Positions 1 through 50,781 of a DNA stretch of 50,781 bases are shown here, in pieces (positions within the stretch are counted from its first letter, which is position 1; each line of letters opens with the position of its first letter). The stretch lies in contig MEDY01000213.1 in the NCBI GenBank assembly GCA_001724265.1, positions 1 through 50,781 of the forward strand. The letters run 5' to 3'. The translations under genes and the position numbers were made by a program. Source of the DNA: Rhizaria sp. SCN 62-66. Lineage: Eukaryota. The notes beneath the pieces are model-generated. The model had not been told where the DNA came from. It did no database searches and saw nothing but the letters and a program-made list of their open reading frames with translations.

Positions 1-279
1 GTTGCTCAGGTCTCCGCCATCTCCAACTCCAAGATCCTCCGCATCCTCAAGTCCGGTGGCCTTGCTCCCAAGCTCCCCGAGGACCTCTACCACCTCATCA
101 AGAAGGCCGTCTCCATGCGCAAGCACCTCGGCGCCAACCACAAGGACCACGACTCCAAGTTCCGCCTCATTCTCGTTGAGTCCCGTATCCACCGCCTTGC
201 GCGCTACTACCGCTCCCGCAAGTTCCTCCCCCCGAACTGGCGCTACGAGTCCAACAACGCCTCCACCCTCGTCGCGTAA
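1..279 (+). CDS. RPS13: 40S ribosomal protein S13 (uS15), 3' part; 5' end lies outside the window
   Basis: Frame +1 (not in the ORF track) reads [43 protein letters not shown]...[20 protein letters not shown]...[17 protein letters not shown], then TAA at 277-279. This is the eukaryotic S13 signature. Confidence 0.97.
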
Positions 280-706
280 GTACTATGCGTAACTAAATAC
301 ACAACAACCCATCCTAGTGCAACTCTTCCTTCCCCCCACATCTTTCTCTCGTCTTGTCTCGTCAATTTCTGTAAAATGCGACAACATTGCTTGCGACAAC
401 ATTGAACATCTGGATTGATCATTACATGTCATGGAACTTTTCAGTAGATGCATATTATACACGCTGCAAAATATGAGTAGACTTTGTATCAATCTGGGTT
501 GCCCTCGCGCTCATGCATCGTGCGCGCGGTGCAAACCCCCGTACTCAAGTAAGAACTGCGAGGACGTAACTGGGGAGAAAAACTGAAAGAAGAGAAGATA
601 AAAACAACAACAGAGACAAAAAAACACACTTTTGGAATACTGATATATACGTAGCGGGTGCTCAAGCTGTTCACGACAAGGTTTGCGAGGAGCAGCAGCA
701 AAGCGC

Positions 707-1822
707 TTACTTGCTGTTGGCGCGCGCCTTGCGCTTCTGCGTCTTGAGCGTGGTGTCCTTGCGAGCCTTGGCGGTCTGCGCGCGCTTGGCGTCGCCGTCC
801 TTGCGCGCGGTGGACATCTTCTCGCGGAGCTTGTGGCGCTTCTCGATGTTCTTGCTGAAGACGACCTCGCCCTTCTTGACCTTGTCAGCGCCCACCGAGG
901 CCGCGGCGCGGTTGACCGCGATCGCCTCCGACTCCTTGACCTTGCCCAGCACCTTCTTCATGATGCTCGCCTGCTGCGCGCGGGCCACGTCGGGGCGCGC
1001 CAGCACGTGGTCCTGGCGCTTGATGCGCGCGGCCTTGAGCTCTGGCTCGCCGCGGCGCTTGACGTCGAACTTGCCCATCGAGTTGGTCGACTTCTGCGCC
1101 ACCGCGAGCGCGACCTCGGCGTGCGTCAGCACCTTGCGCTCCTTGTGCTGCTGGTTGCGCTTCGCGGGGCGCTGGTTGCCGAGCAGCGAGGCCAGGTCGA
1201 GGTTGCCCGGGATGTTCTTGCGTTTGCCGCCGGTGACGGCGCGGATGTTGCTCTCCTGGTTGCGCTTGTTCTTCTCCACGCGCTCCTTCTTCTCCTTCTT
1301 GAGCTCCGCCCACGGGTCCGCAGCCTGGCCCGGCACGAAGGCGCCCTTGTGCTCGATGACCCAGTCGCCAGACTTGGTGTGGTCGTTCGCGCGGTCGTAG
1401 CCCCAGCGGCGCTTGTAAGTCTGGGTCTCCTCGTCAAACACCGTCGCCGAGCGCTTGCGGTTCACGATGCCCTTGCTGAGAGCGAACTTCTCCCAGCGGG
1501 TCATCTCCTTCGGCTTCGGCAGCGGCTTCTCGCGCGGCAGCTTGAACACCGGGGGCGGGAGCTGCACCAGGCGGCCCACCTCGGCGGGCTCGGAGGGCAG
1601 CGCGAAGATCTTGTTCATCAGCAGCTGGGTATGCTCCTTGGCCAGACCGAGCAGATATTCGGGCGAGCGGGCCTTCTTAAAGTCGACGTCAACCTCAGCA
1701 AACGCAGCAAGGCGGTGCAGATCGTACGACATGTATTCGCGGTCCTCGGGCGCCTGGACAACCTCGCTGCCGGCCTTGGGGCCGAGCATCTCGGGAGTCA
1801 CCTTCATCGCTTCAGCAGCCAT
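707..1822 (-). CDS. RRS1: Ribosome biogenesis regulatory protein RRS1 (371 aa)
   Basis: Motifs TQLLMNKIFALP, LPREKPLPKPKEMTRWEKFALSKGI, VFDEETQTYKRRWGY and AQKSTNSMGKFD. First ATG at 1822; ends TAA. Confidence 0.95.
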   Translation of the reverse strand: MAAEAMKVTPEMLGPKAGSEVVQAPEDREYMSYDLHRLAAFAEVDVDFKKARSPEYLLGLAKEHTQLLMNKIFALPSEPAEVGRLVQLPPPVFKLPREKPLPKPKEMTRWEKFALSKGIVNRKRSATVFDEETQTYKRRWGYDRANDHTKSGDWVIEHKGAFVPGQAADPWAELKKEKKERVEKNKRNQESNIRAVTGGKRKNIPGNLDLASLLGNQRPAKRNQQHKERKVLTHAEVALAVAQKSTNSMGKFDVKRRGEPELKAARIKRQDHVLARPDVARAQQASIMKKVLGKVKESEAIAVNRAAASVGADKVKKGEVVFSKNIEKRHKLREKMSTARKDGDAKRAQTAKARKDTTLKTQKRKARANSK

Positions 1823-2446
1823 CAGAAAGTGTCTGCACAGAAAGAAATACGGACATTGAAACAATGGTGAAATAAAAATGGATGAGAATACACAGCCTTA
1901 ATTCTAGATAGCAACTAATTTGTCAATCTTAGCGGATACAAAGCATACACGAAGTCTTCGCCGTCGTCGCACCCCTTGCTCAAGACAGCCTCAAGACAAG
2001 ACGACGAGGAGCGAGAAGAGTGGTCGTGTTCCCAAAAATTCGCGAGCCGATTCGATCCGTTGCTGTGGCCCCAATCAAGCTAAATTTGAGCCGAGGCTTG
2101 TTCAGTTATTCGTCGACTGCTTGACATTTCGCGGCTACACCGCGTATGCCAGTTTGTATATTGCATTTCATTTGTTTCGCATCGCATGTGGACTCGGTTG
2201 CGACCTCGTTCATGCATCTTTTGTCATGCGACACGTGTCTGAATCCCACCACAAAATACCTAGGAGATTTCGTTGTGAATTCATTGCACTGCAACAATTT
2301 AGACATCCTTTTAAGGGACGCACAGAAGCGGCACATACTATATTTGAACGGTTCTTTAACTAGACTCATTCCTACTGACTTGTGTATGTTTTACTTCTTC
2401 CCCCTCCCGTCACCGCTCGGACATTGTTTCGCGGCAAAGCTTTCGA

Positions 2447-5400
2447 ATGGAAGCGACTCCGCGTCGCCAGACGCTGGCAGCCCGCGTCCAATCCCTTGAG
2501 AGCTTTATTGCGCAGCTTTCCGCCGCGCTCGAGACGCAGATTGACGTCAACAAGGCACACCTGGCCGATCAGGACGCGCTGGCTGCTCGCGAGGCTGATC
2601 TGGCCTCCCGCGAGGTACACCTCGCTAACGCGCACGCCGCGCTCCTCGACGCCGAGACCGCATTTGCCGCCCGCTCCGACGCCGACTCCGGCGCGTGCGT
2701 GGAGTTAGGCGCGGGCGCAAGTGCCTCCGAAACCGCGCTTGAGACGGCCCTGCGCGGGCGCAAGTGCGGCTTCGCGCTCTATCTCTACCCCGGCCAGCCC
2801 GTGCGGCTGCCTTGGACCGTGCTGGCGGCCTTCGCGGCGCTGGCCGTCGCCTTCGTGCTCGTCACAACGTCGCCTTCGGAGGAGAACGCGGCGTCCGCGC
2901 GCGCCGCCGCCGAGGCCGCCGCGCGTGCAATGGCCGACGCGCAGTCGGCGCGGTCGGTGTTCGTGGCCGCGCTGCTGCAGCTGCTCGCGCTCTTCACGTC
3001 CATGGCCGTCGACTCCGAGGTCGAGGTCCCGCTGCTGGGCCGCGTCGAGTGCCTGCAGCAGGGCCGCCAGTCGCTCGGCATGCTCGTCGCCGGGCTCGCC
3101 GTCGGCGTCATCGCCTCCGCGGTGCACATCCTCGCGCCCATGCAGCGCCTCACGGCCAGCTACCGCGCCGCCACGGCCCCGCCACGCGTGCGCGCCGCCG
3201 ACGGCTCGCTCGTCGCCGCGCCGCCGTTGTCGTCGCTCTCGTTGAGCGTCCCCGCCAAGGTCGGGCTGCGCGCCTACACCGCCGCCGCGGACGCGCCTTC
3301 GCCCGTGGCGCGCCGCTACGAGGCCTTCTCGCCGCGCTCCTTCTCCGCCGCCTCCGTGCCCGGCGCCGCCACGCTCGCGGGCTTTGCCTCGCCGTTTGCG
3401 CCCGCAGCCGCCTCCCCCCCCGCGCAGACCGAGGCCCCCGCGGCTCTCGCGACCCCCGCGCGCCCCGCCGCCGGTCTCCCCGCGGGATCTCGCGCCGCGA
3501 GCGCCGTCAAGCTGACGCCCGCGGCAGCCCAGTGGGCGCGCGCACAAGCCTCCGCGCAGGCCTCGGCCCTCAATACGCCCGCGCGCGCGACGCCCGGGTC
3601 GGCGCGCGCCTCCGCGGCCGCAGTCAACGCTGCCGTGGCCGCCGCCAACGCCGCCGCCTCCGCGGCCGCCGCCAGCGCCGCGGCCAGCCCCGCCCGCGCG
3701 CGGTCCCCCGCCGCGGCGACGCCGACGCCGCGCGGCGCCAAGGTGACGACGGACGCGGCGGACCTGCGGTCGGCGCTCAAGAGCACGATGTACTCTGATT
3801 ACTTCGCCGGCAGCGACGACGACGCCATCGTCTTCTCCGGACTCGCCTCCCCCGTCCCCAACGCTAGCAACGGGAGCCGCGCTCCACTGTCGCCGCCCCA
3901 GGGCGCGCTGACTTCTGCGGTGGCGGCTTCTGCGGCCGCGGCGGCCGCGGCTGCTGCAGCCAACGACGACGTGCCGTTTGCCTCCGTGATCGACGCCAGC
4001 TTCGGCGGCGCGGACGCTGGCGCGGAGGAGGAGGAGTACTACTTCGACGAGGACGAGGACGGCGACCGCGACCAGGGCGACTTTGCCGCCGACGACGAGA
4101 TCGCGGCCGCGGGCGACCTGGACCTGCCTGCGCTGGTCGCGTCCTCTGTCAGCCCGCCCCACCCCTGCAGCGCCAGCGCCAGCGCGGGCAAGAGTAACAG
4201 CAATAGCAATATCACCATCCCCGCGCCTGCGGCTGCGCCCGCGCCCGTGCGATCCCCGCAGCCGCAGCCCCAGCCCCGGTCGCCGGCGCGGTCTCCGGCC
4301 CAGACTCGGTCTCCGGCCCAGGCTCAGGTCCGCCCCCCAGCGTAGGCGGCGTCGCCGCGCCCCACGGCGATGATGGAGGCCGCGGCGGCGCTGTCGGCGG
4401 CGGGTGCTGACGTGGCTTACGCGCGTGGCGCCTTCGAGCTCGAGTACGAAGACGAGCCCGTCGGCTCCAACAACGCCAGCGCCAGCGCTACGGCCGCTCC
4501 CAGCGCGAGCATCAAGGCTGGTCGCTCTACCGCTGCCGCTGCCGCTGCTGCTGCTGCTGGCGGCGTTTCGCCTGCGATGATGTCGCCCGCGTCGCCGGCC
4601 GTGGTGCACCACTCGTACGCCGCCGACAACGACGACGACGGCGACGACTACGACGAGCAGGAAGAAGAGGAGGAGGACGGTCGCCGCTACGCCGTCGGCG
4701 CGGGCTCGCTGGCGTCGCAGCTCGACGCCGCGGCCGTGACCTCGGCCGTGGCGTCGCTGGGCGCCGCGGTCCCGCTGGGCGATAGCGAGCACCTGGTCCT
4801 GGTGACCGACCCGCGCCCCGGCGCCGCGCCTGGCGCGACAGTGCTCGTGCGCGCGTCCGTGAGCAAGACGGAGGAGTTCGTGCCGCCGGCACCCGCGGCG
4901 GCGAGCATCTCCGCGAGCCGGCCGGTGTCGGCGTGCGGCGCCCTGTGCGCGCGCGCGGACGCTCTGGCCGAGGCGCACGACTACGAGGCCGTGTGGGCGC
5001 TGCTCACGACGCCCGAGGCGCGCGCCGCCGCCGCGGGGGCCGCCACGGGCGCCGAGACGGCCGAGGTGCTGTGGCGGGCCGCGCGCGGCGCGTACCACAC
5101 GAGCAAGGCGCTCAACAAGGCGGGCGACGCGGCCGGGCTGCGCGCGCGCGTCGAGGCTGGCCACGCGCTGGCGCTCGAGGCCGTGGCGGCTGACGACGAC
5201 TCGGTGCTGGCGCACAAGTGGGCCGCCGTGCTGGGCAGCGAGGTTGGCGGTCTGGGCGGGCAGCAGGGCAAGATCGACCAGGCGTTCAAGTTCCAGCAGC
5301 ACGTGCAGCGCGCGCTCGCGCTGGCGCCCGCCGACGCTGATCTGCACCATATGATGGGCCGCTTCTGCGTCGAGATCGCCGGTGTGGGGTGGACGATGCG

Positions 5401-5653
5401 CAAGGTCGCCGAAATTGCCTTTGGCGGACTGCCCAAGGCCACCGTCGAGGACGGGCTCGAACACTTCCGCCTCGCGCGCCAGGGCGAGCCCGCGTGGCCG
5501 CTGAACCTCGTGTGGATGGGGCGCGCGCTGCGCAAGCTCGGCCGCACCGCCGAGGCCGAGGAGCTCTTTGCCGAGGCCCTGGCGCTGCCCGCAGTGCGGC
5601 TGGAGGACGAGGAGGCGCATGCCATGGCCCGCAAAGAGCTTGAGTCGATGTGA
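2447..5653 (+). CDS. RMDN/FAM82-family (regulator of microtubule dynamics) TPR protein with N-terminal coiled coil and TM segments; 1068 aa if the in-frame TAG at 4343-4345 is sense
   Basis: ORFs 2447-4345 and 4370-5653 are in the same frame and separated only by TAG plus 8 sense codons. The C-terminal domain has RMD motifs EVLWRAAR, HKWAAV, FQQHVQRALALAPAD, MGRFCVEIAGVGWTMRKVAEIAFGGLPKATVEDGLEHF. The domain call is firm; the fusion is inferred. Confidence 0.75.
4343..4345 (+). other. In-frame TAG no. 1 (candidate sense codon)
   Basis: CCC CCA GCG TAG GCG GCG TCG CCG CGC CCC ACG GCG ATG; GC-rich coding-type sequence on both sides with no AT-rich spacer. Confidence 0.75.
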
Positions 5654-6076
5654 ATGCACTTTCCGATGCGACTGTTCTACCAACAATAACGAAAATTTGA
5701 CATATTTAGCCTAGGGCCAGTGATTTACAGAAACCCCAATGAAAAAAATAGATTAGGATTCATTGTTTATTTCAATTTTTGTGGTTTGGAAAAAAACTAA
5801 ACGTATATTTGAGTTAATACGACTCACCATCGGGATATCAAATGCCAATCACACGACAGAGCAATTATTAATACGTACCCCCGACGTACGTACATGTAAG
5901 CGCTAATACGTACGTATACGTAGCATACAACACAGTATATTAATATATAGAACACGGCAAGTAGCCACAGCTATCGCAACTAGTACATTTAAGAGAGGTT
6001 TCATTCTGTTAGGGCGCACTGGCACGCCGAAAAAAATTAATCATTTTTTTGGTGTACACATTTGAGAATAAGTGGA

Positions 6077-8680
6077 TCATTGAGGCGCGAAGCCAGCGTG
6101 GCAAACAGCCACCCGAGCCAAACGGCTGCCATTGCTGCAACTCTCAGACTGGCACCGTGTCTCAAAGCGTTGTAACACAACGGTGTCGAACGGACTGGTC
6201 TCGCCGTCTTGTTGCGCAGGCGGCTGCGTTGTAGCCACGCACGACATTACGCGACCAACGGGTACGGCACCGCGTAACACGCTCACCGGACATGGCTTGA
6301 AAATAATAAGCCACGGAGTGTCATATGTCTCGGTCGGCAGAATGGCGCGGGGATACATCATGACTGTGCCGACAGGGTATGTTGCGGACTCGGCCGCGCC
6401 AGCGTCTGCTGTCTCTGCGAATTCGCCGTAGACAATTTCGCTCCCAGGAAGCGACAATGGCGCAGGCGCACATGAGACATCCAGATTCGCAAACCTTGAA
6501 TTGTAAAATGTGACAAACGGCTGCGAAGACGCCGCAGTCTGACCCTGCGGCACGTAGCATGTGTGAAGCGAGTTACCGATTCCATTACCCGCCGCAGCGC
6601 GGAAGTGCGCCGCGTTGCAGGGGAATCTCTCGTCATTCAGCCGAATTACCATACTGTACCTGTCCTGAATCAGCGACATGGAGTTGTAGAGATGCAGAGT
6701 CATTATAACATCCGACTTCACGTGCTGAGATGTCAGCAATTCCCCGGAGTAGACGAGGATGCGCTCACGCGCCATAGCCTGCAGCAGAGCCAGTGCAGCC
6801 GGGGACGGCGGCGAAATGTTGGTTTGGTGTTCAGGGACAGAAGCTGGCTGCTGAATCTCAGCAGGCTTCTTGCGCGACAATCGCGGGGGAAAGCCGCAGT
6901 TTTCCAGACTACACGCGATGTGCGCGTCAAACGCTTTTTGCCAGGAACTGCGTTGCTGCAAAAACTCACGCATCTCTGCAAAAGAGTTCGTGCGCACATC
7001 TTCTGTGACAACTGTGTCGGGTGTGATCACAGCCATACTTACAAGCAGTGATTGCAATTGCAAAAGCTCATGCCGCGCGTTGCCACCGTCATAATCTTGC
7101 ACGCAGACATGATACTGCAATATCTCGAGCGCCTGCGGCCCGCGACTTGCCATAAACATGGCTACAGCGGAGTTGAGCGGCGCAACCTTGTCGTCGGATG
7201 CAGCAGGATCAAGAAAGATGACGCTTGCGTTCATGGCCTTGCGCAACACACACAGAAGCAGTGCTAGGTCATCGGCGCTCATACACACAGTGACAGGCTT
7301 CATTTCTGGATCATTACTAGACAACACAACTTTCTTCAGAAGTGTGCAACAAAGCTTCGATACGCCACTGGCAAAAAGCTGCTGCCCAGCTGTGCGCGTC
7401 ATGTCAGATTCAGGACCGAAAATGCTGTCGCACACTCGCACAATATTGCTTGACAATACGACATCCTCGCTAAAGTTGTCATTGATAGTGTCCAAAATGT
7501 GCACAAAACCACTCCCCCCCGAGAGGCGTTGAGCAAATGCAGGAAAATGGTCTGACAAAAAGGCCAACTCTTCCAGAAGCAAATTGATGATCTCCTTATC
7601 CCTCCAATTGTTCGTGTCGATTTGCTCGAGAAGGCAATCGAGACGACGGTCGTTAAAAGCACGGGCAAACGTGGCGTCGTCAAATAGGCGAAGAAACTTC
7701 AACAACAGTTGCAATGCTTCCACGTTCGAGCTATCCAGCAGCGGCTCGAGATCTTTACTGACAACAAAGCCCATAAGGTCGTTGCGGCGTTGAGCGTCGT
7801 CCGTGCCACTCTCGCACTCAAACATACTGTGCAAGGCAGAGTAGATGCACAGAACGGGCGAGACCGAGTGACCAAGAAATACGTAGCGCCGGAGAATGTT
7901 GCGCAACAGCGGAATGAAGGCAGACACAGAGGCGTATGAAAGCCGTGAGCTTGATGTGAAGATGAGAAGCGTGCTGCCAAGAGCATGATGAAAAGATTGA
8001 TCGTCAAACAGCGCATCATGCTAGAATTTTCGCTCATGCCGTGCCCTCTTACGCATGCAGGCCAGCAAGTTCGCCAGCGCAGTGTGTTTGGAAGAAATGG
8101 TGATGATGGCCTTGCGAGCAACAGTATTCACAGGCCCAAGAACAGAAGTCATCAAGTCACTATGATGAGGGAAACGAGGAAGAATAGCAGTAAGGTTCTC
8201 AACAATGCCACACTTATCAAGTAGCCTACAGCCGTCGGCAGAAGTGGCTATTGAGTCAAAGAGCATGATGATGGCTTCGAGTCGAGGCGCAGCGGCGTCT
8301 GCATACGCACCATCATCTGACTCTACATGTGTGTCTAAGTCTTCGTCTACGTCCACTTCCGCGTCCGCGTCCGTGTCTGTATCTTCATCTTCATCTTCAT
8401 CTTCGTCTTCATTGGCGCCGACGTCGGAGTCGGTCTCTGCGTCTGTAACCTCACCTGTGACGTCCTCGTCTTTTGCGTCGCCGTCGCCGGTAAGCACGAG
8501 CGATTGCAGAAGCAGACCAACGACGCCACTCTCACCAAGGATGTCAAGATCGGAGTGCATATAAAACGCGTCCCGGAGATTACTCACGGCGGAACGATCT
8601 GGCGCCAGAGCTATCGCACAGCTCACCGCAGCATGCAAGCGATGAATCTGCTCTTGCTTCTCCTTCGATGACTTGCTCAT
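6077..8680 (-). CDS. Helical-repeat (ARM-like) protein with a C-terminal degenerate cyclophilin-like domain; 867 aa if the in-frame TAG at 8021-8023 is sense
   Basis: ORFs 8021-8680 and 6077-7927 are in the same frame, joined by TAG plus 31 sense codons (HDALFDDQSFHHALGSTLLIFTSSSRLSYAS). The C-terminus has cyclophilin-like blocks in the expected order. Ends TGA. Confidence 0.65.
8021..8023 (-). other. In-frame TAG no. 2 (candidate sense codon)
   Basis: Minus strand reads CGA AAA TTC TAG CAT GAT GCG CTG TTT; the frame stays open to 6077. Confidence 0.75.
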
Positions 8681-9752
8681 TGCGGACTGATAGCGAAGTT
8701 AGCTCGACAGACGTCGAAACTGAACAGTGCTCACAAAACTCGTCTACTTCTGGTCAACCGTTGTTCTGTGGGGCTTCGGTGGCGTGGTGTCCGAAGTATG
8801 TGGGATGGGACAGGAGGAATATAAGATTTGCGTGAGAGTTGGAGTGTGTGAAAGGCAAAAGTGTGAAGCTTTGTTTGCAACGTATGCATGTTGCCGATAA
8901 ATATTATTATAAAAATAGCATAAAACACTCAATTTATGCAGGATACGAAACGGAAAGTGCGTGCGACAAAGTACTTATGACAGTATATACGATTTCGAAT
9001 CGGACAGCAATGGGTGCGTCGTTGCGGAGGGGCTCGAACCAAATGGTCTGGTCAGTCGGCAGCTCAACGGCTACCACACCACATATCAATTTTGGTTAGA
9101 TTCCAGCGGCAGAAACGGACTTCAAAAGATTGGTTGTAGGACGCCATTTGATTCAGCGCGATAGAACCCCTCCACGTTGTCTATATTATAATTCTGTGTA
9201 TTCTTGTCGAATTCTCAAAGGTTATACTAGTCCACTACGTAATACTAGTACCTATCGAGAAGATGGATGGTTACTTGGAGGCTTATAGCGTTGCACAGCA
9301 CATCGCACTTTGCTGCTGCAAGTTGCGCTATCGTTGTACAATATTGTACATGTAATTATAAATTGCACACGTGGAACACAAGTTGAATGAACACAGCCTG
9401 TCTGGCGTGCACGGCAAGAATGACCTTGCGCGCCACAGCATACACATGCTTGACAAGTCGGGCCACCAGAACTCGGTCATATTGAGAGACGAGAAGCCAA
9501 CAAGTGACTTTCTCAATGAGGCCGCATTCAGCAAGCGCGCCCCGTCACAGCCAGCAGACTGGCCGACAATCTTTTCAAGCACCGAGATCGCTGCGTACAG
9601 TCGTTGCACGTATGTGCGTGACGACACCACACTCGCGGAGCATGTCTTCGTTTGATCAAACACAAGGCGCACAAACAAGCACACTCAGAGAAAACATATC
9701 TATCACTAGGGTCATTACCCCACACAAAGCAAGATGTAGCCACATTATTGCT

Positions 9753-9990
9753 TGATTGGTGGACCCCACGTCGTCTTGCGACTGGCTCAATCACAAAGGC
9801 GGTCGAGTATCGCATATAGGCGTTAAAAAGTCAGCCCTCATTGAATGCAAAGAGAGTTTCACACAAGACTGTCGCAGGATGTGGCTCTGACGTATTCTTT
9901 GCTGATTGGCTGAGCAACACGCAAAGCCAATGAGAGGAGGGTCGTCGATGTTAGCTGACTAGGTGAGGATGAAGACGACCTCAGATTGGC
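9753..9990. promoter_or_regulatory. Cluster of four CCAAT boxes in the divergent intergenic region
   Basis: ATTGG at 9755, 9905 and 9985 and CCAAT at 9927. The 9905 copy reads GCCAATCAGC on the minus strand, close to the NF-Y consensus. Function is inferred only. Confidence 0.3.
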
Positions 9991-10443
9991 GTATTCATGA
10001 TTGCCGGAAATACAGCAATTAACCCAAGAAAAAACACATAATATAAGCCCTACTCAAAACGAAGCAGATCCCCGGACGAAGTGGCTGTCCCATACTAGTG
10101 TTCCAAAGTTGCGCCTACGAGTGGCGGACGAGCACGCATTCGGCGCCTCTCATCGGACCGTTTCTCCCTCTCACGACATTCCAGATTGATATCACCCTTC
10201 TATCGAGTAGCCAACGAGTTTTACAGTGATTTATAAATATCTTATAACACTTTCTACACTATTTGTATATTATATAATCAGCAGTACAGACTATAAACTA
10301 AGTTTCACACTTTACTATCCCTCACTCACCGCGCCTGTTTCCTCGCTTGCCGTCTCCCTGAGCAGTGCTCCTCCTCTATTGACTTGGGTTTGTGGAAATA
10401 GGTCTTTTGAGCTGGTTGAGTTTCTTTATTCTAGCCTCTTGTA

Positions 10444-13400
10444 ATGCCGGCGTCTCCTGCAGCGGCTGCTGCGTCGCCCTCTGAGGCCCCGCAGGAGTCG
10501 TACCTCGTCGGCGATGGTGTTCACCTTGACCTCAAGGCCATGAGCACGATCAAGCTCGCTGGTTTTGACGACTTACCGTCTGTCATTGAGAAGGTTCAAC
10601 AGTCGTCTTCTCTTCTTGCGTCATCCTTTGATGAAATTTCCCGCGCTGCCGGCGTGCAGCTTACAGCGGCCAACACGCCCGAGCCGCTGCCCGAGCGCGC
10701 ATCATTGAGCGTCGACGCTCTCGTCCAACGCGACGTGAAGTCTTACTTGCACTGGCTGCGCCGCTGCGTACCCGCTTTTGGCACCTTTGTCACTGAGGCA
10801 GACGTGTCGCGTTTGGCGCAATTTGCTGCTGTGTCGACCCTGACGGCCTCCGAGTGGCACCTACGTCGCGGCGAGCGCCACACCTCGGCCGGCTTTGTCG
10901 TCGACGGCGCACTCGCGGAACAGAACGACGTGGTGAACAACCCGCCCCGCGCGTACCGCACGCGCGACGGCCAGCCGCTGAAGGCTGTTGTGCGCGAGGG
11001 CGTACACATCCTGGGCCCCGGTGAGAGCGTTGGCGACCTCTCGCTCTTCCACGGCCGCCGCTCCGACGCCTTCCTCCAGGCCCCTGCTCTGGACAAGGCC
11101 GTGCACACCGGGAACTCGCCCGCCGTGGCGTCGGCGTGCACGGCTACGGTGCTGCTGTTTCCCTACAACTCCTTTGCGGAGATGCAGGCGACCGCGCCCG
11201 CGCTCTACTCCAAGATCGTCAAGGTCTTTGCCCAGATCGGCCTCGACAAACTCTGCGGCAAGAACACCGTCGACGTCCGCGCCGTTGCGGCCTCGCTCGA
11301 GGAGCAGCGCCAGGGCCGACTTCGCGCTAAGACCGCCAACGCCTCCGCGCCCTTGTCCGTGGCCAGCTCGCCGCGCGCGGACTTGGCGGGCGACCGGCCG
11401 GCGTCGCTGATGAAGGAGCCCGATTCGCCCTCTGCCGGCGCAGGGGCGGGTTTCTTTAACATCAAGCCTATCGACGCGGACGACGACGACGACGACGACG
11501 CTGCGGCTGCGGGCGGCACGCCGATGCTGTTTCCTGAGGCGTTCGGCGGCAAGAAGGGCGGCGCCGCCTCGATCTCGCCTGCCGACACCGCCGCGTCCGG
11601 CGCAGGCGCTGGCTCCGCTGCGGCGGCAGGCACGGACGCCAACGGCGACCCGCTGCCGCTGATGCCCGAGTCGTCGTCGCACCTGAACACGCAGCTGTTC
11701 GCCTCGCTGGGTTTGCAGGTCATCCCGTTCAACCCCGACGCGGACCGCGCGCGCCGCCACAAGACCAAGGGCGGCGTCTACACACAGTCCGGCCACGGCT
11801 GGGAAAGCGAGGACCTTGGCTTTGCGTTCGAGTACGCATCGGTGTTCACCGACGCCGAGTGGGAGCACCTGCGCGAGTTCCTCATCCGCCTCCTCGCCGG
11901 CAAGCTGCCGTGCCCCGTGCCTGCGTGCGGCGTGCCCGTCTACTTCCTGGCCGACCCGGCGACGTTCGCGCCGCCGCCGTGGTCCGTTGCGTCGGCCTCG
12001 GAGCGCTCCTCGCAGGCCGCCGAGCGCACGGGGCTGTCCACCGCGCACCGCGCCGTGTTCGGCTTCATTACCCACGCAGCCGGCGCCGGCAGCGGCGGCA
12101 GCAGCGGCGCGGGCGGCGAGGCGGCGCTCGCGCAAGGCGGGCCCGGCGCGCTGCAGCGCACGGCGACGGCACGACAGGTGACGGCCGGCGTCGACCTCTC
12201 GGTTCCGCAGCCGCCGTCAACGCGCTCTGTGGTGCATCTCGCGCGCGCCACGGACCGCTACACCGTGCGTCTGCTCGCGCGCCGCAGCGAGGCCGCCGAG
12301 GCCGCGCTGCACAACGGCTCCGCCGCGATGCTGCAGATGCGTGCGGTGCAGGACCGGCTCGCGGAGCTCTTGGCGCCGTGCGTCGACTTCGCGCGCCGCA
12401 CGCTCGCCAGCGCCACCGCGGCCGATGATGCGGCGGGCGGCGACAGCGGCGCCGAGGGCGGCGCGGGTGACAGCAGGGCCAAGAAGAACAAGGACAACGA
12501 TCTTAGCGACCCCTACTCGGCCGCGAGCGTCAAGAGGGCCCTCGAGCGCAAGCAGCAGCGCCAGGGCCGCGCCTCCGGCCGCGTCGCGCCGCCCTCGGGC
12601 GCCCGCAGCGCGCGCGGCGGCAAGCACGGCCAGGCCGCTAGCCAGGGCCAGGGCCTGGATCAGGGCGCCGCGGCTGCGTCTGCGCAGGATGAGCTTGCGC
12701 TTCTGTCGCAGGCCTTCGCGGGCGACGCTGCGGCCGCCGAGCAGCTGGCCGCCAACTCGCGCCAGACCAACGGCTCCGGCTCTCACTCTGGTGCCGCCAC
12801 CGCGGGCGCGCTGGTGGCCGCTGGCGCCGTTGGCGGCGCCGCCGCGGGCGCCGCGGCAGGCCGCGCGAGCTCGGGCTCCGGCCCCAGCACGCGCACCGCT
12901 CACAGGGACTTCGACCTCGCGTCGGGGCAGCCGCTGGACCGCGTGACGCCCCGCAGCAGCGGCGCGGCCGGGGCCGGGGCCGGCGGCCGCGCGGGCTCCC
13001 CGACGCAGCGCGCGGGGATGGGCGCGAACGGTGCTAACTCTAAGAGCAGCACACAGCTCGTCCCCGCGTCCTCAGGCTCCGGCGCCCTCGTCGGCGCTGG
13101 CAGCGGTGCCGAGGGCGGCGCTGCGGGCGGCAAGGACAGCGGCGCGATCGTCGCTGCGACGCTGCTGGCGCCCGGCGCAGTCGTGTCGGCGCTGACGATG
13201 GCGCACGCGGCGACGCTGCGCAAGCTCAACCAGCAGCGCCAGGCCACGCGCCGGCTGCGTCTGCTCATGGCGCTGCTGTGCGGCCGCGTCCTCATCGAGC
13301 GCATCCGCACGCGCCGCACGCTCGGCGCCGTGCACGCTGCCATGGCCGCACAGACGTGCGCCGCGGCGCAGTCGACGGCCGAGCTTGTTGCCGCGCTCAA

Positions 13401-16400
13401 CGCCACCGCGGTCGAGTCCGAGGCGCTGTCCGCGCAGTCTGACACCGCGGGCTCGGCCTCCCGCGACCCTTCGCCGCGCCGCGGAGCGCCCTTCACGCCT
13501 GCCCGCGCGCCTACGGCCGCCGCGGGGTCCATGTCGCCCTCGGCCTCGCAGGGCGCGCTGGACCGCAAGCCGTCGATGGCGCGCCTTCTCTCGCAGCCGC
13601 AGTCGCAGCAGGCCGACGGCGACGCGCTGGCACAGTCGCAGAGCGTGACCGCGCTCGCTTCCCCGCGCGCCGACGGCGACGACGCCTACCCCGCGTCTGC
13701 CTCTGGCGCTGGCGCTGCTGACGCAAGCGTTGGTGCGGGCGCGGAGGGTGAGGACTCTACCAACGAGCGTCGTCTTGCGGCGGCGTCGCCGTCGTCGCAG
13801 CAGCCACAGTCGGCTGCGCCGGCGGGCCCGCTCGTGCAAGGCTACACGCCCAGGACGGACCTGGTGCTGCTGCAGAGCAATCTGCAGTCCCTTGTTGGCG
13901 CAATCGGGGCCGCCGAGGTTGTGACCTCGAACCCCTCCCAGCGCGCGCCCGGCTTCCGCGGCGCCGGCGCGGGCGTCGGCGTTGGCGGCTTCAGTGGCGG
14001 TGTACGCTCGCGCGGCCGCCTACAGCAGCAGCAGACACAGCGCGGCAGCGGTGGCGCGGGCTCGGCTCGAAGCACCCCGCAGCACCCGTCGCGTAGAATC
14101 ACTCACGCAGGCAATAACAACAATAACACGAACAATGCCCGCGGCTCTGCGACGCCTGGAGGTAACAACGGCGCGAACGTGTACGGCCCGTACTCACAGC
14201 AGCCGCTGAGCTCACCGACAAACGCGAGCCGCGCGTTCACGAACGGCAGCGGCTACGCCGATCCGTCCAACGCGCCCTCGCAGTCTCCTGCGGCGGGCAC
14301 GCGCTCGGTTCAGGCGACGCCGCGCCGCGCCTCGCGCCCGGTGGCGGGCTCAGCGGCCGCGACGCCCGTGGCGCCCGCCCAGTCGGGCACGGCGGCCAAG
14401 ATCCAGGCCATGACTGCCGCGCTGCACGCGCGCAACGGAGACGCGCCCGCAACGCCTGCGCTCGCCTCTGCCCGCGGCAGCTCCTCCTCACGCAACCCCG
14501 CTGTTGGTGCTGGCTCTCTTGCCGGCCCCGTGTCCGCGCGCGGCAGTAGCTCGACATTCGGCGCTAGTGGCGCTGACAATGGCGCTGGCGCCGCCTTTGA
14601 GGAGCAGGAACCCGTGTACGTCGTGCAGTGGGTCGCCGCGTCCGAGGCGCCCGCGATGTCGCGCGCGAGTTTGCGCTCGAGCGACCACGACTTCAACATG
14701 AGCGCCAACTTCGGCGCCGGAGTGTTGGGCGCGCCACTGCACGGCTACGGAGACACGACCCCCGACGGCGACGACGCTGCGATCTCTGGCCCCAGCCGCC
14801 GCGCGACCGGCTTCAACGGCGGCGCGGGCGGCGCTGGCAACGGCGGCGCGCGCAACACGGCGATGGACGGCACGGTGATGAGCGAGGAGTCCGCGGCCGA
14901 GGCTGGCGTCTCGGAGGGGACTGTGCGCGTCATCAACGGCCAGCGTGTCGTCGCCCGCATCGTCGCGCTCCCGCCCAGCGCGCGCGCGCACGACAACGCG
15001 GCGACTGCGGCGGCCGCGGCGGGCGCAGGCAGAGAAGGCGACGACCGTGCGAGCCCACTGCCCGGCAACGACGTTTATGGCGCCAGCGCCACGCCCCGTG
15101 GCAGCACCTCCCGTCTAGGCCAGTCCCAGAGCCAATCCGACCAGCAGGCTCAGGGACAGCAGCATGGCCATCAACATGGTCAGCAGAACTACCCAGTTAC
15201 GCCCGCGCCGCATGCTAGCGTCTCGCGTGGCGGCGCCGCCAGCACCGCTGCGACGCCCTACCAGGGCCACGGCGGCGGCGCTCAGGACTCCGGCAGCATG
15301 GATTTCTGGCTGGCGTCGAATCCGTCGGCCGTCTTCGCGCAGAAGGCGGGCCGCGGTGGCGCGCGCCCCGCGGTGTCTTCGGCCCCTTCGTCGGCTCTGA
15401 CGTCGGCGCAGCTCGTGCAGGTGATGAGCCACCAGACCGAGGCCGCGCGCCGCGTGCACGAGGAGACGGCCTCGCTCGCGCGCGCCTACAGCGCCGCCAC
15501 CGAGGCCCTTGCCGCGCGCATGCGCGACGTGGCGCCGCAGCTCGAGCGCGCGGCTGCGCGTGCGGCGCGCGGAGAGAAGGCGCGCAAGGACGCGGAGAAG
15601 ATGTACCGCGAACTCGAGGCGGCGCGCAAGCGGTTGTCGCGGCTTGAGGGCGAGCGCGGCAAGGAGCGCGAGGAGTACGAAAAGGAGATGCGCGCTGAGC
15701 GCGAACGCTGGGCCGCCATGTCGGCCAACCGCGGCGAGAACGACGCGGCCGAGCTCGAGGACCAGAACGAGCGCCTGCGCGTCGAAAACGCCGCGCTGAC
15801 CAACGAATCGGCGCTGCTCGCGCGCAAGGTACAGGGCCAGCGCAAGTATGTGCAGCAGCAGCAGGACAACCTGGCGCTGCTGGCGTCGCGCGAGCGCGAC
15901 CTAATGGCCGCGATCGACGCGCTGCGTCTGCAGCACTCGGACGTCACGCTCAAGGTCTCCGTGGCGCAGTCCACGGCGGCCGCGGTCGCCATGACGCGCA
16001 CAGGCGCGGGCGCGGGCGGCGTTGGCGGCGTGGGCAACAAGCCCACCTCGCTGCTCAACAACCTCGACGTGCCGGCGATCAAGACGCGCCACGCGCAGGA
16101 GCAGGCGAGAGCGCAGCGCGCACTACAGCTCCAGATCCAGCAGCAGCAGCGCAACGCCGAGGCCGGACCCAACAACGGCGGCCAGAACCCGCAGCTGATG
16201 AGTCCGGAGCGTGAGCAGCCGCCCGCGCTGGGCTACTACCCCGAGGGCGACAGTCGCGCCACGACGCCCGCCTACGGCTCCCGCGGCGGCGCAAACAATG
16301 GCACCAGCAGCGCGTTCCAGAGCCCCAACGGCTACGGCAACGGCGGCAACGGCGGCTACGCGACCCCCGGCACCGGCGGTAGCGGTGGCGACTACCGCGG

Positions 16401-16812
16401 CAACTCCGCTAGCCGCGCGCGCGGCGACCTGGGTGCGCTGATGGTGCCCGAGGGGCGTCCGCTGACGACGGCGGGCGTCACCACGCTGCGGTCGCCCCCC
16501 AAGCGACGCAACCACCGGCGCAACTCGAGCGTGGACGCCACCGCGCTGGCGCCGATGCTGCCGCCGATCACCATCGCGCAGCCTTACACGCACTTCATGC
16601 CGCCCGTCGGCAAGGCCGTCGGACTCGGCTCCGGCGGCGCGGGCAACGGCGGCGGCGGCGGCGGCGGCGGCAGCAGCGGCACGGCCGCGCCGACGCCGCA
16701 GCAGCACCAGCAGGCGATGCAGCACCAGCAGCAGCAACGTCAGGACTTGCCCGCGGGGTCGTACGCCACGGGTGGGCCCTTCATGTATCACCCCACCGCC
16801 GGCCACGCGTGA
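10444..16812 (+). CDS. 2122-aa protein with an N-terminal cyclic-nucleotide-binding (cNMP)-like domain, a long disordered middle and a C-terminal coiled coil
   Basis: Uninterrupted ORF with host-like codon bias. VPAFGTFVTEADVSRLAQF...RRGERHTSAGFVVDGAL...LGPGESVGDLSLFHGRRSDAFLQA...TATVLLFPYNSFAEM fits the cNMP fold. E/R/K-rich heptads at about 15430-15960. Ends TGA. Confidence 0.8.
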   Translation: MPASPAAAAASPSEAPQESYLVGDGVHLDLKAMSTIKLAGFDDLPSVIEKVQQSSSLLASSFDEISRAAGVQLTAANTPEPLPERASLSVDALVQRDVKSYLHWLRRCVPAFGTFVTEADVSRLAQFAAVSTLTASEWHLRRGERHTSAGFVVDGALAEQNDVVNNPPRAYRTRDGQPLKAVVREGVHILGPGESVGDLSLFHGRRSDAFLQAPALDKAVHTGNSPAVASACTATVLLFPYNSFAEMQATAPALYSKIVKVFAQIGLDKLCGKNTVDVRAVAASLEEQRQGRLRAKTANASAPLSVASSPRADLAGDRPASLMKEPDSPSAGAGAGFFNIKPIDADDDDDDDAAAAGGTPMLFPEAFGGKKGGAASISPADTAASGAGAGSAAAAGTDANGDPLPLMPESSSHLNTQLFASLGLQVIPFNPDADRARRHKTKGGVYTQSGHGWESEDLGFAFEYASVFTDAEWEHLREFLIRLLAGKLPCPVPACGVPVYFLADPATFAPPPWSVASASERSSQAAERTGLSTAHRAVFGFITHAAGAGSGGSSGAGGEAALAQGGPGALQRTATARQVTAGVDLSVPQPPSTRSVVHLARATDRYTVRLLARRSEAAEAALHNGSAAMLQMRAVQDRLAELLAPCVDFARRTLASATAADDAAGGDSGAEGGAGDSRAKKNKDNDLSDPYSAASVKRALERKQQRQGRASGRVAPPSGARSARGGKHGQAASQGQGLDQGAAAASAQDELALLSQAFAGDAAAAEQLAANSRQTNGSGSHSGAATAGALVAAGAVGGAAAGAAAGRASSGSGPSTRTAHRDFDLASGQPLDRVTPRSSGAAGAGAGGRAGSPTQRAGMGANGANSKSSTQLVPASSGSGALVGAGSGAEGGAAGGKDSGAIVAATLLAPGAVVSALTMAHAATLRKLNQQRQATRRLRLLMALLCGRVLIERIRTRRTLGAVHAAMAAQTCAAAQSTAELVAALNATAVESEALSAQSDTAGSASRDPSPRRGAPFTPARAPTAAAGSMSPSASQGALDRKPSMARLLSQPQSQQADGDALAQSQSVTALASPRADGDDAYPASASGAGAADASVGAGAEGEDSTNERRLAAASPSSQQPQSAAPAGPLVQGYTPRTDLVLLQSNLQSLVGAIGAAEVVTSNPSQRAPGFRGAGAGVGVGGFSGGVRSRGRLQQQQTQRGSGGAGSARSTPQHPSRRITHAGNNNNNTNNARGSATPGGNNGANVYGPYSQQPLSSPTNASRAFTNGSGYADPSNAPSQSPAAGTRSVQATPRRASRPVAGSAAATPVAPAQSGTAAKIQAMTAALHARNGDAPATPALASARGSSSSRNPAVGAGSLAGPVSARGSSSTFGASGADNGAGAAFEEQEPVYVVQWVAASEAPAMSRASLRSSDHDFNMSANFGAGVLGAPLHGYGDTTPDGDDAAISGPSRRATGFNGGAGGAGNGGARNTAMDGTVMSEESAAEAGVSEGTVRVINGQRVVARIVALPPSARAHDNAATAAAAAGAGREGDDRASPLPGNDVYGASATPRGSTSRLGQSQSQSDQQAQGQQHGHQHGQQNYPVTPAPHASVSRGGAASTAATPYQGHGGGAQDSGSMDFWLASNPSAVFAQKAGRGGARPAVSSAPSSALTSAQLVQVMSHQTEAARRVHEETASLARAYSAATEALAARMRDVAPQLERAAARAARGEKARKDAEKMYRELEAARKRLSRLEGERGKEREEYEKEMRAERERWAAMSANRGENDAAELEDQNERLRVENAALTNESALLARKVQGQRKYVQQQQDNLALLASRERDLMAAIDALRLQHSDVTLKVSVAQSTAAAVAMTRTGAGAGGVGGVGNKPTSLLNNLDVPAIKTRHAQEQARAQRALQLQIQQQQRNAEAGPNNGGQNPQLMSPEREQPPALGYYPEGDSRATTPAYGSRGGANNGTSSAFQSPNGYGNGGNGGYATPGTGGSGGDYRGNSASRARGDLGALMVPEGRPLTTAGVTTLRSPPKRRNHRRNSSVDATALAPMLPPITIAQPYTHFMPPVGKAVGLGSGGAGNGGGGGGGGSSGTAAPTPQQHQQAMQHQQQQRQDLPAGSYATGGPFMYHPTAGHA

Positions 16813-17557
16813 GTGCGCTGTGCGTGCCGTGCGGACAGCGCATCAGGGCGCTCTGCGTGCACAACTTAACGTGTCGTCGGAGCATGTGAATCAGAGATGT
16901 ATACGTACAGTACATTTGTAAGTGACAGTGTGACAAAAGCGAACCCAAGAACTACGTGGGCACGTATAACAACGATTTGGTTTTCTTTGTTGTAGAAAAA
17001 GAGTAATGGAGGATGAGATTAAATAAGTTTGTTTTATTTGGTGCTCGTTTTGCGTCTCTCAAACTCACAACAGCTTGTTTTTTGGGGTGTACATTGGTGC
17101 TTGTACTTAAAATGGCTATGTTTCATCAACAACTATGGATTGGATTTTCGTTATTCTGTTTTCTTTTCTTTTTGTTTCTTTGAATTTGTGGACTTGTGCG
17201 TTATTTTCCCATTCAATTTCTCTGTCTGAACATCTGGAGTACACACTTCAGATTCAGCACTAACATATGCACATTTGTCAATACTTGTACAATACAGTGC
17301 TTGCATATTTAATCACAACTAAGCATTAAAATACGTTATCAGGTGTGTCAATGCTGACTGTAACTGAAATATGGCTTTAGTGCCACAGCGAGCATAGCAG
17401 GTGCAGACCTCATCGACAAGAGCTCAACACATAGGACTTAGCGCCAGGTGAGCAACTTAAGATAGGACATGGCGTAACGAGAGTACGCCAACAGGTTCGA
17501 GAGACTGGAGGGGAGCAGACGCGCAGGCACGTTGCATCATCAGTAGCTTTTGAGCGC

Positions 17558-17830
17558 TTACTGGCGGCCGAAGAAGCCGAAGAAAGAAGAGAACATCGAG
17601 CCCGAAGTGGTAGACGAAGGGGGAGCCGCCTTGGCCATGCCAAGGGCAGAGCGCATAGGTGACGCCTCAGGGCCGCAGATGTGGTGCTGGCCATCGGGGT
17701 TGGTACTGGTGCTGAAGCCCTGGACCTGCTTGTGCTTAGGGTTAGAGACGCAGCGGACGTAGACCTTTCCACGGCGGCGGACGAAGGCGCAAGCGTCACA
17801 GAGACGGCGAAGAGAGGAGCGAGTCTTCAT
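17558..17830 (-). CDS. MRPL36: Nucleus-encoded organellar (probably mitochondrial) ribosomal protein bL36 with a C-terminal extension (90 aa)
   Basis: [38 protein letters not shown] is the bL36 zinc ribbon (C-x2-C...C-x5-H). ATG at 17830; ends TAA. Confidence 0.92.
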
Positions 17831-18453
17831 CTCTACACAGGAAGAGAGTGAGAGCAGGAACAAGAAAACATGATGTGAGCAAAAAGATCAAGTTGGGAAG
17901 GTTTGGTGTGTGGCCCTCAACCGCGTGTTTTGAGGTGGACGTAGAGAGGAAAGTAGATCGCAGATTGGCATGCAGCAAAATAATCAGCAAAGTCAAACAC
18001 ACATGCAAAATGGGCATATCGATCAAATGCTATTCGGCCGATCAGAAGGCCCCCAGGAATCACGCCAACATGACGGACTAGGCTGCCGTCGGTCGCGACG
18101 AAGAAGTAGGGAAGGCACGGTTCGCAAAAATGGCTGCGTTGCGGCCCTTACTTTAACCCAGCGAGCAACTTTGAAAGCCATTTGGAACCCTTAGAGCTGT
18201 TCCGATAGATAATGGTGAATTAAATTTGGTTACATCATGCGTTATTCTATGTTGGGTGGTTATTGCTGCCTTTCTTTCGCAACTCTAGAGCCCGTGCAGA
18301 CGCCTCTTAGGTGGCCGCATGGAGCGGTGATGAATGCAACGAAGCTGTCGTTTGATCTTAGCATGCTTTTCAACGCCCCCATATGCTTTCCGTGATGTTT
18401 GTCACTTTGCTCACAATTAATTCTACGCGTTTCTTTGATTTAGTCCTCGGGAG

Positions 18454-19320
18454 ATGTCTGATAAGTCTCAGGAGAACGGGTCTGTGACTCCGATCGAGCC
18501 CGCCGCGGTTGATCAGCTTGCTCACCGCCAGACCTCGTACCACACTCTGCGGGGCGTCTCTGTGCAGGACTTGATCCAGCAGATCCGCTACCTGCCCAAG
18601 GAGGCACAGAAGCACGTGTCTATCCTCAACGAGGCCCGCGTGAACCGCGCCGTGAACCCCGCGGTGCAGGCGCGCCTTGACGAGCTCAAGGCTCTGCCCG
18701 ACGCTGAGCTGTCGATCCAGCTTGAGGAGTACCTGCCCTCCGACGTCGTCGAGCGCGCCGAGTTCCTTACCACGGTTGCGTCTGAGCAGGCCCGCTCGCT
18801 CTCCGAGCTCTACGACCGCTCGCGCAAGTACCAGATGCGCACTGCCGCGAACAAGACGTACCACACCCCGTCGCCGGCCTTCATGTCCACGCTGTGGTCT
18901 CTGCCCCCCACCGCGGAGCAGACGACCGCGCTCAAGGCCGTGCCCGAGGCGCGCCGCCAGTCCTGGTTCGACCTCACGCTGCACTACCTCGGTGTAAACT
19001 CGGCCGAGTCCCGCTTCAACGCCCTCGAGACGTGCCTTAACGGTGAGTACTCCACCTCGGCCGGTCGCAACTCGCTCCGCCCGCGCCCCTGCGCGCAGCT
19101 CGCCCTCGCTGCTGAGTCGCAGATGCAGATGATGCTGAAGGACCTCACGCGCGGCTCGTGCGAGGCCGCGACGAAGCGCTTCCACTCTGCGCTGGTTGAG
19201 AAGCCCGACGCAGAGGCCGCATCGATTGCGTACCAGGGCCTGCTGCAGTGCTCTGAGGTCTCGCGCACCATCCAGGCCATCACCAGTGCCGTCTCTACCC
19301 TCACCCATGGCCGTAAGTAA
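18454..19320 (+). CDS. 288-aa protein; C-terminal half resembles a divergent complex I subunit NDUFA8 (twin CHCH-like hairpins)
   Basis: Clean ATG-TAA ORF with strong codon bias, so the gene itself is well supported. The spacing LHYLG...ETC...PRPC...GSC...LLQC parallels NDUFA8 as I recall it. The product call is tentative. Confidence 0.55.
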   Translation: MSDKSQENGSVTPIEPAAVDQLAHRQTSYHTLRGVSVQDLIQQIRYLPKEAQKHVSILNEARVNRAVNPAVQARLDELKALPDAELSIQLEEYLPSDVVERAEFLTTVASEQARSLSELYDRSRKYQMRTAANKTYHTPSPAFMSTLWSLPPTAEQTTALKAVPEARRQSWFDLTLHYLGVNSAESRFNALETCLNGEYSTSAGRNSLRPRPCAQLALAAESQMQMMLKDLTRGSCEAATKRFHSALVEKPDAEAASIAYQGLLQCSEVSRTIQAITSAVSTLTHGRK

Positions 19321-20402
19321 GCGTGCTATCGACCAGCCGTATGCACCGGGAGCAGATGCACGCGCGCGTGCGTGCGTGGGCCATATTTATAGGCGCGGTG
19401 AACTGTGACTGAGAAGATTGATGTGTGTCTTGTCCAAGGTGTTGATGTTGTTAGCTGTGTGCGTGCGTTACACGTAATGAGCAACTGCGACACATGAGGA
19501 CCGATATTCACTGAAATTGTCTCTGGTGCCACTGACTCACCCACCACCGACCCACGCGCACACGCCCGCCCACAAGCATGTTCTTCCTACCCAGCAAGTC
19601 ATGTTTTCGTTTTACAAATCTTTTTTCGTTTCTTTTGTATCATCAACAATTTATTTTTTTCAGGACTATACGGAAGTCGTTTTTCTTTTCGGGGTCTTAT
19701 TTTAGTTTCGAGCCGTTGCAAAGACGCGTGCTCGCCGCCGCGCATCAAATCTGGTGACGTATAGAGGCGAGCAACGTAGCAACGATTTTTCTTTGCGACT
19801 ATGCATTGACATAACAGGCAGTCTTGGGCGGTTTGCGCACGATTTCCTTTCATAGTATTTCAGTAATACAATATCCTCAAACACCACTTCCCTTAACACC
19901 CATATTCACCTTACAATCGCCGACGTGTGCCGACTTGCCCACGGTCACTATTTGCGCACTTCCTGGTTCTGAGGAACCGAAGGAGGCTATCGGCCGGCAA
20001 GGAGGCGACGTGGCACCAATTTCAAAGCAGGATATCTCGATGGATGCATGACATAATATTGATTTATTAAGTGCACCAGCAATGTGACGTTGTTTTTTAT
20101 ATCTCAATGAAGTTATTTATCTATCTACGCTTGGGGTACATCACTGTCGAGCGCATCGCTCTCCGGTGCGCTTCAGTCTTCGGTTTCACTTCGTTTGTTC
20201 ATTTTGAAATGGCTTGCATGCTTTGAGGCGACATGGTTCAACCACCGCTCAAACTATTTTGCGTGCTTTACTGTGTGCGGTATTCAATATTGCCGCTGTC
20301 ATTTGTAAAGACTTTTCTTGCTTACTCTATACTTTCATTTCGTCGACCCTTCTTGCGCCACTCCTATGTTCTTAACAGCTCGCTTCGGCCCGCGACAGTT
20401 TC

Positions 20403-23400
20403 ATGCGTCCCGGCCGCAACGGCTCTAATAACTCGGCTACGGGGCCGAGCCCCGCGAGTCCGATGGCACTTTCGTACACGCCTGACAGCACGCTCGCACG
20501 TCACCCCTCGGCATCAGGTTTCTTGCCTGATTTCGGCACCCGTTCTGGTGTCGCCAGTCCCGGCCTCCCCCGCGCAGGCTCCGGCAGTCCCGCGCTGTTC
20601 ACCAAGAGCTTTACCTCTGCTGGCGGTTCCGAAGACGGCGCTACTGCGACGGCCCCAATCACGATCGCGATCAACTCGCCTCGCTCAGGTCTCAGCAACG
20701 AGCTCGGCCGCCTCGGCCTCAACACTCGCTTTGGCGACTCCCCAGTCTCGCCCTACGCCACCGGCTCTTCCTCAAACCTGAACACGCTGAACCTCAAAAT
20801 GGCGCGTTCCGTGACCCACCAGGCCCCCAGCGAGCTTCTGTTTCGCACGCAAAAGGTGCAGCGCTCCTCCGTCGCCGGCACCGGCACTGGCGCCGGTCGC
20901 ACCATCCCTGTCTCCGAGGAGCGGTGCTGGGAGTACTGGCGCAAGCAGCTGCGATCCCCCGCTGTTTTCACGCTGCTGACCGACTTCCCGCGCCCCGTGC
21001 CGGCCCCTGCGCCTGCGACAAGCACCCCGTCCGGTGTGCCGGCCTGGTAGCCCGACGCGGCCGCGTGTGCTGCTGCCCAGACGGTGCGTCTCGAGCTGCC
21101 CTCGCGGGTGGTGACGCAGATGCGCGCCGCCGCGTTCCAGCACCACGCGACGCTCTACGAGGCCTTTTTGGCCGTGTTCAAGGTGCTGCTGTTCCGCTAC
21201 TCGCGCGAGACGGACGTCACTGTGTACACTGACACGGGCATTAACGTCGTGCCTCTGCGCGTCGCCGTCACCGGCGAGCTCTCGTTCAAGCAGTTGCTGC
21301 GCCTGACCAAGATCGCCGTTGAGCAGGGCTTCCACTACGATCTTCTGGGCGCTGCCGCGCTGGCTGTGGATCTACAGACGACTTCTTTCAGTACCGTTGG
21401 CTTCCAGCTGCAGTACGAGGACGAACGCGCCGACCACGACGCTGCACTTTTCATCCGTTCACATGAGCTCGGTCTTGAGCTCGACCTTCATGACGAGGGC
21501 TTTGCGGTTGTTTCGCTGCATTATGCTCCCTCGCTGTTCGTGGCCGAGACGGCGCGGCAACTGCTTGACCACTTCGGCGAGCTGTGCGTGAACCTCGCCG
21601 CGCCCGATTTCGTCAACTCGACCATCGCAGTCGTGCCGCTGACGTCCTCGGAGGAGTCTGCGGCGCTGCTGCGACAGCGCTGGCCCGAGCGCGTGGGCGG
21701 CCCGCTGGTCGACCACTCGTCACAGGCTGGCCACGAGGAGGAGTACGCGTGGACGACTGATGAGCACATGTCGGACATGTTCGAGCGCCAAGCCGCGCGT
21801 TCCCCTGACGCGCCGTGCATCGACGACGAGGGCCGCGTGTACAGCTACCGCGAGGTCAACGAGCGTGCCAACGCGCTGGCGCGGACGCTTCTTGACAACC
21901 CTGCGCTGGGCATTGTGCCGGGCACGGACCAGCTCATCGCCACGCTGCTTCCCCGTTGCGCGGACGTGTACATCTGCCAACTGGCTATCATGAAGGCCGG
22001 CTGCGGTTACATCTGTATCGACTGCACCTACCCGCAGGACCGTGTTGACTACATCCTGTCTGATTCGCGCTCGCGCGTCATGCTTACCGTTGCCTCGCTC
22101 GCGGGCAAGCAGACAGTGTGTCCCGAGCTCCGTCTCGACGACGAGGACGTCAAGGCCAAGTTCGCCGCCGCTCTTTCTGCTTCGACCAGCAAGGGCAAGA
22201 AGCCCTCTGGTAAGAAGGACGCCGACGGCGATGACTCTGGCGATGAGTACTTCAAGCGTCTGCGCGTGCGTTCTGCGCCTGCGTCGAAGCCGCGCGGCAC
22301 TGACCTCGCGTACGTCATCTATACCAGTGGTACGACTGGCAAGCCCAAGGGTGTGATGATTGAGCACCGCTGCGGTGTCAACTTCGTTAAAGGTGAGGCC
22401 GCATGTTTCCGCATCAAGCCCACTGACCGTGTTTTGCAGGGCTTTTCGACCTCGTTTGACGCCTCAGTCGAGGAGATCTGGCTCCCGCTCTACGCGGGTG
22501 CGTGTCTCGTCGTCGGCACGCTCGCGACGATGCAGTCTGGCCCCTCGTTGCCGCAGGTGCTGCACAAGCTGGGCGTTACCGTGCTGTCCACGGTTCCCAC
22601 GCTGCTCACGATGATCTCGCCGCCCGCGCCTGGTGCGCCCGCCGACGACGTCGACAACCTCCCGCTCGTGCACTTGCTTATCCTCGGCGGTGAGGCGTGC
22701 CCGCCCGAGCTCGTTGCCCGCTGGGCGCCCGGTCGTCGCCTGATCAACTCATACGGCCCCACTGAGGCCACCGTCGTGTCGACGTTCGAGCAGTCGTATG
22801 TGGGCAAGCGCGTCACCATCGGTCGCCCGCTGCCTAACTACTACTGCACGGTTCTTGACGCTAACATGCAGCCATGCCCTGTGGGTATGCCTGGTGAGCT
22901 GCTTATTGGTGGCGTGTCGCTTGCGCGTGGCTACATGAACCTTGAGGCGCAGACCAAGGAGAAGTTCATCACCACGCCGTTCCCCGACCTCGTCGAGACC
23001 GTGCCCGTGCTGTACAAGACAGGCGACCTGTGCCGCTACCTGCGCAACGGCGACATCGAGTTCCTCGGTCGCATTGATTCGCAGGTCAAGCTGCGTGGTT
23101 TCCGCGTCGAGCTGAGCGAGATTGAATCCGTCATCACGCAGTTGCCGTACGTGCGCTCCGCCGTCGTCGCTGTCAAGGGTCAGAACCTCATCGCGTTCGT
23201 TGTGCCCAAGGATCCTATGTCAAGTCCCGGTGGCGACGATGACGTCAAGCACGGCTCTGTCTTTGTCGAGGACGCCAATTCGCTGCTTCTGGACGAGTCT
23301 GAGCCAATTGCGCGTTGCTTCGATCACGCCGCGGCTCGCGAGTACATGAAGAAGATGCTTCCGCACTATATGATGCCCGGTCAGACTATCCTCGTCAAGG

Positions 23401-26400
23401 ACATCCCTTCCCTGCCTTCCGGCAAGGCGGACCGTAAGACCCTGATGCAGATTCAGGTCAAGTCCGGCACGGGCGCTGGTGCGGGCCACGGCTCCCTGGC
23501 CGAGACACGCAAGAAGCGCGCTGGCGCGGGCGCGGGTGGCAAGCGCGCGCGTGGCGCTGCGCGTGAGCGCGGACTGGCCACGGCCGAGGCGCTGGAGAGC
23601 ACGCGTTTCTTCCGCCACGCGCCGCCCGAGAAGCAGGCCGCGATCGCCGCAGCCCTGGCGCGTATCGAGGCCGAGTTCGGCGCGAACCCGGTCAAGGCGC
23701 GCTCTGCTGCCGAGGCGGGAGCGCTGGGCGACTCGGATGCGAGCGACGACAGCGGCAGCGACAGTGACGACGACGCCGGCAGCGGGCTGACGAAGCTGGA
23801 GAAGGAGGTTGTGGGTGTGTGGGAGGAGGTGCTCGGCCAGAGCCCCGTAGGCGTGACGGACGACTTTTTCTCTGATCTCGGCGGCCACTCAGTTGTCGCC
23901 GCGCTTGTGGTGTCGGCTATGCGCAAGAAGGGCCTCGTGGTGTCGATGCGCGAGCTGTACGGAAACCCCACGGTCCGCGGCTTCGTCGCCGCGATGCTCG
24001 CCGATCCTGCCAACGCCGCTGCTGCCGCTGCTGCGCTGCCACCCGCCGCGGCAGCTGCAGCTGCGGCTGCTGCGGCTGAGGCTGGTGCCGAGGAAGGCGC
24101 TGACGATGGCAAGCTGGCGGGCTACCGCGGGCCGCTAATGGGGTGGAAGCAGGAATATGCCGTGTTCATCTTTCAGACTCTGGGGCTGCTCGGCGCCGTG
24201 GCATGGCTGGCGATGGTGCGCATCGGTATCTACTTCTTGATCCGCCTTCTGTACGACAAGCACTTGCTCGATATATCGCTCGGCAACGCCGCCGTGCTGT
24301 GTGCTGTGACGCCGCCGGCGATGACTGCCATTACGCTCCTCTGCCTGCTGCTGCTGATTCCGTTCAAGTGGCTGCTGCTGGGCCGCATCAAGCCCGGTCG
24401 CTATCCCATGTACGGCTGGTTCCACATGCGCTGGTGGCTCGTGTCCAAGATCGCTGCCAACTTCCCGTTCCCGTTCTTCCGCAACACGTGGGTGCTGCGC
24501 TGGTTCCTGCGCCTCATGGGTGCCCGTGTCAGCGGCTCCGCGTACCTCGGCTCGTTCCTGCTGTCAGACTATGACCTCATCACGATCCACGATGACGCTG
24601 CCATCAACACACAGGCGCGTCTGTCGCCTCACCGCTTTGAGGACGGCTTCCTCATCCTCGAGCCCATCGTAATTGGCCGCGGCGCAGTTATCGGTCCCCG
24701 TTCCGCGGTGTCCGGTGGTGTCACTGTCGCTCCCTACGCCGAGCTCGACGCGCTCTCGCTGCTGCCACCTGGCGCGCATGTCGAGCCTGGGACTCTGTAC
24801 CGTGGCAGCCCCGCCAAGCCTGCCGGCCCCGCGCCGGCCACGCCTGTGCCTGCGTTCCAGCCAACCGCGACTGCCGGCGTCATCAACAGCGCCTCCGCCG
24901 CCGAGGCCGCCGAGCACGGCGGCTTTATGCCCTTGATCGAGGAGGGCGACGAGAGTGGCGGCCGCGCGGACCTTGCGCCGACTAAACGCACCTGCTGCTC
25001 TGGTTTTATCGTCTCGCTGTCGATGTTTGTGTCCATGTCACTGTACGGATTCTTCACTCTCTACGCGTACCTACCCGCTGCTGTTGCTTTCTACCTGTTC
25101 CTGGGCCCGCCCAAGTGGTCCCTGGGCCAGATCCTGCAGTGGTCCCCTATCGCCGTCGTCGCGTCCGTGCTCATTTACCTCATCGTCATCATCGTGCTGC
25201 GCTGGGTCGTCTGCTGGCAGTTCACTCCCGGTGCGTACACCACGGACTCGTGGGTCTACTTTCGCAAGTGGTATCTCGATATGCTCACCGACGTCGCTGT
25301 CCAGTCGATGCAGACGCTGTACGCGACTGTGTACACGCCGTTATTCCTGCGTGCACTGGGCGTACGCATGGGCAAGCGCGTAGAGTGCTCCACTCTCTTT
25401 GACTTTACGCCGAATTTGACTGTGCTTCAGGACGAGTGCTTCATCGCCGACCACGTCGCGATGGGCTCATCCGTCGTGCGCCGTGGCGCGTTCGAGCTTA
25501 AGGAGACCGTCGTTGGCGCCCGTACCTTCGTCGGCAACAACGCCGTTCTCGTCGCGGGCTCGCGCCTTGCTGGCAACAGCCTCATCGGCGTCAGCTCCGT
25601 CCCACCTGTCGGCGAGATGGCTGAGGGCACGTCGTGGGTCGGCTCCCCGTCGTTCCTGCTGCCTTCGCGCAAGAAGGTCGCCGGCGTTTCCGAGAGTGAA
25701 ACGTACAACCCGCCCGTGTACAAGGTGCTGCACCGCGCGACCTGGGAGTTCTTCAAGGTGCTGTTTCCCTTTTTCTTGGGTGCGACCAACTACGGCATTC
25801 TCGTCTCGCTCACCGTCTGGGCTCTGGACAAGTATGGCGTCATGATGTCGTCGTTCGTTTTCTTCCCCGTCTTTGCGCTCGCCCTCACCGTCGGCTTCGC
25901 AATATTCGTCATCGCGCTCAAGTGGCTGCTCATCGGCAAGTTCAAGACGCGCAACTACCCGCTGTGGTCCGTTGAAGTTTGGCGCGCCGAGTTCATGCAG
26001 GGCATCGAGGAGAACTTTATCGCCCCCATCTTCCTTAGCGCCGCGCAGGGCTCCTGGTGGGCCGTGCTTTGGTTCCGTCTCATGGGCGCCAACATCGGCG
26101 AGCGCGTGTACTTGGACACGATCTACCTCACGGAGCCCGACCTGATCACGATCGACGACGACTCGGTGATTGAGAGCGCCACCACTGTGCAGACACACCT
26201 GTTCGAGGACCGTGTGATGAAGCAGGAGCCGCTGTACATTGGCCGCGGCTGCTCGGTGGGTGCCAACTCCGTCGTGCTCTACTCCTCCAAGGTCGAGGAC
26301 GGCGCTGTGCTTGAACAGGCCTCGCTCGTCATGAAGGGCGAGACGCTGATGAAGGGCCTGCGCTATGAGGGCATTCCCGCCGTCACCGCTGTGCACCGCC

Positions 26401-26471
26401 GCGCGCCCAACAAGGCCGCACAGTCAGCCGCCTATGTCCCGCCTATCGTCGCGGCGTCGGGCCTTAACTAA
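20403..26471 (+). CDS. Membrane-bound single-module NRPS of the epsilon-poly-L-lysine synthetase (Pls) type: remnant C domain, A, T, then three TM/beta-helix terminal repeats; 2022 aa if the TAG at 21048-21050 is sense
   Basis: A-domain cores YVIYTSGTTGKPKG, FDAS, NSYGPTE, GELLIGGVSLARGY, YKTGDL, GRIDSQVKLRGFRVELSEIE and PSGKADRK. T domain DDFFSDLGGHS (Ser at 23889-23891). Three repeats LRLMGARVSG, LRALGVRMGK and FRLMGANIGE are each preceded by hydrophobic TM stretches. Ends TAA. Confidence 0.92.
21048..21050 (+). other. In-frame TAG no. 3 (candidate sense codon) inside the condensation-domain remnant
   Basis: GTG CCG GCC TGG TAG CCC GAC GCG GCC. The upstream motif YWRKQL...LLTDFPRP and the downstream motif ATLYEAFLAVFKVLLFRYSRETDV are consecutive parts of one C domain. 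Confidence 0.85.
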
Positions 26472-28011
26472 GCGCACACGCATGCTAAAGCTATCGTATC
26501 TTTTGTGCGAGCTATTCTGAGCTCGGCACAGCACCATTCCTTTAGCAATGATAGTATAGACTGCTTGTGCAGCTATGAACTACTCGCAATTTTTTACTAC
26601 GACTACATTGAGTGGTGACGCGTTTGTGTGAAAGCAATCGTTGTTGTTTTTATGTGAGAATGATTGCAGATCGCTGCGTCGCAACTTTTGTATGATTTTT
26701 ATTCTTTTTTTTGTTCTTTTGTTTACCGCGTCTTACGTGTTAACACATATTGTCCGTTGCTGCTTTTGCTGTTGCTGTTGCTATTTGCTACCGCTGTTAT
26801 GAGTGCCGTTCTCCTGTCACTGCAGGATGCTTCTGGGTCCCGGCACAGGCGTTCTTTAGTAAGCTTTCTTGATGCTTTCGAGTCGCCGACGCCGCCACCC
26901 GGAATCTCACTGCGCGGCACCACGGCTTTTTTCTAACACAACAACTGAAGCTATTAACACTCAATGCGTGCTTGACTAAACGCTCGCCATCGTTAACTGT
27001 TATGTTTTGTATTTTCGTTTTGTTATGCTTAATGTCCAAGTTTGTAATTGTTCCATCGCCCAACTTCCCCTAGCTTTTAACTGCTGGTCAGTGTGCACGC
27101 TCGTGCGCTATTCACATATCGCGCGACGCAGGGCGCTCTGGCGGTGTTACACGCCCAGTTACAATGCGTGTCATGCCGGCTTAGCTGTTGTAGATTTTTC
27201 GTCAAAATAGTTTAGTTGCTTCTCATATTCGATTCTCGCGTTTCTCATCATCCCTCATGCTCTCATCATCTTAAGTTTCCCCGTCGTAGTATCATGTTCA
27301 GTGTTGTCTTTTGTCTATTTCTTTTACTCTATGCTAAGGTAGGTTTGCGGCCACGCTCCGTCGTTTATGTTGCTCCAGCAGCAGCAGCGGTGACGGTATG
27401 CAGCCTGAAGTGTTCATGAAAGGCTTGTGTGATTAAGATATGTCTATTCGTCTTTTTATCAAGCCTTTGTTGTGAATGCAGCATGCTACAGTTAGTTCAT
27501 AGGTTTCGTTTTCTCCATAACTACTTATACACAATGACTCTCAACACTGCCACACTTCTATTTGCGCAGCTCCAGCGTAACATCGATCTGTTGAGCGAGT
27601 ACTCAATATAAATGTCACCACCAGCTTCGTTCCAGATAAAAATAAAACGTATCTGCAACCGACAATAATATTATACAATACTTTTCAATGAATCTATGTT
27701 GATGTCGATGACTACGCATTCCGCAATCATTCTCACCACAAACGGGCTTTAGTTACATGCAGCAGGTTGTTGGAACACCTTGTCTGCGAGGGACATTACA
27801 GAGTCCCACAACCGTCTGTTACGACTTTCACAGATGCTATGTTATACTAAACGAACAATGTTACACTTCAATTTTTTTCTAATTCCTGCGATGTTTGGCT
27901 TCTCATCTCCGGAGATTGCGGGACGCTTACCACTGCCTCACCTTTGACACTGCTTCCCCTGTCACACTTTTCTCCGTCCACCATCCTACGTTCCCATGCA
28001 TCTAGTTTACA

Positions 28012-28248
28012 ATGATCATCAAGGTCAAGGCTCTCGACGGCACCAAGATCGAGCTTACGGTGAACGAGGACGACACCGTGCTCACTGTGAAGCAGCAGCT
28101 CGCTGAGAGCGTCTCGCTCGACGTGGCCCAGCTCCGTCTCATTCACCTTGGCGTGCCCCTCAAGGACGAGACGACCCTCCAGGAGTCCCGCGTCACCTCT
28201 GGCTCTACGCTCCACATGATTGCCCAGCTCCGTGGTGGCTTCTTCTAA
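28012..28248 (+). CDS. Ubiquitin-like modifier, NEDD8/Rub1-like and divergent (76 aa plus an FF tail)
   Basis: MIIKVKALDG...QLRLIHLG...GSTLHMIAQLRGG-FF. Ubiquitin register is exact with G75-G76; L8, I44 and H68 are retained. Ends TAA. Confidence 0.85.
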   Translation: MIIKVKALDGTKIELTVNEDDTVLTVKQQLAESVSLDVAQLRLIHLGVPLKDETTLQESRVTSGSTLHMIAQLRGGFF

Positions 28249-28579
28249 GCGGACCTCTGCAGTATGTTTGCTCATTCGCCACAAAAGTCGCAGGCAAAGT
28301 CTGAATCGCAAGCTGAGCATCACATATGCCAAGCTCTAGTCAGAGTGTTTACACAGTTTTATCAAGCGTGTTTTTCACCATAACAACAAATAAAGAATAA
28401 CTCGTCATTTTATACTCGTATTTATATCATAAATAATAGTTTATTTTATGCGTCATCTTGATTCATTCTGTTAGTTGACCATTGTTCTTGCAATTCTTCG
28501 CTCAGAGCCACTTAATTCAGCTACTACACTGTGCTTCTCAGCAGTTGCGTCGCTTCTCATTGATATAATTACGGTGTTT

Positions 28580-31500
28580 TCAATCTTTCTTCGCAGCGTT
28601 CTTCTCACCCTTCTCCCGCCCGGCGCTGCTGCCACTGTTATTGCCTTCAGCGCGCGTCCTAACTCCAGCCTCCTTGTCCGCAGCATCAGCCTGCGTCTGC
28701 GTCTGCATCTGCGACAACGTCTCGGTCTGCGCCAATGTCTGACCCTGGGCGTGCACATGCCCGAGCGCAGCAGCGGCCGCCGCGGCGACCTCGGCCTCAT
28801 CAACAGGCTTCCTGGTCACGTGGGCCCTGGCCAGCGCCTCGGCCTGCGCCTTGGCCTCGGCCAGGACCTCCTCCTCAGCCGCCTGCCGCGCCACGGCCTC
28901 CGCGGCGCGCGCCTCGGCCAGCACCCGCGCCGCGGCGCGCGCCTTGGCGGCGAGCACCTGCGCGCGCGTCATGCCTGCGGCCTCGGCCTCGCGCTGCGCG
29001 TGCGCCTTGGCCTCCGCGCGCGCCTGCGCGAACGCGATCGCGGCCTCCACTGCGGGTTGCGCGCGGGCGAGCGCGGCGGCGGCGTCGGCCTTGGCCTGCT
29101 CGTTAACGCGCGCGGCCTCGTCCGGGTGCTCGTGACCCTCGATGTCATCCGGGTCGCCCACAGCGTTGGCCGTCGTGGACTGGTACTGCCACATCGCCGC
29201 GTAGACGCCGTTGAGCGCCAGCAGCGACTCGTGCGTGCCGCGCTCCGCGATGTGGCCGTGCGACAGCACGATGATGTCGTCGCAGTGCGTGATGGCCGAG
29301 AGCCGATGCGCGATGTACACGGCAGTGCGGCCCTTGGTGAAAGTGCGAATGTTGTTGATGATCTCGTGCTCCGTCTGCATGTCCAGCGCTGACGTCGCCT
29401 CGTCGCAAAATACGATGCGTGGGTCCTTGAGGATCAGGCGCGCAATCGCGATGCGCTGCTTCTCGCCGCCGGAAAGCTTGAGCCCGCGCTCGCCGACGAG
29501 CGTGGCGAAGCCCTCGGGCATGCGCTCGATCGTGGCCGTGAGATTGGCCAGCTCGGCGGCTTGTCGCACCTCGGCTTCAGTCGCCGACTGCCGTCCGTAG
29601 CGGATGTTGTTCATGATGGTGTCGTTGAACAGACACGTGTCCTGCGGGACTACGCCGATGGCGTTCTTGACGCTGCGGATCTTGGCCTGGCGCACGTCGA
29701 CGCCCGAGAGGAAGACGCCGCCGCCGTCGACGTCGAACTCGCGTGCCGCGAGGCGGAAGATGGTGCTCTTGCCGCTGCCGCTGGGGCCCACGATCGCGGC
29801 CTGCGTGCCCGGCGCGATGGTGAAGGACACGTCGTGAAGAATGGGGCGCTCCTTGGAGTAGGCAAATGACACGTTCTTAAACGTCAGAGAGATGCCGTCC
29901 TCGGAGCTGCTGTCCAGACTGTGTAATGATGATAATAAAACAACGTTAAGAACAAGATTCAGAAGATGTGAGTGATCTGACGAAGCAAAAAACTCTCTCA
30001 AAACGACGAAGTTGAAAAGAATATATGAATCAGACAACGTACGTGATGGCGTTTGGAGGCTGCGCAAGAGAGCTCTCAATGCCGCGCAGAGCCATCATAA
30101 CGTGCATGTCCGTGAGGGCCTGTTTGAGCTCGCGATACACGGAGCCGACGAAGTTGAGCGGGATCGAGAGCTGGAACAGTAGAGCGTTAACCATGACCAG
30201 GTCACCGACAGTCTACAGAAAATGAACAGATTAACAAGAAGAGACAACAATTAATTCAAGTGAGTAAAGTAAGTCAAATAAAAAGAAGAGTGAAACAACA
30301 ACAGAAACACACCAGCAACGAACATCGATCCGGAAATTTCTTTTCAACAAGGTAATCAGGCGTACCATGGTTCCCGCAGCAACTCCGTGAGCCGCCAAAA
30401 GCATGACGGCGGTCATACCGGCGCTGAAGATAACGTTCTGTCCCCAGTTGAGTAGCGCAAGCGACTCGTTGGTGGCGACCGAGGCCCTATTCTGCACGGA
30501 GATGATATCATTGTAGCGCTTCGTCTCGTACTCGATGTTAGAGAAGGCCTGCACGGTGGACGAGTTGATGAGCGCGTCGAACGCGCGCGCGCTGGCCTCG
30601 TTGTCCGCCTTGTTCATCTCACGGCGGAACTTGCCGCGCCACTTGGTGATGCCGACGGTGAAGCCGATGTAAGCCGTGAGCGTGGCGGCCGCGATGGCCG
30701 CGTAGGCAACGCCGCAGTTGGCCGTGAGAATGCCCAGCACGAGCGAGATTTCCAGCGCGGTGGGCACGATGTTGAACGCCAGCGAGTTGAGCACGAAGCC
30801 GATGGAGCGCTGGCCGCGGTCAATGGCGCGGGTGAGCGCGCCGGTGTTGCGCTCGAGGTGGAACTTGGCGTCCATGGTGAGCAGGTGGCGGAAGAGGTCC
30901 ACAGCGATGGACTGAATGCCGTCCTGCGTGACCTTGGCGAAGAGCGCTGACCGCAGCTCGTTGGTGAAGGACGCGAGCGCGCGCGCGATACCGTAGCCGA
31001 GAAGGACGGAGACAGGCACGGCAACCATCAGCGACGGCTGCCCCGCGGCGTTGACGGCGGACATGGCCGCCTCGACCGTAGACGCAACCGACTCGACCGT
31101 GGACGCGACAGAGTCGGCCACAGCCGCAGTGGTCTCGGGACACGCCCCCACGGCCGTCGCGCACTGGTCGGCAACCGCGCACGCGGCCTGCTTGGCGGCC
31201 GCCGCGTCGGTCGCGGTGGGCACATGTTGCGCGAGCGCCGAGGCGTCGAGGCTCGGCACGGCGACGTTGTGCTTGGTGGCCAGCTCGACCACGCGCTGGT
31301 GCGCCTCGCGGGCCTCGAGCCGCGCAGAGGCGAGCTGCTGCTGCGCGAGCTCGAGCTTGGCGGCCGCCTCCGTGGCTTGCTCCTGCAGCGCCGACTTGAG
31401 CGAGGCAGTAGCTTTGACCCGCGCCTGCACGCGGCCCAGCTCGTCGACGGCCTGCTTGAAAAGCAGCGGGACCCAAACGTTCATCACCTTGGCCGCCATG

Positions 31501-32315
31501 AGGCATACCATGGCCAGCGCCACCCGCACGCGGTGCCGCGGCTTGTCGGCGGGCCAGATGTAGGCCGAGAGTTGCTCAATGGCGAGCAGCAGGGACGGCG
31601 GCGCGCCCTCGGCCTCGCCCTGCGCCAGCTTGTCGCGGGACGTCTTGGACTCAACTTTGGGCGCCGAAGGCAGGTTCTCGGGGTCCACCGACGGAGGACG
31701 CTTGTTCGACACGGACAAAATCGAGAAAAGCCGGTGCGAAAAGGTCATCATATCGGGGGTCACCCACGCGGGCAGCGCGGGAGTCGGCTTCGCACCTGTA
31801 ATCGCACCCGCACTAGGGGGCGACCGACTGGCAGCGTTGCTGTTGATGGGGGCGGAGGCTGCGGAGGGGCGCGCGCGGAGGTTAGCGGTAGCACCGGAGG
31901 CTGTGGACGCAAAGCCACAGGCAGGAGCCGACGCGGGGCCCACGGTCACGGGCGCGACTGAGGCAGTTGCCGCAGCGGGAGCGGAGGGGGATGCTGAAGA
32001 AGAGACAGAAGCAGTGGCAGAGGCGCGGGCCACGGCAGGCGCAGGACCAAACGCGCCTAATCCGCAGGCAGCGGTCGCGCGGGACGCGAGCGGGCGGGCA
32101 AGCCAAGACGCTGCGCGGCGCAAGGAGATCGTAGGCTTAGCAAGAGCAGACGCAGACGTTGCGGAAGACGGGGCGGCGACAGAAACACTGCTTGTGTTTG
32201 CGGGCTTTGCAAGCGCATTATTGCGACCAAGACCACTCAGGCGCGCAAGAGCGCCGAACGAGCGCGCGGTCGCTTGAAGCGTCGCAGCGCTGCGCGTGGC
32301 GCGAGAGCGGATCAT
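28580..32315 (-). CDS. ATM1: Mitochondrial ABC half-transporter ATM1/ABCB7; exons 32315-30366, 30212-30043 and 29918-28580 (1152 aa)
   Basis: Motifs [76 protein letters not shown], Walker [18 protein letters not shown] and DEATSALD. Two GT-AG introns restore the frame. N-terminus is presequence-like. Ends TGA. Confidence 0.95.
29919..30042 (-). other. Spliceosomal intron 2 of ATM1 (124 nt)
   Basis: GTACGT...ATTACACAG, AT-rich; removal joins PNAIT to [18 protein letters not shown]. Confidence 0.85.
30213..30365 (-). other. Spliceosomal intron 1 of ATM1 (153 nt)
   Basis: GTACGC...TTTTCTGTAG; removal gives the conserved [12 protein letters not shown]. Confidence 0.9.
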
Positions 32316-32987
32316 GATGCAAGGAGGTGCCTGTGCGAGGTCAAGAGCGACTTTGCTTGTCACGCGCGGTAGAAATATCGTTTTAAGAATGTTTAATATG
32401 TAGGAAAGTTAGAAAATCACATGAAAATTTGAGATCTATGTACCCTACTCACTGCGTCAAGGACTATCATGTCCATTCAGCGTCGTTTAGTTAGATGTAG
32501 ATGGAAACTTCCCACACTCAAAGTGCGACAATCTTGCTAGGGTATATCCCATGTTTTCTCGCAGATTCACAGTACTGGATTAAAATATATGAAAGAAAAC
32601 ACCGTTAAAAATTCCACAGACAAACGTGCAAAGTTAACAACGACTGATTAATGCTAGTAAAGTGATGCATTTCAGGGTTCATTTTGAAGCAACGCAAGTC
32701 AGACCCAAAATCTGCCTGCGCAGCGACGTAACCATGGTAAAGCAACTCTGCTTTTTTTTTTTTTTATGTCAGGCATACACATCACGAGATCACCACCAGA
32801 CGAAAACAGCGTAAATAATAAAATATGTATTCGGTTGAACAGCAGAACATGACCATCGACACTCTGCCAGTTCGTTATGTTCATGAGATGTGCACTGTAC
32901 GTACGACAAAACTTCGCGTAACATTTGATACTTTTTGGCCCGCTCGAATGGGGTTAGTTGTTCATCTTTCTCTTACCTGATGATCAT

Positions 32988-35981
32988 TCACTCGTCGTCT
33001 TCGTCCTCATCCTCGTCCTCGTCGTCGTCCTCGAGCGACTGGCGCAGCAGCTCGACGATGCCGCCGAGACTGACGGCCAGCGCGGCCTTGGCCTCGGCTG
33101 GCTCCTCGCGCATGACCTCCTCGGTGCTCACGCCAGCGTCCTCGTCCTCCTCGGCGCCATCGGTCAGCGCGCGCTTGCGGGCGTCGTAGAAGGCCACAAT
33201 GCAGGCCGCGTCGAGCTCGTCCGCGCCGACGAGCGTGGAGATGACGTGCTTGACCGCGGCCGCGTAGCTGGGGTGCATGAGCCCCGCGTGCAGGATACCC
33301 GGCAGGATGTACGCCGTCTGGTCCGACGCGCGCTGGCCGAACTTGCCCAGCGCGTAGCCCCACTTGGTGCACACCGAGCGCAGCGCCACCGCCTGCGTCT
33401 TGGTCACGGCCGCGGGCGAGACCTCGAACTTGGTCGCCGCGGCGGCGGCCGCAGCGGCGGCGGCGGCCGTGTTGGCGCCCAGCCCCTCGACCGAGGGCCC
33501 GCGCACCGGCTCGGGGAAGCCCGCGGCGACGAGCAGTCCCACGGTGACAGCCGCCGAGTACCAGTTGAGATTGATGTTGTGGCGCAGCTTGAGTTGCGCA
33601 AGCTCGAACACGACGTCGTCGACCTGGTCGTCGTCGGGCGCCGCGTAGGCCGCGTTGCGCTCGTTGAGCGTGGCGGCGATCTCGCGGAAGAAGCCGCCCT
33701 TGGGCACGACCTGGCGCGTGATGACGCCCAGGCCAGCGTCATCGTCATCGTCGCCGAAGCCGGCCTCATCCTCGGCCAGCAGCGCGTCCAGACTCAGCGC
33801 GGGGCGCGCGCGGAGGGCGCGGACCGCGGCGGGCGGGCACGGCGTGTTGAGCAGCGCAGAGACGGCGGGGCCGAACGCAGGCGCGAAGGGACGCGTGAAC
33901 ACGCGCGCGTTGCCGGCCGCGCCAGAGCTTGAGCCAGCGGCAGAGCCGGAGCCAGAGCCGGAGACGACTGCGGGGGACAGCGCGGCGAGCGCGGCGGGCG
34001 CGGCGAAGGGCGAGAAGGGCAGCGCGGCAGCGGCCACGGCGGGGGCGCGCGCGGAGCAGCTGGTGAGCGCCACCGAGAGCGGCTCGTCTGCCAGCGCGGC
34101 GGGCGCCGGGATGAGCAGGCAGCGGCCGAGCGGGCCGTCGTAGCTGTCGTCGCCGAGGCCCGCGCCGGCCGCCGCGGCGGGCGCGTCGTCGTCGTCGTCG
34201 CCGGCGCCCAGGTAGACGGTGAGCGCGCCCGCGGCGTGCGCGGCGGCGACGTCGGGCGACGCGGCGGCGGCGGCGGCGGCGGCGCGCTCGGCCTGCTCCT
34301 CGGCGAAGGCGGCGGCGTCCTCGGCGGCCGTCTTCTCTTCTTCCGACACGGGCACGTCGGCGCGCACGAGGCACGCGTAGGGCGGCACGATGTGTCCGGC
34401 GGCGATGACGACGCCGTCGCCCAGCAGAGCGCCGCGGCACACTCGCGCGCCCGCGCCGACGACGACGCCGCGGCCCAGCACGGCGCCCTCGACCACGGCG
34501 CCCGCGCCGACGGACGCGCCCGCGAAGAGGTACGACGACGTGACCACGGCGTCGGCGCCGATGGCGACGCCGGGGCAGGCGATGACCTTGCTGAGGCGCG
34601 CGCGCGGGCCGAGCGTGGTGTTGGGCGAGAGCAGGCAGTCGCGGTCTGTGGTGACGCCGGCGTGCACGATGAACGGGCCCGAGGCGGCCGCCGCGCACGA
34701 GAGACCCGACAGGGCCGCCGCGAGCGCGGGCGCGGAGAGAGCAGAGGCTGACGCATAGGAGCCCGCGGCGGCGGCGGCGGAGGACGACGACGACGGAGAG
34801 GCCGGGGAGCCGGGGCCGCCCGTGGAGGACGCCGAGGCCGAGGCCGAGGCCGAGGGCAGGTAAGAGAGCGAGCGCGCGAGAGCCGGCTGCGGGCGCGGCA
34901 GTGGGGCGCCCGCGGGCGCGGAGGTCGCCGCGGAGGGCGCGAGCGTGGCCGCCGACGACGCGACGGCAGCAGCGGCGCCGGCGCCGGCGGCGTCGGCGTC
35001 GGAGGAGGCGGCGGCGACGATGGAGCCCGTGAGCGGGCGGTAGCCGGCGCCGCGGACGTAGGCGTACGCGGTGTTGCCGAGCAGGTTGGCGTCGGGCGTG
35101 AAGGGCGCGACCCAGCGGCGCAGCACGTCGTGCGTGACGGTGTGGAAGGTGCGCCAGTCGGTGACGCGCGACGAGTAAGAAACCTGGGGGAAGATGTGCG
35201 CGCACACCTTGTCTTCGTTCATGAGGTCGCTGTCCTGCTTGTCGATGGCGTTGCGGACGTACTGCGCGCGCAGGTCCACGTAGTCGACGTTGTCGACACA
35301 GAAGGCCGTGAGGACGCCCGCGCCGCAGACGGCGATGTGGGCGTCGACGAGGTCGTAGCGCAGACGGGCCGCTTCGTGCCGCTGCAGCGAGTGCAGCGGG
35401 AGCAGCAGCGAGTCCGAGGTGACGTCGTTCGAGTAGACGATGAGCTCGTGCGAGCGCGGGTTCATGCCGACGATGAGGTCGTCCTCGGGGGAGCGCATCG
35501 CGTGGCCCGGGCGCACGGTCGAGAAGGCCATGGTCATCGTCACTGTGGGGTCTGCCGCGAAGCGCGCCTTATGCTCGTCGATCAGCGCGCGAATGGGCGC
35601 GTTGGTGACGACGTCGCCCGAGATAAGAACAAAGTCACCAGTGAGCTTGTTGAGGTGGCCGAGCGTGCGGAGCGCGTCGCCGATGGTCGTCGCCGGGGCC
35701 TTGATGACCTCGATCGACACGTTGTGGCGGTGCGGCCAGCGGGTCTCGTAGCGCTTCAGCTGCGCCTCCTGCTGCGGACACGTAACGATGAAGATCTGCT
35801 CAACGCCGGCAAGAGCGAGCGCCTCGAGAGAGTACTCGATCATGGGAACGCCGGCAATGGGAAGCAGGACCTTGGGCGTGGTGGCCGAGAAGGGGCGGAA
35901 CCGGGCGGGGTCCATGTCCGCGTCGGCCAGCACGACCGCCTGCAGGAGCTTCTTAGAGTCCTGTCCGAACGATTCAGACAT
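32988..35981 (-). CDS. EIF2B5: Translation initiation factor eIF2B epsilon subunit (GCD6/EIF2B5), 997 aa
   Basis: LQAVVLAD...RFRPFSATTPKVLLPIAGVPMIEYSLE, DFVLISGDVVTN, RYDLVDAHIAVC, DVLRRWVAPFTPD, hexapeptide beta-helix repeats, and a W2-like acidic C-terminus. ATG at 35981; ends TGA. Confidence 0.92.
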   Translation of the reverse strand: MSESFGQDSKKLLQAVVLADADMDPARFRPFSATTPKVLLPIAGVPMIEYSLEALALAGVEQIFIVTCPQQEAQLKRYETRWPHRHNVSIEVIKAPATTIGDALRTLGHLNKLTGDFVLISGDVVTNAPIRALIDEHKARFAADPTVTMTMAFSTVRPGHAMRSPEDDLIVGMNPRSHELIVYSNDVTSDSLLLPLHSLQRHEAARLRYDLVDAHIAVCGAGVLTAFCVDNVDYVDLRAQYVRNAIDKQDSDLMNEDKVCAHIFPQVSYSSRVTDWRTFHTVTHDVLRRWVAPFTPDANLLGNTAYAYVRGAGYRPLTGSIVAAASSDADAAGAGAAAAVASSAATLAPSAATSAPAGAPLPRPQPALARSLSYLPSASASASASSTGGPGSPASPSSSSSAAAAAGSYASASALSAPALAAALSGLSCAAAASGPFIVHAGVTTDRDCLLSPNTTLGPRARLSKVIACPGVAIGADAVVTSSYLFAGASVGAGAVVEGAVLGRGVVVGAGARVCRGALLGDGVVIAAGHIVPPYACLVRADVPVSEEEKTAAEDAAAFAEEQAERAAAAAAAASPDVAAAHAAGALTVYLGAGDDDDDAPAAAAGAGLGDDSYDGPLGRCLLIPAPAALADEPLSVALTSCSARAPAVAAAALPFSPFAAPAALAALSPAVVSGSGSGSAAGSSSGAAGNARVFTRPFAPAFGPAVSALLNTPCPPAAVRALRARPALSLDALLAEDEAGFGDDDDDAGLGVITRQVVPKGGFFREIAATLNERNAAYAAPDDDQVDDVVFELAQLKLRHNINLNWYSAAVTVGLLVAAGFPEPVRGPSVEGLGANTAAAAAAAAAAATKFEVSPAAVTKTQAVALRSVCTKWGYALGKFGQRASDQTAYILPGILHAGLMHPSYAAAVKHVISTLVGADELDAACIVAFYDARKRALTDGAEEDEDAGVSTEEVMREEPAEAKAALAVSLGGIVELLRQSLEDDDEDEDEDEDDE

Positions 35982-37239
35982 CAGGCTGCAAGGGACATAC
36001 GCGGACAAAAGCAGGTGAGACGATTGTGAAGAGCGCGGGTGCGGGGAAGGCGGGAGGATGGTGAGAGCAAGTCAGAGTGAGCGAGGGCCAGAGGCGGGCA
36101 AGTGTGCGGAAACAGGAGAGCCATATAATGGCAATGTAATATAAGTTTTGAATAGAAAAATAGCGCGATTTCATGGAACATGAGCGTTAGCGACTATCGC
36201 CTCAGTACATATCACGGGATACTCTTCGAAAGATGTGCCGCATCAGGACCGCGCCCTCTTGCTGGGCTCGGACGAGTAGCCGCGACCGTGAGCAGTCACT
36301 CAATCGACCGAGTACTCTGATTTAGCACTTTCGAACTTAAAAAGGAGGGAATATGACAGCCTTTGATATGAATAATAAGAAGAGTTTATTAACGACAACG
36401 CATCTACATAAGAACGGGTTTTGGCGGGTATAGTCAGCAGTATTGCTGTTCAGATATCTATTTGAAAGGGGATATCTGAGCGCACGCCGTGGCCACACGA
36501 CACAGGCTGTGCATTGCGCCACGGAAGCGAGATACGGACAGATGTACACCCAGGTATAATGATAAAGAGAGCGTATGCAGCGACCGGCCGCAAGCAGGCC
36601 AATAGTGGGGAAATTGCGTGAAACTGTGATCGGATTAAGCGTGCGCACCTTGCGCATGCAAAGAGCGGGTTGTGACACAACGGGGTCTTGTTAGGGAGAG
36701 AAGGAAATGAAAAATAAAAAAATACATGTACACGATATACAGTCCACAGAGTACTACAACTGGGAGGCAGATGCAAACAAACAGAATACGTTTTTACAAC
36801 TAGCTGTCGCTGTCGCATGACGCAAAAGAGAGATACGGAGCAGCCCTCGCAGACCAGCGCTAAGCTGATTCGTACGCAGCTTCGACTAGCAAACACAACT
36901 GCAGCTGAGACCTTTCGCAAATTATTAGTACAGATATAATAACTCAGCCCTCGTCCAGCTCTGTCACGAGCGCACAGCTGTTGTGCCCGCGTTGCCTCGT
37001 GCTACAGCGCAGCAGTTTCCGAACGCGCGGCGGCCCCCAAGCAGGACAGCTTTCGCGGGAGTGTCGCTGTTATTCAAAGTGCAAGGTTTCGCAGTGAGTT
37101 GTAGGCAGTCGTCATCGTCTTTGCCATAGTTCGTTGCTACGTCATCGCAGTTTAGCCAGTGTTTCCACACGTGCGCAAAGTCCTCAGTCAAGAGCCGCCC
37201 GTGCAGAGCAAAGAGCTCTGACACGGCTTCGCACGCCCA

Positions 37240-37289
37240 CAGTCTCCAGTCCAGTCCAGTCAGTCAGTCAGTCTGTCAGTCAGTCGGTC
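37240..37289. repeat. Imperfect (CCAGT)n/(CAGT)n microsatellite
   Basis: cagtctccagtccagtccagtcagtcagtcagtctgtcagtcagtcggtc, downstream of the KDEL gene. Confidence 0.8.
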
Positions 37290-37352
37290 GACACACGGGT
37301 CCCGTCCTGTCCAGTCGGTTTAAGGACGGGACGGCCCCCCGGACTGGGCACT

Positions 37353-38123
37353 TCAAAGCTCGTCCTTAATGTCATCGGCGGGTTCACGCGGCGGCACGAT
37401 GCCCCCCGGCGGAACGGGCCCGTCGGCCGCTCTGGCCTTCTCGGCTGCGGCCACGGCGGGCGCCGCGCGCGCGGCCGCGCCCCCAGTCACGGGCGCCGCG
37501 GGCGCAGCGGGCGCCGCGCCCCCGTGCGCGTGCGCGTGCGAGTGCGCGTACGGCGAGGACTTGCCGTGGCCCGCGGCCTGCTGCTGGCGCTGCGCGCGTG
37601 CCTTGACGGTGCGCTCCATCTGGTACTTACGGATGGCGTCGGGCATCGGCGGCAGTGGCGGCGGCGGCGCGTAGCCAGTGGCCGTGCGGATGTCGTCGAC
37701 GCCTCGCAGTCCGGGCCCCGGCGGCGGCGGCGGTGGCCGCGGCACGCCCGGCTGCCGCGCGTGCGGCTTCCCGTGCAAGGGCGGCAGCGGGGCGCCGCCG
37801 GGGGGCGTGTGCGGGTGCGGATGCGCGTGCGCGGAGGCCGCGGACGATGAGGACGGGGGCCCGCGCGGGGGCGGCGGGGTGGCGTGGAGCAGGGGCGTGG
37901 CGGGGGCGGCGGCGCGCGCCTCGGCAAGCAGCGCCTCGAGGTGCGCGATCTTCTCCTCGGGGGACAGCGAGGCGAGGTCGACCTGCTGCGAGAGCACGAT
38001 GATGATGGAGGAGAAGAGCAGCGCGAGCAGCGCCCAGATGGAGCGCGAGGGCGTCAGCTGGCGCGACAGCGACGAAGCCGACGGTGACTGCGACGGCGCG
38101 AGCCGGCGGCACGGGGCGGGCAT
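37353..38123 (-). CDS. Uncharacterised Pro/His/Ala-rich ER protein with a signal/anchor segment and C-terminal KDEL (about 256 aa)
   Basis: Hydrophobic segment IWALLALLFSSIIIVLS near the N-terminus, C-terminal ...DDIKDEL then TGA, and host-like codon bias. The start position is uncertain. Confidence 0.7.
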   Translation of the reverse strand: MPAPCRRLAPSQSPSASSLSRQLTPSRSIWALLALLFSSIIIVLSQQVDLASLSPEEKIAHLEALLAEARAAAPATPLLHATPPPPRGPPSSSSAASAHAHPHPHTPPGGAPLPPLHGKPHARQPGVPRPPPPPPGPGLRGVDDIRTATGYAPPPPLPPMPDAIRKYQMERTVKARAQRQQQAAGHGKSSPYAHSHAHAHGGAAPAAPAAPVTGGAAARAAPAVAAAEKARAADGPVPPGGIVPPREPADDIKDEL

Positions 38124-38607
38124 CGGGTAGCGCGGACGAGACAGCAAACTCGCAGATGTTAAGGCGAGACGCGGGGAAAAAACCGGAAGCTGAACAAGCA
38201 TAAATGGGGCGATGGGCAGAGGTGAGAGGAAAGGAGAGAGGCTGTGATGACAGAGCAGAAGGCGTAACCAGAATTAAGGATTCCTATGCTATTATCCGGA
38301 TAAAACCAGTTTTGGTAAATGACAATGGAATTGAATCAACTAGACCTAACTATTGGTTCATATTATACACATTGAAACATCGAGGCGATCGAACCAAAAG
38401 CTGGAACAAGTTTCGACCAGAAGTCGCTTTTGGCCCTCTCTCGTCGATCCGTTCGGCCGAGAGTCAGATTGCATCGATCACGTGGAAATAAAATAGACAA
38501 CCAGAGCTGCATCCCTCCGACATATGCACATTTTGACGTCTGATATGATGTACCATATATACAATCTAACATGAACTTGATTTGTTTTTTCTACACGCAG
38601 CATCACG

Positions 38608-39137
38608 ATGTCCATGTCAAGGTTCGCTAGGCTGACCCGCAAGATGGCTGGCGCCGTTGCCCGCCCTCTTGTCGCGGCCCCCGCTCGCGCGTTCGCCGTC
38701 AAGGCCATCAAGACCAACGAGGAGCTCGCCGAGTCTCTTGCTGCCCACAAGGTTAGTTCTCTTACATGCTCAGCTCTCCCCATCTTGCCCGTTTGCACTC
38801 GTCAGTCACATTTACGCTCACCTCGTCAGTTCCCCACTGTCCTTGCCTTCCCCCTTCCACGCACGCTCAGAACAAGACCGTCGTCATCGACTGGTACGCT
38901 GACTGGTGTGGCCCCTGCCGCCACTTTGCGCCCACCTACGAGCGCATCTCGAACGAGTCCGCGTACGCCGACTCCCACGTCTTCCTCAAGGCCAACGTCG
39001 AGGAGGTCGAGTCCGACTCTGTCGACGGCTTCCCCTCGATCTCCTCCATCCCTTCATTCTTCGTCATCAAGGACGGCAAGGTCAAGTCCATGTCCGGCGC
39101 TGACCCCGCCAAATTTACCCAGCTGATTAACGCGTAA
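38608..39137 (+). CDS. Thioredoxin, probably mitochondrial; exons 38608-38751 and 38871-39137 (136 aa)
   Basis: DWYADWCGPC active site and SIPSF cis-Pro motif. Arg/Ala-rich presequence MSMSRFARLTRKMAGAVARPLVAAPARAF. Ends TAA. Confidence 0.92.
38752..38870 (+). other. Spliceosomal intron of thioredoxin (119 nt)
   Basis: GTTAGT...pyrimidine tract...GCTCAG; phase 0, joins AAHK to NKTVVIDW. Confidence 0.88.
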
Positions 39138-39693
39138 AATGAGCAGAGATAAGCATGCTCAATAGCAGTGACCACAAACGTAGCCGCTGCACTTAATGTC
39201 TCAGGGCACGGGTTACACACGCAATATGTGAGCCTACAGGACCAGTTCAATGATTTATTATTCAATACATTTTTTAATTTGTGATACCAGCGTTTGACGT
39301 TGGTTTGCCTTTGCGAATACACGTAGACATTGACTTTTCTGTTGTTAGATCCGTTGTTGGTGCCGCTCTGTCGCCTCGTGGTGGTTGGACTTGGGGGTGT
39401 ATTCTTTCGGGATGATCTACGAGAGTTCCACATTGACCGTCAATCGTTATACCACCCACACTTTCGACTTCTATCATACGACTTATCTACTATACTTCAT
39501 TTGAATATTAACACGACTCTCCGATCACAACATTCTCACCTCTTTTGTATTCGAACTGTGCTTCCCCAGTCCAAGCGATCCCCCGCGCTCGTTTGTCTGA
39601 CAGCGAGCACCGTTTCTATTTTCTTTTACAGACTACACCCCTGTACTCTATCGATTTCTTGCGCTGCCCCGCGCCTGACTGACTGAGCGCACC

Positions 39694-40793
39694 ATGGCGA
39701 CGTCGAGCAACAACGCGCACTCGCGCATGTCGCGCGAGGACTACAATAAGGCCAAGGAGCTCGAGGAAATGCGCAAGGCCGGCTCTGCGATGCCCGCCAC
39801 GGACGAGGAAGGCAAGCTCATCAACCCGCACATCCCGCACTATATTTCCAACGTGCCGTGGTACTACGGCGAGACGGGCACCACCCTGCGCCACCAAACC
39901 ACCAAGAATTTCGAGTCCGCCACCGGCGCCGCCGCAGCCGCCCCCGCGGGCGGACTCACCACCACGCGCGCCTACGTCCGCTCCGCGGCTGCGGTCGGCG
40001 CACGCTTCCGACCCGGATCGTGCGCGAACTGCGGCGCGATTGACCACGCCGCGAAGCAATGCCTTGAGCGGCCCCGCGCCAAAACGGCGCGCCTGCTCGA
40101 CACGACACTGGTCGAGGACCGCCGCGTGGTGGGCGCGAAGCTGGACTGGGAGGGGCAGCGCGACTCGTGGCAGAACGTCGACGCCGCGCGCGTGCAGCAG
40201 GAAGTCGTTGCGCGCCACGCCAAGGCCGACGCCGAGCGCGCGCGCGTCAAGGAGGAGCAGCTCCGTGCGAAGCTCCAGCGCAAGGAGCAGCAGGCCGCCT
40301 CCGACAGCGCCCACGGCGACGGCGACGGCGACGGCGACACGGCCGCAGCCGAGGGCGCAGCTGAGGGCCAGGGCCAGGGCCAGGTCAAGCGCCGGCGCGT
40401 GGCTGGTGGCGCCACCAACAACGCTAACTCTGACAGCGACAGCGACGCGGGCGGCGGCTCCGATTCCGGCTCCGACGCTGAGGACGACGACCTGGCCGAC
40501 GCGGGCCGCGTGCAGCAGAAGCGCGACGCGCGCTCGCGCGGCACGGTGCGCAACCTGCGCATTCGCGAGGACACGGCCAAGTACCTCCGCAACCTTGACC
40601 TGTCGAGCGCCTTCTACGACCCGAAGACGCGCTCCATGCGCGAGAACCCCTACGCGGCGGACGACCCGCGCGCGCTGCTCTACGCCGGCGACAACGCGCT
40701 GCGCGCGGGTGGCGAGGCGGCCGCCGTGACAGAGTACCAGCGCTTCGCCCTGCAGCGCGCCGCGGCCGCCGAGGCCGCATCCGCATCGGGCGC

Positions 40794-40829
<36 letters not shown>

Positions 40830-41529
40830 GATCGGGGACATGATCACACCATCGAGCGTGGAGAGCGAGTACAAGGCGCACCTGCGCGCTAAGGAGGAGC
40901 AGCGCCGCCGCCACGAGGAGCTCATCGCGCAAAAGTACGGCACCGCGGGTGCGGGCGCGGGCGAAAGCGCAGGCGCGACCGCCGCCACCGCCGCCGCCGC
41001 CGCCGCGACCGCGGAGGCTGAGGCCGAGGCAGTGGGCCGGCTGGTGGCCGCGGGCGGCGTCGACGGCGGGATCATCGTCCGCACGGCGCGCAACAAGCGG
41101 CTGCTGTACGATCACGACGACGCGCCCGCAGACGCAGACGTCGCCGCGCAGTCGGCCGGGGCCGCTAGCGCGCTGGCTGCCGAGACCGAGGCCCGCAGTG
41201 CCGCCGCCGCAGCCGCCGCGGCGGGCGCGGGGAAGCGGCACGTGCACGCGGGCGCGCGCGCGACCCGGTACCTGGCGCCGGGCGACGCGAACCCGACGCT
41301 GGTGCCCGTGACCAAGTACATCGAGGACGAGTGGCTGGGCAACCACACGTCCGTGTTCGGGTCCTGGTACGACCGCGCCGCGGGCCGCTGGGGCTACGCG
41401 TGCTGCCGGCAGACGGCGCGCGCCGCGTACTGCGTGCCCATCGTCAAGCAGCAGCAGAGCAAGGCCGAGGCCGTGACAGCGACTGCTGGCGCGGCTGTGT
41501 TCAAGACGGAGCCTGGAACGCACTCGTGA
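39694..41529 (+). CDS. SLU7: Pre-mRNA splicing factor SLU7 (611 aa)
   Basis: SREDY...ELEEMRKAG...INPHIPHYISNVPWY, zinc knuckle CANCGAIDHAAKQCLERPR, VRNLRIREDTAKYLRNLD...YDPKTRSMRENP, NHTSVFGSWY...WGYACC. Ends TGA. Confidence 0.96.
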
Positions 41530-41793
41530 GCTTGGAGTTATGATAGGAAACGCGGCTGTATGAAGCAAACGTTTTGTTGGGCCACTCGAGCACAATTAAT
41601 ATAACCACCAATACAATAGTCCATTTAAGCTTGTGGTTGAAGTCAAGAGAATAGCGTTGATGCACATATTTATTTTCGAAAGTCAAACGTGGGTAAAGAA
41701 CTCTATTGATCATGGGATTGTACAAGTTATGTAGATTTGCGTTGTGTGATTAGATTAATGTTACAAGACATGAAAAGTGTTGGTTAAAGCAAC

Positions 41794-44700
41794 TTAGTCA
41801 GCGTCGTTCATGGCCATGTGAGAGCCCGTCACAGCCATATTACCGTCGAGGTTGGCAGCATTCGCATCATCACCACTCGCCGCCGGCGCTGCATCCGTAC
41901 GCTCACTCACATCGACACCAGGAAGATCTCCATCGTTGTCATCATCTTCACCGTCAATGCTCTCAGCTTGGGCATTGGATTGCATTTGTGTCTCAGCTGC
42001 AGCAGCCGTCGCTGCCGCAGCAAGCGCTGCCGCAGAAGCCGCTGCTGCCGCGGCGGCTGCCGCGGCAGCAGCGACAGCTTGAGCCTTCTTATTTGACTGG
42101 TACGCGGCAGCCGAAGCGACGGCACGGCGGCGCTCTTGCTCGCGCATTGCGTTTTCAGCCGCGATTTGCTTGCGGATGCGGTCCTTTGCAGCCTCCTCCT
42201 CCACCTGCGCAATCGCGGCCACCTTATCGGCCCTGCGCGCGGCCGCGGCGGCCTCGTCCAGTCGCATCGCCGAGGCGTAGGCACCAAAGCCGAGTGATTC
42301 GAGCGCGCGGAACACGTCATTGCGCTCCAGTACGCCCGTAGCTGCGAACGCAGGCGCATCCTTGGCCTCTGCAAGGAGCAGGGTGAGAAACTCTTGCGCC
42401 GCCAGAGTCACCGCCGCCGCGGCCTGCGCGCTCACAACCTCAACATGCGCGGGGCCGCGCGGCGAGACGTCACTGACAACGACGTCGTCATCGTCGACAG
42501 GCACGACACCATTGTCAGCGTCGTCCATCGCACGGTCGCGGTTGATAGCCGTAGCAGTCTTTCGGCTGCCTTGATGATGACTGATCTTGTCCGCGTCCCG
42601 TGCGTGCGTGTGGGCGTCGTCGGCGGCCGTGTTGAGCACGGTCGCCACGCGCGCCATAGCCTCGCGCACCACGAGCGCGTCACGCAGCGTGAACACGCTC
42701 TCAGCGCGCTCGGGCGCGAACAGGGCCAGACCCTCAGAGTCGGGCAGCGCCGCGCGCGCGGCAGCCACGGCGGCGGGCGCGGGCGCGGGCGAGGCGGCCA
42801 CGAGCTCAGCAATCTCAGCCGAGCCGCCAGCGACGTCGGTGAGCCGGCACAGCGCACGCATCAGGAGAGCGCGCATACGTGCGGGGCACAGTGGCAGCGG
42901 GTACTGGCGCGCGGCCGCAGTGTCGGCCTGCCAGAGCGCGAGCGGCGCGGTGTACACCGCGCCCGAGTACGGGTCCGCGGGCAGCAGGAGCGATGCGGGC
43001 GCGGGTGCGGCCACAGGGACGCCCGCTGCAGCACCAGCGCTCGATAGCTGATTCGCACTTGGTTCAGTGGTGGTTTTTGAGTTGGTAGTCGGGGCGCCAG
43101 TGGCGAGCTCGCGCACGGCACGCCAGTCAACTAAGTCGCGCGCCAGGACAGCGCCATTAAAGCGAGCGAGGACGTTACTGGGAGTCTCGCCACTGTCAAT
43201 CTTCGCGCGATGAGACTCCGCATCGGCGTCAGCGATGTCGGTCTCAAGAGCCGACTCGATAAGCAGGGACACCAAGCCCTCGGGAGTCGTCTCATCAGCC
43301 TCGCCCCGGTGGTCCTCCTGGTCTGCGCAGTCACCCTCTTTAGTAATGGCGAGGTGCTGCGCCACCGTGGCGATCGCAGCGGCCAAGAACTCTTCAGAGC
43401 ACGTGTACTTATGCCACCACCCCTTGGAACGTGGAGAACCCTCACCTTCGTCGTCGTTGTCGCTGACACTGCCACCTTCACCTGCTCCGGCCTCAGCGGC
43501 CTCCATAGCCCACAGCAGAGGGCGCAGCGGTGCAGGGACAAGACGAGAGTCGAGCGAACTCGCATCCCCGGCACGCGACAGCCACGCCCCGCGCAGCGCG
43601 CCGAGCTCAGCAATGGGCTTCTCTTTCTCGAACTCACGGTACGGGTGCGACAGATACCCCCACTGGTCGTGCACACTCATCAGCGTGCCTTCGGCGATGC
43701 GCGCCGCGCCGTGGCGCAGGTGCGCACCCACACTGCCGGTCGCGGCCGCCGCTGCCACAGTGGCAGGGGACATCGCCATGGTGCGCGCGGCGGCCAAGCG
43801 CTCCGACACGGCCACGGCGTCGGCCTCGGCCAGCGCGGCGGCCGTCGGCGGACCCATGGGCAGGAACGATCCGATGACGCCGCCCGTCAGCGGCTCGATG
43901 TCATCGTCCTCACCGGCCTCTTCCTCGACCACGGCGGACCAAAGTGCGGTCTCGCGCGCGGGCAAGTGCTGCGCAAAGAGTTCGCCCACGTCGGCTGCAG
44001 CGAGGGAACCCACGAGCGCGGTGACGGCGGCGTCACCCGCAGCGAAGCCGCCGACGATGGCGGTGTGTGCGCCATGCGCCTGCGACGTCGCGAGAGCGCG
44101 TGCGACGTGGGACGGAACGGCGGTCAGGGAGTCCGCGTTGCCCGCGGCCACAATGCCGCGCAGCACGGTCGTTTTGGCGCGCGCGGCGGCCAGACGGCGC
44201 CCGGAGCGCAGAGCCATAAGCGACACCAGCGCTGTGTTGGCAATCGCGAGCGGCAGCTGGACGCGCGAGAGCGTCACAGCGGTCGCCCCGGCCTCGTTGG
44301 CCAGAGCGCCCGCATTCGGCACCGCAGACGCTGCGGCCGCAGCGGCAGCGGCGGGCGAGCTCGGGTTCACAGCGACCGCGGGCGTGGAGACGGCGCGGCC
44401 AGGAGGCTTCGGAGCAGCAGAGACCGAGGCGTTTGCGGCGGCCGCGATGGCCTCAGTGACGGCAGGTGCCGGGGGCGCTTGAGTGAGCGCAGACGGGACG
44501 GGGAACGGCAGCGAAGGAAGCAGCGACGGCGGGCACCAAAGCACAAGGTTGTTGAGCTCCTGTTCCTGCGAGATTTCGACACCAGGCAGCCGTAGCGGCC
44601 CGCCCGCGGACACGGCGTAGTTGTTCACGGGCGCTCCAGAGCGCAGCGGCAGTCCAGCGGCGGAGAGAAAGTGGTAGGTGCCCGCGGTGACGCCGTCAGT

Positions 44701-47700
44701 GGCGGCCCCGACGCCGTGCTCGCGCGCTCTACACACGACGCCGTGGCTGCTTTCGAAGACCTCAGCAGCAGCCTTGGCTGCTGCAGAAGCAGCAGCCCTA
44801 AGCAACGCAGATCCCGCACCAGCTCCAGACGCAGCGCCGACGGATTCGTTGCTGGCCCTGTCCATGTTGGTCGCAAGCGTAATGACGCGCATGGCGGCGG
44901 CGGCAGCGGCGGCGGAGTCAGGCCCATCTCGGCGCGCGAAAGTCGGCAGCACGGCGGCAGTCAGCGTCGTCACCGTGGTCGCGGGGCCAATCACCACGCC
45001 TTCCGGCGTCAGGCCCGGCAGCTGCCAGAGCGCCTCAAGCGCAGTGATTGCGGCCGCGTTGAGCTGTGCCGAGCCAAAGACGGCGGGCGGGTACTGCGAG
45101 GGCAGCGGGACGCCCTCCTGCTCGCCTTGGCTGACGGCAGAAAGCGCCCACATGTCGTTCTGCCGCTGCGGGAGGCCAGTTACAGCAAGATCTGCCACCG
45201 CCGCAGAGAGGCGCGCCTATTCGTCAAGCTCATCAGTCTCCGCACCACCACTGCCATCACCAGCCCCCGCGCCAGCCCCATCGTCCACACCGGTTCCAAC
45301 GCCAGCACCATTGCCAGCAGCAGCAGCAGCAGCAGCAGAAGAAGAAGAAGGCGAAGCAGTTGCAGCCGCAACACCAAACGGGACAGTGCTATCATCAGAG
45401 TCGCCAGCCTTAGACGCGAGCGGGGCAGGGTCGACAGACGAGGCGGCGTCAGAGTTGGTCACCCCAGGCGTCTGAGCGGGACGCCTGCGCGGGGTGCTAC
45501 CCTTCGGTGGACGCTGACCTTGCGAGCGCGCATTCTTTTGCCCATGCTGCTGCAGCTGCTGTCCAGAAGAGCGACGCTCTTGCTCACGCATTGAAGCCTG
45601 TACTTCTGGAGCAAACGCGCGGAAGTTGTCTGCGTTGGCGAATAGCACAGAGTTGACTCCACGCCAATGGGCAGGATCGTGCGCTGTTGAGAGCATCACT
45701 GCGGCTGCTGTCTCGTGCGCTTGCATAGTGCCGGCATCCCCCACGGCCGCTGGCGAGCGCAGTAGCACCAAAGCCCCGCAAACCCCGCGCAGCCGCGTCA
45801 CACCGGAGCTGAGCATGTGCGAGTGATCAAAGGATGCGAGCGCTTTGGCGACGTGAGTCGTAGCATCGTTCACCAGAGCCAACGCCACAGGCGCATTTTT
45901 GTTCTCAGCAAGCGCATCGAGAACCCCGGGGCGCTGCGCAGAGGCAACCGTCACAGCGATGTTGATGCCACGCGCAAGCAGACTCACAGTTGTGTTTTCG
46001 TAGCAGTCGTACAACAGCGAGAACACTACGGCCTCAGCCCGAACTTGCGCCTGCAGACGCTCCGTACTCTCAGCCTGGGCCACATTTGCCGCATCGACCG
46101 CCGCAGTCCGCGCACTTTCAGCCATCAGCAACTGTCCAGCAGCGGATTGGGCCCTAGCAGCATCCCCACTCCCACTCGCAGCGGACACCTCCTCACGCGC
46201 ACGCGCCACATCGGCCACCGCGGCCTCTCGCGCGCGCGCTGCATGTTCTGCAGCCGCGACAGCGCGCGAGGCCGCAGCGCCCGCTGCAAGGGCGGCGTCG
46301 ATGGCGCGGAGCGCGTCAGTCGCGGTCACCAAGCCACCAGGCAGCGGGTGCGGCGAGTTGAGCCGCCAGCGCACCGGTTCAGCGAAGATCCCAGCGGCGT
46401 AGCTGGATGCCATCACGACGCCCGTGGTGCGCGCGGCCTCGGCGATGGTGGGATCACCCCACCACGCCACGGCGGGCGTGTCAAGCGCGAGCGTCAGCAC
46501 GCCGCCGAGCCGCATCGCGGTCGCGGCCATGAGCCACGGCGCAACGGTCGAGGCGTTCACCGGCAGCGCCGAGTTGGCCGCGAAAGCTTGCTGCAACACT
46601 GTCGGTGATGCTGTCAGCGTCGTCATCAGACTCGACAGCGCTCTTGCTGCGGAACGCGAGGCCGTGATGGCTGCAGCAACCGCACCTTCGGCAGTCTCGC
46701 GCGTGACCTGTGCCGCCTTCTGTGCCGCCTCGAAGCGGACCATGGCGGCAGCCACTGCCGGTGGCACCGCGGCGTTCATGCGGCGCAGTGCGCCGGCGGG
46801 ACCACGGGCACTTTCAGCTGCGTTCTTCGCCAGAGCGAGGGCCTCCGTCGCGGCCGCGAGCTCACGCTCGCACGAGGCGATGAAGCCAAGCGCCGTGTGA
46901 GCAGTTCCGGACGCGACCCGCGCGGCGGCCACCAGGCGCTCCAAGTCAGCGGGGCAAGCCAGGCCGTGGATGCGGGCGGTGTCGATGGCGGCCGCGAGCG
47001 AGATCAGCGGCAACGGCGCAGCAGGGAGCGCGCTGCCCGCCGCACTCGTGCCTGCGGCAACGGCCGCCGCAGTCTCAGGCGCCGCAGCAAGTTTCGACAA
47101 CAACAATGACGGCGCCTGCGTGCGCCACAGAGCAGCCAGGTGAAACAGATCTTTGCCGGATGCCACTGCGTCGACCGTGGTGATCGCCAACGCAGCGGCG
47201 TCGAGCTCGGGCCCGCCAGCACAGCGCGTCTGCATCGTGGTGCGCATGAGGCCCCAGTCACGCGCTAGCACGCCGTCGAGCGCGGCCTCCAGGGCAGCTT
47301 CCGCGTCGAAAAAGGCAATGCCCTCGCCCTCAGACGCGGGAACCGGCGCATAGGCTGCGGGCACAGACCACGGGCAGCGGTTGCCGAGCACAAACCCGTG
47401 TACACTGGCGGCAACGCTCGCCGCAGGCGAGTTAGCAGCAGCCAGCACGCCGAAGGGCGCGGGTAGCGGCCGCGGCGCCGCGGCGGCCGCGGCGGGCAGC
47501 GAAGCGGCAGCGAGCACCGGGGTCGAGCCCATGTTGGTGGCGGCGGTGGCAAGAGCGACGGCGGCCTCAACCGCAGCTGAGTCAGAGCGGTGCGCCGCCG
47601 CGGTGTCGAAACAAAGCCGCAGCCAGTGCGAGAGATGGAGGGCGAGCAGCACGCGCTTGAGCCAGATCGCGAACGTCGTGTGCGTGTACGGCACAGGGTG

Positions 47701-48231
47701 GAGCATCAACAGTTCGTACAGTGCGCTGAAAGTCGACGAGTGCTTTGGGGCCGCAAAGCTGGCAAATGCGACGTAAGCCTGGATAGAGGATGCCGGCACG
47801 TCGGGTAGCAGTTGGGGTTTCTCAGCCTCGGTCACGAACGAGAGATCAACAGCAGCGCGGAGTACGAAGGAGACTGCAGTGACTGGGATGGCCTCTGTGT
47901 CCGGCGCGTCGCCAGGGTGCGGAAGCGCAAGGTTAAACAGCGCCATCACGGGCTGCGCCCATGCATGAAGCATTCGAAGCGCAGGTAATGGTAGGCGCAT
48001 AAGGACTGGACAGTTGCAGTGTAGGGTCAGCTGCGTCGTGGCAATGAGCTGGTTGAGTTCACTGTGTGAGGGGAGCGTCGTCGCTGACTCGCTTTCTGAA
48101 ACAGCCAAACGAAATGCAGCAGAAGCAGCCGCAATAATGGCTGGCGAGATCTCGTATGTGGCATCATGCGCTGGAGCTGGAGTCGCGTTATGAGGGCCGT
48201 TGGCGTCCGGGGGGACGGGGCTGGACGACAT
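41794..48231 (-). CDS. Giant Ala-rich protein with a C-terminal NC2beta/Dr1 (NF-YB-type) histone-fold-like segment; 2145 aa if the TAG at 45217-45219 is sense
   Basis: ORFs 45217-48279 and 41794-45198 are in the same frame, separated by TAG plus 6 sense codons (ARLSAA). AAQEFLTLLLAEAKD...LERNDVFRALESLGFGAY resembles Dr1 helices 2-3. ATG at 48231; ends TAA. Confidence 0.65.
45217..45219 (-). other. In-frame TAG no. 4 (candidate sense codon)
   Basis: Minus strand reads GAG CTT GAC GAA TAG GCG CGC CTC TCT GCG GCG GTG GCA GAT; there is no intergenic space. Confidence 0.75.
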
Positions 48232-48783
48232 GGCGAGCGAGGGCGAGTGGACTCGACAGAACGGGCCGGGTTGCGGCACAGGGTTAGGGCGAAACTGACT
48301 GCCACGTCTAAAAAACAGTCAATCAACACAACTTTCCCTTCCTTCTGGTATCGATGTACGCTGAAAAGAGATATAAGAAGTAGACGTCGGTGCGGATCAA
48401 TGACGCAGGATGGTGCGAAATGAGCTTGATGAGTGTGGGTGAAGAAGTGATATCTTCAGCTGATGTCGTTAATATAAAGACGTCTTATAAAGCAATGTCA
48501 TACAAAAGCCATCAGTTCATCTGGAAACATTGTTAACATTCTATTCCACGATCATTTGACATCTATTTTTGAAGTTGATTTTTGCGCGGGACAGTGGTGG
48601 CGACTGCGCCAATGGTGGGTGGGCTGAAAAAAGAGCCAGGATGCACATCATCTTTCGCTTGGAATATCTTTGTCTGTGATTCGTCAATCACGAGTTTAAG
48701 TTTGATTTCCGACCTAAAGATAGGTTGAGCGTTTGGACAGTTTATACGATCTGTGGTAGCACGCGCGTTACCCCGCCAGTGTC

Positions 48784-50540
48784 ATGTCTTCGCCTGCTTC
48801 GTCAGCTGATCTGGTCTCTTCGACTCCTTGCACTGTCGAGCAGCCTTCAAGTCCTGCCACACCCTCACCCGACTCATCCAACGCTCCAGCGGACGCCACT
48901 CCCGAGTCCCCTTATGCGATGCCTGCACCAGCGTTGGTAGACCCAGCCGAAAGCCTGTCGTGCACGCTGTGCCTGTCCCTGTTTCACGACCCTGTGACAG
49001 TCGGGTGCGGTCACACCTTCTGTCGCCACTGCCTGCTCCAGGCTGTTGCCGCTAAGCCCTCATGCCCGCTTTGCCGCGCAGAAATTACCACACACGTGGA
49101 GACGGCGGCGCCAAACCAGGTATGTCCCGATCATACTTTTATAGATGCCCCTTCAAACGATGTCACCACAAACAACAAATCCCTCACATGCGCACACTTC
49201 AATATCTTCTCTCTGCTTCTCGCTTTCTCATTCTATGATTCACCTTCACTCCCACTATTATTACCTAGACCATCGCGGCGCTGATCGCGCAACATTGGCC
49301 CGCGCACGTATCATCCCGCGCGCGCGAGACGGCGCTGTCCCCGCGCCGCACACGCGCCACCGCCTACGGCGTCTTCGTGCTCGACGCCACGCACTTCCCC
49401 GGCGAGCGCGCGCAGTTCTACATCTTCGAGCTGTGCTACCGCGTTATGGTGTCCCGCGCCGTCGCCTCGCACCGCTCGTTCGTGCTGCTGAACCGCGACG
49501 AGCTGCCCCCGCACCTGCAGCACGGCCCCGGCCCCGGCAGCCACGCGCCGCGCCCCGCCGACCCGCCCCAGCCTCCCCAGGCTGATGGACAGCAGCAGCA
49601 GCTGCTGCAGCAGCAGCAGAGCGGCGCGGCGGAAGAGCGGCGCCCGATGGGCGTGATGTTTAAGATCGCGACGAGCCGCGCGTTCCCTGACGGCCGGCTG
49701 CAGATCGCCGGCGAGTGCGGCCCGCGCGTATGGCTCGACGGCCCGGGCGTAGACCGCGACGCATTCGGGCTGCTCACCACCGCCATCACGCTCGTCGAAG
49801 ACCGCGACGACGACGACGACGGCGGCGGCGCTGAGCAGCAGGAGGAGGACGGCAGCGACAGCGGCAGCGGCAGCGGGGACGCGGGTCGTGCGCGCGCTAC
49901 GAGCGCCGTTGCGAGTGCGGGCTACGTTGATGCAACGGTCGTTTTTGAAGAGCAGAAGCAACAACATGATGGCCCAGAGGGCGGTGTTAATGGCCAGGAG
50001 GGCCGTCTTGACGACGACAAAGAAGAGGGTATAGATGCCAACGAAGGTGAGGGCCTGCGCGACCGTCGCCCTGTCGCTGCCTTGTCAGCACCATCATCTT
50101 CATCGCTGTCTGCTCCTGCGCCTGCTGAGGTTTCTGTTTCTGCATCGCAGTCGGAGTCGCCGTCGCCGCCGTCCCGCCCGGCACTGCGCCCGCTGCTCGC
50201 CTCGCTGTTCCCGCTCATCACGGCGATGATCGCGCGCTCTGGGCTCTCGACGCCGGCCTTCGCGGCGCGCTACGGGCCCGTACCGGCGGACGCGGCCGCG
50301 ATCCCGTTCTGGGTCGCCGCCACAGTGCCCGACCAGCCGCGCCTCAAGCGCGCGCTGCTGCACGCGCGCGGGCCGCGGGAGCGCGCCTGGCTGGCCGGCG
50401 AGCTGCTGCGGCGCGACGCGCTGGGCGCCGACTGGGGACAGTGGGCGCGCGGGCTCATCACGGGGCAGAACCGTAGCACGGCGATCCTGGTCGCGTTTCT
50501 GCTGCTTGTGGTGGTTAAGTTCGTCAAGTCGCCCGCGTGA
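48784..50540 (+). CDS. RING finger plus LON substrate-binding domain protein (LONRF-like E3 ligase) with a C-terminal hydrophobic anchor; exons 48784-49119 and 49269-50540 (535 aa)
   Basis: C3HC4 [29 protein letters not shown]...CPLCR. LON-N motifs [27 protein letters not shown] and FPDGRLQI. Terminal segment [14 protein letters not shown]. Ends TGA. Confidence 0.88.
49120..49268 (+). other. Spliceosomal intron of the RING-LON gene (149 nt)
   Basis: GTATGT...TTATTACCTAG; phase 0, joins APNQ to [11 protein letters not shown] in frame with ORF 49377-50540. Confidence 0.88.
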
Positions 50541-50781
50541 GAGGCTTGCGTGGCGACGAGACACGGATCAGTGCGAGGAGATGACTACGCAGTGTATGAT
50601 ACTTAGTGAGAGTGATTTTCCAATTGTGGTTTGGCAAGAGGCCACGAGTGATCACAGACGAATGCTGGCCAAATAAAATCGAAATAACCCCTATGTAGCG
50701 TCAACTAAAAAACGCCAAAAACGCAGTTTTCGGCAGGTAACTTCCACAATAGAAATCTCTGTGAAATAATCGTCAAAGCTT

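Follow-up and report, generated by a model that had tools for sequence, protein, structure and literature searches.

In-frame TAG codons in four nuclear genes of a GC-rich eukaryote suggest that UAG is read as a rare sense codon

The window analysed here, a DNA stretch of 50,781 nucleotides, contains eukaryotic nuclear DNA with genes for RRS1, Slu7 and eIF2B-epsilon and an ABC transporter gene carrying two canonical AT-rich introns. These introns lie on the reverse strand at 30213–30365 (intron 1; 153 nt, GTACGC...TGTAG, GC 0.35) and 29919–30042 (intron 2; 124 nt, GTACGT...CACAG, GC 0.34) and serve as controls; removal of both yields a single open reading frame (ORF) of 1,152 codons. A TAA at position 30231 was considered as a terminator and rejected, since it falls within an intron. 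The window holds ~15 gene models, 11 well supported and 4 tentative, with a coding GC of 60–80%, and these models end in TAA (seven) or TGA (eight) and never in TAG (0/11 among the well-supported models). An earlier sequence-only reading had counted 16 genes with eight TAA and eight TGA terminators; the absence of TAG holds, and the tally is revised to ~15 models with seven TAA. As a small sample from this window's models alone, 0/15 TAG terminators has a chance probability of p ~0.01–0.04 if a TAG share of 20–25% is assumed. Inside genes, 12 ORF models comprising 11,887 non-terminal codons contain four in-frame TAG codons and no TAA or TGA, in agreement with the earlier claim that no gene carries an internal TAA or TGA. 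The four TAGs are distributed one each over four of the ~15 genes, and the conserved genes (RRS1, Slu7, eIF2B-epsilon and ABC) contain none of them.

Each of the four TAGs is present in the sequence where it was first reported and joins two ORFs of the same frame. TAG 1 (4343–4345, forward strand) interrupts a disordered linker, rich in Ala and Pro, within gene g2 (2447–5653, forward strand), which spans 1,068 codons when read through the TAG, ends in TGA, has a GC3 of 0.89 and encodes a C-terminal RMD1-3/TPR-like domain (Pfam PF21033, E 1.3e-18, residues 873–1055). TAG 2 (8021–8023, reverse strand) falls in a variable linker of gene g3 (6077–8680, reverse strand; 867 codons read through, ending in TGA), which matches no Pfam family. 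TAG 3 (21048–21050, forward strand) lies within the condensation-domain match of an NRPS-like gene (20403–26471, forward strand; 2,022 codons read through, ending in TAA) with Pfam matches to a partial Condensation domain, AMP-binding, PP-binding and hexapeptide/LbH domains. TAG 4 (45217–45219, reverse strand) follows an acidic run in the orphan gene g11 (41794–48231, reverse strand; 2,145 codons read through, ending in TAA), where the flanks are free of stops over 1,004 and 1,140 codons and a homologue search around the TAG gave no match.

The TAGs sit inside continuous coding frames. Under a leave-one-gene-out codon model the frame of the TAG is the top-scoring of six frames and stop-free in 8/8 flanks, and the upstream frames at the four sites are open for 215–1004 codons. 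GC within 75 bases of TAGs 1–4 is 0.79, 0.49, 0.75 and 0.65, compared to 0.34–0.35 in the verified introns, and the sites therefore show no AT-rich spacer, as the sequence-only reading had stated. One alternative is that the sites are artefacts or mis-modelled, owing to errors of sequencing or assembly, to unrecognised introns or to a pair of neighbouring genes at each site. This GC-rich DNA yields many chance junctions of this form: across six frames we counted 86 at which one stop separates two ORFs of the same frame (32 TAG, 48 TGA and 6 TAA), and comparative support is limited to sites 2 and 3, with none at sites 1 and 4. The four reported TAGs rank 1, 2, 3 and 5 of these 86 junctions, distinguished solely by both flanks scoring as coding, and no TAA or TGA junction among the 86 has two clearly coding flanks. 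The verified introns, against which hidden introns must be set, are AT-rich, 124–153 nt long and of the form GTACG..YAG; at sites 1, 3 and 4 no more than 8–24 codons separate the TAG from the next ATG, in contrast to the real intergenic gaps of this DNA, which are low-GC blocks hundreds of bases long. TAGs 1–3 are moreover identical in other assemblies and homologues run continuously across sites 2 and 3, and we regard an artefact as highly improbable.

Comparison with homologues defines the position of TAGs 2 and 3 within their proteins. In all three homologues of the NRPS-like protein, P0002, P0003 and P0004 (64, 53 and 51% identity), conservation extends to either side of TAG 3. Before the TAG they share the block RCWEYWRKQLRSP.VF.LLTDFPR, and the alignment across the site is gap-free, with W-[TAG]-PD facing W-E-PD, W-A-PD and W-E-PD and the W and PD invariant. 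For gene g3 a word-index search returned the window's own protein alone, and an exhaustive search then revealed a family, with 105 proteins at E ≤ 1e-3 of which two are the window's own gene calls P0125 (g3 residues 1–219, ending at TAG 2) and P0121 (residues 286–867). From the 103 non-self matches we aligned the 13 whose match spans residue 220; the TAG 2 column is gap-free in 13/13 and flanked on both sides by conserved blocks, and the column itself is variable (P in four, T in four, L in two, and D, N and K). Short introns concealed at the TAGs, among them a 32-nt GTAAGA..CTAG candidate at site 2, were rejected: this candidate would shift the frame, and the verified introns are longer and AT-rich. 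Since the homologues are single proteins in which conservation runs gap-free across TAGs 2 and 3, an intron, a gene boundary or a frame open by chance does not account for these TAGs. Judged from the alignments, each fills exactly one residue position of a protein that is a single chain in its homologues, and the artefact explanation is largely refuted for these two sites.

The four TAGs are real DNA. We compared contigs of other runs over a 20-kb stretch holding TAGs 1–3, and contigs from other studies carry the identical TAG at all three sites, which counters the sequencing error that the sequence-only reading had named as a possible objection. A contig of run X3, from another study, covers TAG 1 (3651–4519) and a further X3 contig spans TAG 3, both with 0 differences, and a contig of run X4 (7315–8196) keeps TAG 2 and comes from a strain with SNPs near this site, its sole differences lying at 7850 and 7862; among the pieces listed, X3 does not cover TAG 2 and X4 covers neither TAG 1 nor TAG 3. 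Sequence L001 matches the window at 100% over 1,579 bases including TAG 3. L001 and X3 are possibly not independent evidence, and the window itself may derive from run X1. The TAG-bearing contigs come from other studies and years. Among 40 listed strain differences (20 more exist) 22 are coding, and with a four-base cluster at 5248–5251 set aside 13 of 18 are synonymous; those listed in the NRPS-like gene, one upstream and five downstream of TAG 3, are synonymous in 6/6 cases. Because the strain differences are mostly synonymous, the TAG-bearing genes look functional.

These data bear on a second alternative, in which the standard code applies and the TAGs are genuine premature stops, belonging to pseudogenes or to nonsense alleles of recent origin. 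Internal ATGs would then perhaps serve as starts for the parts beyond the TAG, as gene calls P0001 and P0121 assume; P0001, the source's own call, begins at the first Met past TAG 3. With this codon usage, random one-base nonsense changes give TAG in ~70% of cases, and 4/4 TAG has p ~0.24 under a null of mutation or error. That all four are TAG therefore does not in itself point to a code change, and the argument from TAG as the sole interrupting codon is much weaker than had been claimed. A single G>T change separates TAG 3 from the GAG retained at this site (TGG GAG CCC GAT) by a relative at ~55–64% protein identity, represented by locus L002 and its 100% identical counterpart L003, in which the NRPS-like protein alone of the window proteins finds a tblastn match. 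The L002 locus has no in-frame TAG in three large ORFs (~3,900 codons) and TAG at 0/6 ORF ends, a sample too small to tell if the relative shares the trait. The absence of TAG from the terminators (0/11–15) also becomes just mildly unlikely if a lower TAG share is assumed. Premature stops would nevertheless require that four of ~15 genes are truncated without frameshift or decay of their upstream parts, where the conserved motif before TAG 3 is intact and the frames are open for hundreds of codons (215 at the least), and they have to be reconciled with the persistence of the TAGs across studies and years and with the mostly synonymous strain differences. We consider this explanation unlikely.

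Leaky or context-dependent termination, a third alternative that we find decidedly unlikely, would keep UAG formally as a stop while near-cognate tRNAs give enough full-length protein, with no dedicated reassignment. The very low use of TAG (four codons in ~12,000) and its placement in variable or disordered stretches fit this explanation. A C after a stop codon favours readthrough, and here the TAG is followed by C at two of the sites and by G at the other two. We saw no shared motif downstream of the four TAGs, however, and leaky termination alone leaves 0/~15 TAG terminators unexplained. To our knowledge, dependence on readthrough in four of ~15 genes would far exceed any frequency known for standard-code eukaryotes.

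RNA-level recoding of UAG is a fourth alternative, and in our view quite improbable. The mechanism is known and acts preferentially on UAG: in the available portions of PMC4817773 and PMC11156358, A-to-I editing in filamentous ascomycetes concerns in-frame TAG specifically, and the affected genes still encode full-length proteins. Contigs of the polyA RNA run X7 cover 20482–20902 (upstream of TAG 3), 22574–22885 (downstream of TAG 3) and 4355–4713 (just past TAG 1), and no RNA contig among the pieces listed bridges a TAG, which leaves room for editing. As those same portions describe it, ascomycete editing is RNA-level and stage-specific and TAG terminators are still used, whereas the window has 0/~15 TAG terminators and a much larger share of affected genes. 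Editing does not predict the loss of TAG terminators, site 3 homologues carry E/A/E and not W, local folds at the TAGs lack a consistent hairpin-loop context, and a fungal origin of the organism is not established. The share of edited genes in those fungi is not known to come anywhere near the four of ~15 seen here, which also counts against recoding. As a separate observation, RNA or cDNA contigs start near TAGs at 4355 (X7) and 21050 (X6).

Four genes with one real in-frame TAG each, together with the absence from the window of any gene ending in TAG, argue that TAG probably encodes an amino acid. We therefore favour UAG as a rare sense codon in these nuclear genes, whose source is a GC-rich eukaryote present in bioreactor, wastewater and activated-sludge metagenomes. 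The proposal of UAG as sense made by the sequence-only reading thus stands insofar as the TAGs lie within single genes (by homologues at sites 2 and 3), outside introns and are absent from terminators, and four codons are too few to prove it. Under this proposal UAA and UGA would end genes and UAG would be no terminator, being decoded at low frequency (~4 in 12,000–13,000 codons) by insertion of an amino acid at the ribosome through a UAG-reading tRNA and/or an eRF1 blind to UAG. eRF1 is absent from the window, an Rfam scan of the window gave no match, and the tRNA search suggested earlier, run on the window, L001 and L002, found 0 tRNA genes and so no CUA anticodon there. Searches of the genome-contig and viral-contig collections yielded nothing more from the organism or its relatives. 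Leu or Gln had been put forward as the inserted residue, and the alignments support neither: the site 3 homologues carry Glu, Ala and Glu, the L002 codon is GAG, and the site 2 column is variable. The residue is possibly Glu, the sole one with any support, which comes from site 3 alone. More tentatively, the window may capture an early stage of UAG reassignment in which the codon is gone from terminators and reappears as a rare sense codon (~0.03%) at unconstrained positions, possibly as Glu; this tentative reading would place the reassignment in a GC-rich eukaryote outside the ciliates, uncultured and living in engineered-water communities.

Few eukaryote lineages are known to have reassigned UAG while keeping both UAA and UGA as stops, and those described use UAG abundantly, according to the available portions of PMC5304391 and PMC11687900; a UAG-as-sense case here would, if true, join this already known class of code variants. 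UAG-only reassignments in the accessible text of PMC5304391 include Iotanema spirale (UAG=Gln) and the rhizarian exLh (UAG=Leu), which share with the window a non-ciliate origin, in-frame stops of UAG alone and terminators of UAA and UGA alone. For exLh that text counts 384 in-frame UAG across 71 transcripts, and these often fall where Leu is conserved; the window has four UAG in ~15 genes, all of them outside conserved positions, and its one alignable site points to Glu/Ala and not Leu. The window genome is GC-rich, and a word search of the accessible PMC5304391 text found no statement on GC content. Excerpts of PMC11687900 and PMC10553269 describe phyllopharyngean ciliates that decode UAG as Leu or Gln and prefer UAA as their stop, and Oligohymenophorea sp. 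PL0344, in which UAA and UAG code different residues; as in the window, UAG is uncoupled from UAA and cases come from metagenome-derived assemblies, but there suppressor tRNA genes are identified and UAG use is widespread. In contrast to those ciliates, the window has introns of 124–153 nt, a coding GC of 60–80% and no tRNA found in the window, L001 or L002. We take its introns and coding GC not to look ciliate. In partial accounts of Blastocrithidia nonstop UAR is read as Glu, and a stop read as Glu would fit the window's one informative site; that organism has reassigned all three stops and gives UAA a dual role, whereas TAA and TGA are never in frame in the window. In the literature searched, neither this organism nor a non-ciliate eukaryote from wastewater with a changed UAG meaning is described.

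If true, a UAG gone from terminators yet very rare as sense would represent an intermediate that is predicted by codon-capture and ambiguous-intermediate models and seldom observed, in a GC-rich genome where base composition would not favour loss of TAG stops. Annotation under standard or bacterial codes would then be wrong for about a quarter of the window's genes, since the existing gene calls are split at the TAG in g3 (P0125 with P0121) and truncated at it in the NRPS-like gene (P0001).

Four genes of the window are each interrupted in frame by a single TAG, at 4343-4345 (+) in g2, 8021-8023 (-) in g3, 21048-21050 (+) in an NRPS-like gene and 45217-45219 (-) in g11 (41794-48231, -), all present where the sequence-only reading had placed them and called here sites 1-4. 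As that reading also held, no internal TAA or TGA occurs: across 12 ORF models comprising 11,887 codons, the four TAGs are the only in-frame stops. Stop-free flanks of 215 to 1806 codons lie beside the TAGs. When a codon model was fitted with each gene left out in turn, the frame of the TAG scored best of the six in all 8 flanks, and GC3 stays high in unchanged phase on crossing sites 1 and 3. Termination is by 7 TAA, 8 TGA and no TAG among about 15 gene models (4 TAA, 7 TGA and no TAG among the 11 well-supported ones), which upholds the claimed absence of TAG and revises an earlier tally of 16 terminators, 8 TAA and 8 TGA. Because real, conserved in-frame TAGs occur in 4 of about 15 intact genes and no TAG terminator is seen, we infer as the simplest account that UAG is probably an amino acid codon in these genes.

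The bare pattern of two same-frame ORFs parted by one stop, from which the case was first argued, proved frequent here, since GC-rich DNA gives 86 such junctions across the six frames of the window with each ORF at least 70 codons long (32 TAG, 48 TGA and 6 TAA). The four sites stand out by their coding flanks: with training restricted to the 8 TAG-free genes, a model ranks them 1, 2, 3 and 5 among the 86 junctions by weaker flank, and none of the TGA or TAA junctions among the 86 has both flanks clearly coding. Reading the genes in their +1 and +2 frames gives a total of 403 TGA, 67 TAA and 45 TAG stops, and frames open by chance would mostly close with TGA. The argument that only TAG interrupts genes proved much weaker against a mutation or error null: under the window codon usage a nonsense change of one base yields TAG in 70% of cases, and four of four TAG therefore has p ~0.24 if the stops are mutations or errors. 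Genuine nonsense alleles, with which that value is compatible, are in our judgment unlikely. The weight of the case thus falls on stops in intact genes, comparative evidence and the missing TAG terminators.

Homologues of the NRPS-like protein (P0002, P0003 and P0004, with 64%, 53% and 51% identity) reach upstream of TAG 3 with a conserved block, RCWEYWRKQLRSP.VF.LLTDFPR, and align through it without gaps, W-TAG-PD in the window matching W-E-PD, W-A-PD and W-E-PD. A contig from a relative (L002), whose counterpart gene spans 9737-15277, reads TGG GAG CCC GAT versus TGG TAG CCC GAC in the window. For g3, a word-index search matched only the window's own protein, and an exhaustive search returned 105 proteins including two of the window's own pieces, P0125 (219 aa), which stops at TAG 2, and P0121 (582 aa), which begins at a later Met. 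Among 13 matches chosen for spanning residue 220, all 13 cross the TAG 2 column with conserved blocks on each side, and the residue in that column varies from one match to the next (P4, T4, L2, D, N, K). Because homologues run through both, TAG 2 and TAG 3 each take up, on these alignments, the place of one residue in an undivided protein. The homologue alignments through each TAG rule out introns, gene boundaries and untranslated leaders at sites 2 and 3. TAG 1 sits in a low-complexity linker of g2, and the homologue search found no homologues of g11.

Public gene calls are broken at the TAGs: g3 is represented by P0125 and P0121, and the NRPS-like gene by P0001 (1783 aa), a call that begins downstream of TAG 3. 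The NRPS-like gene is eukaryotic and encodes two membrane-embedded hexapeptide/LbH regions after a partial condensation domain, an adenylation domain and a carrier domain, an architecture that we take to resemble the epsilon-poly-lysine synthetases of bacteria and fungi. Metagenomes contain three eukaryote-like homologues. g3 (6077-8680, -) belongs to a family of 105 representative clusters without a Pfam model, its C-terminal part is strongly conserved (FPCNAAHF, PWFIVFKPC, LRGAVPVGRV), and Atlas structure rows hint, below the naming bar, at HEAT-like repeats and, in the C-terminal part, a cyclophilin-like fold.

The suggestion that DNA data could expose the TAGs as errors was followed up with contigs from sequencing runs compared over 3000-22999, a stretch that includes sites 1-3, and all three TAGs are kept in other assemblies. 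L001, a 1579-base metagenome contig, has 100% identity to 20069-21647; X3 contigs from another study show 0 differences over 3651-4519 and 20154-21647; and an X4 contig from a third study, from a strain with nearby SNPs, differs over 7315-8196 only at 7850 and 7862. L001 and X3 share an end base and may be non-independent. An artefact or mis-modelling, the reading on which this retention bears, is very improbable. Among 40 of the 60 strain differences, 18 are intergenic and 22 coding; 13 of the 18 coding differences outside a 4-base cluster at 5248-5251 are synonymous, as are 6 of 6 in the NRPS-like gene. Contigs of X4 and of the polyA RNA run X7 start within about 10 bases after TAG 1 (4350-4355) and an X6 contig starts with the final base of TAG 3 (21050); contig breaks of this kind can indicate strain variants in graph assemblies.

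PolyA RNA contigs from X7 cover the NRPS-like gene on either side of TAG 3 and sequence just after TAG 1, and no RNA contig bridges any TAG among the pieces listed for 3000-22999. A further X7 contig at 19955-20295 matches the low-GC stretch upstream of the first ATG of the NRPS-like gene and may represent an extended 5′ leader or carry-over of DNA into the library; RNA depth is zero in several further intergenic bins.

Leu or Gln, the residues first proposed for UAG, found no support at site 3, where homologues have E, A and E; this site gives one vote, a weak one, for Glu. Counted against UAG as a sense codon are its extreme rarity in the window, its absence in frame from the window's conserved genes, and the lack of an in-frame TAG in ~3,900 codons of L002, too few to judge the relative; TAG likewise ends 0 of 6 L002 ORFs, too small a sample to say whether the relative shares the trait. 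Leaky readthrough, in which UAG would remain a stop, is doubtful, and A-to-I editing of UAG, as is reported for filamentous ascomycetes, is slightly more so; local folds show no consistent hairpin context at the TAGs.

Reassignment of UAG would have precedents: UAG alone is Gln in Iotanema spirale and Leu in the rhizarian exLh (PMC5304391), it is Leu or Gln in phyllopharyngean ciliates (PMC11687900), and UAA and UAG are reported to encode different residues in one ciliate (PMC10553269). The window resembles the known UAG-only cases in having UAG as its only in-frame stop and only UAA and UGA as terminators, but differs in that its UAG is so rare and its genome GC-rich, intron-bearing and non-ciliate-looking. 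No earlier report of the organism was found in the literature searched. If confirmed, this would be a further UAG-only reassignment beside the known ones, possibly at an early stage.

The window has a G+C content of 62.5% (31,760 of 50,781 bases), with GC-rich blocks alternating with low-GC blocks, and its gene content by Pfam is eukaryotic nuclear: RRS1 (707-1822, -), the RMD1-3/TPR-like protein g2 (2447-5653, +), the NRPS-like protein with partial Condensation, AMP-binding, PP-binding and hexapeptide/LbH domains (20403-26471, +), an ABC transporter (28580-32315, -), eIF2B-epsilon (32988-35981, -) and Slu7 (39694-41529, +). Removal of two canonical introns of 153 and 124 nt (GTACG...YAG, GC 0.35 and 0.34) from the ABC gene leaves a single ORF of 1152 codons. 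A tRNA scan and an Rfam search of all 50,781 nt gave no matches. Six studies have metagenome runs that contain this DNA, from bioreactors, wastewater and activated sludge. Gene models at 36100-39200 are uncertain (37353-38201 on the - strand, overlapping + strand ORFs, and 38757-39137 on the + strand) and may be exons of intron-bearing genes.

Follow-up and report, generated by a model that had tools for sequence, protein, structure and literature searches.

Epsilon-polylysine and other polycationic isopeptides find use in food preservation and as delivery agents. To our knowledge, the enzymes characterized so far are bacterial or, in a few cases, fungal, and our literature searches found no characterized enzyme from a protist. 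The synthetase Pls combines an adenylation (A) and a thiolation (T) domain without a thioesterase, has alanine at position 2 of its substrate pocket, and carries six membrane helices whose three pairs alternate with three acetyltransferase-like tandem domains; the available text of the papers describing it gives it no condensation domain (PMC8506220, PMC8117764, PMC7179176). Epls of the fungus Epichloe festucae is, according to the accessible part of its description, 51% identical to the Pls of S. albulus and keeps the bacterial domain plan, that is, A-T-TM/C1–C3 with a lysine pocket (PMC7179176). A further member of this family, TIGR02353, is PosA, which makes delta-poly-L-ornithine in Acinetobacter baumannii; in the accessible part of the relevant survey it is presented with the pocket DMEHNGTVSK, in which position 2 is methionine (ornithine), and without an N-terminal extension (PMC10522769). 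Because this survey, in the part available, already lists Pls/PosA-type synthetases in "lower eukaryotes," finding such enzymes in a eukaryote is not new in itself, and the eukaryotic homologs in its supplementary tables may include relatives of the clade described here.

The gene considered here lies in a window of 50,781 nucleotides, by which we mean the whole stretch of DNA analyzed, on a contig from a metagenome assembly of wastewater or bioreactor samples. Most likely it belongs to the nuclear genome of a GC-rich eukaryote, uncultured and poor in introns, and encodes a single-module membrane nonribosomal peptide synthetase (NRPS) of the Pls/PosA type, with a predicted product. It is a new eukaryotic variant within a known enzyme family. 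The protein resembles Pls in its A and T domains without a thioesterase, in the alanine at pocket position 2, and in its six helices alternating pairwise with three tandem domains; it resembles Epls in its eukaryotic host, domain plan, and lysine pocket, and PosA in its family and predicted terminal-domain fold. It differs from Pls in its length (2022 residues vs. approximately 1300–1400 in the bacterial relatives seen), in an N-terminal extension of approximately 440 residues that contains half a condensation domain, in Ala/Gly-rich inserts in its linkers, and in the eukaryotic nature of its host. Compared with Epls as far as that enzyme is described, its clade has diverged much further and additionally carries the N-terminal part, and unlike PosA it has the pocket DAESIGSVVK.

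Table 1. Features of the synthetase gene, with positions in the window.
Feature	Position	Strand	Basis
Whole CDS, one frame from ATG (20403) to TAA (26469–26471)	20403..26471	+	
Low-complexity N-terminal part, approximately 170 residues	20403..20912	+	No Pfam or NCBIfam family
C-terminal half of NRPS condensation domain, residues 178–422	20934..21668	+	PF00668
In-frame TAG, codon 216	21048..21050	+	Between invariant W215 and P217-D218
Adenylation domain, residues 460–1008	21780..23426	+	Pfam, NCBIfam, motif search
Carrier (thiolation) domain, residues 1135–1197	23805..23993	+	PF00550, 43 bits
Unit 1: helices 1 and 2, beta-helix C1, RLMG at residue 1370	24144..24842	+	Hydropathy, model, homology
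Unit 2: helices 3 and 4, beta-helix C2, RALG at residue 1650	24993..25682	+	Hydropathy, model, homology
Unit 3: helices 5 and 6, beta-helix C3, RLMG at residue 1892, QTHLFEDR	25716..26387	+	Hydropathy, model, homology

Family Membership and Domain Plan

The coding sequence comprises 2022 codons, including one in-frame TAG, and ends in TAA; apart from the TAG there are zero defects along its length. Under table 11 it is split into two open reading frames (ORFs; 20403–21050 and 21084–26471). It aligns collinearly with the related proteins P0002–P0004 over the whole stretch between the N-terminal block and the C-terminus, and judging from the collinearity of its frame with four relatives no introns are required. 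A previous reading of this DNA, made from the sequence only, had reported a coding sequence of about 6 kb without introns, which is accurate as to the introns, but the frame is not unbroken.

The protein scores 467.2 bits against TIGR02353 (Pls/PosA, NCBIfam; cut-off 423.1) and 395 bits against TIGR01733 (cut-off 317.4), and its Pfam matches are AMP-binding (269 bits), AMP-binding_C, PP-binding (43 bits), and Hexapep. Since TIGR02353 is matched above its curated cut-off and six membrane helices and three beta-helix domains are present, the assignment to the Pls/PosA family holds, in agreement with the identity proposed by the sequence-only reading. Its claims of an A and a T domain and of a missing thioesterase or reductase were equally sound, as neither of the latter families is found in the protein in Pfam and NCBIfam searches. 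The core motifs of the A domain are intact (YTSGTTG, FDAS, NSYGPTE, YKTGD, GRIDSQVKLRGFRVE, and PSLPSGKADR), and the phosphopantetheine serine of the T domain, Ser1163 (nt 23889–23891), lies in a GGHS motif that begins at residue 1160.

The C-terminal part consists of three units, each with two long helices and a left-handed beta-helix, in an AlphaFold model with a pLDDT of 86.9 and a pTM of 0.89. The helices span approximately residues 1248–1285 and 1293–1330 in unit 1 (model helices 24–61 and 69–101), 1531–1568 and 1574–1611 in unit 2 (307–343 and 350–380), and 1772–1811 and 1813–1848 in unit 3 (548–587 and 589–619), where model numbering plus 1224 gives the numbering of the protein; the fifth helix is weak in hydropathy and clear in the model. 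The units are mutually homologous (E values of 1e-12, 3e-13, and 6e-30). Hydropathy, internal homology, and the model thus bear out the three TM-plus-beta-helix repeats that had been read from the sequence. The R-x-[LM]-G motifs likewise ascribed to these repeats occur once per unit in a common register, and their number by itself is not significant, at least three being reached in 11% of shuffles. The best Foldseek matches of the model are hexapeptide acetyltransferases (35 matches with E ≤ 0.001), whereas a PDB sequence search with the terminal domain returned weak hexapeptide matches only and no solved Pls-type terminal domain. The fold matches the model of the PosA terminal domain as described in the available part of PMC10522769, which has six bent helices, three five-turn left-handed beta-helices, and three-fold pseudo-symmetry. 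All 63 columns that are invariant across an alignment of 69 rows are retained in the protein, and the family-wide QTHLFEDR block (Q706–R713 in C-terminal numbering) is invariant in 69/69 rows.

Relatives and Phylogeny

Four relatives are 51–72% identical to the protein, and in them the regions around the TAG and of the half condensation domain are conserved. With the three that are full-length it forms a clade that has an SH-aLRT support of 100% and a stem length of 1.03 changes per site, and this clade lies outside the sampled bacterial groups. The tree was built without fungal or S. albulus sequences. Both trees left out the P rows shorter than 1200 residues, approximately three quarters of P0041–P0120, and the short sequences L017, L027, and L031; the second tree, to which L042 was added, additionally omitted L023, L039, L040, and L041. 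L042, a probable Streptomyces Pls (a DAES-type paralog in Streptomyces diastatochromogenes), is on a branch of 1.81 in this second tree and its position is unsure; the protein shares 39.6% identity with it over the A domain and 29.8% over the C-terminal domain. L016 was considered as a Pls and rejected, as it grouped with Dap/Dab-type sequences.

Outside the clade, the nearest sequences are uncharacterized Pls/PosA proteins of Planctomycetota, Acidobacteriota, Verrucomicrobiota, and other groups (P0005–P0120). These are 31–42% identical over the terminal domain (32–37% for the 65 in the 69-row alignment), and the A domain is 45.6–45.7% identical to those of P0016 and P0088. They are approximately 1300–1400 residues long, lack PF00668, and mostly have the pocket DAESIGTVIK.

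The extension is common to the four relatives and, together with the long, fully supported stem, fits the "little-studied eukaryotic branch" that the sequence-only reading had suggested. The origin of the clade was probably independent of that of the fungal Epls.

The N-terminal Extension

Within the low-complexity part of the extension there is a conserved block at residues 132–154 (LKMARSV...FRTQK), in which K132, R135, Q150, K151, and R154 are invariant in 4/4 aligned sequences. The PF00668 match that follows (36.3 bits) covers profile positions 197–455 of 456 and spans the TAG, and this region aligns with ordinary C-A-T modules. Neither HHxxxDG nor HHxxxD[GA] was found in a motif search of the entire protein. 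The half condensation domain, having lost its catalytic histidines, is probably a structural relic. PF00668 is absent from all 116 nonclade rows among the listed homologs and from every Pls-type row of the second search. To judge by these comparisons, the clade is set apart from all described members by an extension in which a condensation domain survives only as its C-terminal half; the protein appears to have no catalytic C domain, yet its plan is not identical to the described Pls/PosA plan. The clade lets the role of the extra half domain be tested. Neither the in-frame TAG nor the half condensation domain figured in the sequence-only reading.

Substrate Pocket and Predicted Product

The specificity code of the protein is of the lysine type. 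Among the protein and its 119 best homologs, the code begins with DAES in 113/120 rows and with DFE in 6/120, and the commonest code, DAESIGTVIK, occurs in 94 of the 120; the pocket studied here has S for T at position 7 and V for I at position 9. Our mapping reproduced the published PosA code exactly in two loci and the published DSECYGGVTK in one (codes from the available part of PMC10522769). Position 2 is alanine in lysine enzymes, methionine in PosA, and phenylalanine in Dap/Dab enzymes, according to the same part of that survey. Based on the code, the pocket predicts L-lysine as the substrate. Pocket codes predict the substrate, not the linkage.

By analogy with the family, from which the mechanistic steps are taken, the A domain would activate a basic amino acid, presumably L-lysine, which would be loaded as a thioester onto the phosphopantetheine arm of the carrier domain. 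The six helices and the three packed left-handed beta-helix domains would then repeatedly join the loaded residue to the side-chain amine of a free acceptor, and the result would be a secreted polycationic isopeptide, most likely epsilon-poly-L-lysine. We infer this product and its linkage, as well as a chain length and an antimicrobial, prey-killing, or surface role, from the family. There is a hint here that predatory or bacterivorous protists of activated sludge make their own polycation, and a divergent protist clade with a lysine pocket offers a new scaffold for variation in chain length and linkage.

It is rather unlikely that the enzyme uses another substrate (ornithine, Dab, arginine, or beta-lysine) or forms another linkage and is therefore not an epsilon-poly-L-lysine synthetase. 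According to the accessible part of PMC10522769, at least six polymers are produced within the family, and similar pockets can differ in substrate. Ornithine, Dab, Dap, and beta-lysine polymers are all products of family members. The clade also stands apart from the sampled bacterial groups, so that the transfer of function is indirect, and the pocket departs from the commonest code at the two positions named above. However, it combines alanine at position 2 with glutamate at position 3, as in lysine-activating members, whereas the methionine (ornithine), phenylalanine (Dap/Dab), glycine (beta-lysine), and serine (arginine-type) variants are all distinct (PMC10522769). Furthermore, the code of L042, DAESIGTVVK, is identical at 9/10 positions, and the available text of the Epichloe paper equates the pocket of Pls with that for lysine in bacitracin synthetase 2 (BacB-M1; PMC7179176).

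The In-Frame TAG and the Genetic Code

The surroundings of codon 216 are conserved in 5/5 members of the clade, and the residues aligned to the TAG in the four relatives are E, A, E, and A. The TAG is identical in the metagenome contig L003 and in contigs of runs X2 and X3, whose figures are identical and which may be one data set (X2 is from the study of the likely source); the contigs of X4 and X5, from a separate study, leave 20903–21187 uncovered. Three other long sense-frame ORFs of the window also contain exactly one in-frame TAG each, no sense-frame ORF of the window contains an in-frame TAA or TGA, and TAG terminates 0 of 11 genes in the window. Given the single TAG in three other long genes and its absence from gene ends, TAG is probably a sense codon here. 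The host most likely translates it, in which case the 2022-residue protein would be made whole. An intron spanning the TAG was rejected, since the sequence there has a high GC content and can be aligned with the relatives residue by residue, unlike the AT-rich GT..AG gaps of the neighboring ABC gene. A TAG in the WD40 ORF of L001 was not counted, as the same frame has a TGA between its NACHT and WD40 parts and is ambiguous.

Alternatively, the TAG could be a true stop, and the gene a young pseudogene or the source of a 1783-residue protein only, starting from the methionine at 21120; we consider this improbable, although it has several points in its favor. The frame is broken under table 11, and the public gene call (P0001) is the 1783-residue form. 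The A, T, and terminal domains all lie downstream of the TAG, so that a shortened enzyme could work, as bacterial members do without the extension, and 0 tRNAs, and hence no tRNA with anticodon CUA, were found in the window or in L001–L003. The 1783-residue form would have neither the N-terminal block nor the beginning of the half condensation domain. On the other hand, the TAG sits between invariant residues of a block conserved throughout the clade and inside the PF00668 match, whose score increases from 31.3 to 36.3 bits once the TAG is read through, and it is the sole defect of the frame. The TAGs of the three other ORFs, which have no in-frame TAA or TGA, and the unused TAG at gene ends also argue against a stop, as does the GC content of the 150 nt that follow, which is 0.69–0.75 past three of the four in-frame TAGs and 0.33–0.63 past true stops.

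We put at roughly even chances the fuller proposal that the host is an undescribed protist lineage from wastewater that in its nuclear code reads TAG as an amino acid and keeps TAA and TGA as stops, and that the gene is an old, fully domesticated synthetase that was remodeled by fusion with a condensation relic and depends on the altered code for its complete translation. On this proposal, the homopoly(amino acid) synthetases would have in this clade their first subfamily specific to eukaryotes. This lead on the genetic code is the more novel part of our findings. If true, a considerable fraction of this organism's genes, the synthetase gene among them, are cut short or split by standard gene calling, and a GC-rich nonciliate lineage joins the few known UAG-only code changes as an independent case.

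Host and Genomic Neighborhood

The setting of the gene is eukaryotic. Its neighbors encode RRS1, an RMD1-3 protein, eIF2B-epsilon, Slu7, thioredoxin, and a ubiquitin-like protein; the placement among housekeeping genes given by the sequence-only reading was correct, and so was its remark on codon style and Ala-rich insertions, as the GC3 of the gene (0.81) is within the range of the neighboring named genes (0.77–0.92) and the inserts match those of the host. The adjoining downstream ABC gene, which encodes a half-transporter, has intron-like gaps that are AT-rich and bounded by GT..AG. The gene also occurs in contigs from four further runs belonging to three studies, one run being a poly(A) RNA library; the pieces of the gene in this poly(A) metatranscriptome are assembled contigs for which DNA carry-over is possible. 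The housekeeping neighbors, the intron-like gaps, the poly(A) pieces, and the common codon style together support a eukaryotic host. The best matches of the Slu7 neighbor are metagenome proteins that are 36–42% identical.

That misassembly or contamination placed bacterial DNA in a eukaryotic contig might be suspected from a metagenome sample, from the lack of introns, and from the fact that every homolog found outside the clade is bacterial, but this is exceedingly improbable given that X4 record 17 extends 1386 nt upstream of 20200, X4 record 24 extends 281 nt past 26700, L003 begins 334 nt upstream of the ATG, the public record has the protein on three contigs of up to 85 kb, the gene resembles the host in codon style and Ala-rich inserts, the best bacterial identity is 37–42%, and eukaryote-type genes also flank the L001 ortholog, which adjoins a WD40/Utp12 gene.

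The ABC half-transporter was considered as a linked exporter and rejected, as it is not kept beside the L001 ortholog, the one locus examined. An Rfam scan of the window gave no match. In line with the sequence-only reading, no PPTase family was found in the scanned ORFs of the window, in which small ORFs were covered in part. Among the 120 homolog rows, seven are fused to a PPTase domain (PF01648).

Family Membership and Architecture

This eukaryotic gene encodes a genuine Pls/PosA-family synthetase. The HMM search that the sequence-only reading had proposed places it above the curated NCBIfam cut-off for TIGR02353, "Pls/PosA family non-ribosomal peptide synthetase" (467.2 against 423.1 bits), and TIGR01733 matches the ORF at 395 bits (cut-off 317.4). 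In Pfam, the 1795-residue ORF matches AMP-binding (269 bits), AMP-binding_C, PP-binding, Hexapep, and Condensation (31.3 bits, profile 230–455 of 456), and neither the Pfam nor the NCBIfam scans of the protein showed a thioesterase or reductase family. Because these domains are present, TIGR02353 exceeds its cut-off, and neither release family appears, the A-T-terminal-domain order proposed by that reading, lacking thioesterase and reductase, is confirmed; it did not mention an N-terminal extension of approximately 440 residues. Its uninterrupted coding sequence does not hold literally, as under table 11 a single TAG splits one frame into ORFs 20403–21050 and 21084–26471. Read through, the frame comprises 2022 codons and ends in TAA, and the synthetase is apparently intact.

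The terminal domain consists of three mutually homologous units (BLASTP E values of 1e-12, 3e-13, and 6e-30), each carrying, in the same register, one of the R-x-[LM]-G motifs noted in the sequence-only reading (residues 1370, 1650, and 1892); three such motifs are not significant by count alone, because 11% of shuffles reach three. Hydropathy places hydrophobic stretches at residues 1252–1284, 1296–1330, 1535–1568, 1576–1611, and 1811–1848, the fifth membrane helix being weaker. These stretches and an AlphaFold2 model computed for the C-terminal 798 residues from a 69-row alignment (mean pLDDT 86.9, pTM 0.89) bear out the anticipated transmembrane repeats: in the model, each of the three units pairs two long helices with the beta-helix strands that come after them. 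The modelled fold is the same as the one that Patel and Gulick modelled for PosA, with six bent helices and three five-turn left-handed beta-helices with approximate three-fold symmetry (PMC10522769). Foldseek returned 35 PDB matches at E ≤ 0.001, hexapeptide-repeat acetyltransferases and gamma-carbonic anhydrases, with no full-length structural match. The window protein retains all 63 invariant columns of the 69-row alignment, the third unit's QTHLFEDR block among them.

Substrate Pocket

Anchored on the core motifs of the A domain, the ten Stachelhaus positions fall at D686, A687, E690, S729, I760, G762, S783, V791, V792, and K1008. The resulting code, DAESIGSVVK, is shared by all four clade proteins that were aligned (the window protein plus relatives P0002, P0003, and P0004). 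In the 120 rows made up of the window protein and its best 119 homologues, DAESIGTVIK occurs 94 times, DAESIGTVVK 8 times, DAESIGSVVK 5 times, and other DAES variants 5 times; six codes begin with DFE and two are incomplete. The same columns read DMEHNGTVSK at bacterial loci L011 and L021, exactly the published PosA code, and DSECYGGVTK at L023, exactly another published code (PMC10522769), which validates the column mapping. That paper's account of code position 2 has it set side-chain length, with Ala in lysine enzymes, Met in PosA, and Phe in Dap/Dab enzymes, and the Epichloe paper matches the Pls pocket to the lysine pocket of bacitracin synthetase 2 (PMC7179176). Given the lysine-type code, this rule, and this match, L-lysine is the predicted substrate; linkage and chain length cannot be predicted from the pocket.

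Origin of the Clade

The window protein, with its lysine-type pocket, falls in a clade that is small and divergent and carries an N-terminal half condensation domain of its own. Its relatives P0002, P0003, P0004 (encoded by sequences L001 and L002), and the fragment P0244 are 51–72% identical, and all share the N-terminal extension. With the TAG written as X, PF00668 (Condensation) matches residues 178–422 across the TAG (profile 197–455 of 456, 36.3 bits). A motif scan of the window protein found no HHxxxDG, so the match is a non-catalytic C-terminal half of a condensation domain. When the half domain and A domain were searched together, ordinary C-A-T modules aligned over the whole length (27–34% identity, 93–99% coverage) and Pls-type proteins, none of which carried PF00668, over the A domain only (36–48% identity, 45–71% coverage). 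PF00668 occurs in 4 of the 120 best-homologue rows, all from the clade. Reviews, where they treat Pls, describe it without a condensation domain (PMC8506220, PMC8117764), whereas the window clade has half of one at the N-terminus.

In a terminal-domain tree (90 rows, 701 columns, IQ-TREE LG+G4, short search), the four full-length clade proteins group together (SH-aLRT 100), and their stem measures 1.03 changes per site; they fall outside a group that holds the remaining 80 non-basal rows (support 89) and are nested in no sampled bacterial clade. In Streptomyces diastatochromogenes, a DAES-type paralogue (L042) with the code DAESIGTVVK, probably the Pls of that species, shares 39.6% identity with the window protein over the A domain and 29.8% over the terminal domain, compared with 45.6–45.7% and 34.3–35.2% for the nearest unnamed bacterial rows; its branch is 1.81 long and its placement unsure. 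As fungal Epls is reported to be 51% identical to S. albulus Pls (PMC7179176) and the window clade is divergent, a separate origin of the window clade is likely. Homologues of homopolymer synthetases in "lower eukaryotes" are already noted in a survey (PMC10522769), and our literature searches turned up no characterised protist enzyme of this kind.

Two observations concern the bacterial relatives. A PPTase domain (PF01648) is fused to the synthetase in 7 of the 120 best relatives (P0010, P0061, P0070, P0083, P0104, P0105, and P0108), which, from their domain content, appear to be a self-priming form of the enzyme. The S. diastatochromogenes genome holds five TIGR02353 matches above cut-off; two of them, L039 and L040, have a longest open frame of some 880 residues and no aligning A domain, and could be free-standing polymerisation proteins that belong to split systems.

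In-Frame TAG Codons

The probable TAG sense codon, in the synthetase and three other genes, is the most novel element and calls for genome-scale confirmation. In the synthetase it is flanked by invariant W215 and P217-D218, and four relatives carry E, A, E, and A there. It recurs in L003, an identical 1579-nt contig from another metagenome, and in contigs of runs X2 and X3; contigs of the independent-study runs X4 and X5 do not cover the position.

Coordinates of in-frame TAG codons and other window features
Feature	Position	Strand	Remark
In-frame TAG, long sense-frame ORF	4343–4345	+	only TAG in ORF
In-frame TAG, long sense-frame ORF	8021–8023	-	only TAG in ORF
In-frame TAG, synthetase	21048–21050	+	only TAG in frame
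In-frame TAG, long sense-frame ORF	45217–45219	-	only TAG in ORF
Very long Ala-rich ORF	10444–16812	+	2122 residues
Very long Ala-rich ORF	41794–48231	-	2145 residues
Ubiquitin-like domain	28015–28245	+	
ABC transporter gene	28580–32363	-	AT-rich stretches ~29990–30060, 30190–30300; ends GTACGT...TAG-like
Thioredoxin domain	38868–39134	+	

All four ORFs show coding-type composition both before and after the TAG. Codon-position GC is unchanged on either side of the TAGs in the three other ORFs, and GC in the 150 nt 3' of the TAGs is 0.69–0.75 in three of four, against 0.33–0.63 after true stops. Eleven gene ends use TGA (8) or TAA (3) and never TAG. Among window ORFs, frames merged by a single TGA occur only as antisense shadows, and no TAA merges were found. 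Decoding of TAG as an amino acid, whether through reassignment or efficient read-through, is the simplest account, and we consider it probable; because there are four sites and no tRNA gene was found in the window or L001–L003, the sense codon is treated as a lead only. UAG-only reassignment with UAA still a stop is described for a sainouroid rhizarian (Leu), Iotanema (Gln), and phyllopharyngean ciliates (Leu, Gln) (PMC5304391, PMC11687900). For the fuller reading, an undescribed wastewater protist with UAG-only reassignment, TAA and TGA stops, and a domesticated synthetase fused to a condensation relic, we put the chances at about even.

On the relative's contig L001 (22343–25225, plus strand), a WD40-repeat ORF lies in the same frame as a NACHT ORF, with an in-frame TGA (23729) between them and an in-frame TAG at 24539 in the WD40 part; the arrangement may reflect a pseudogene, two separate genes, or read-through.

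Host and Genomic Context

The window is a metagenome contig. Its sequence recurs in runs labelled bioreactor, wastewater, and activated sludge (12 rows from eight studies), among them a poly(A) metatranscriptome that contains 28% of the sampled words. X2 and X3 contigs show zero differences over 20200–21647, and X4 and X5 contigs match most listed pieces at 99% or more. A chimeric contig is very unlikely, since the X4 and X5 contigs run into both flanks and the GC3 of the synthetase (0.81) lies within its neighbours' range, in keeping with the shared codon style noted from sequence. The housekeeping setting was likewise correctly recognised: RRS1, an RMD1-3 protein, an ABCB-type half-transporter, eIF2B-epsilon, Slu7, thioredoxin, and a ubiquitin-like protein surround the gene. 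The scanned window ORFs yielded no PPTase family, as the sequence-only reading had remarked, and a protein homology search found no close named relative of Slu7. The Ala/Gly-rich linker inserts of the window protein are missing from P0003 and P0004.

Most long window genes have no introns. In the half-transporter gene, the membrane and ATPase parts lie in different frames with AT-rich stretches between them; these GT..AG gaps are, from their sequence, probably spliceosomal introns, which suggests that the organism has introns and that its genome is intron-poor, not intron-free. The two very long Ala-rich ORFs have coding-type GC3 and match no Pfam family. The thioredoxin and ubiquitin-like domains both follow, in frame, sequence that does not look coding; each is probably a small gene that either starts later or has an intron upstream.
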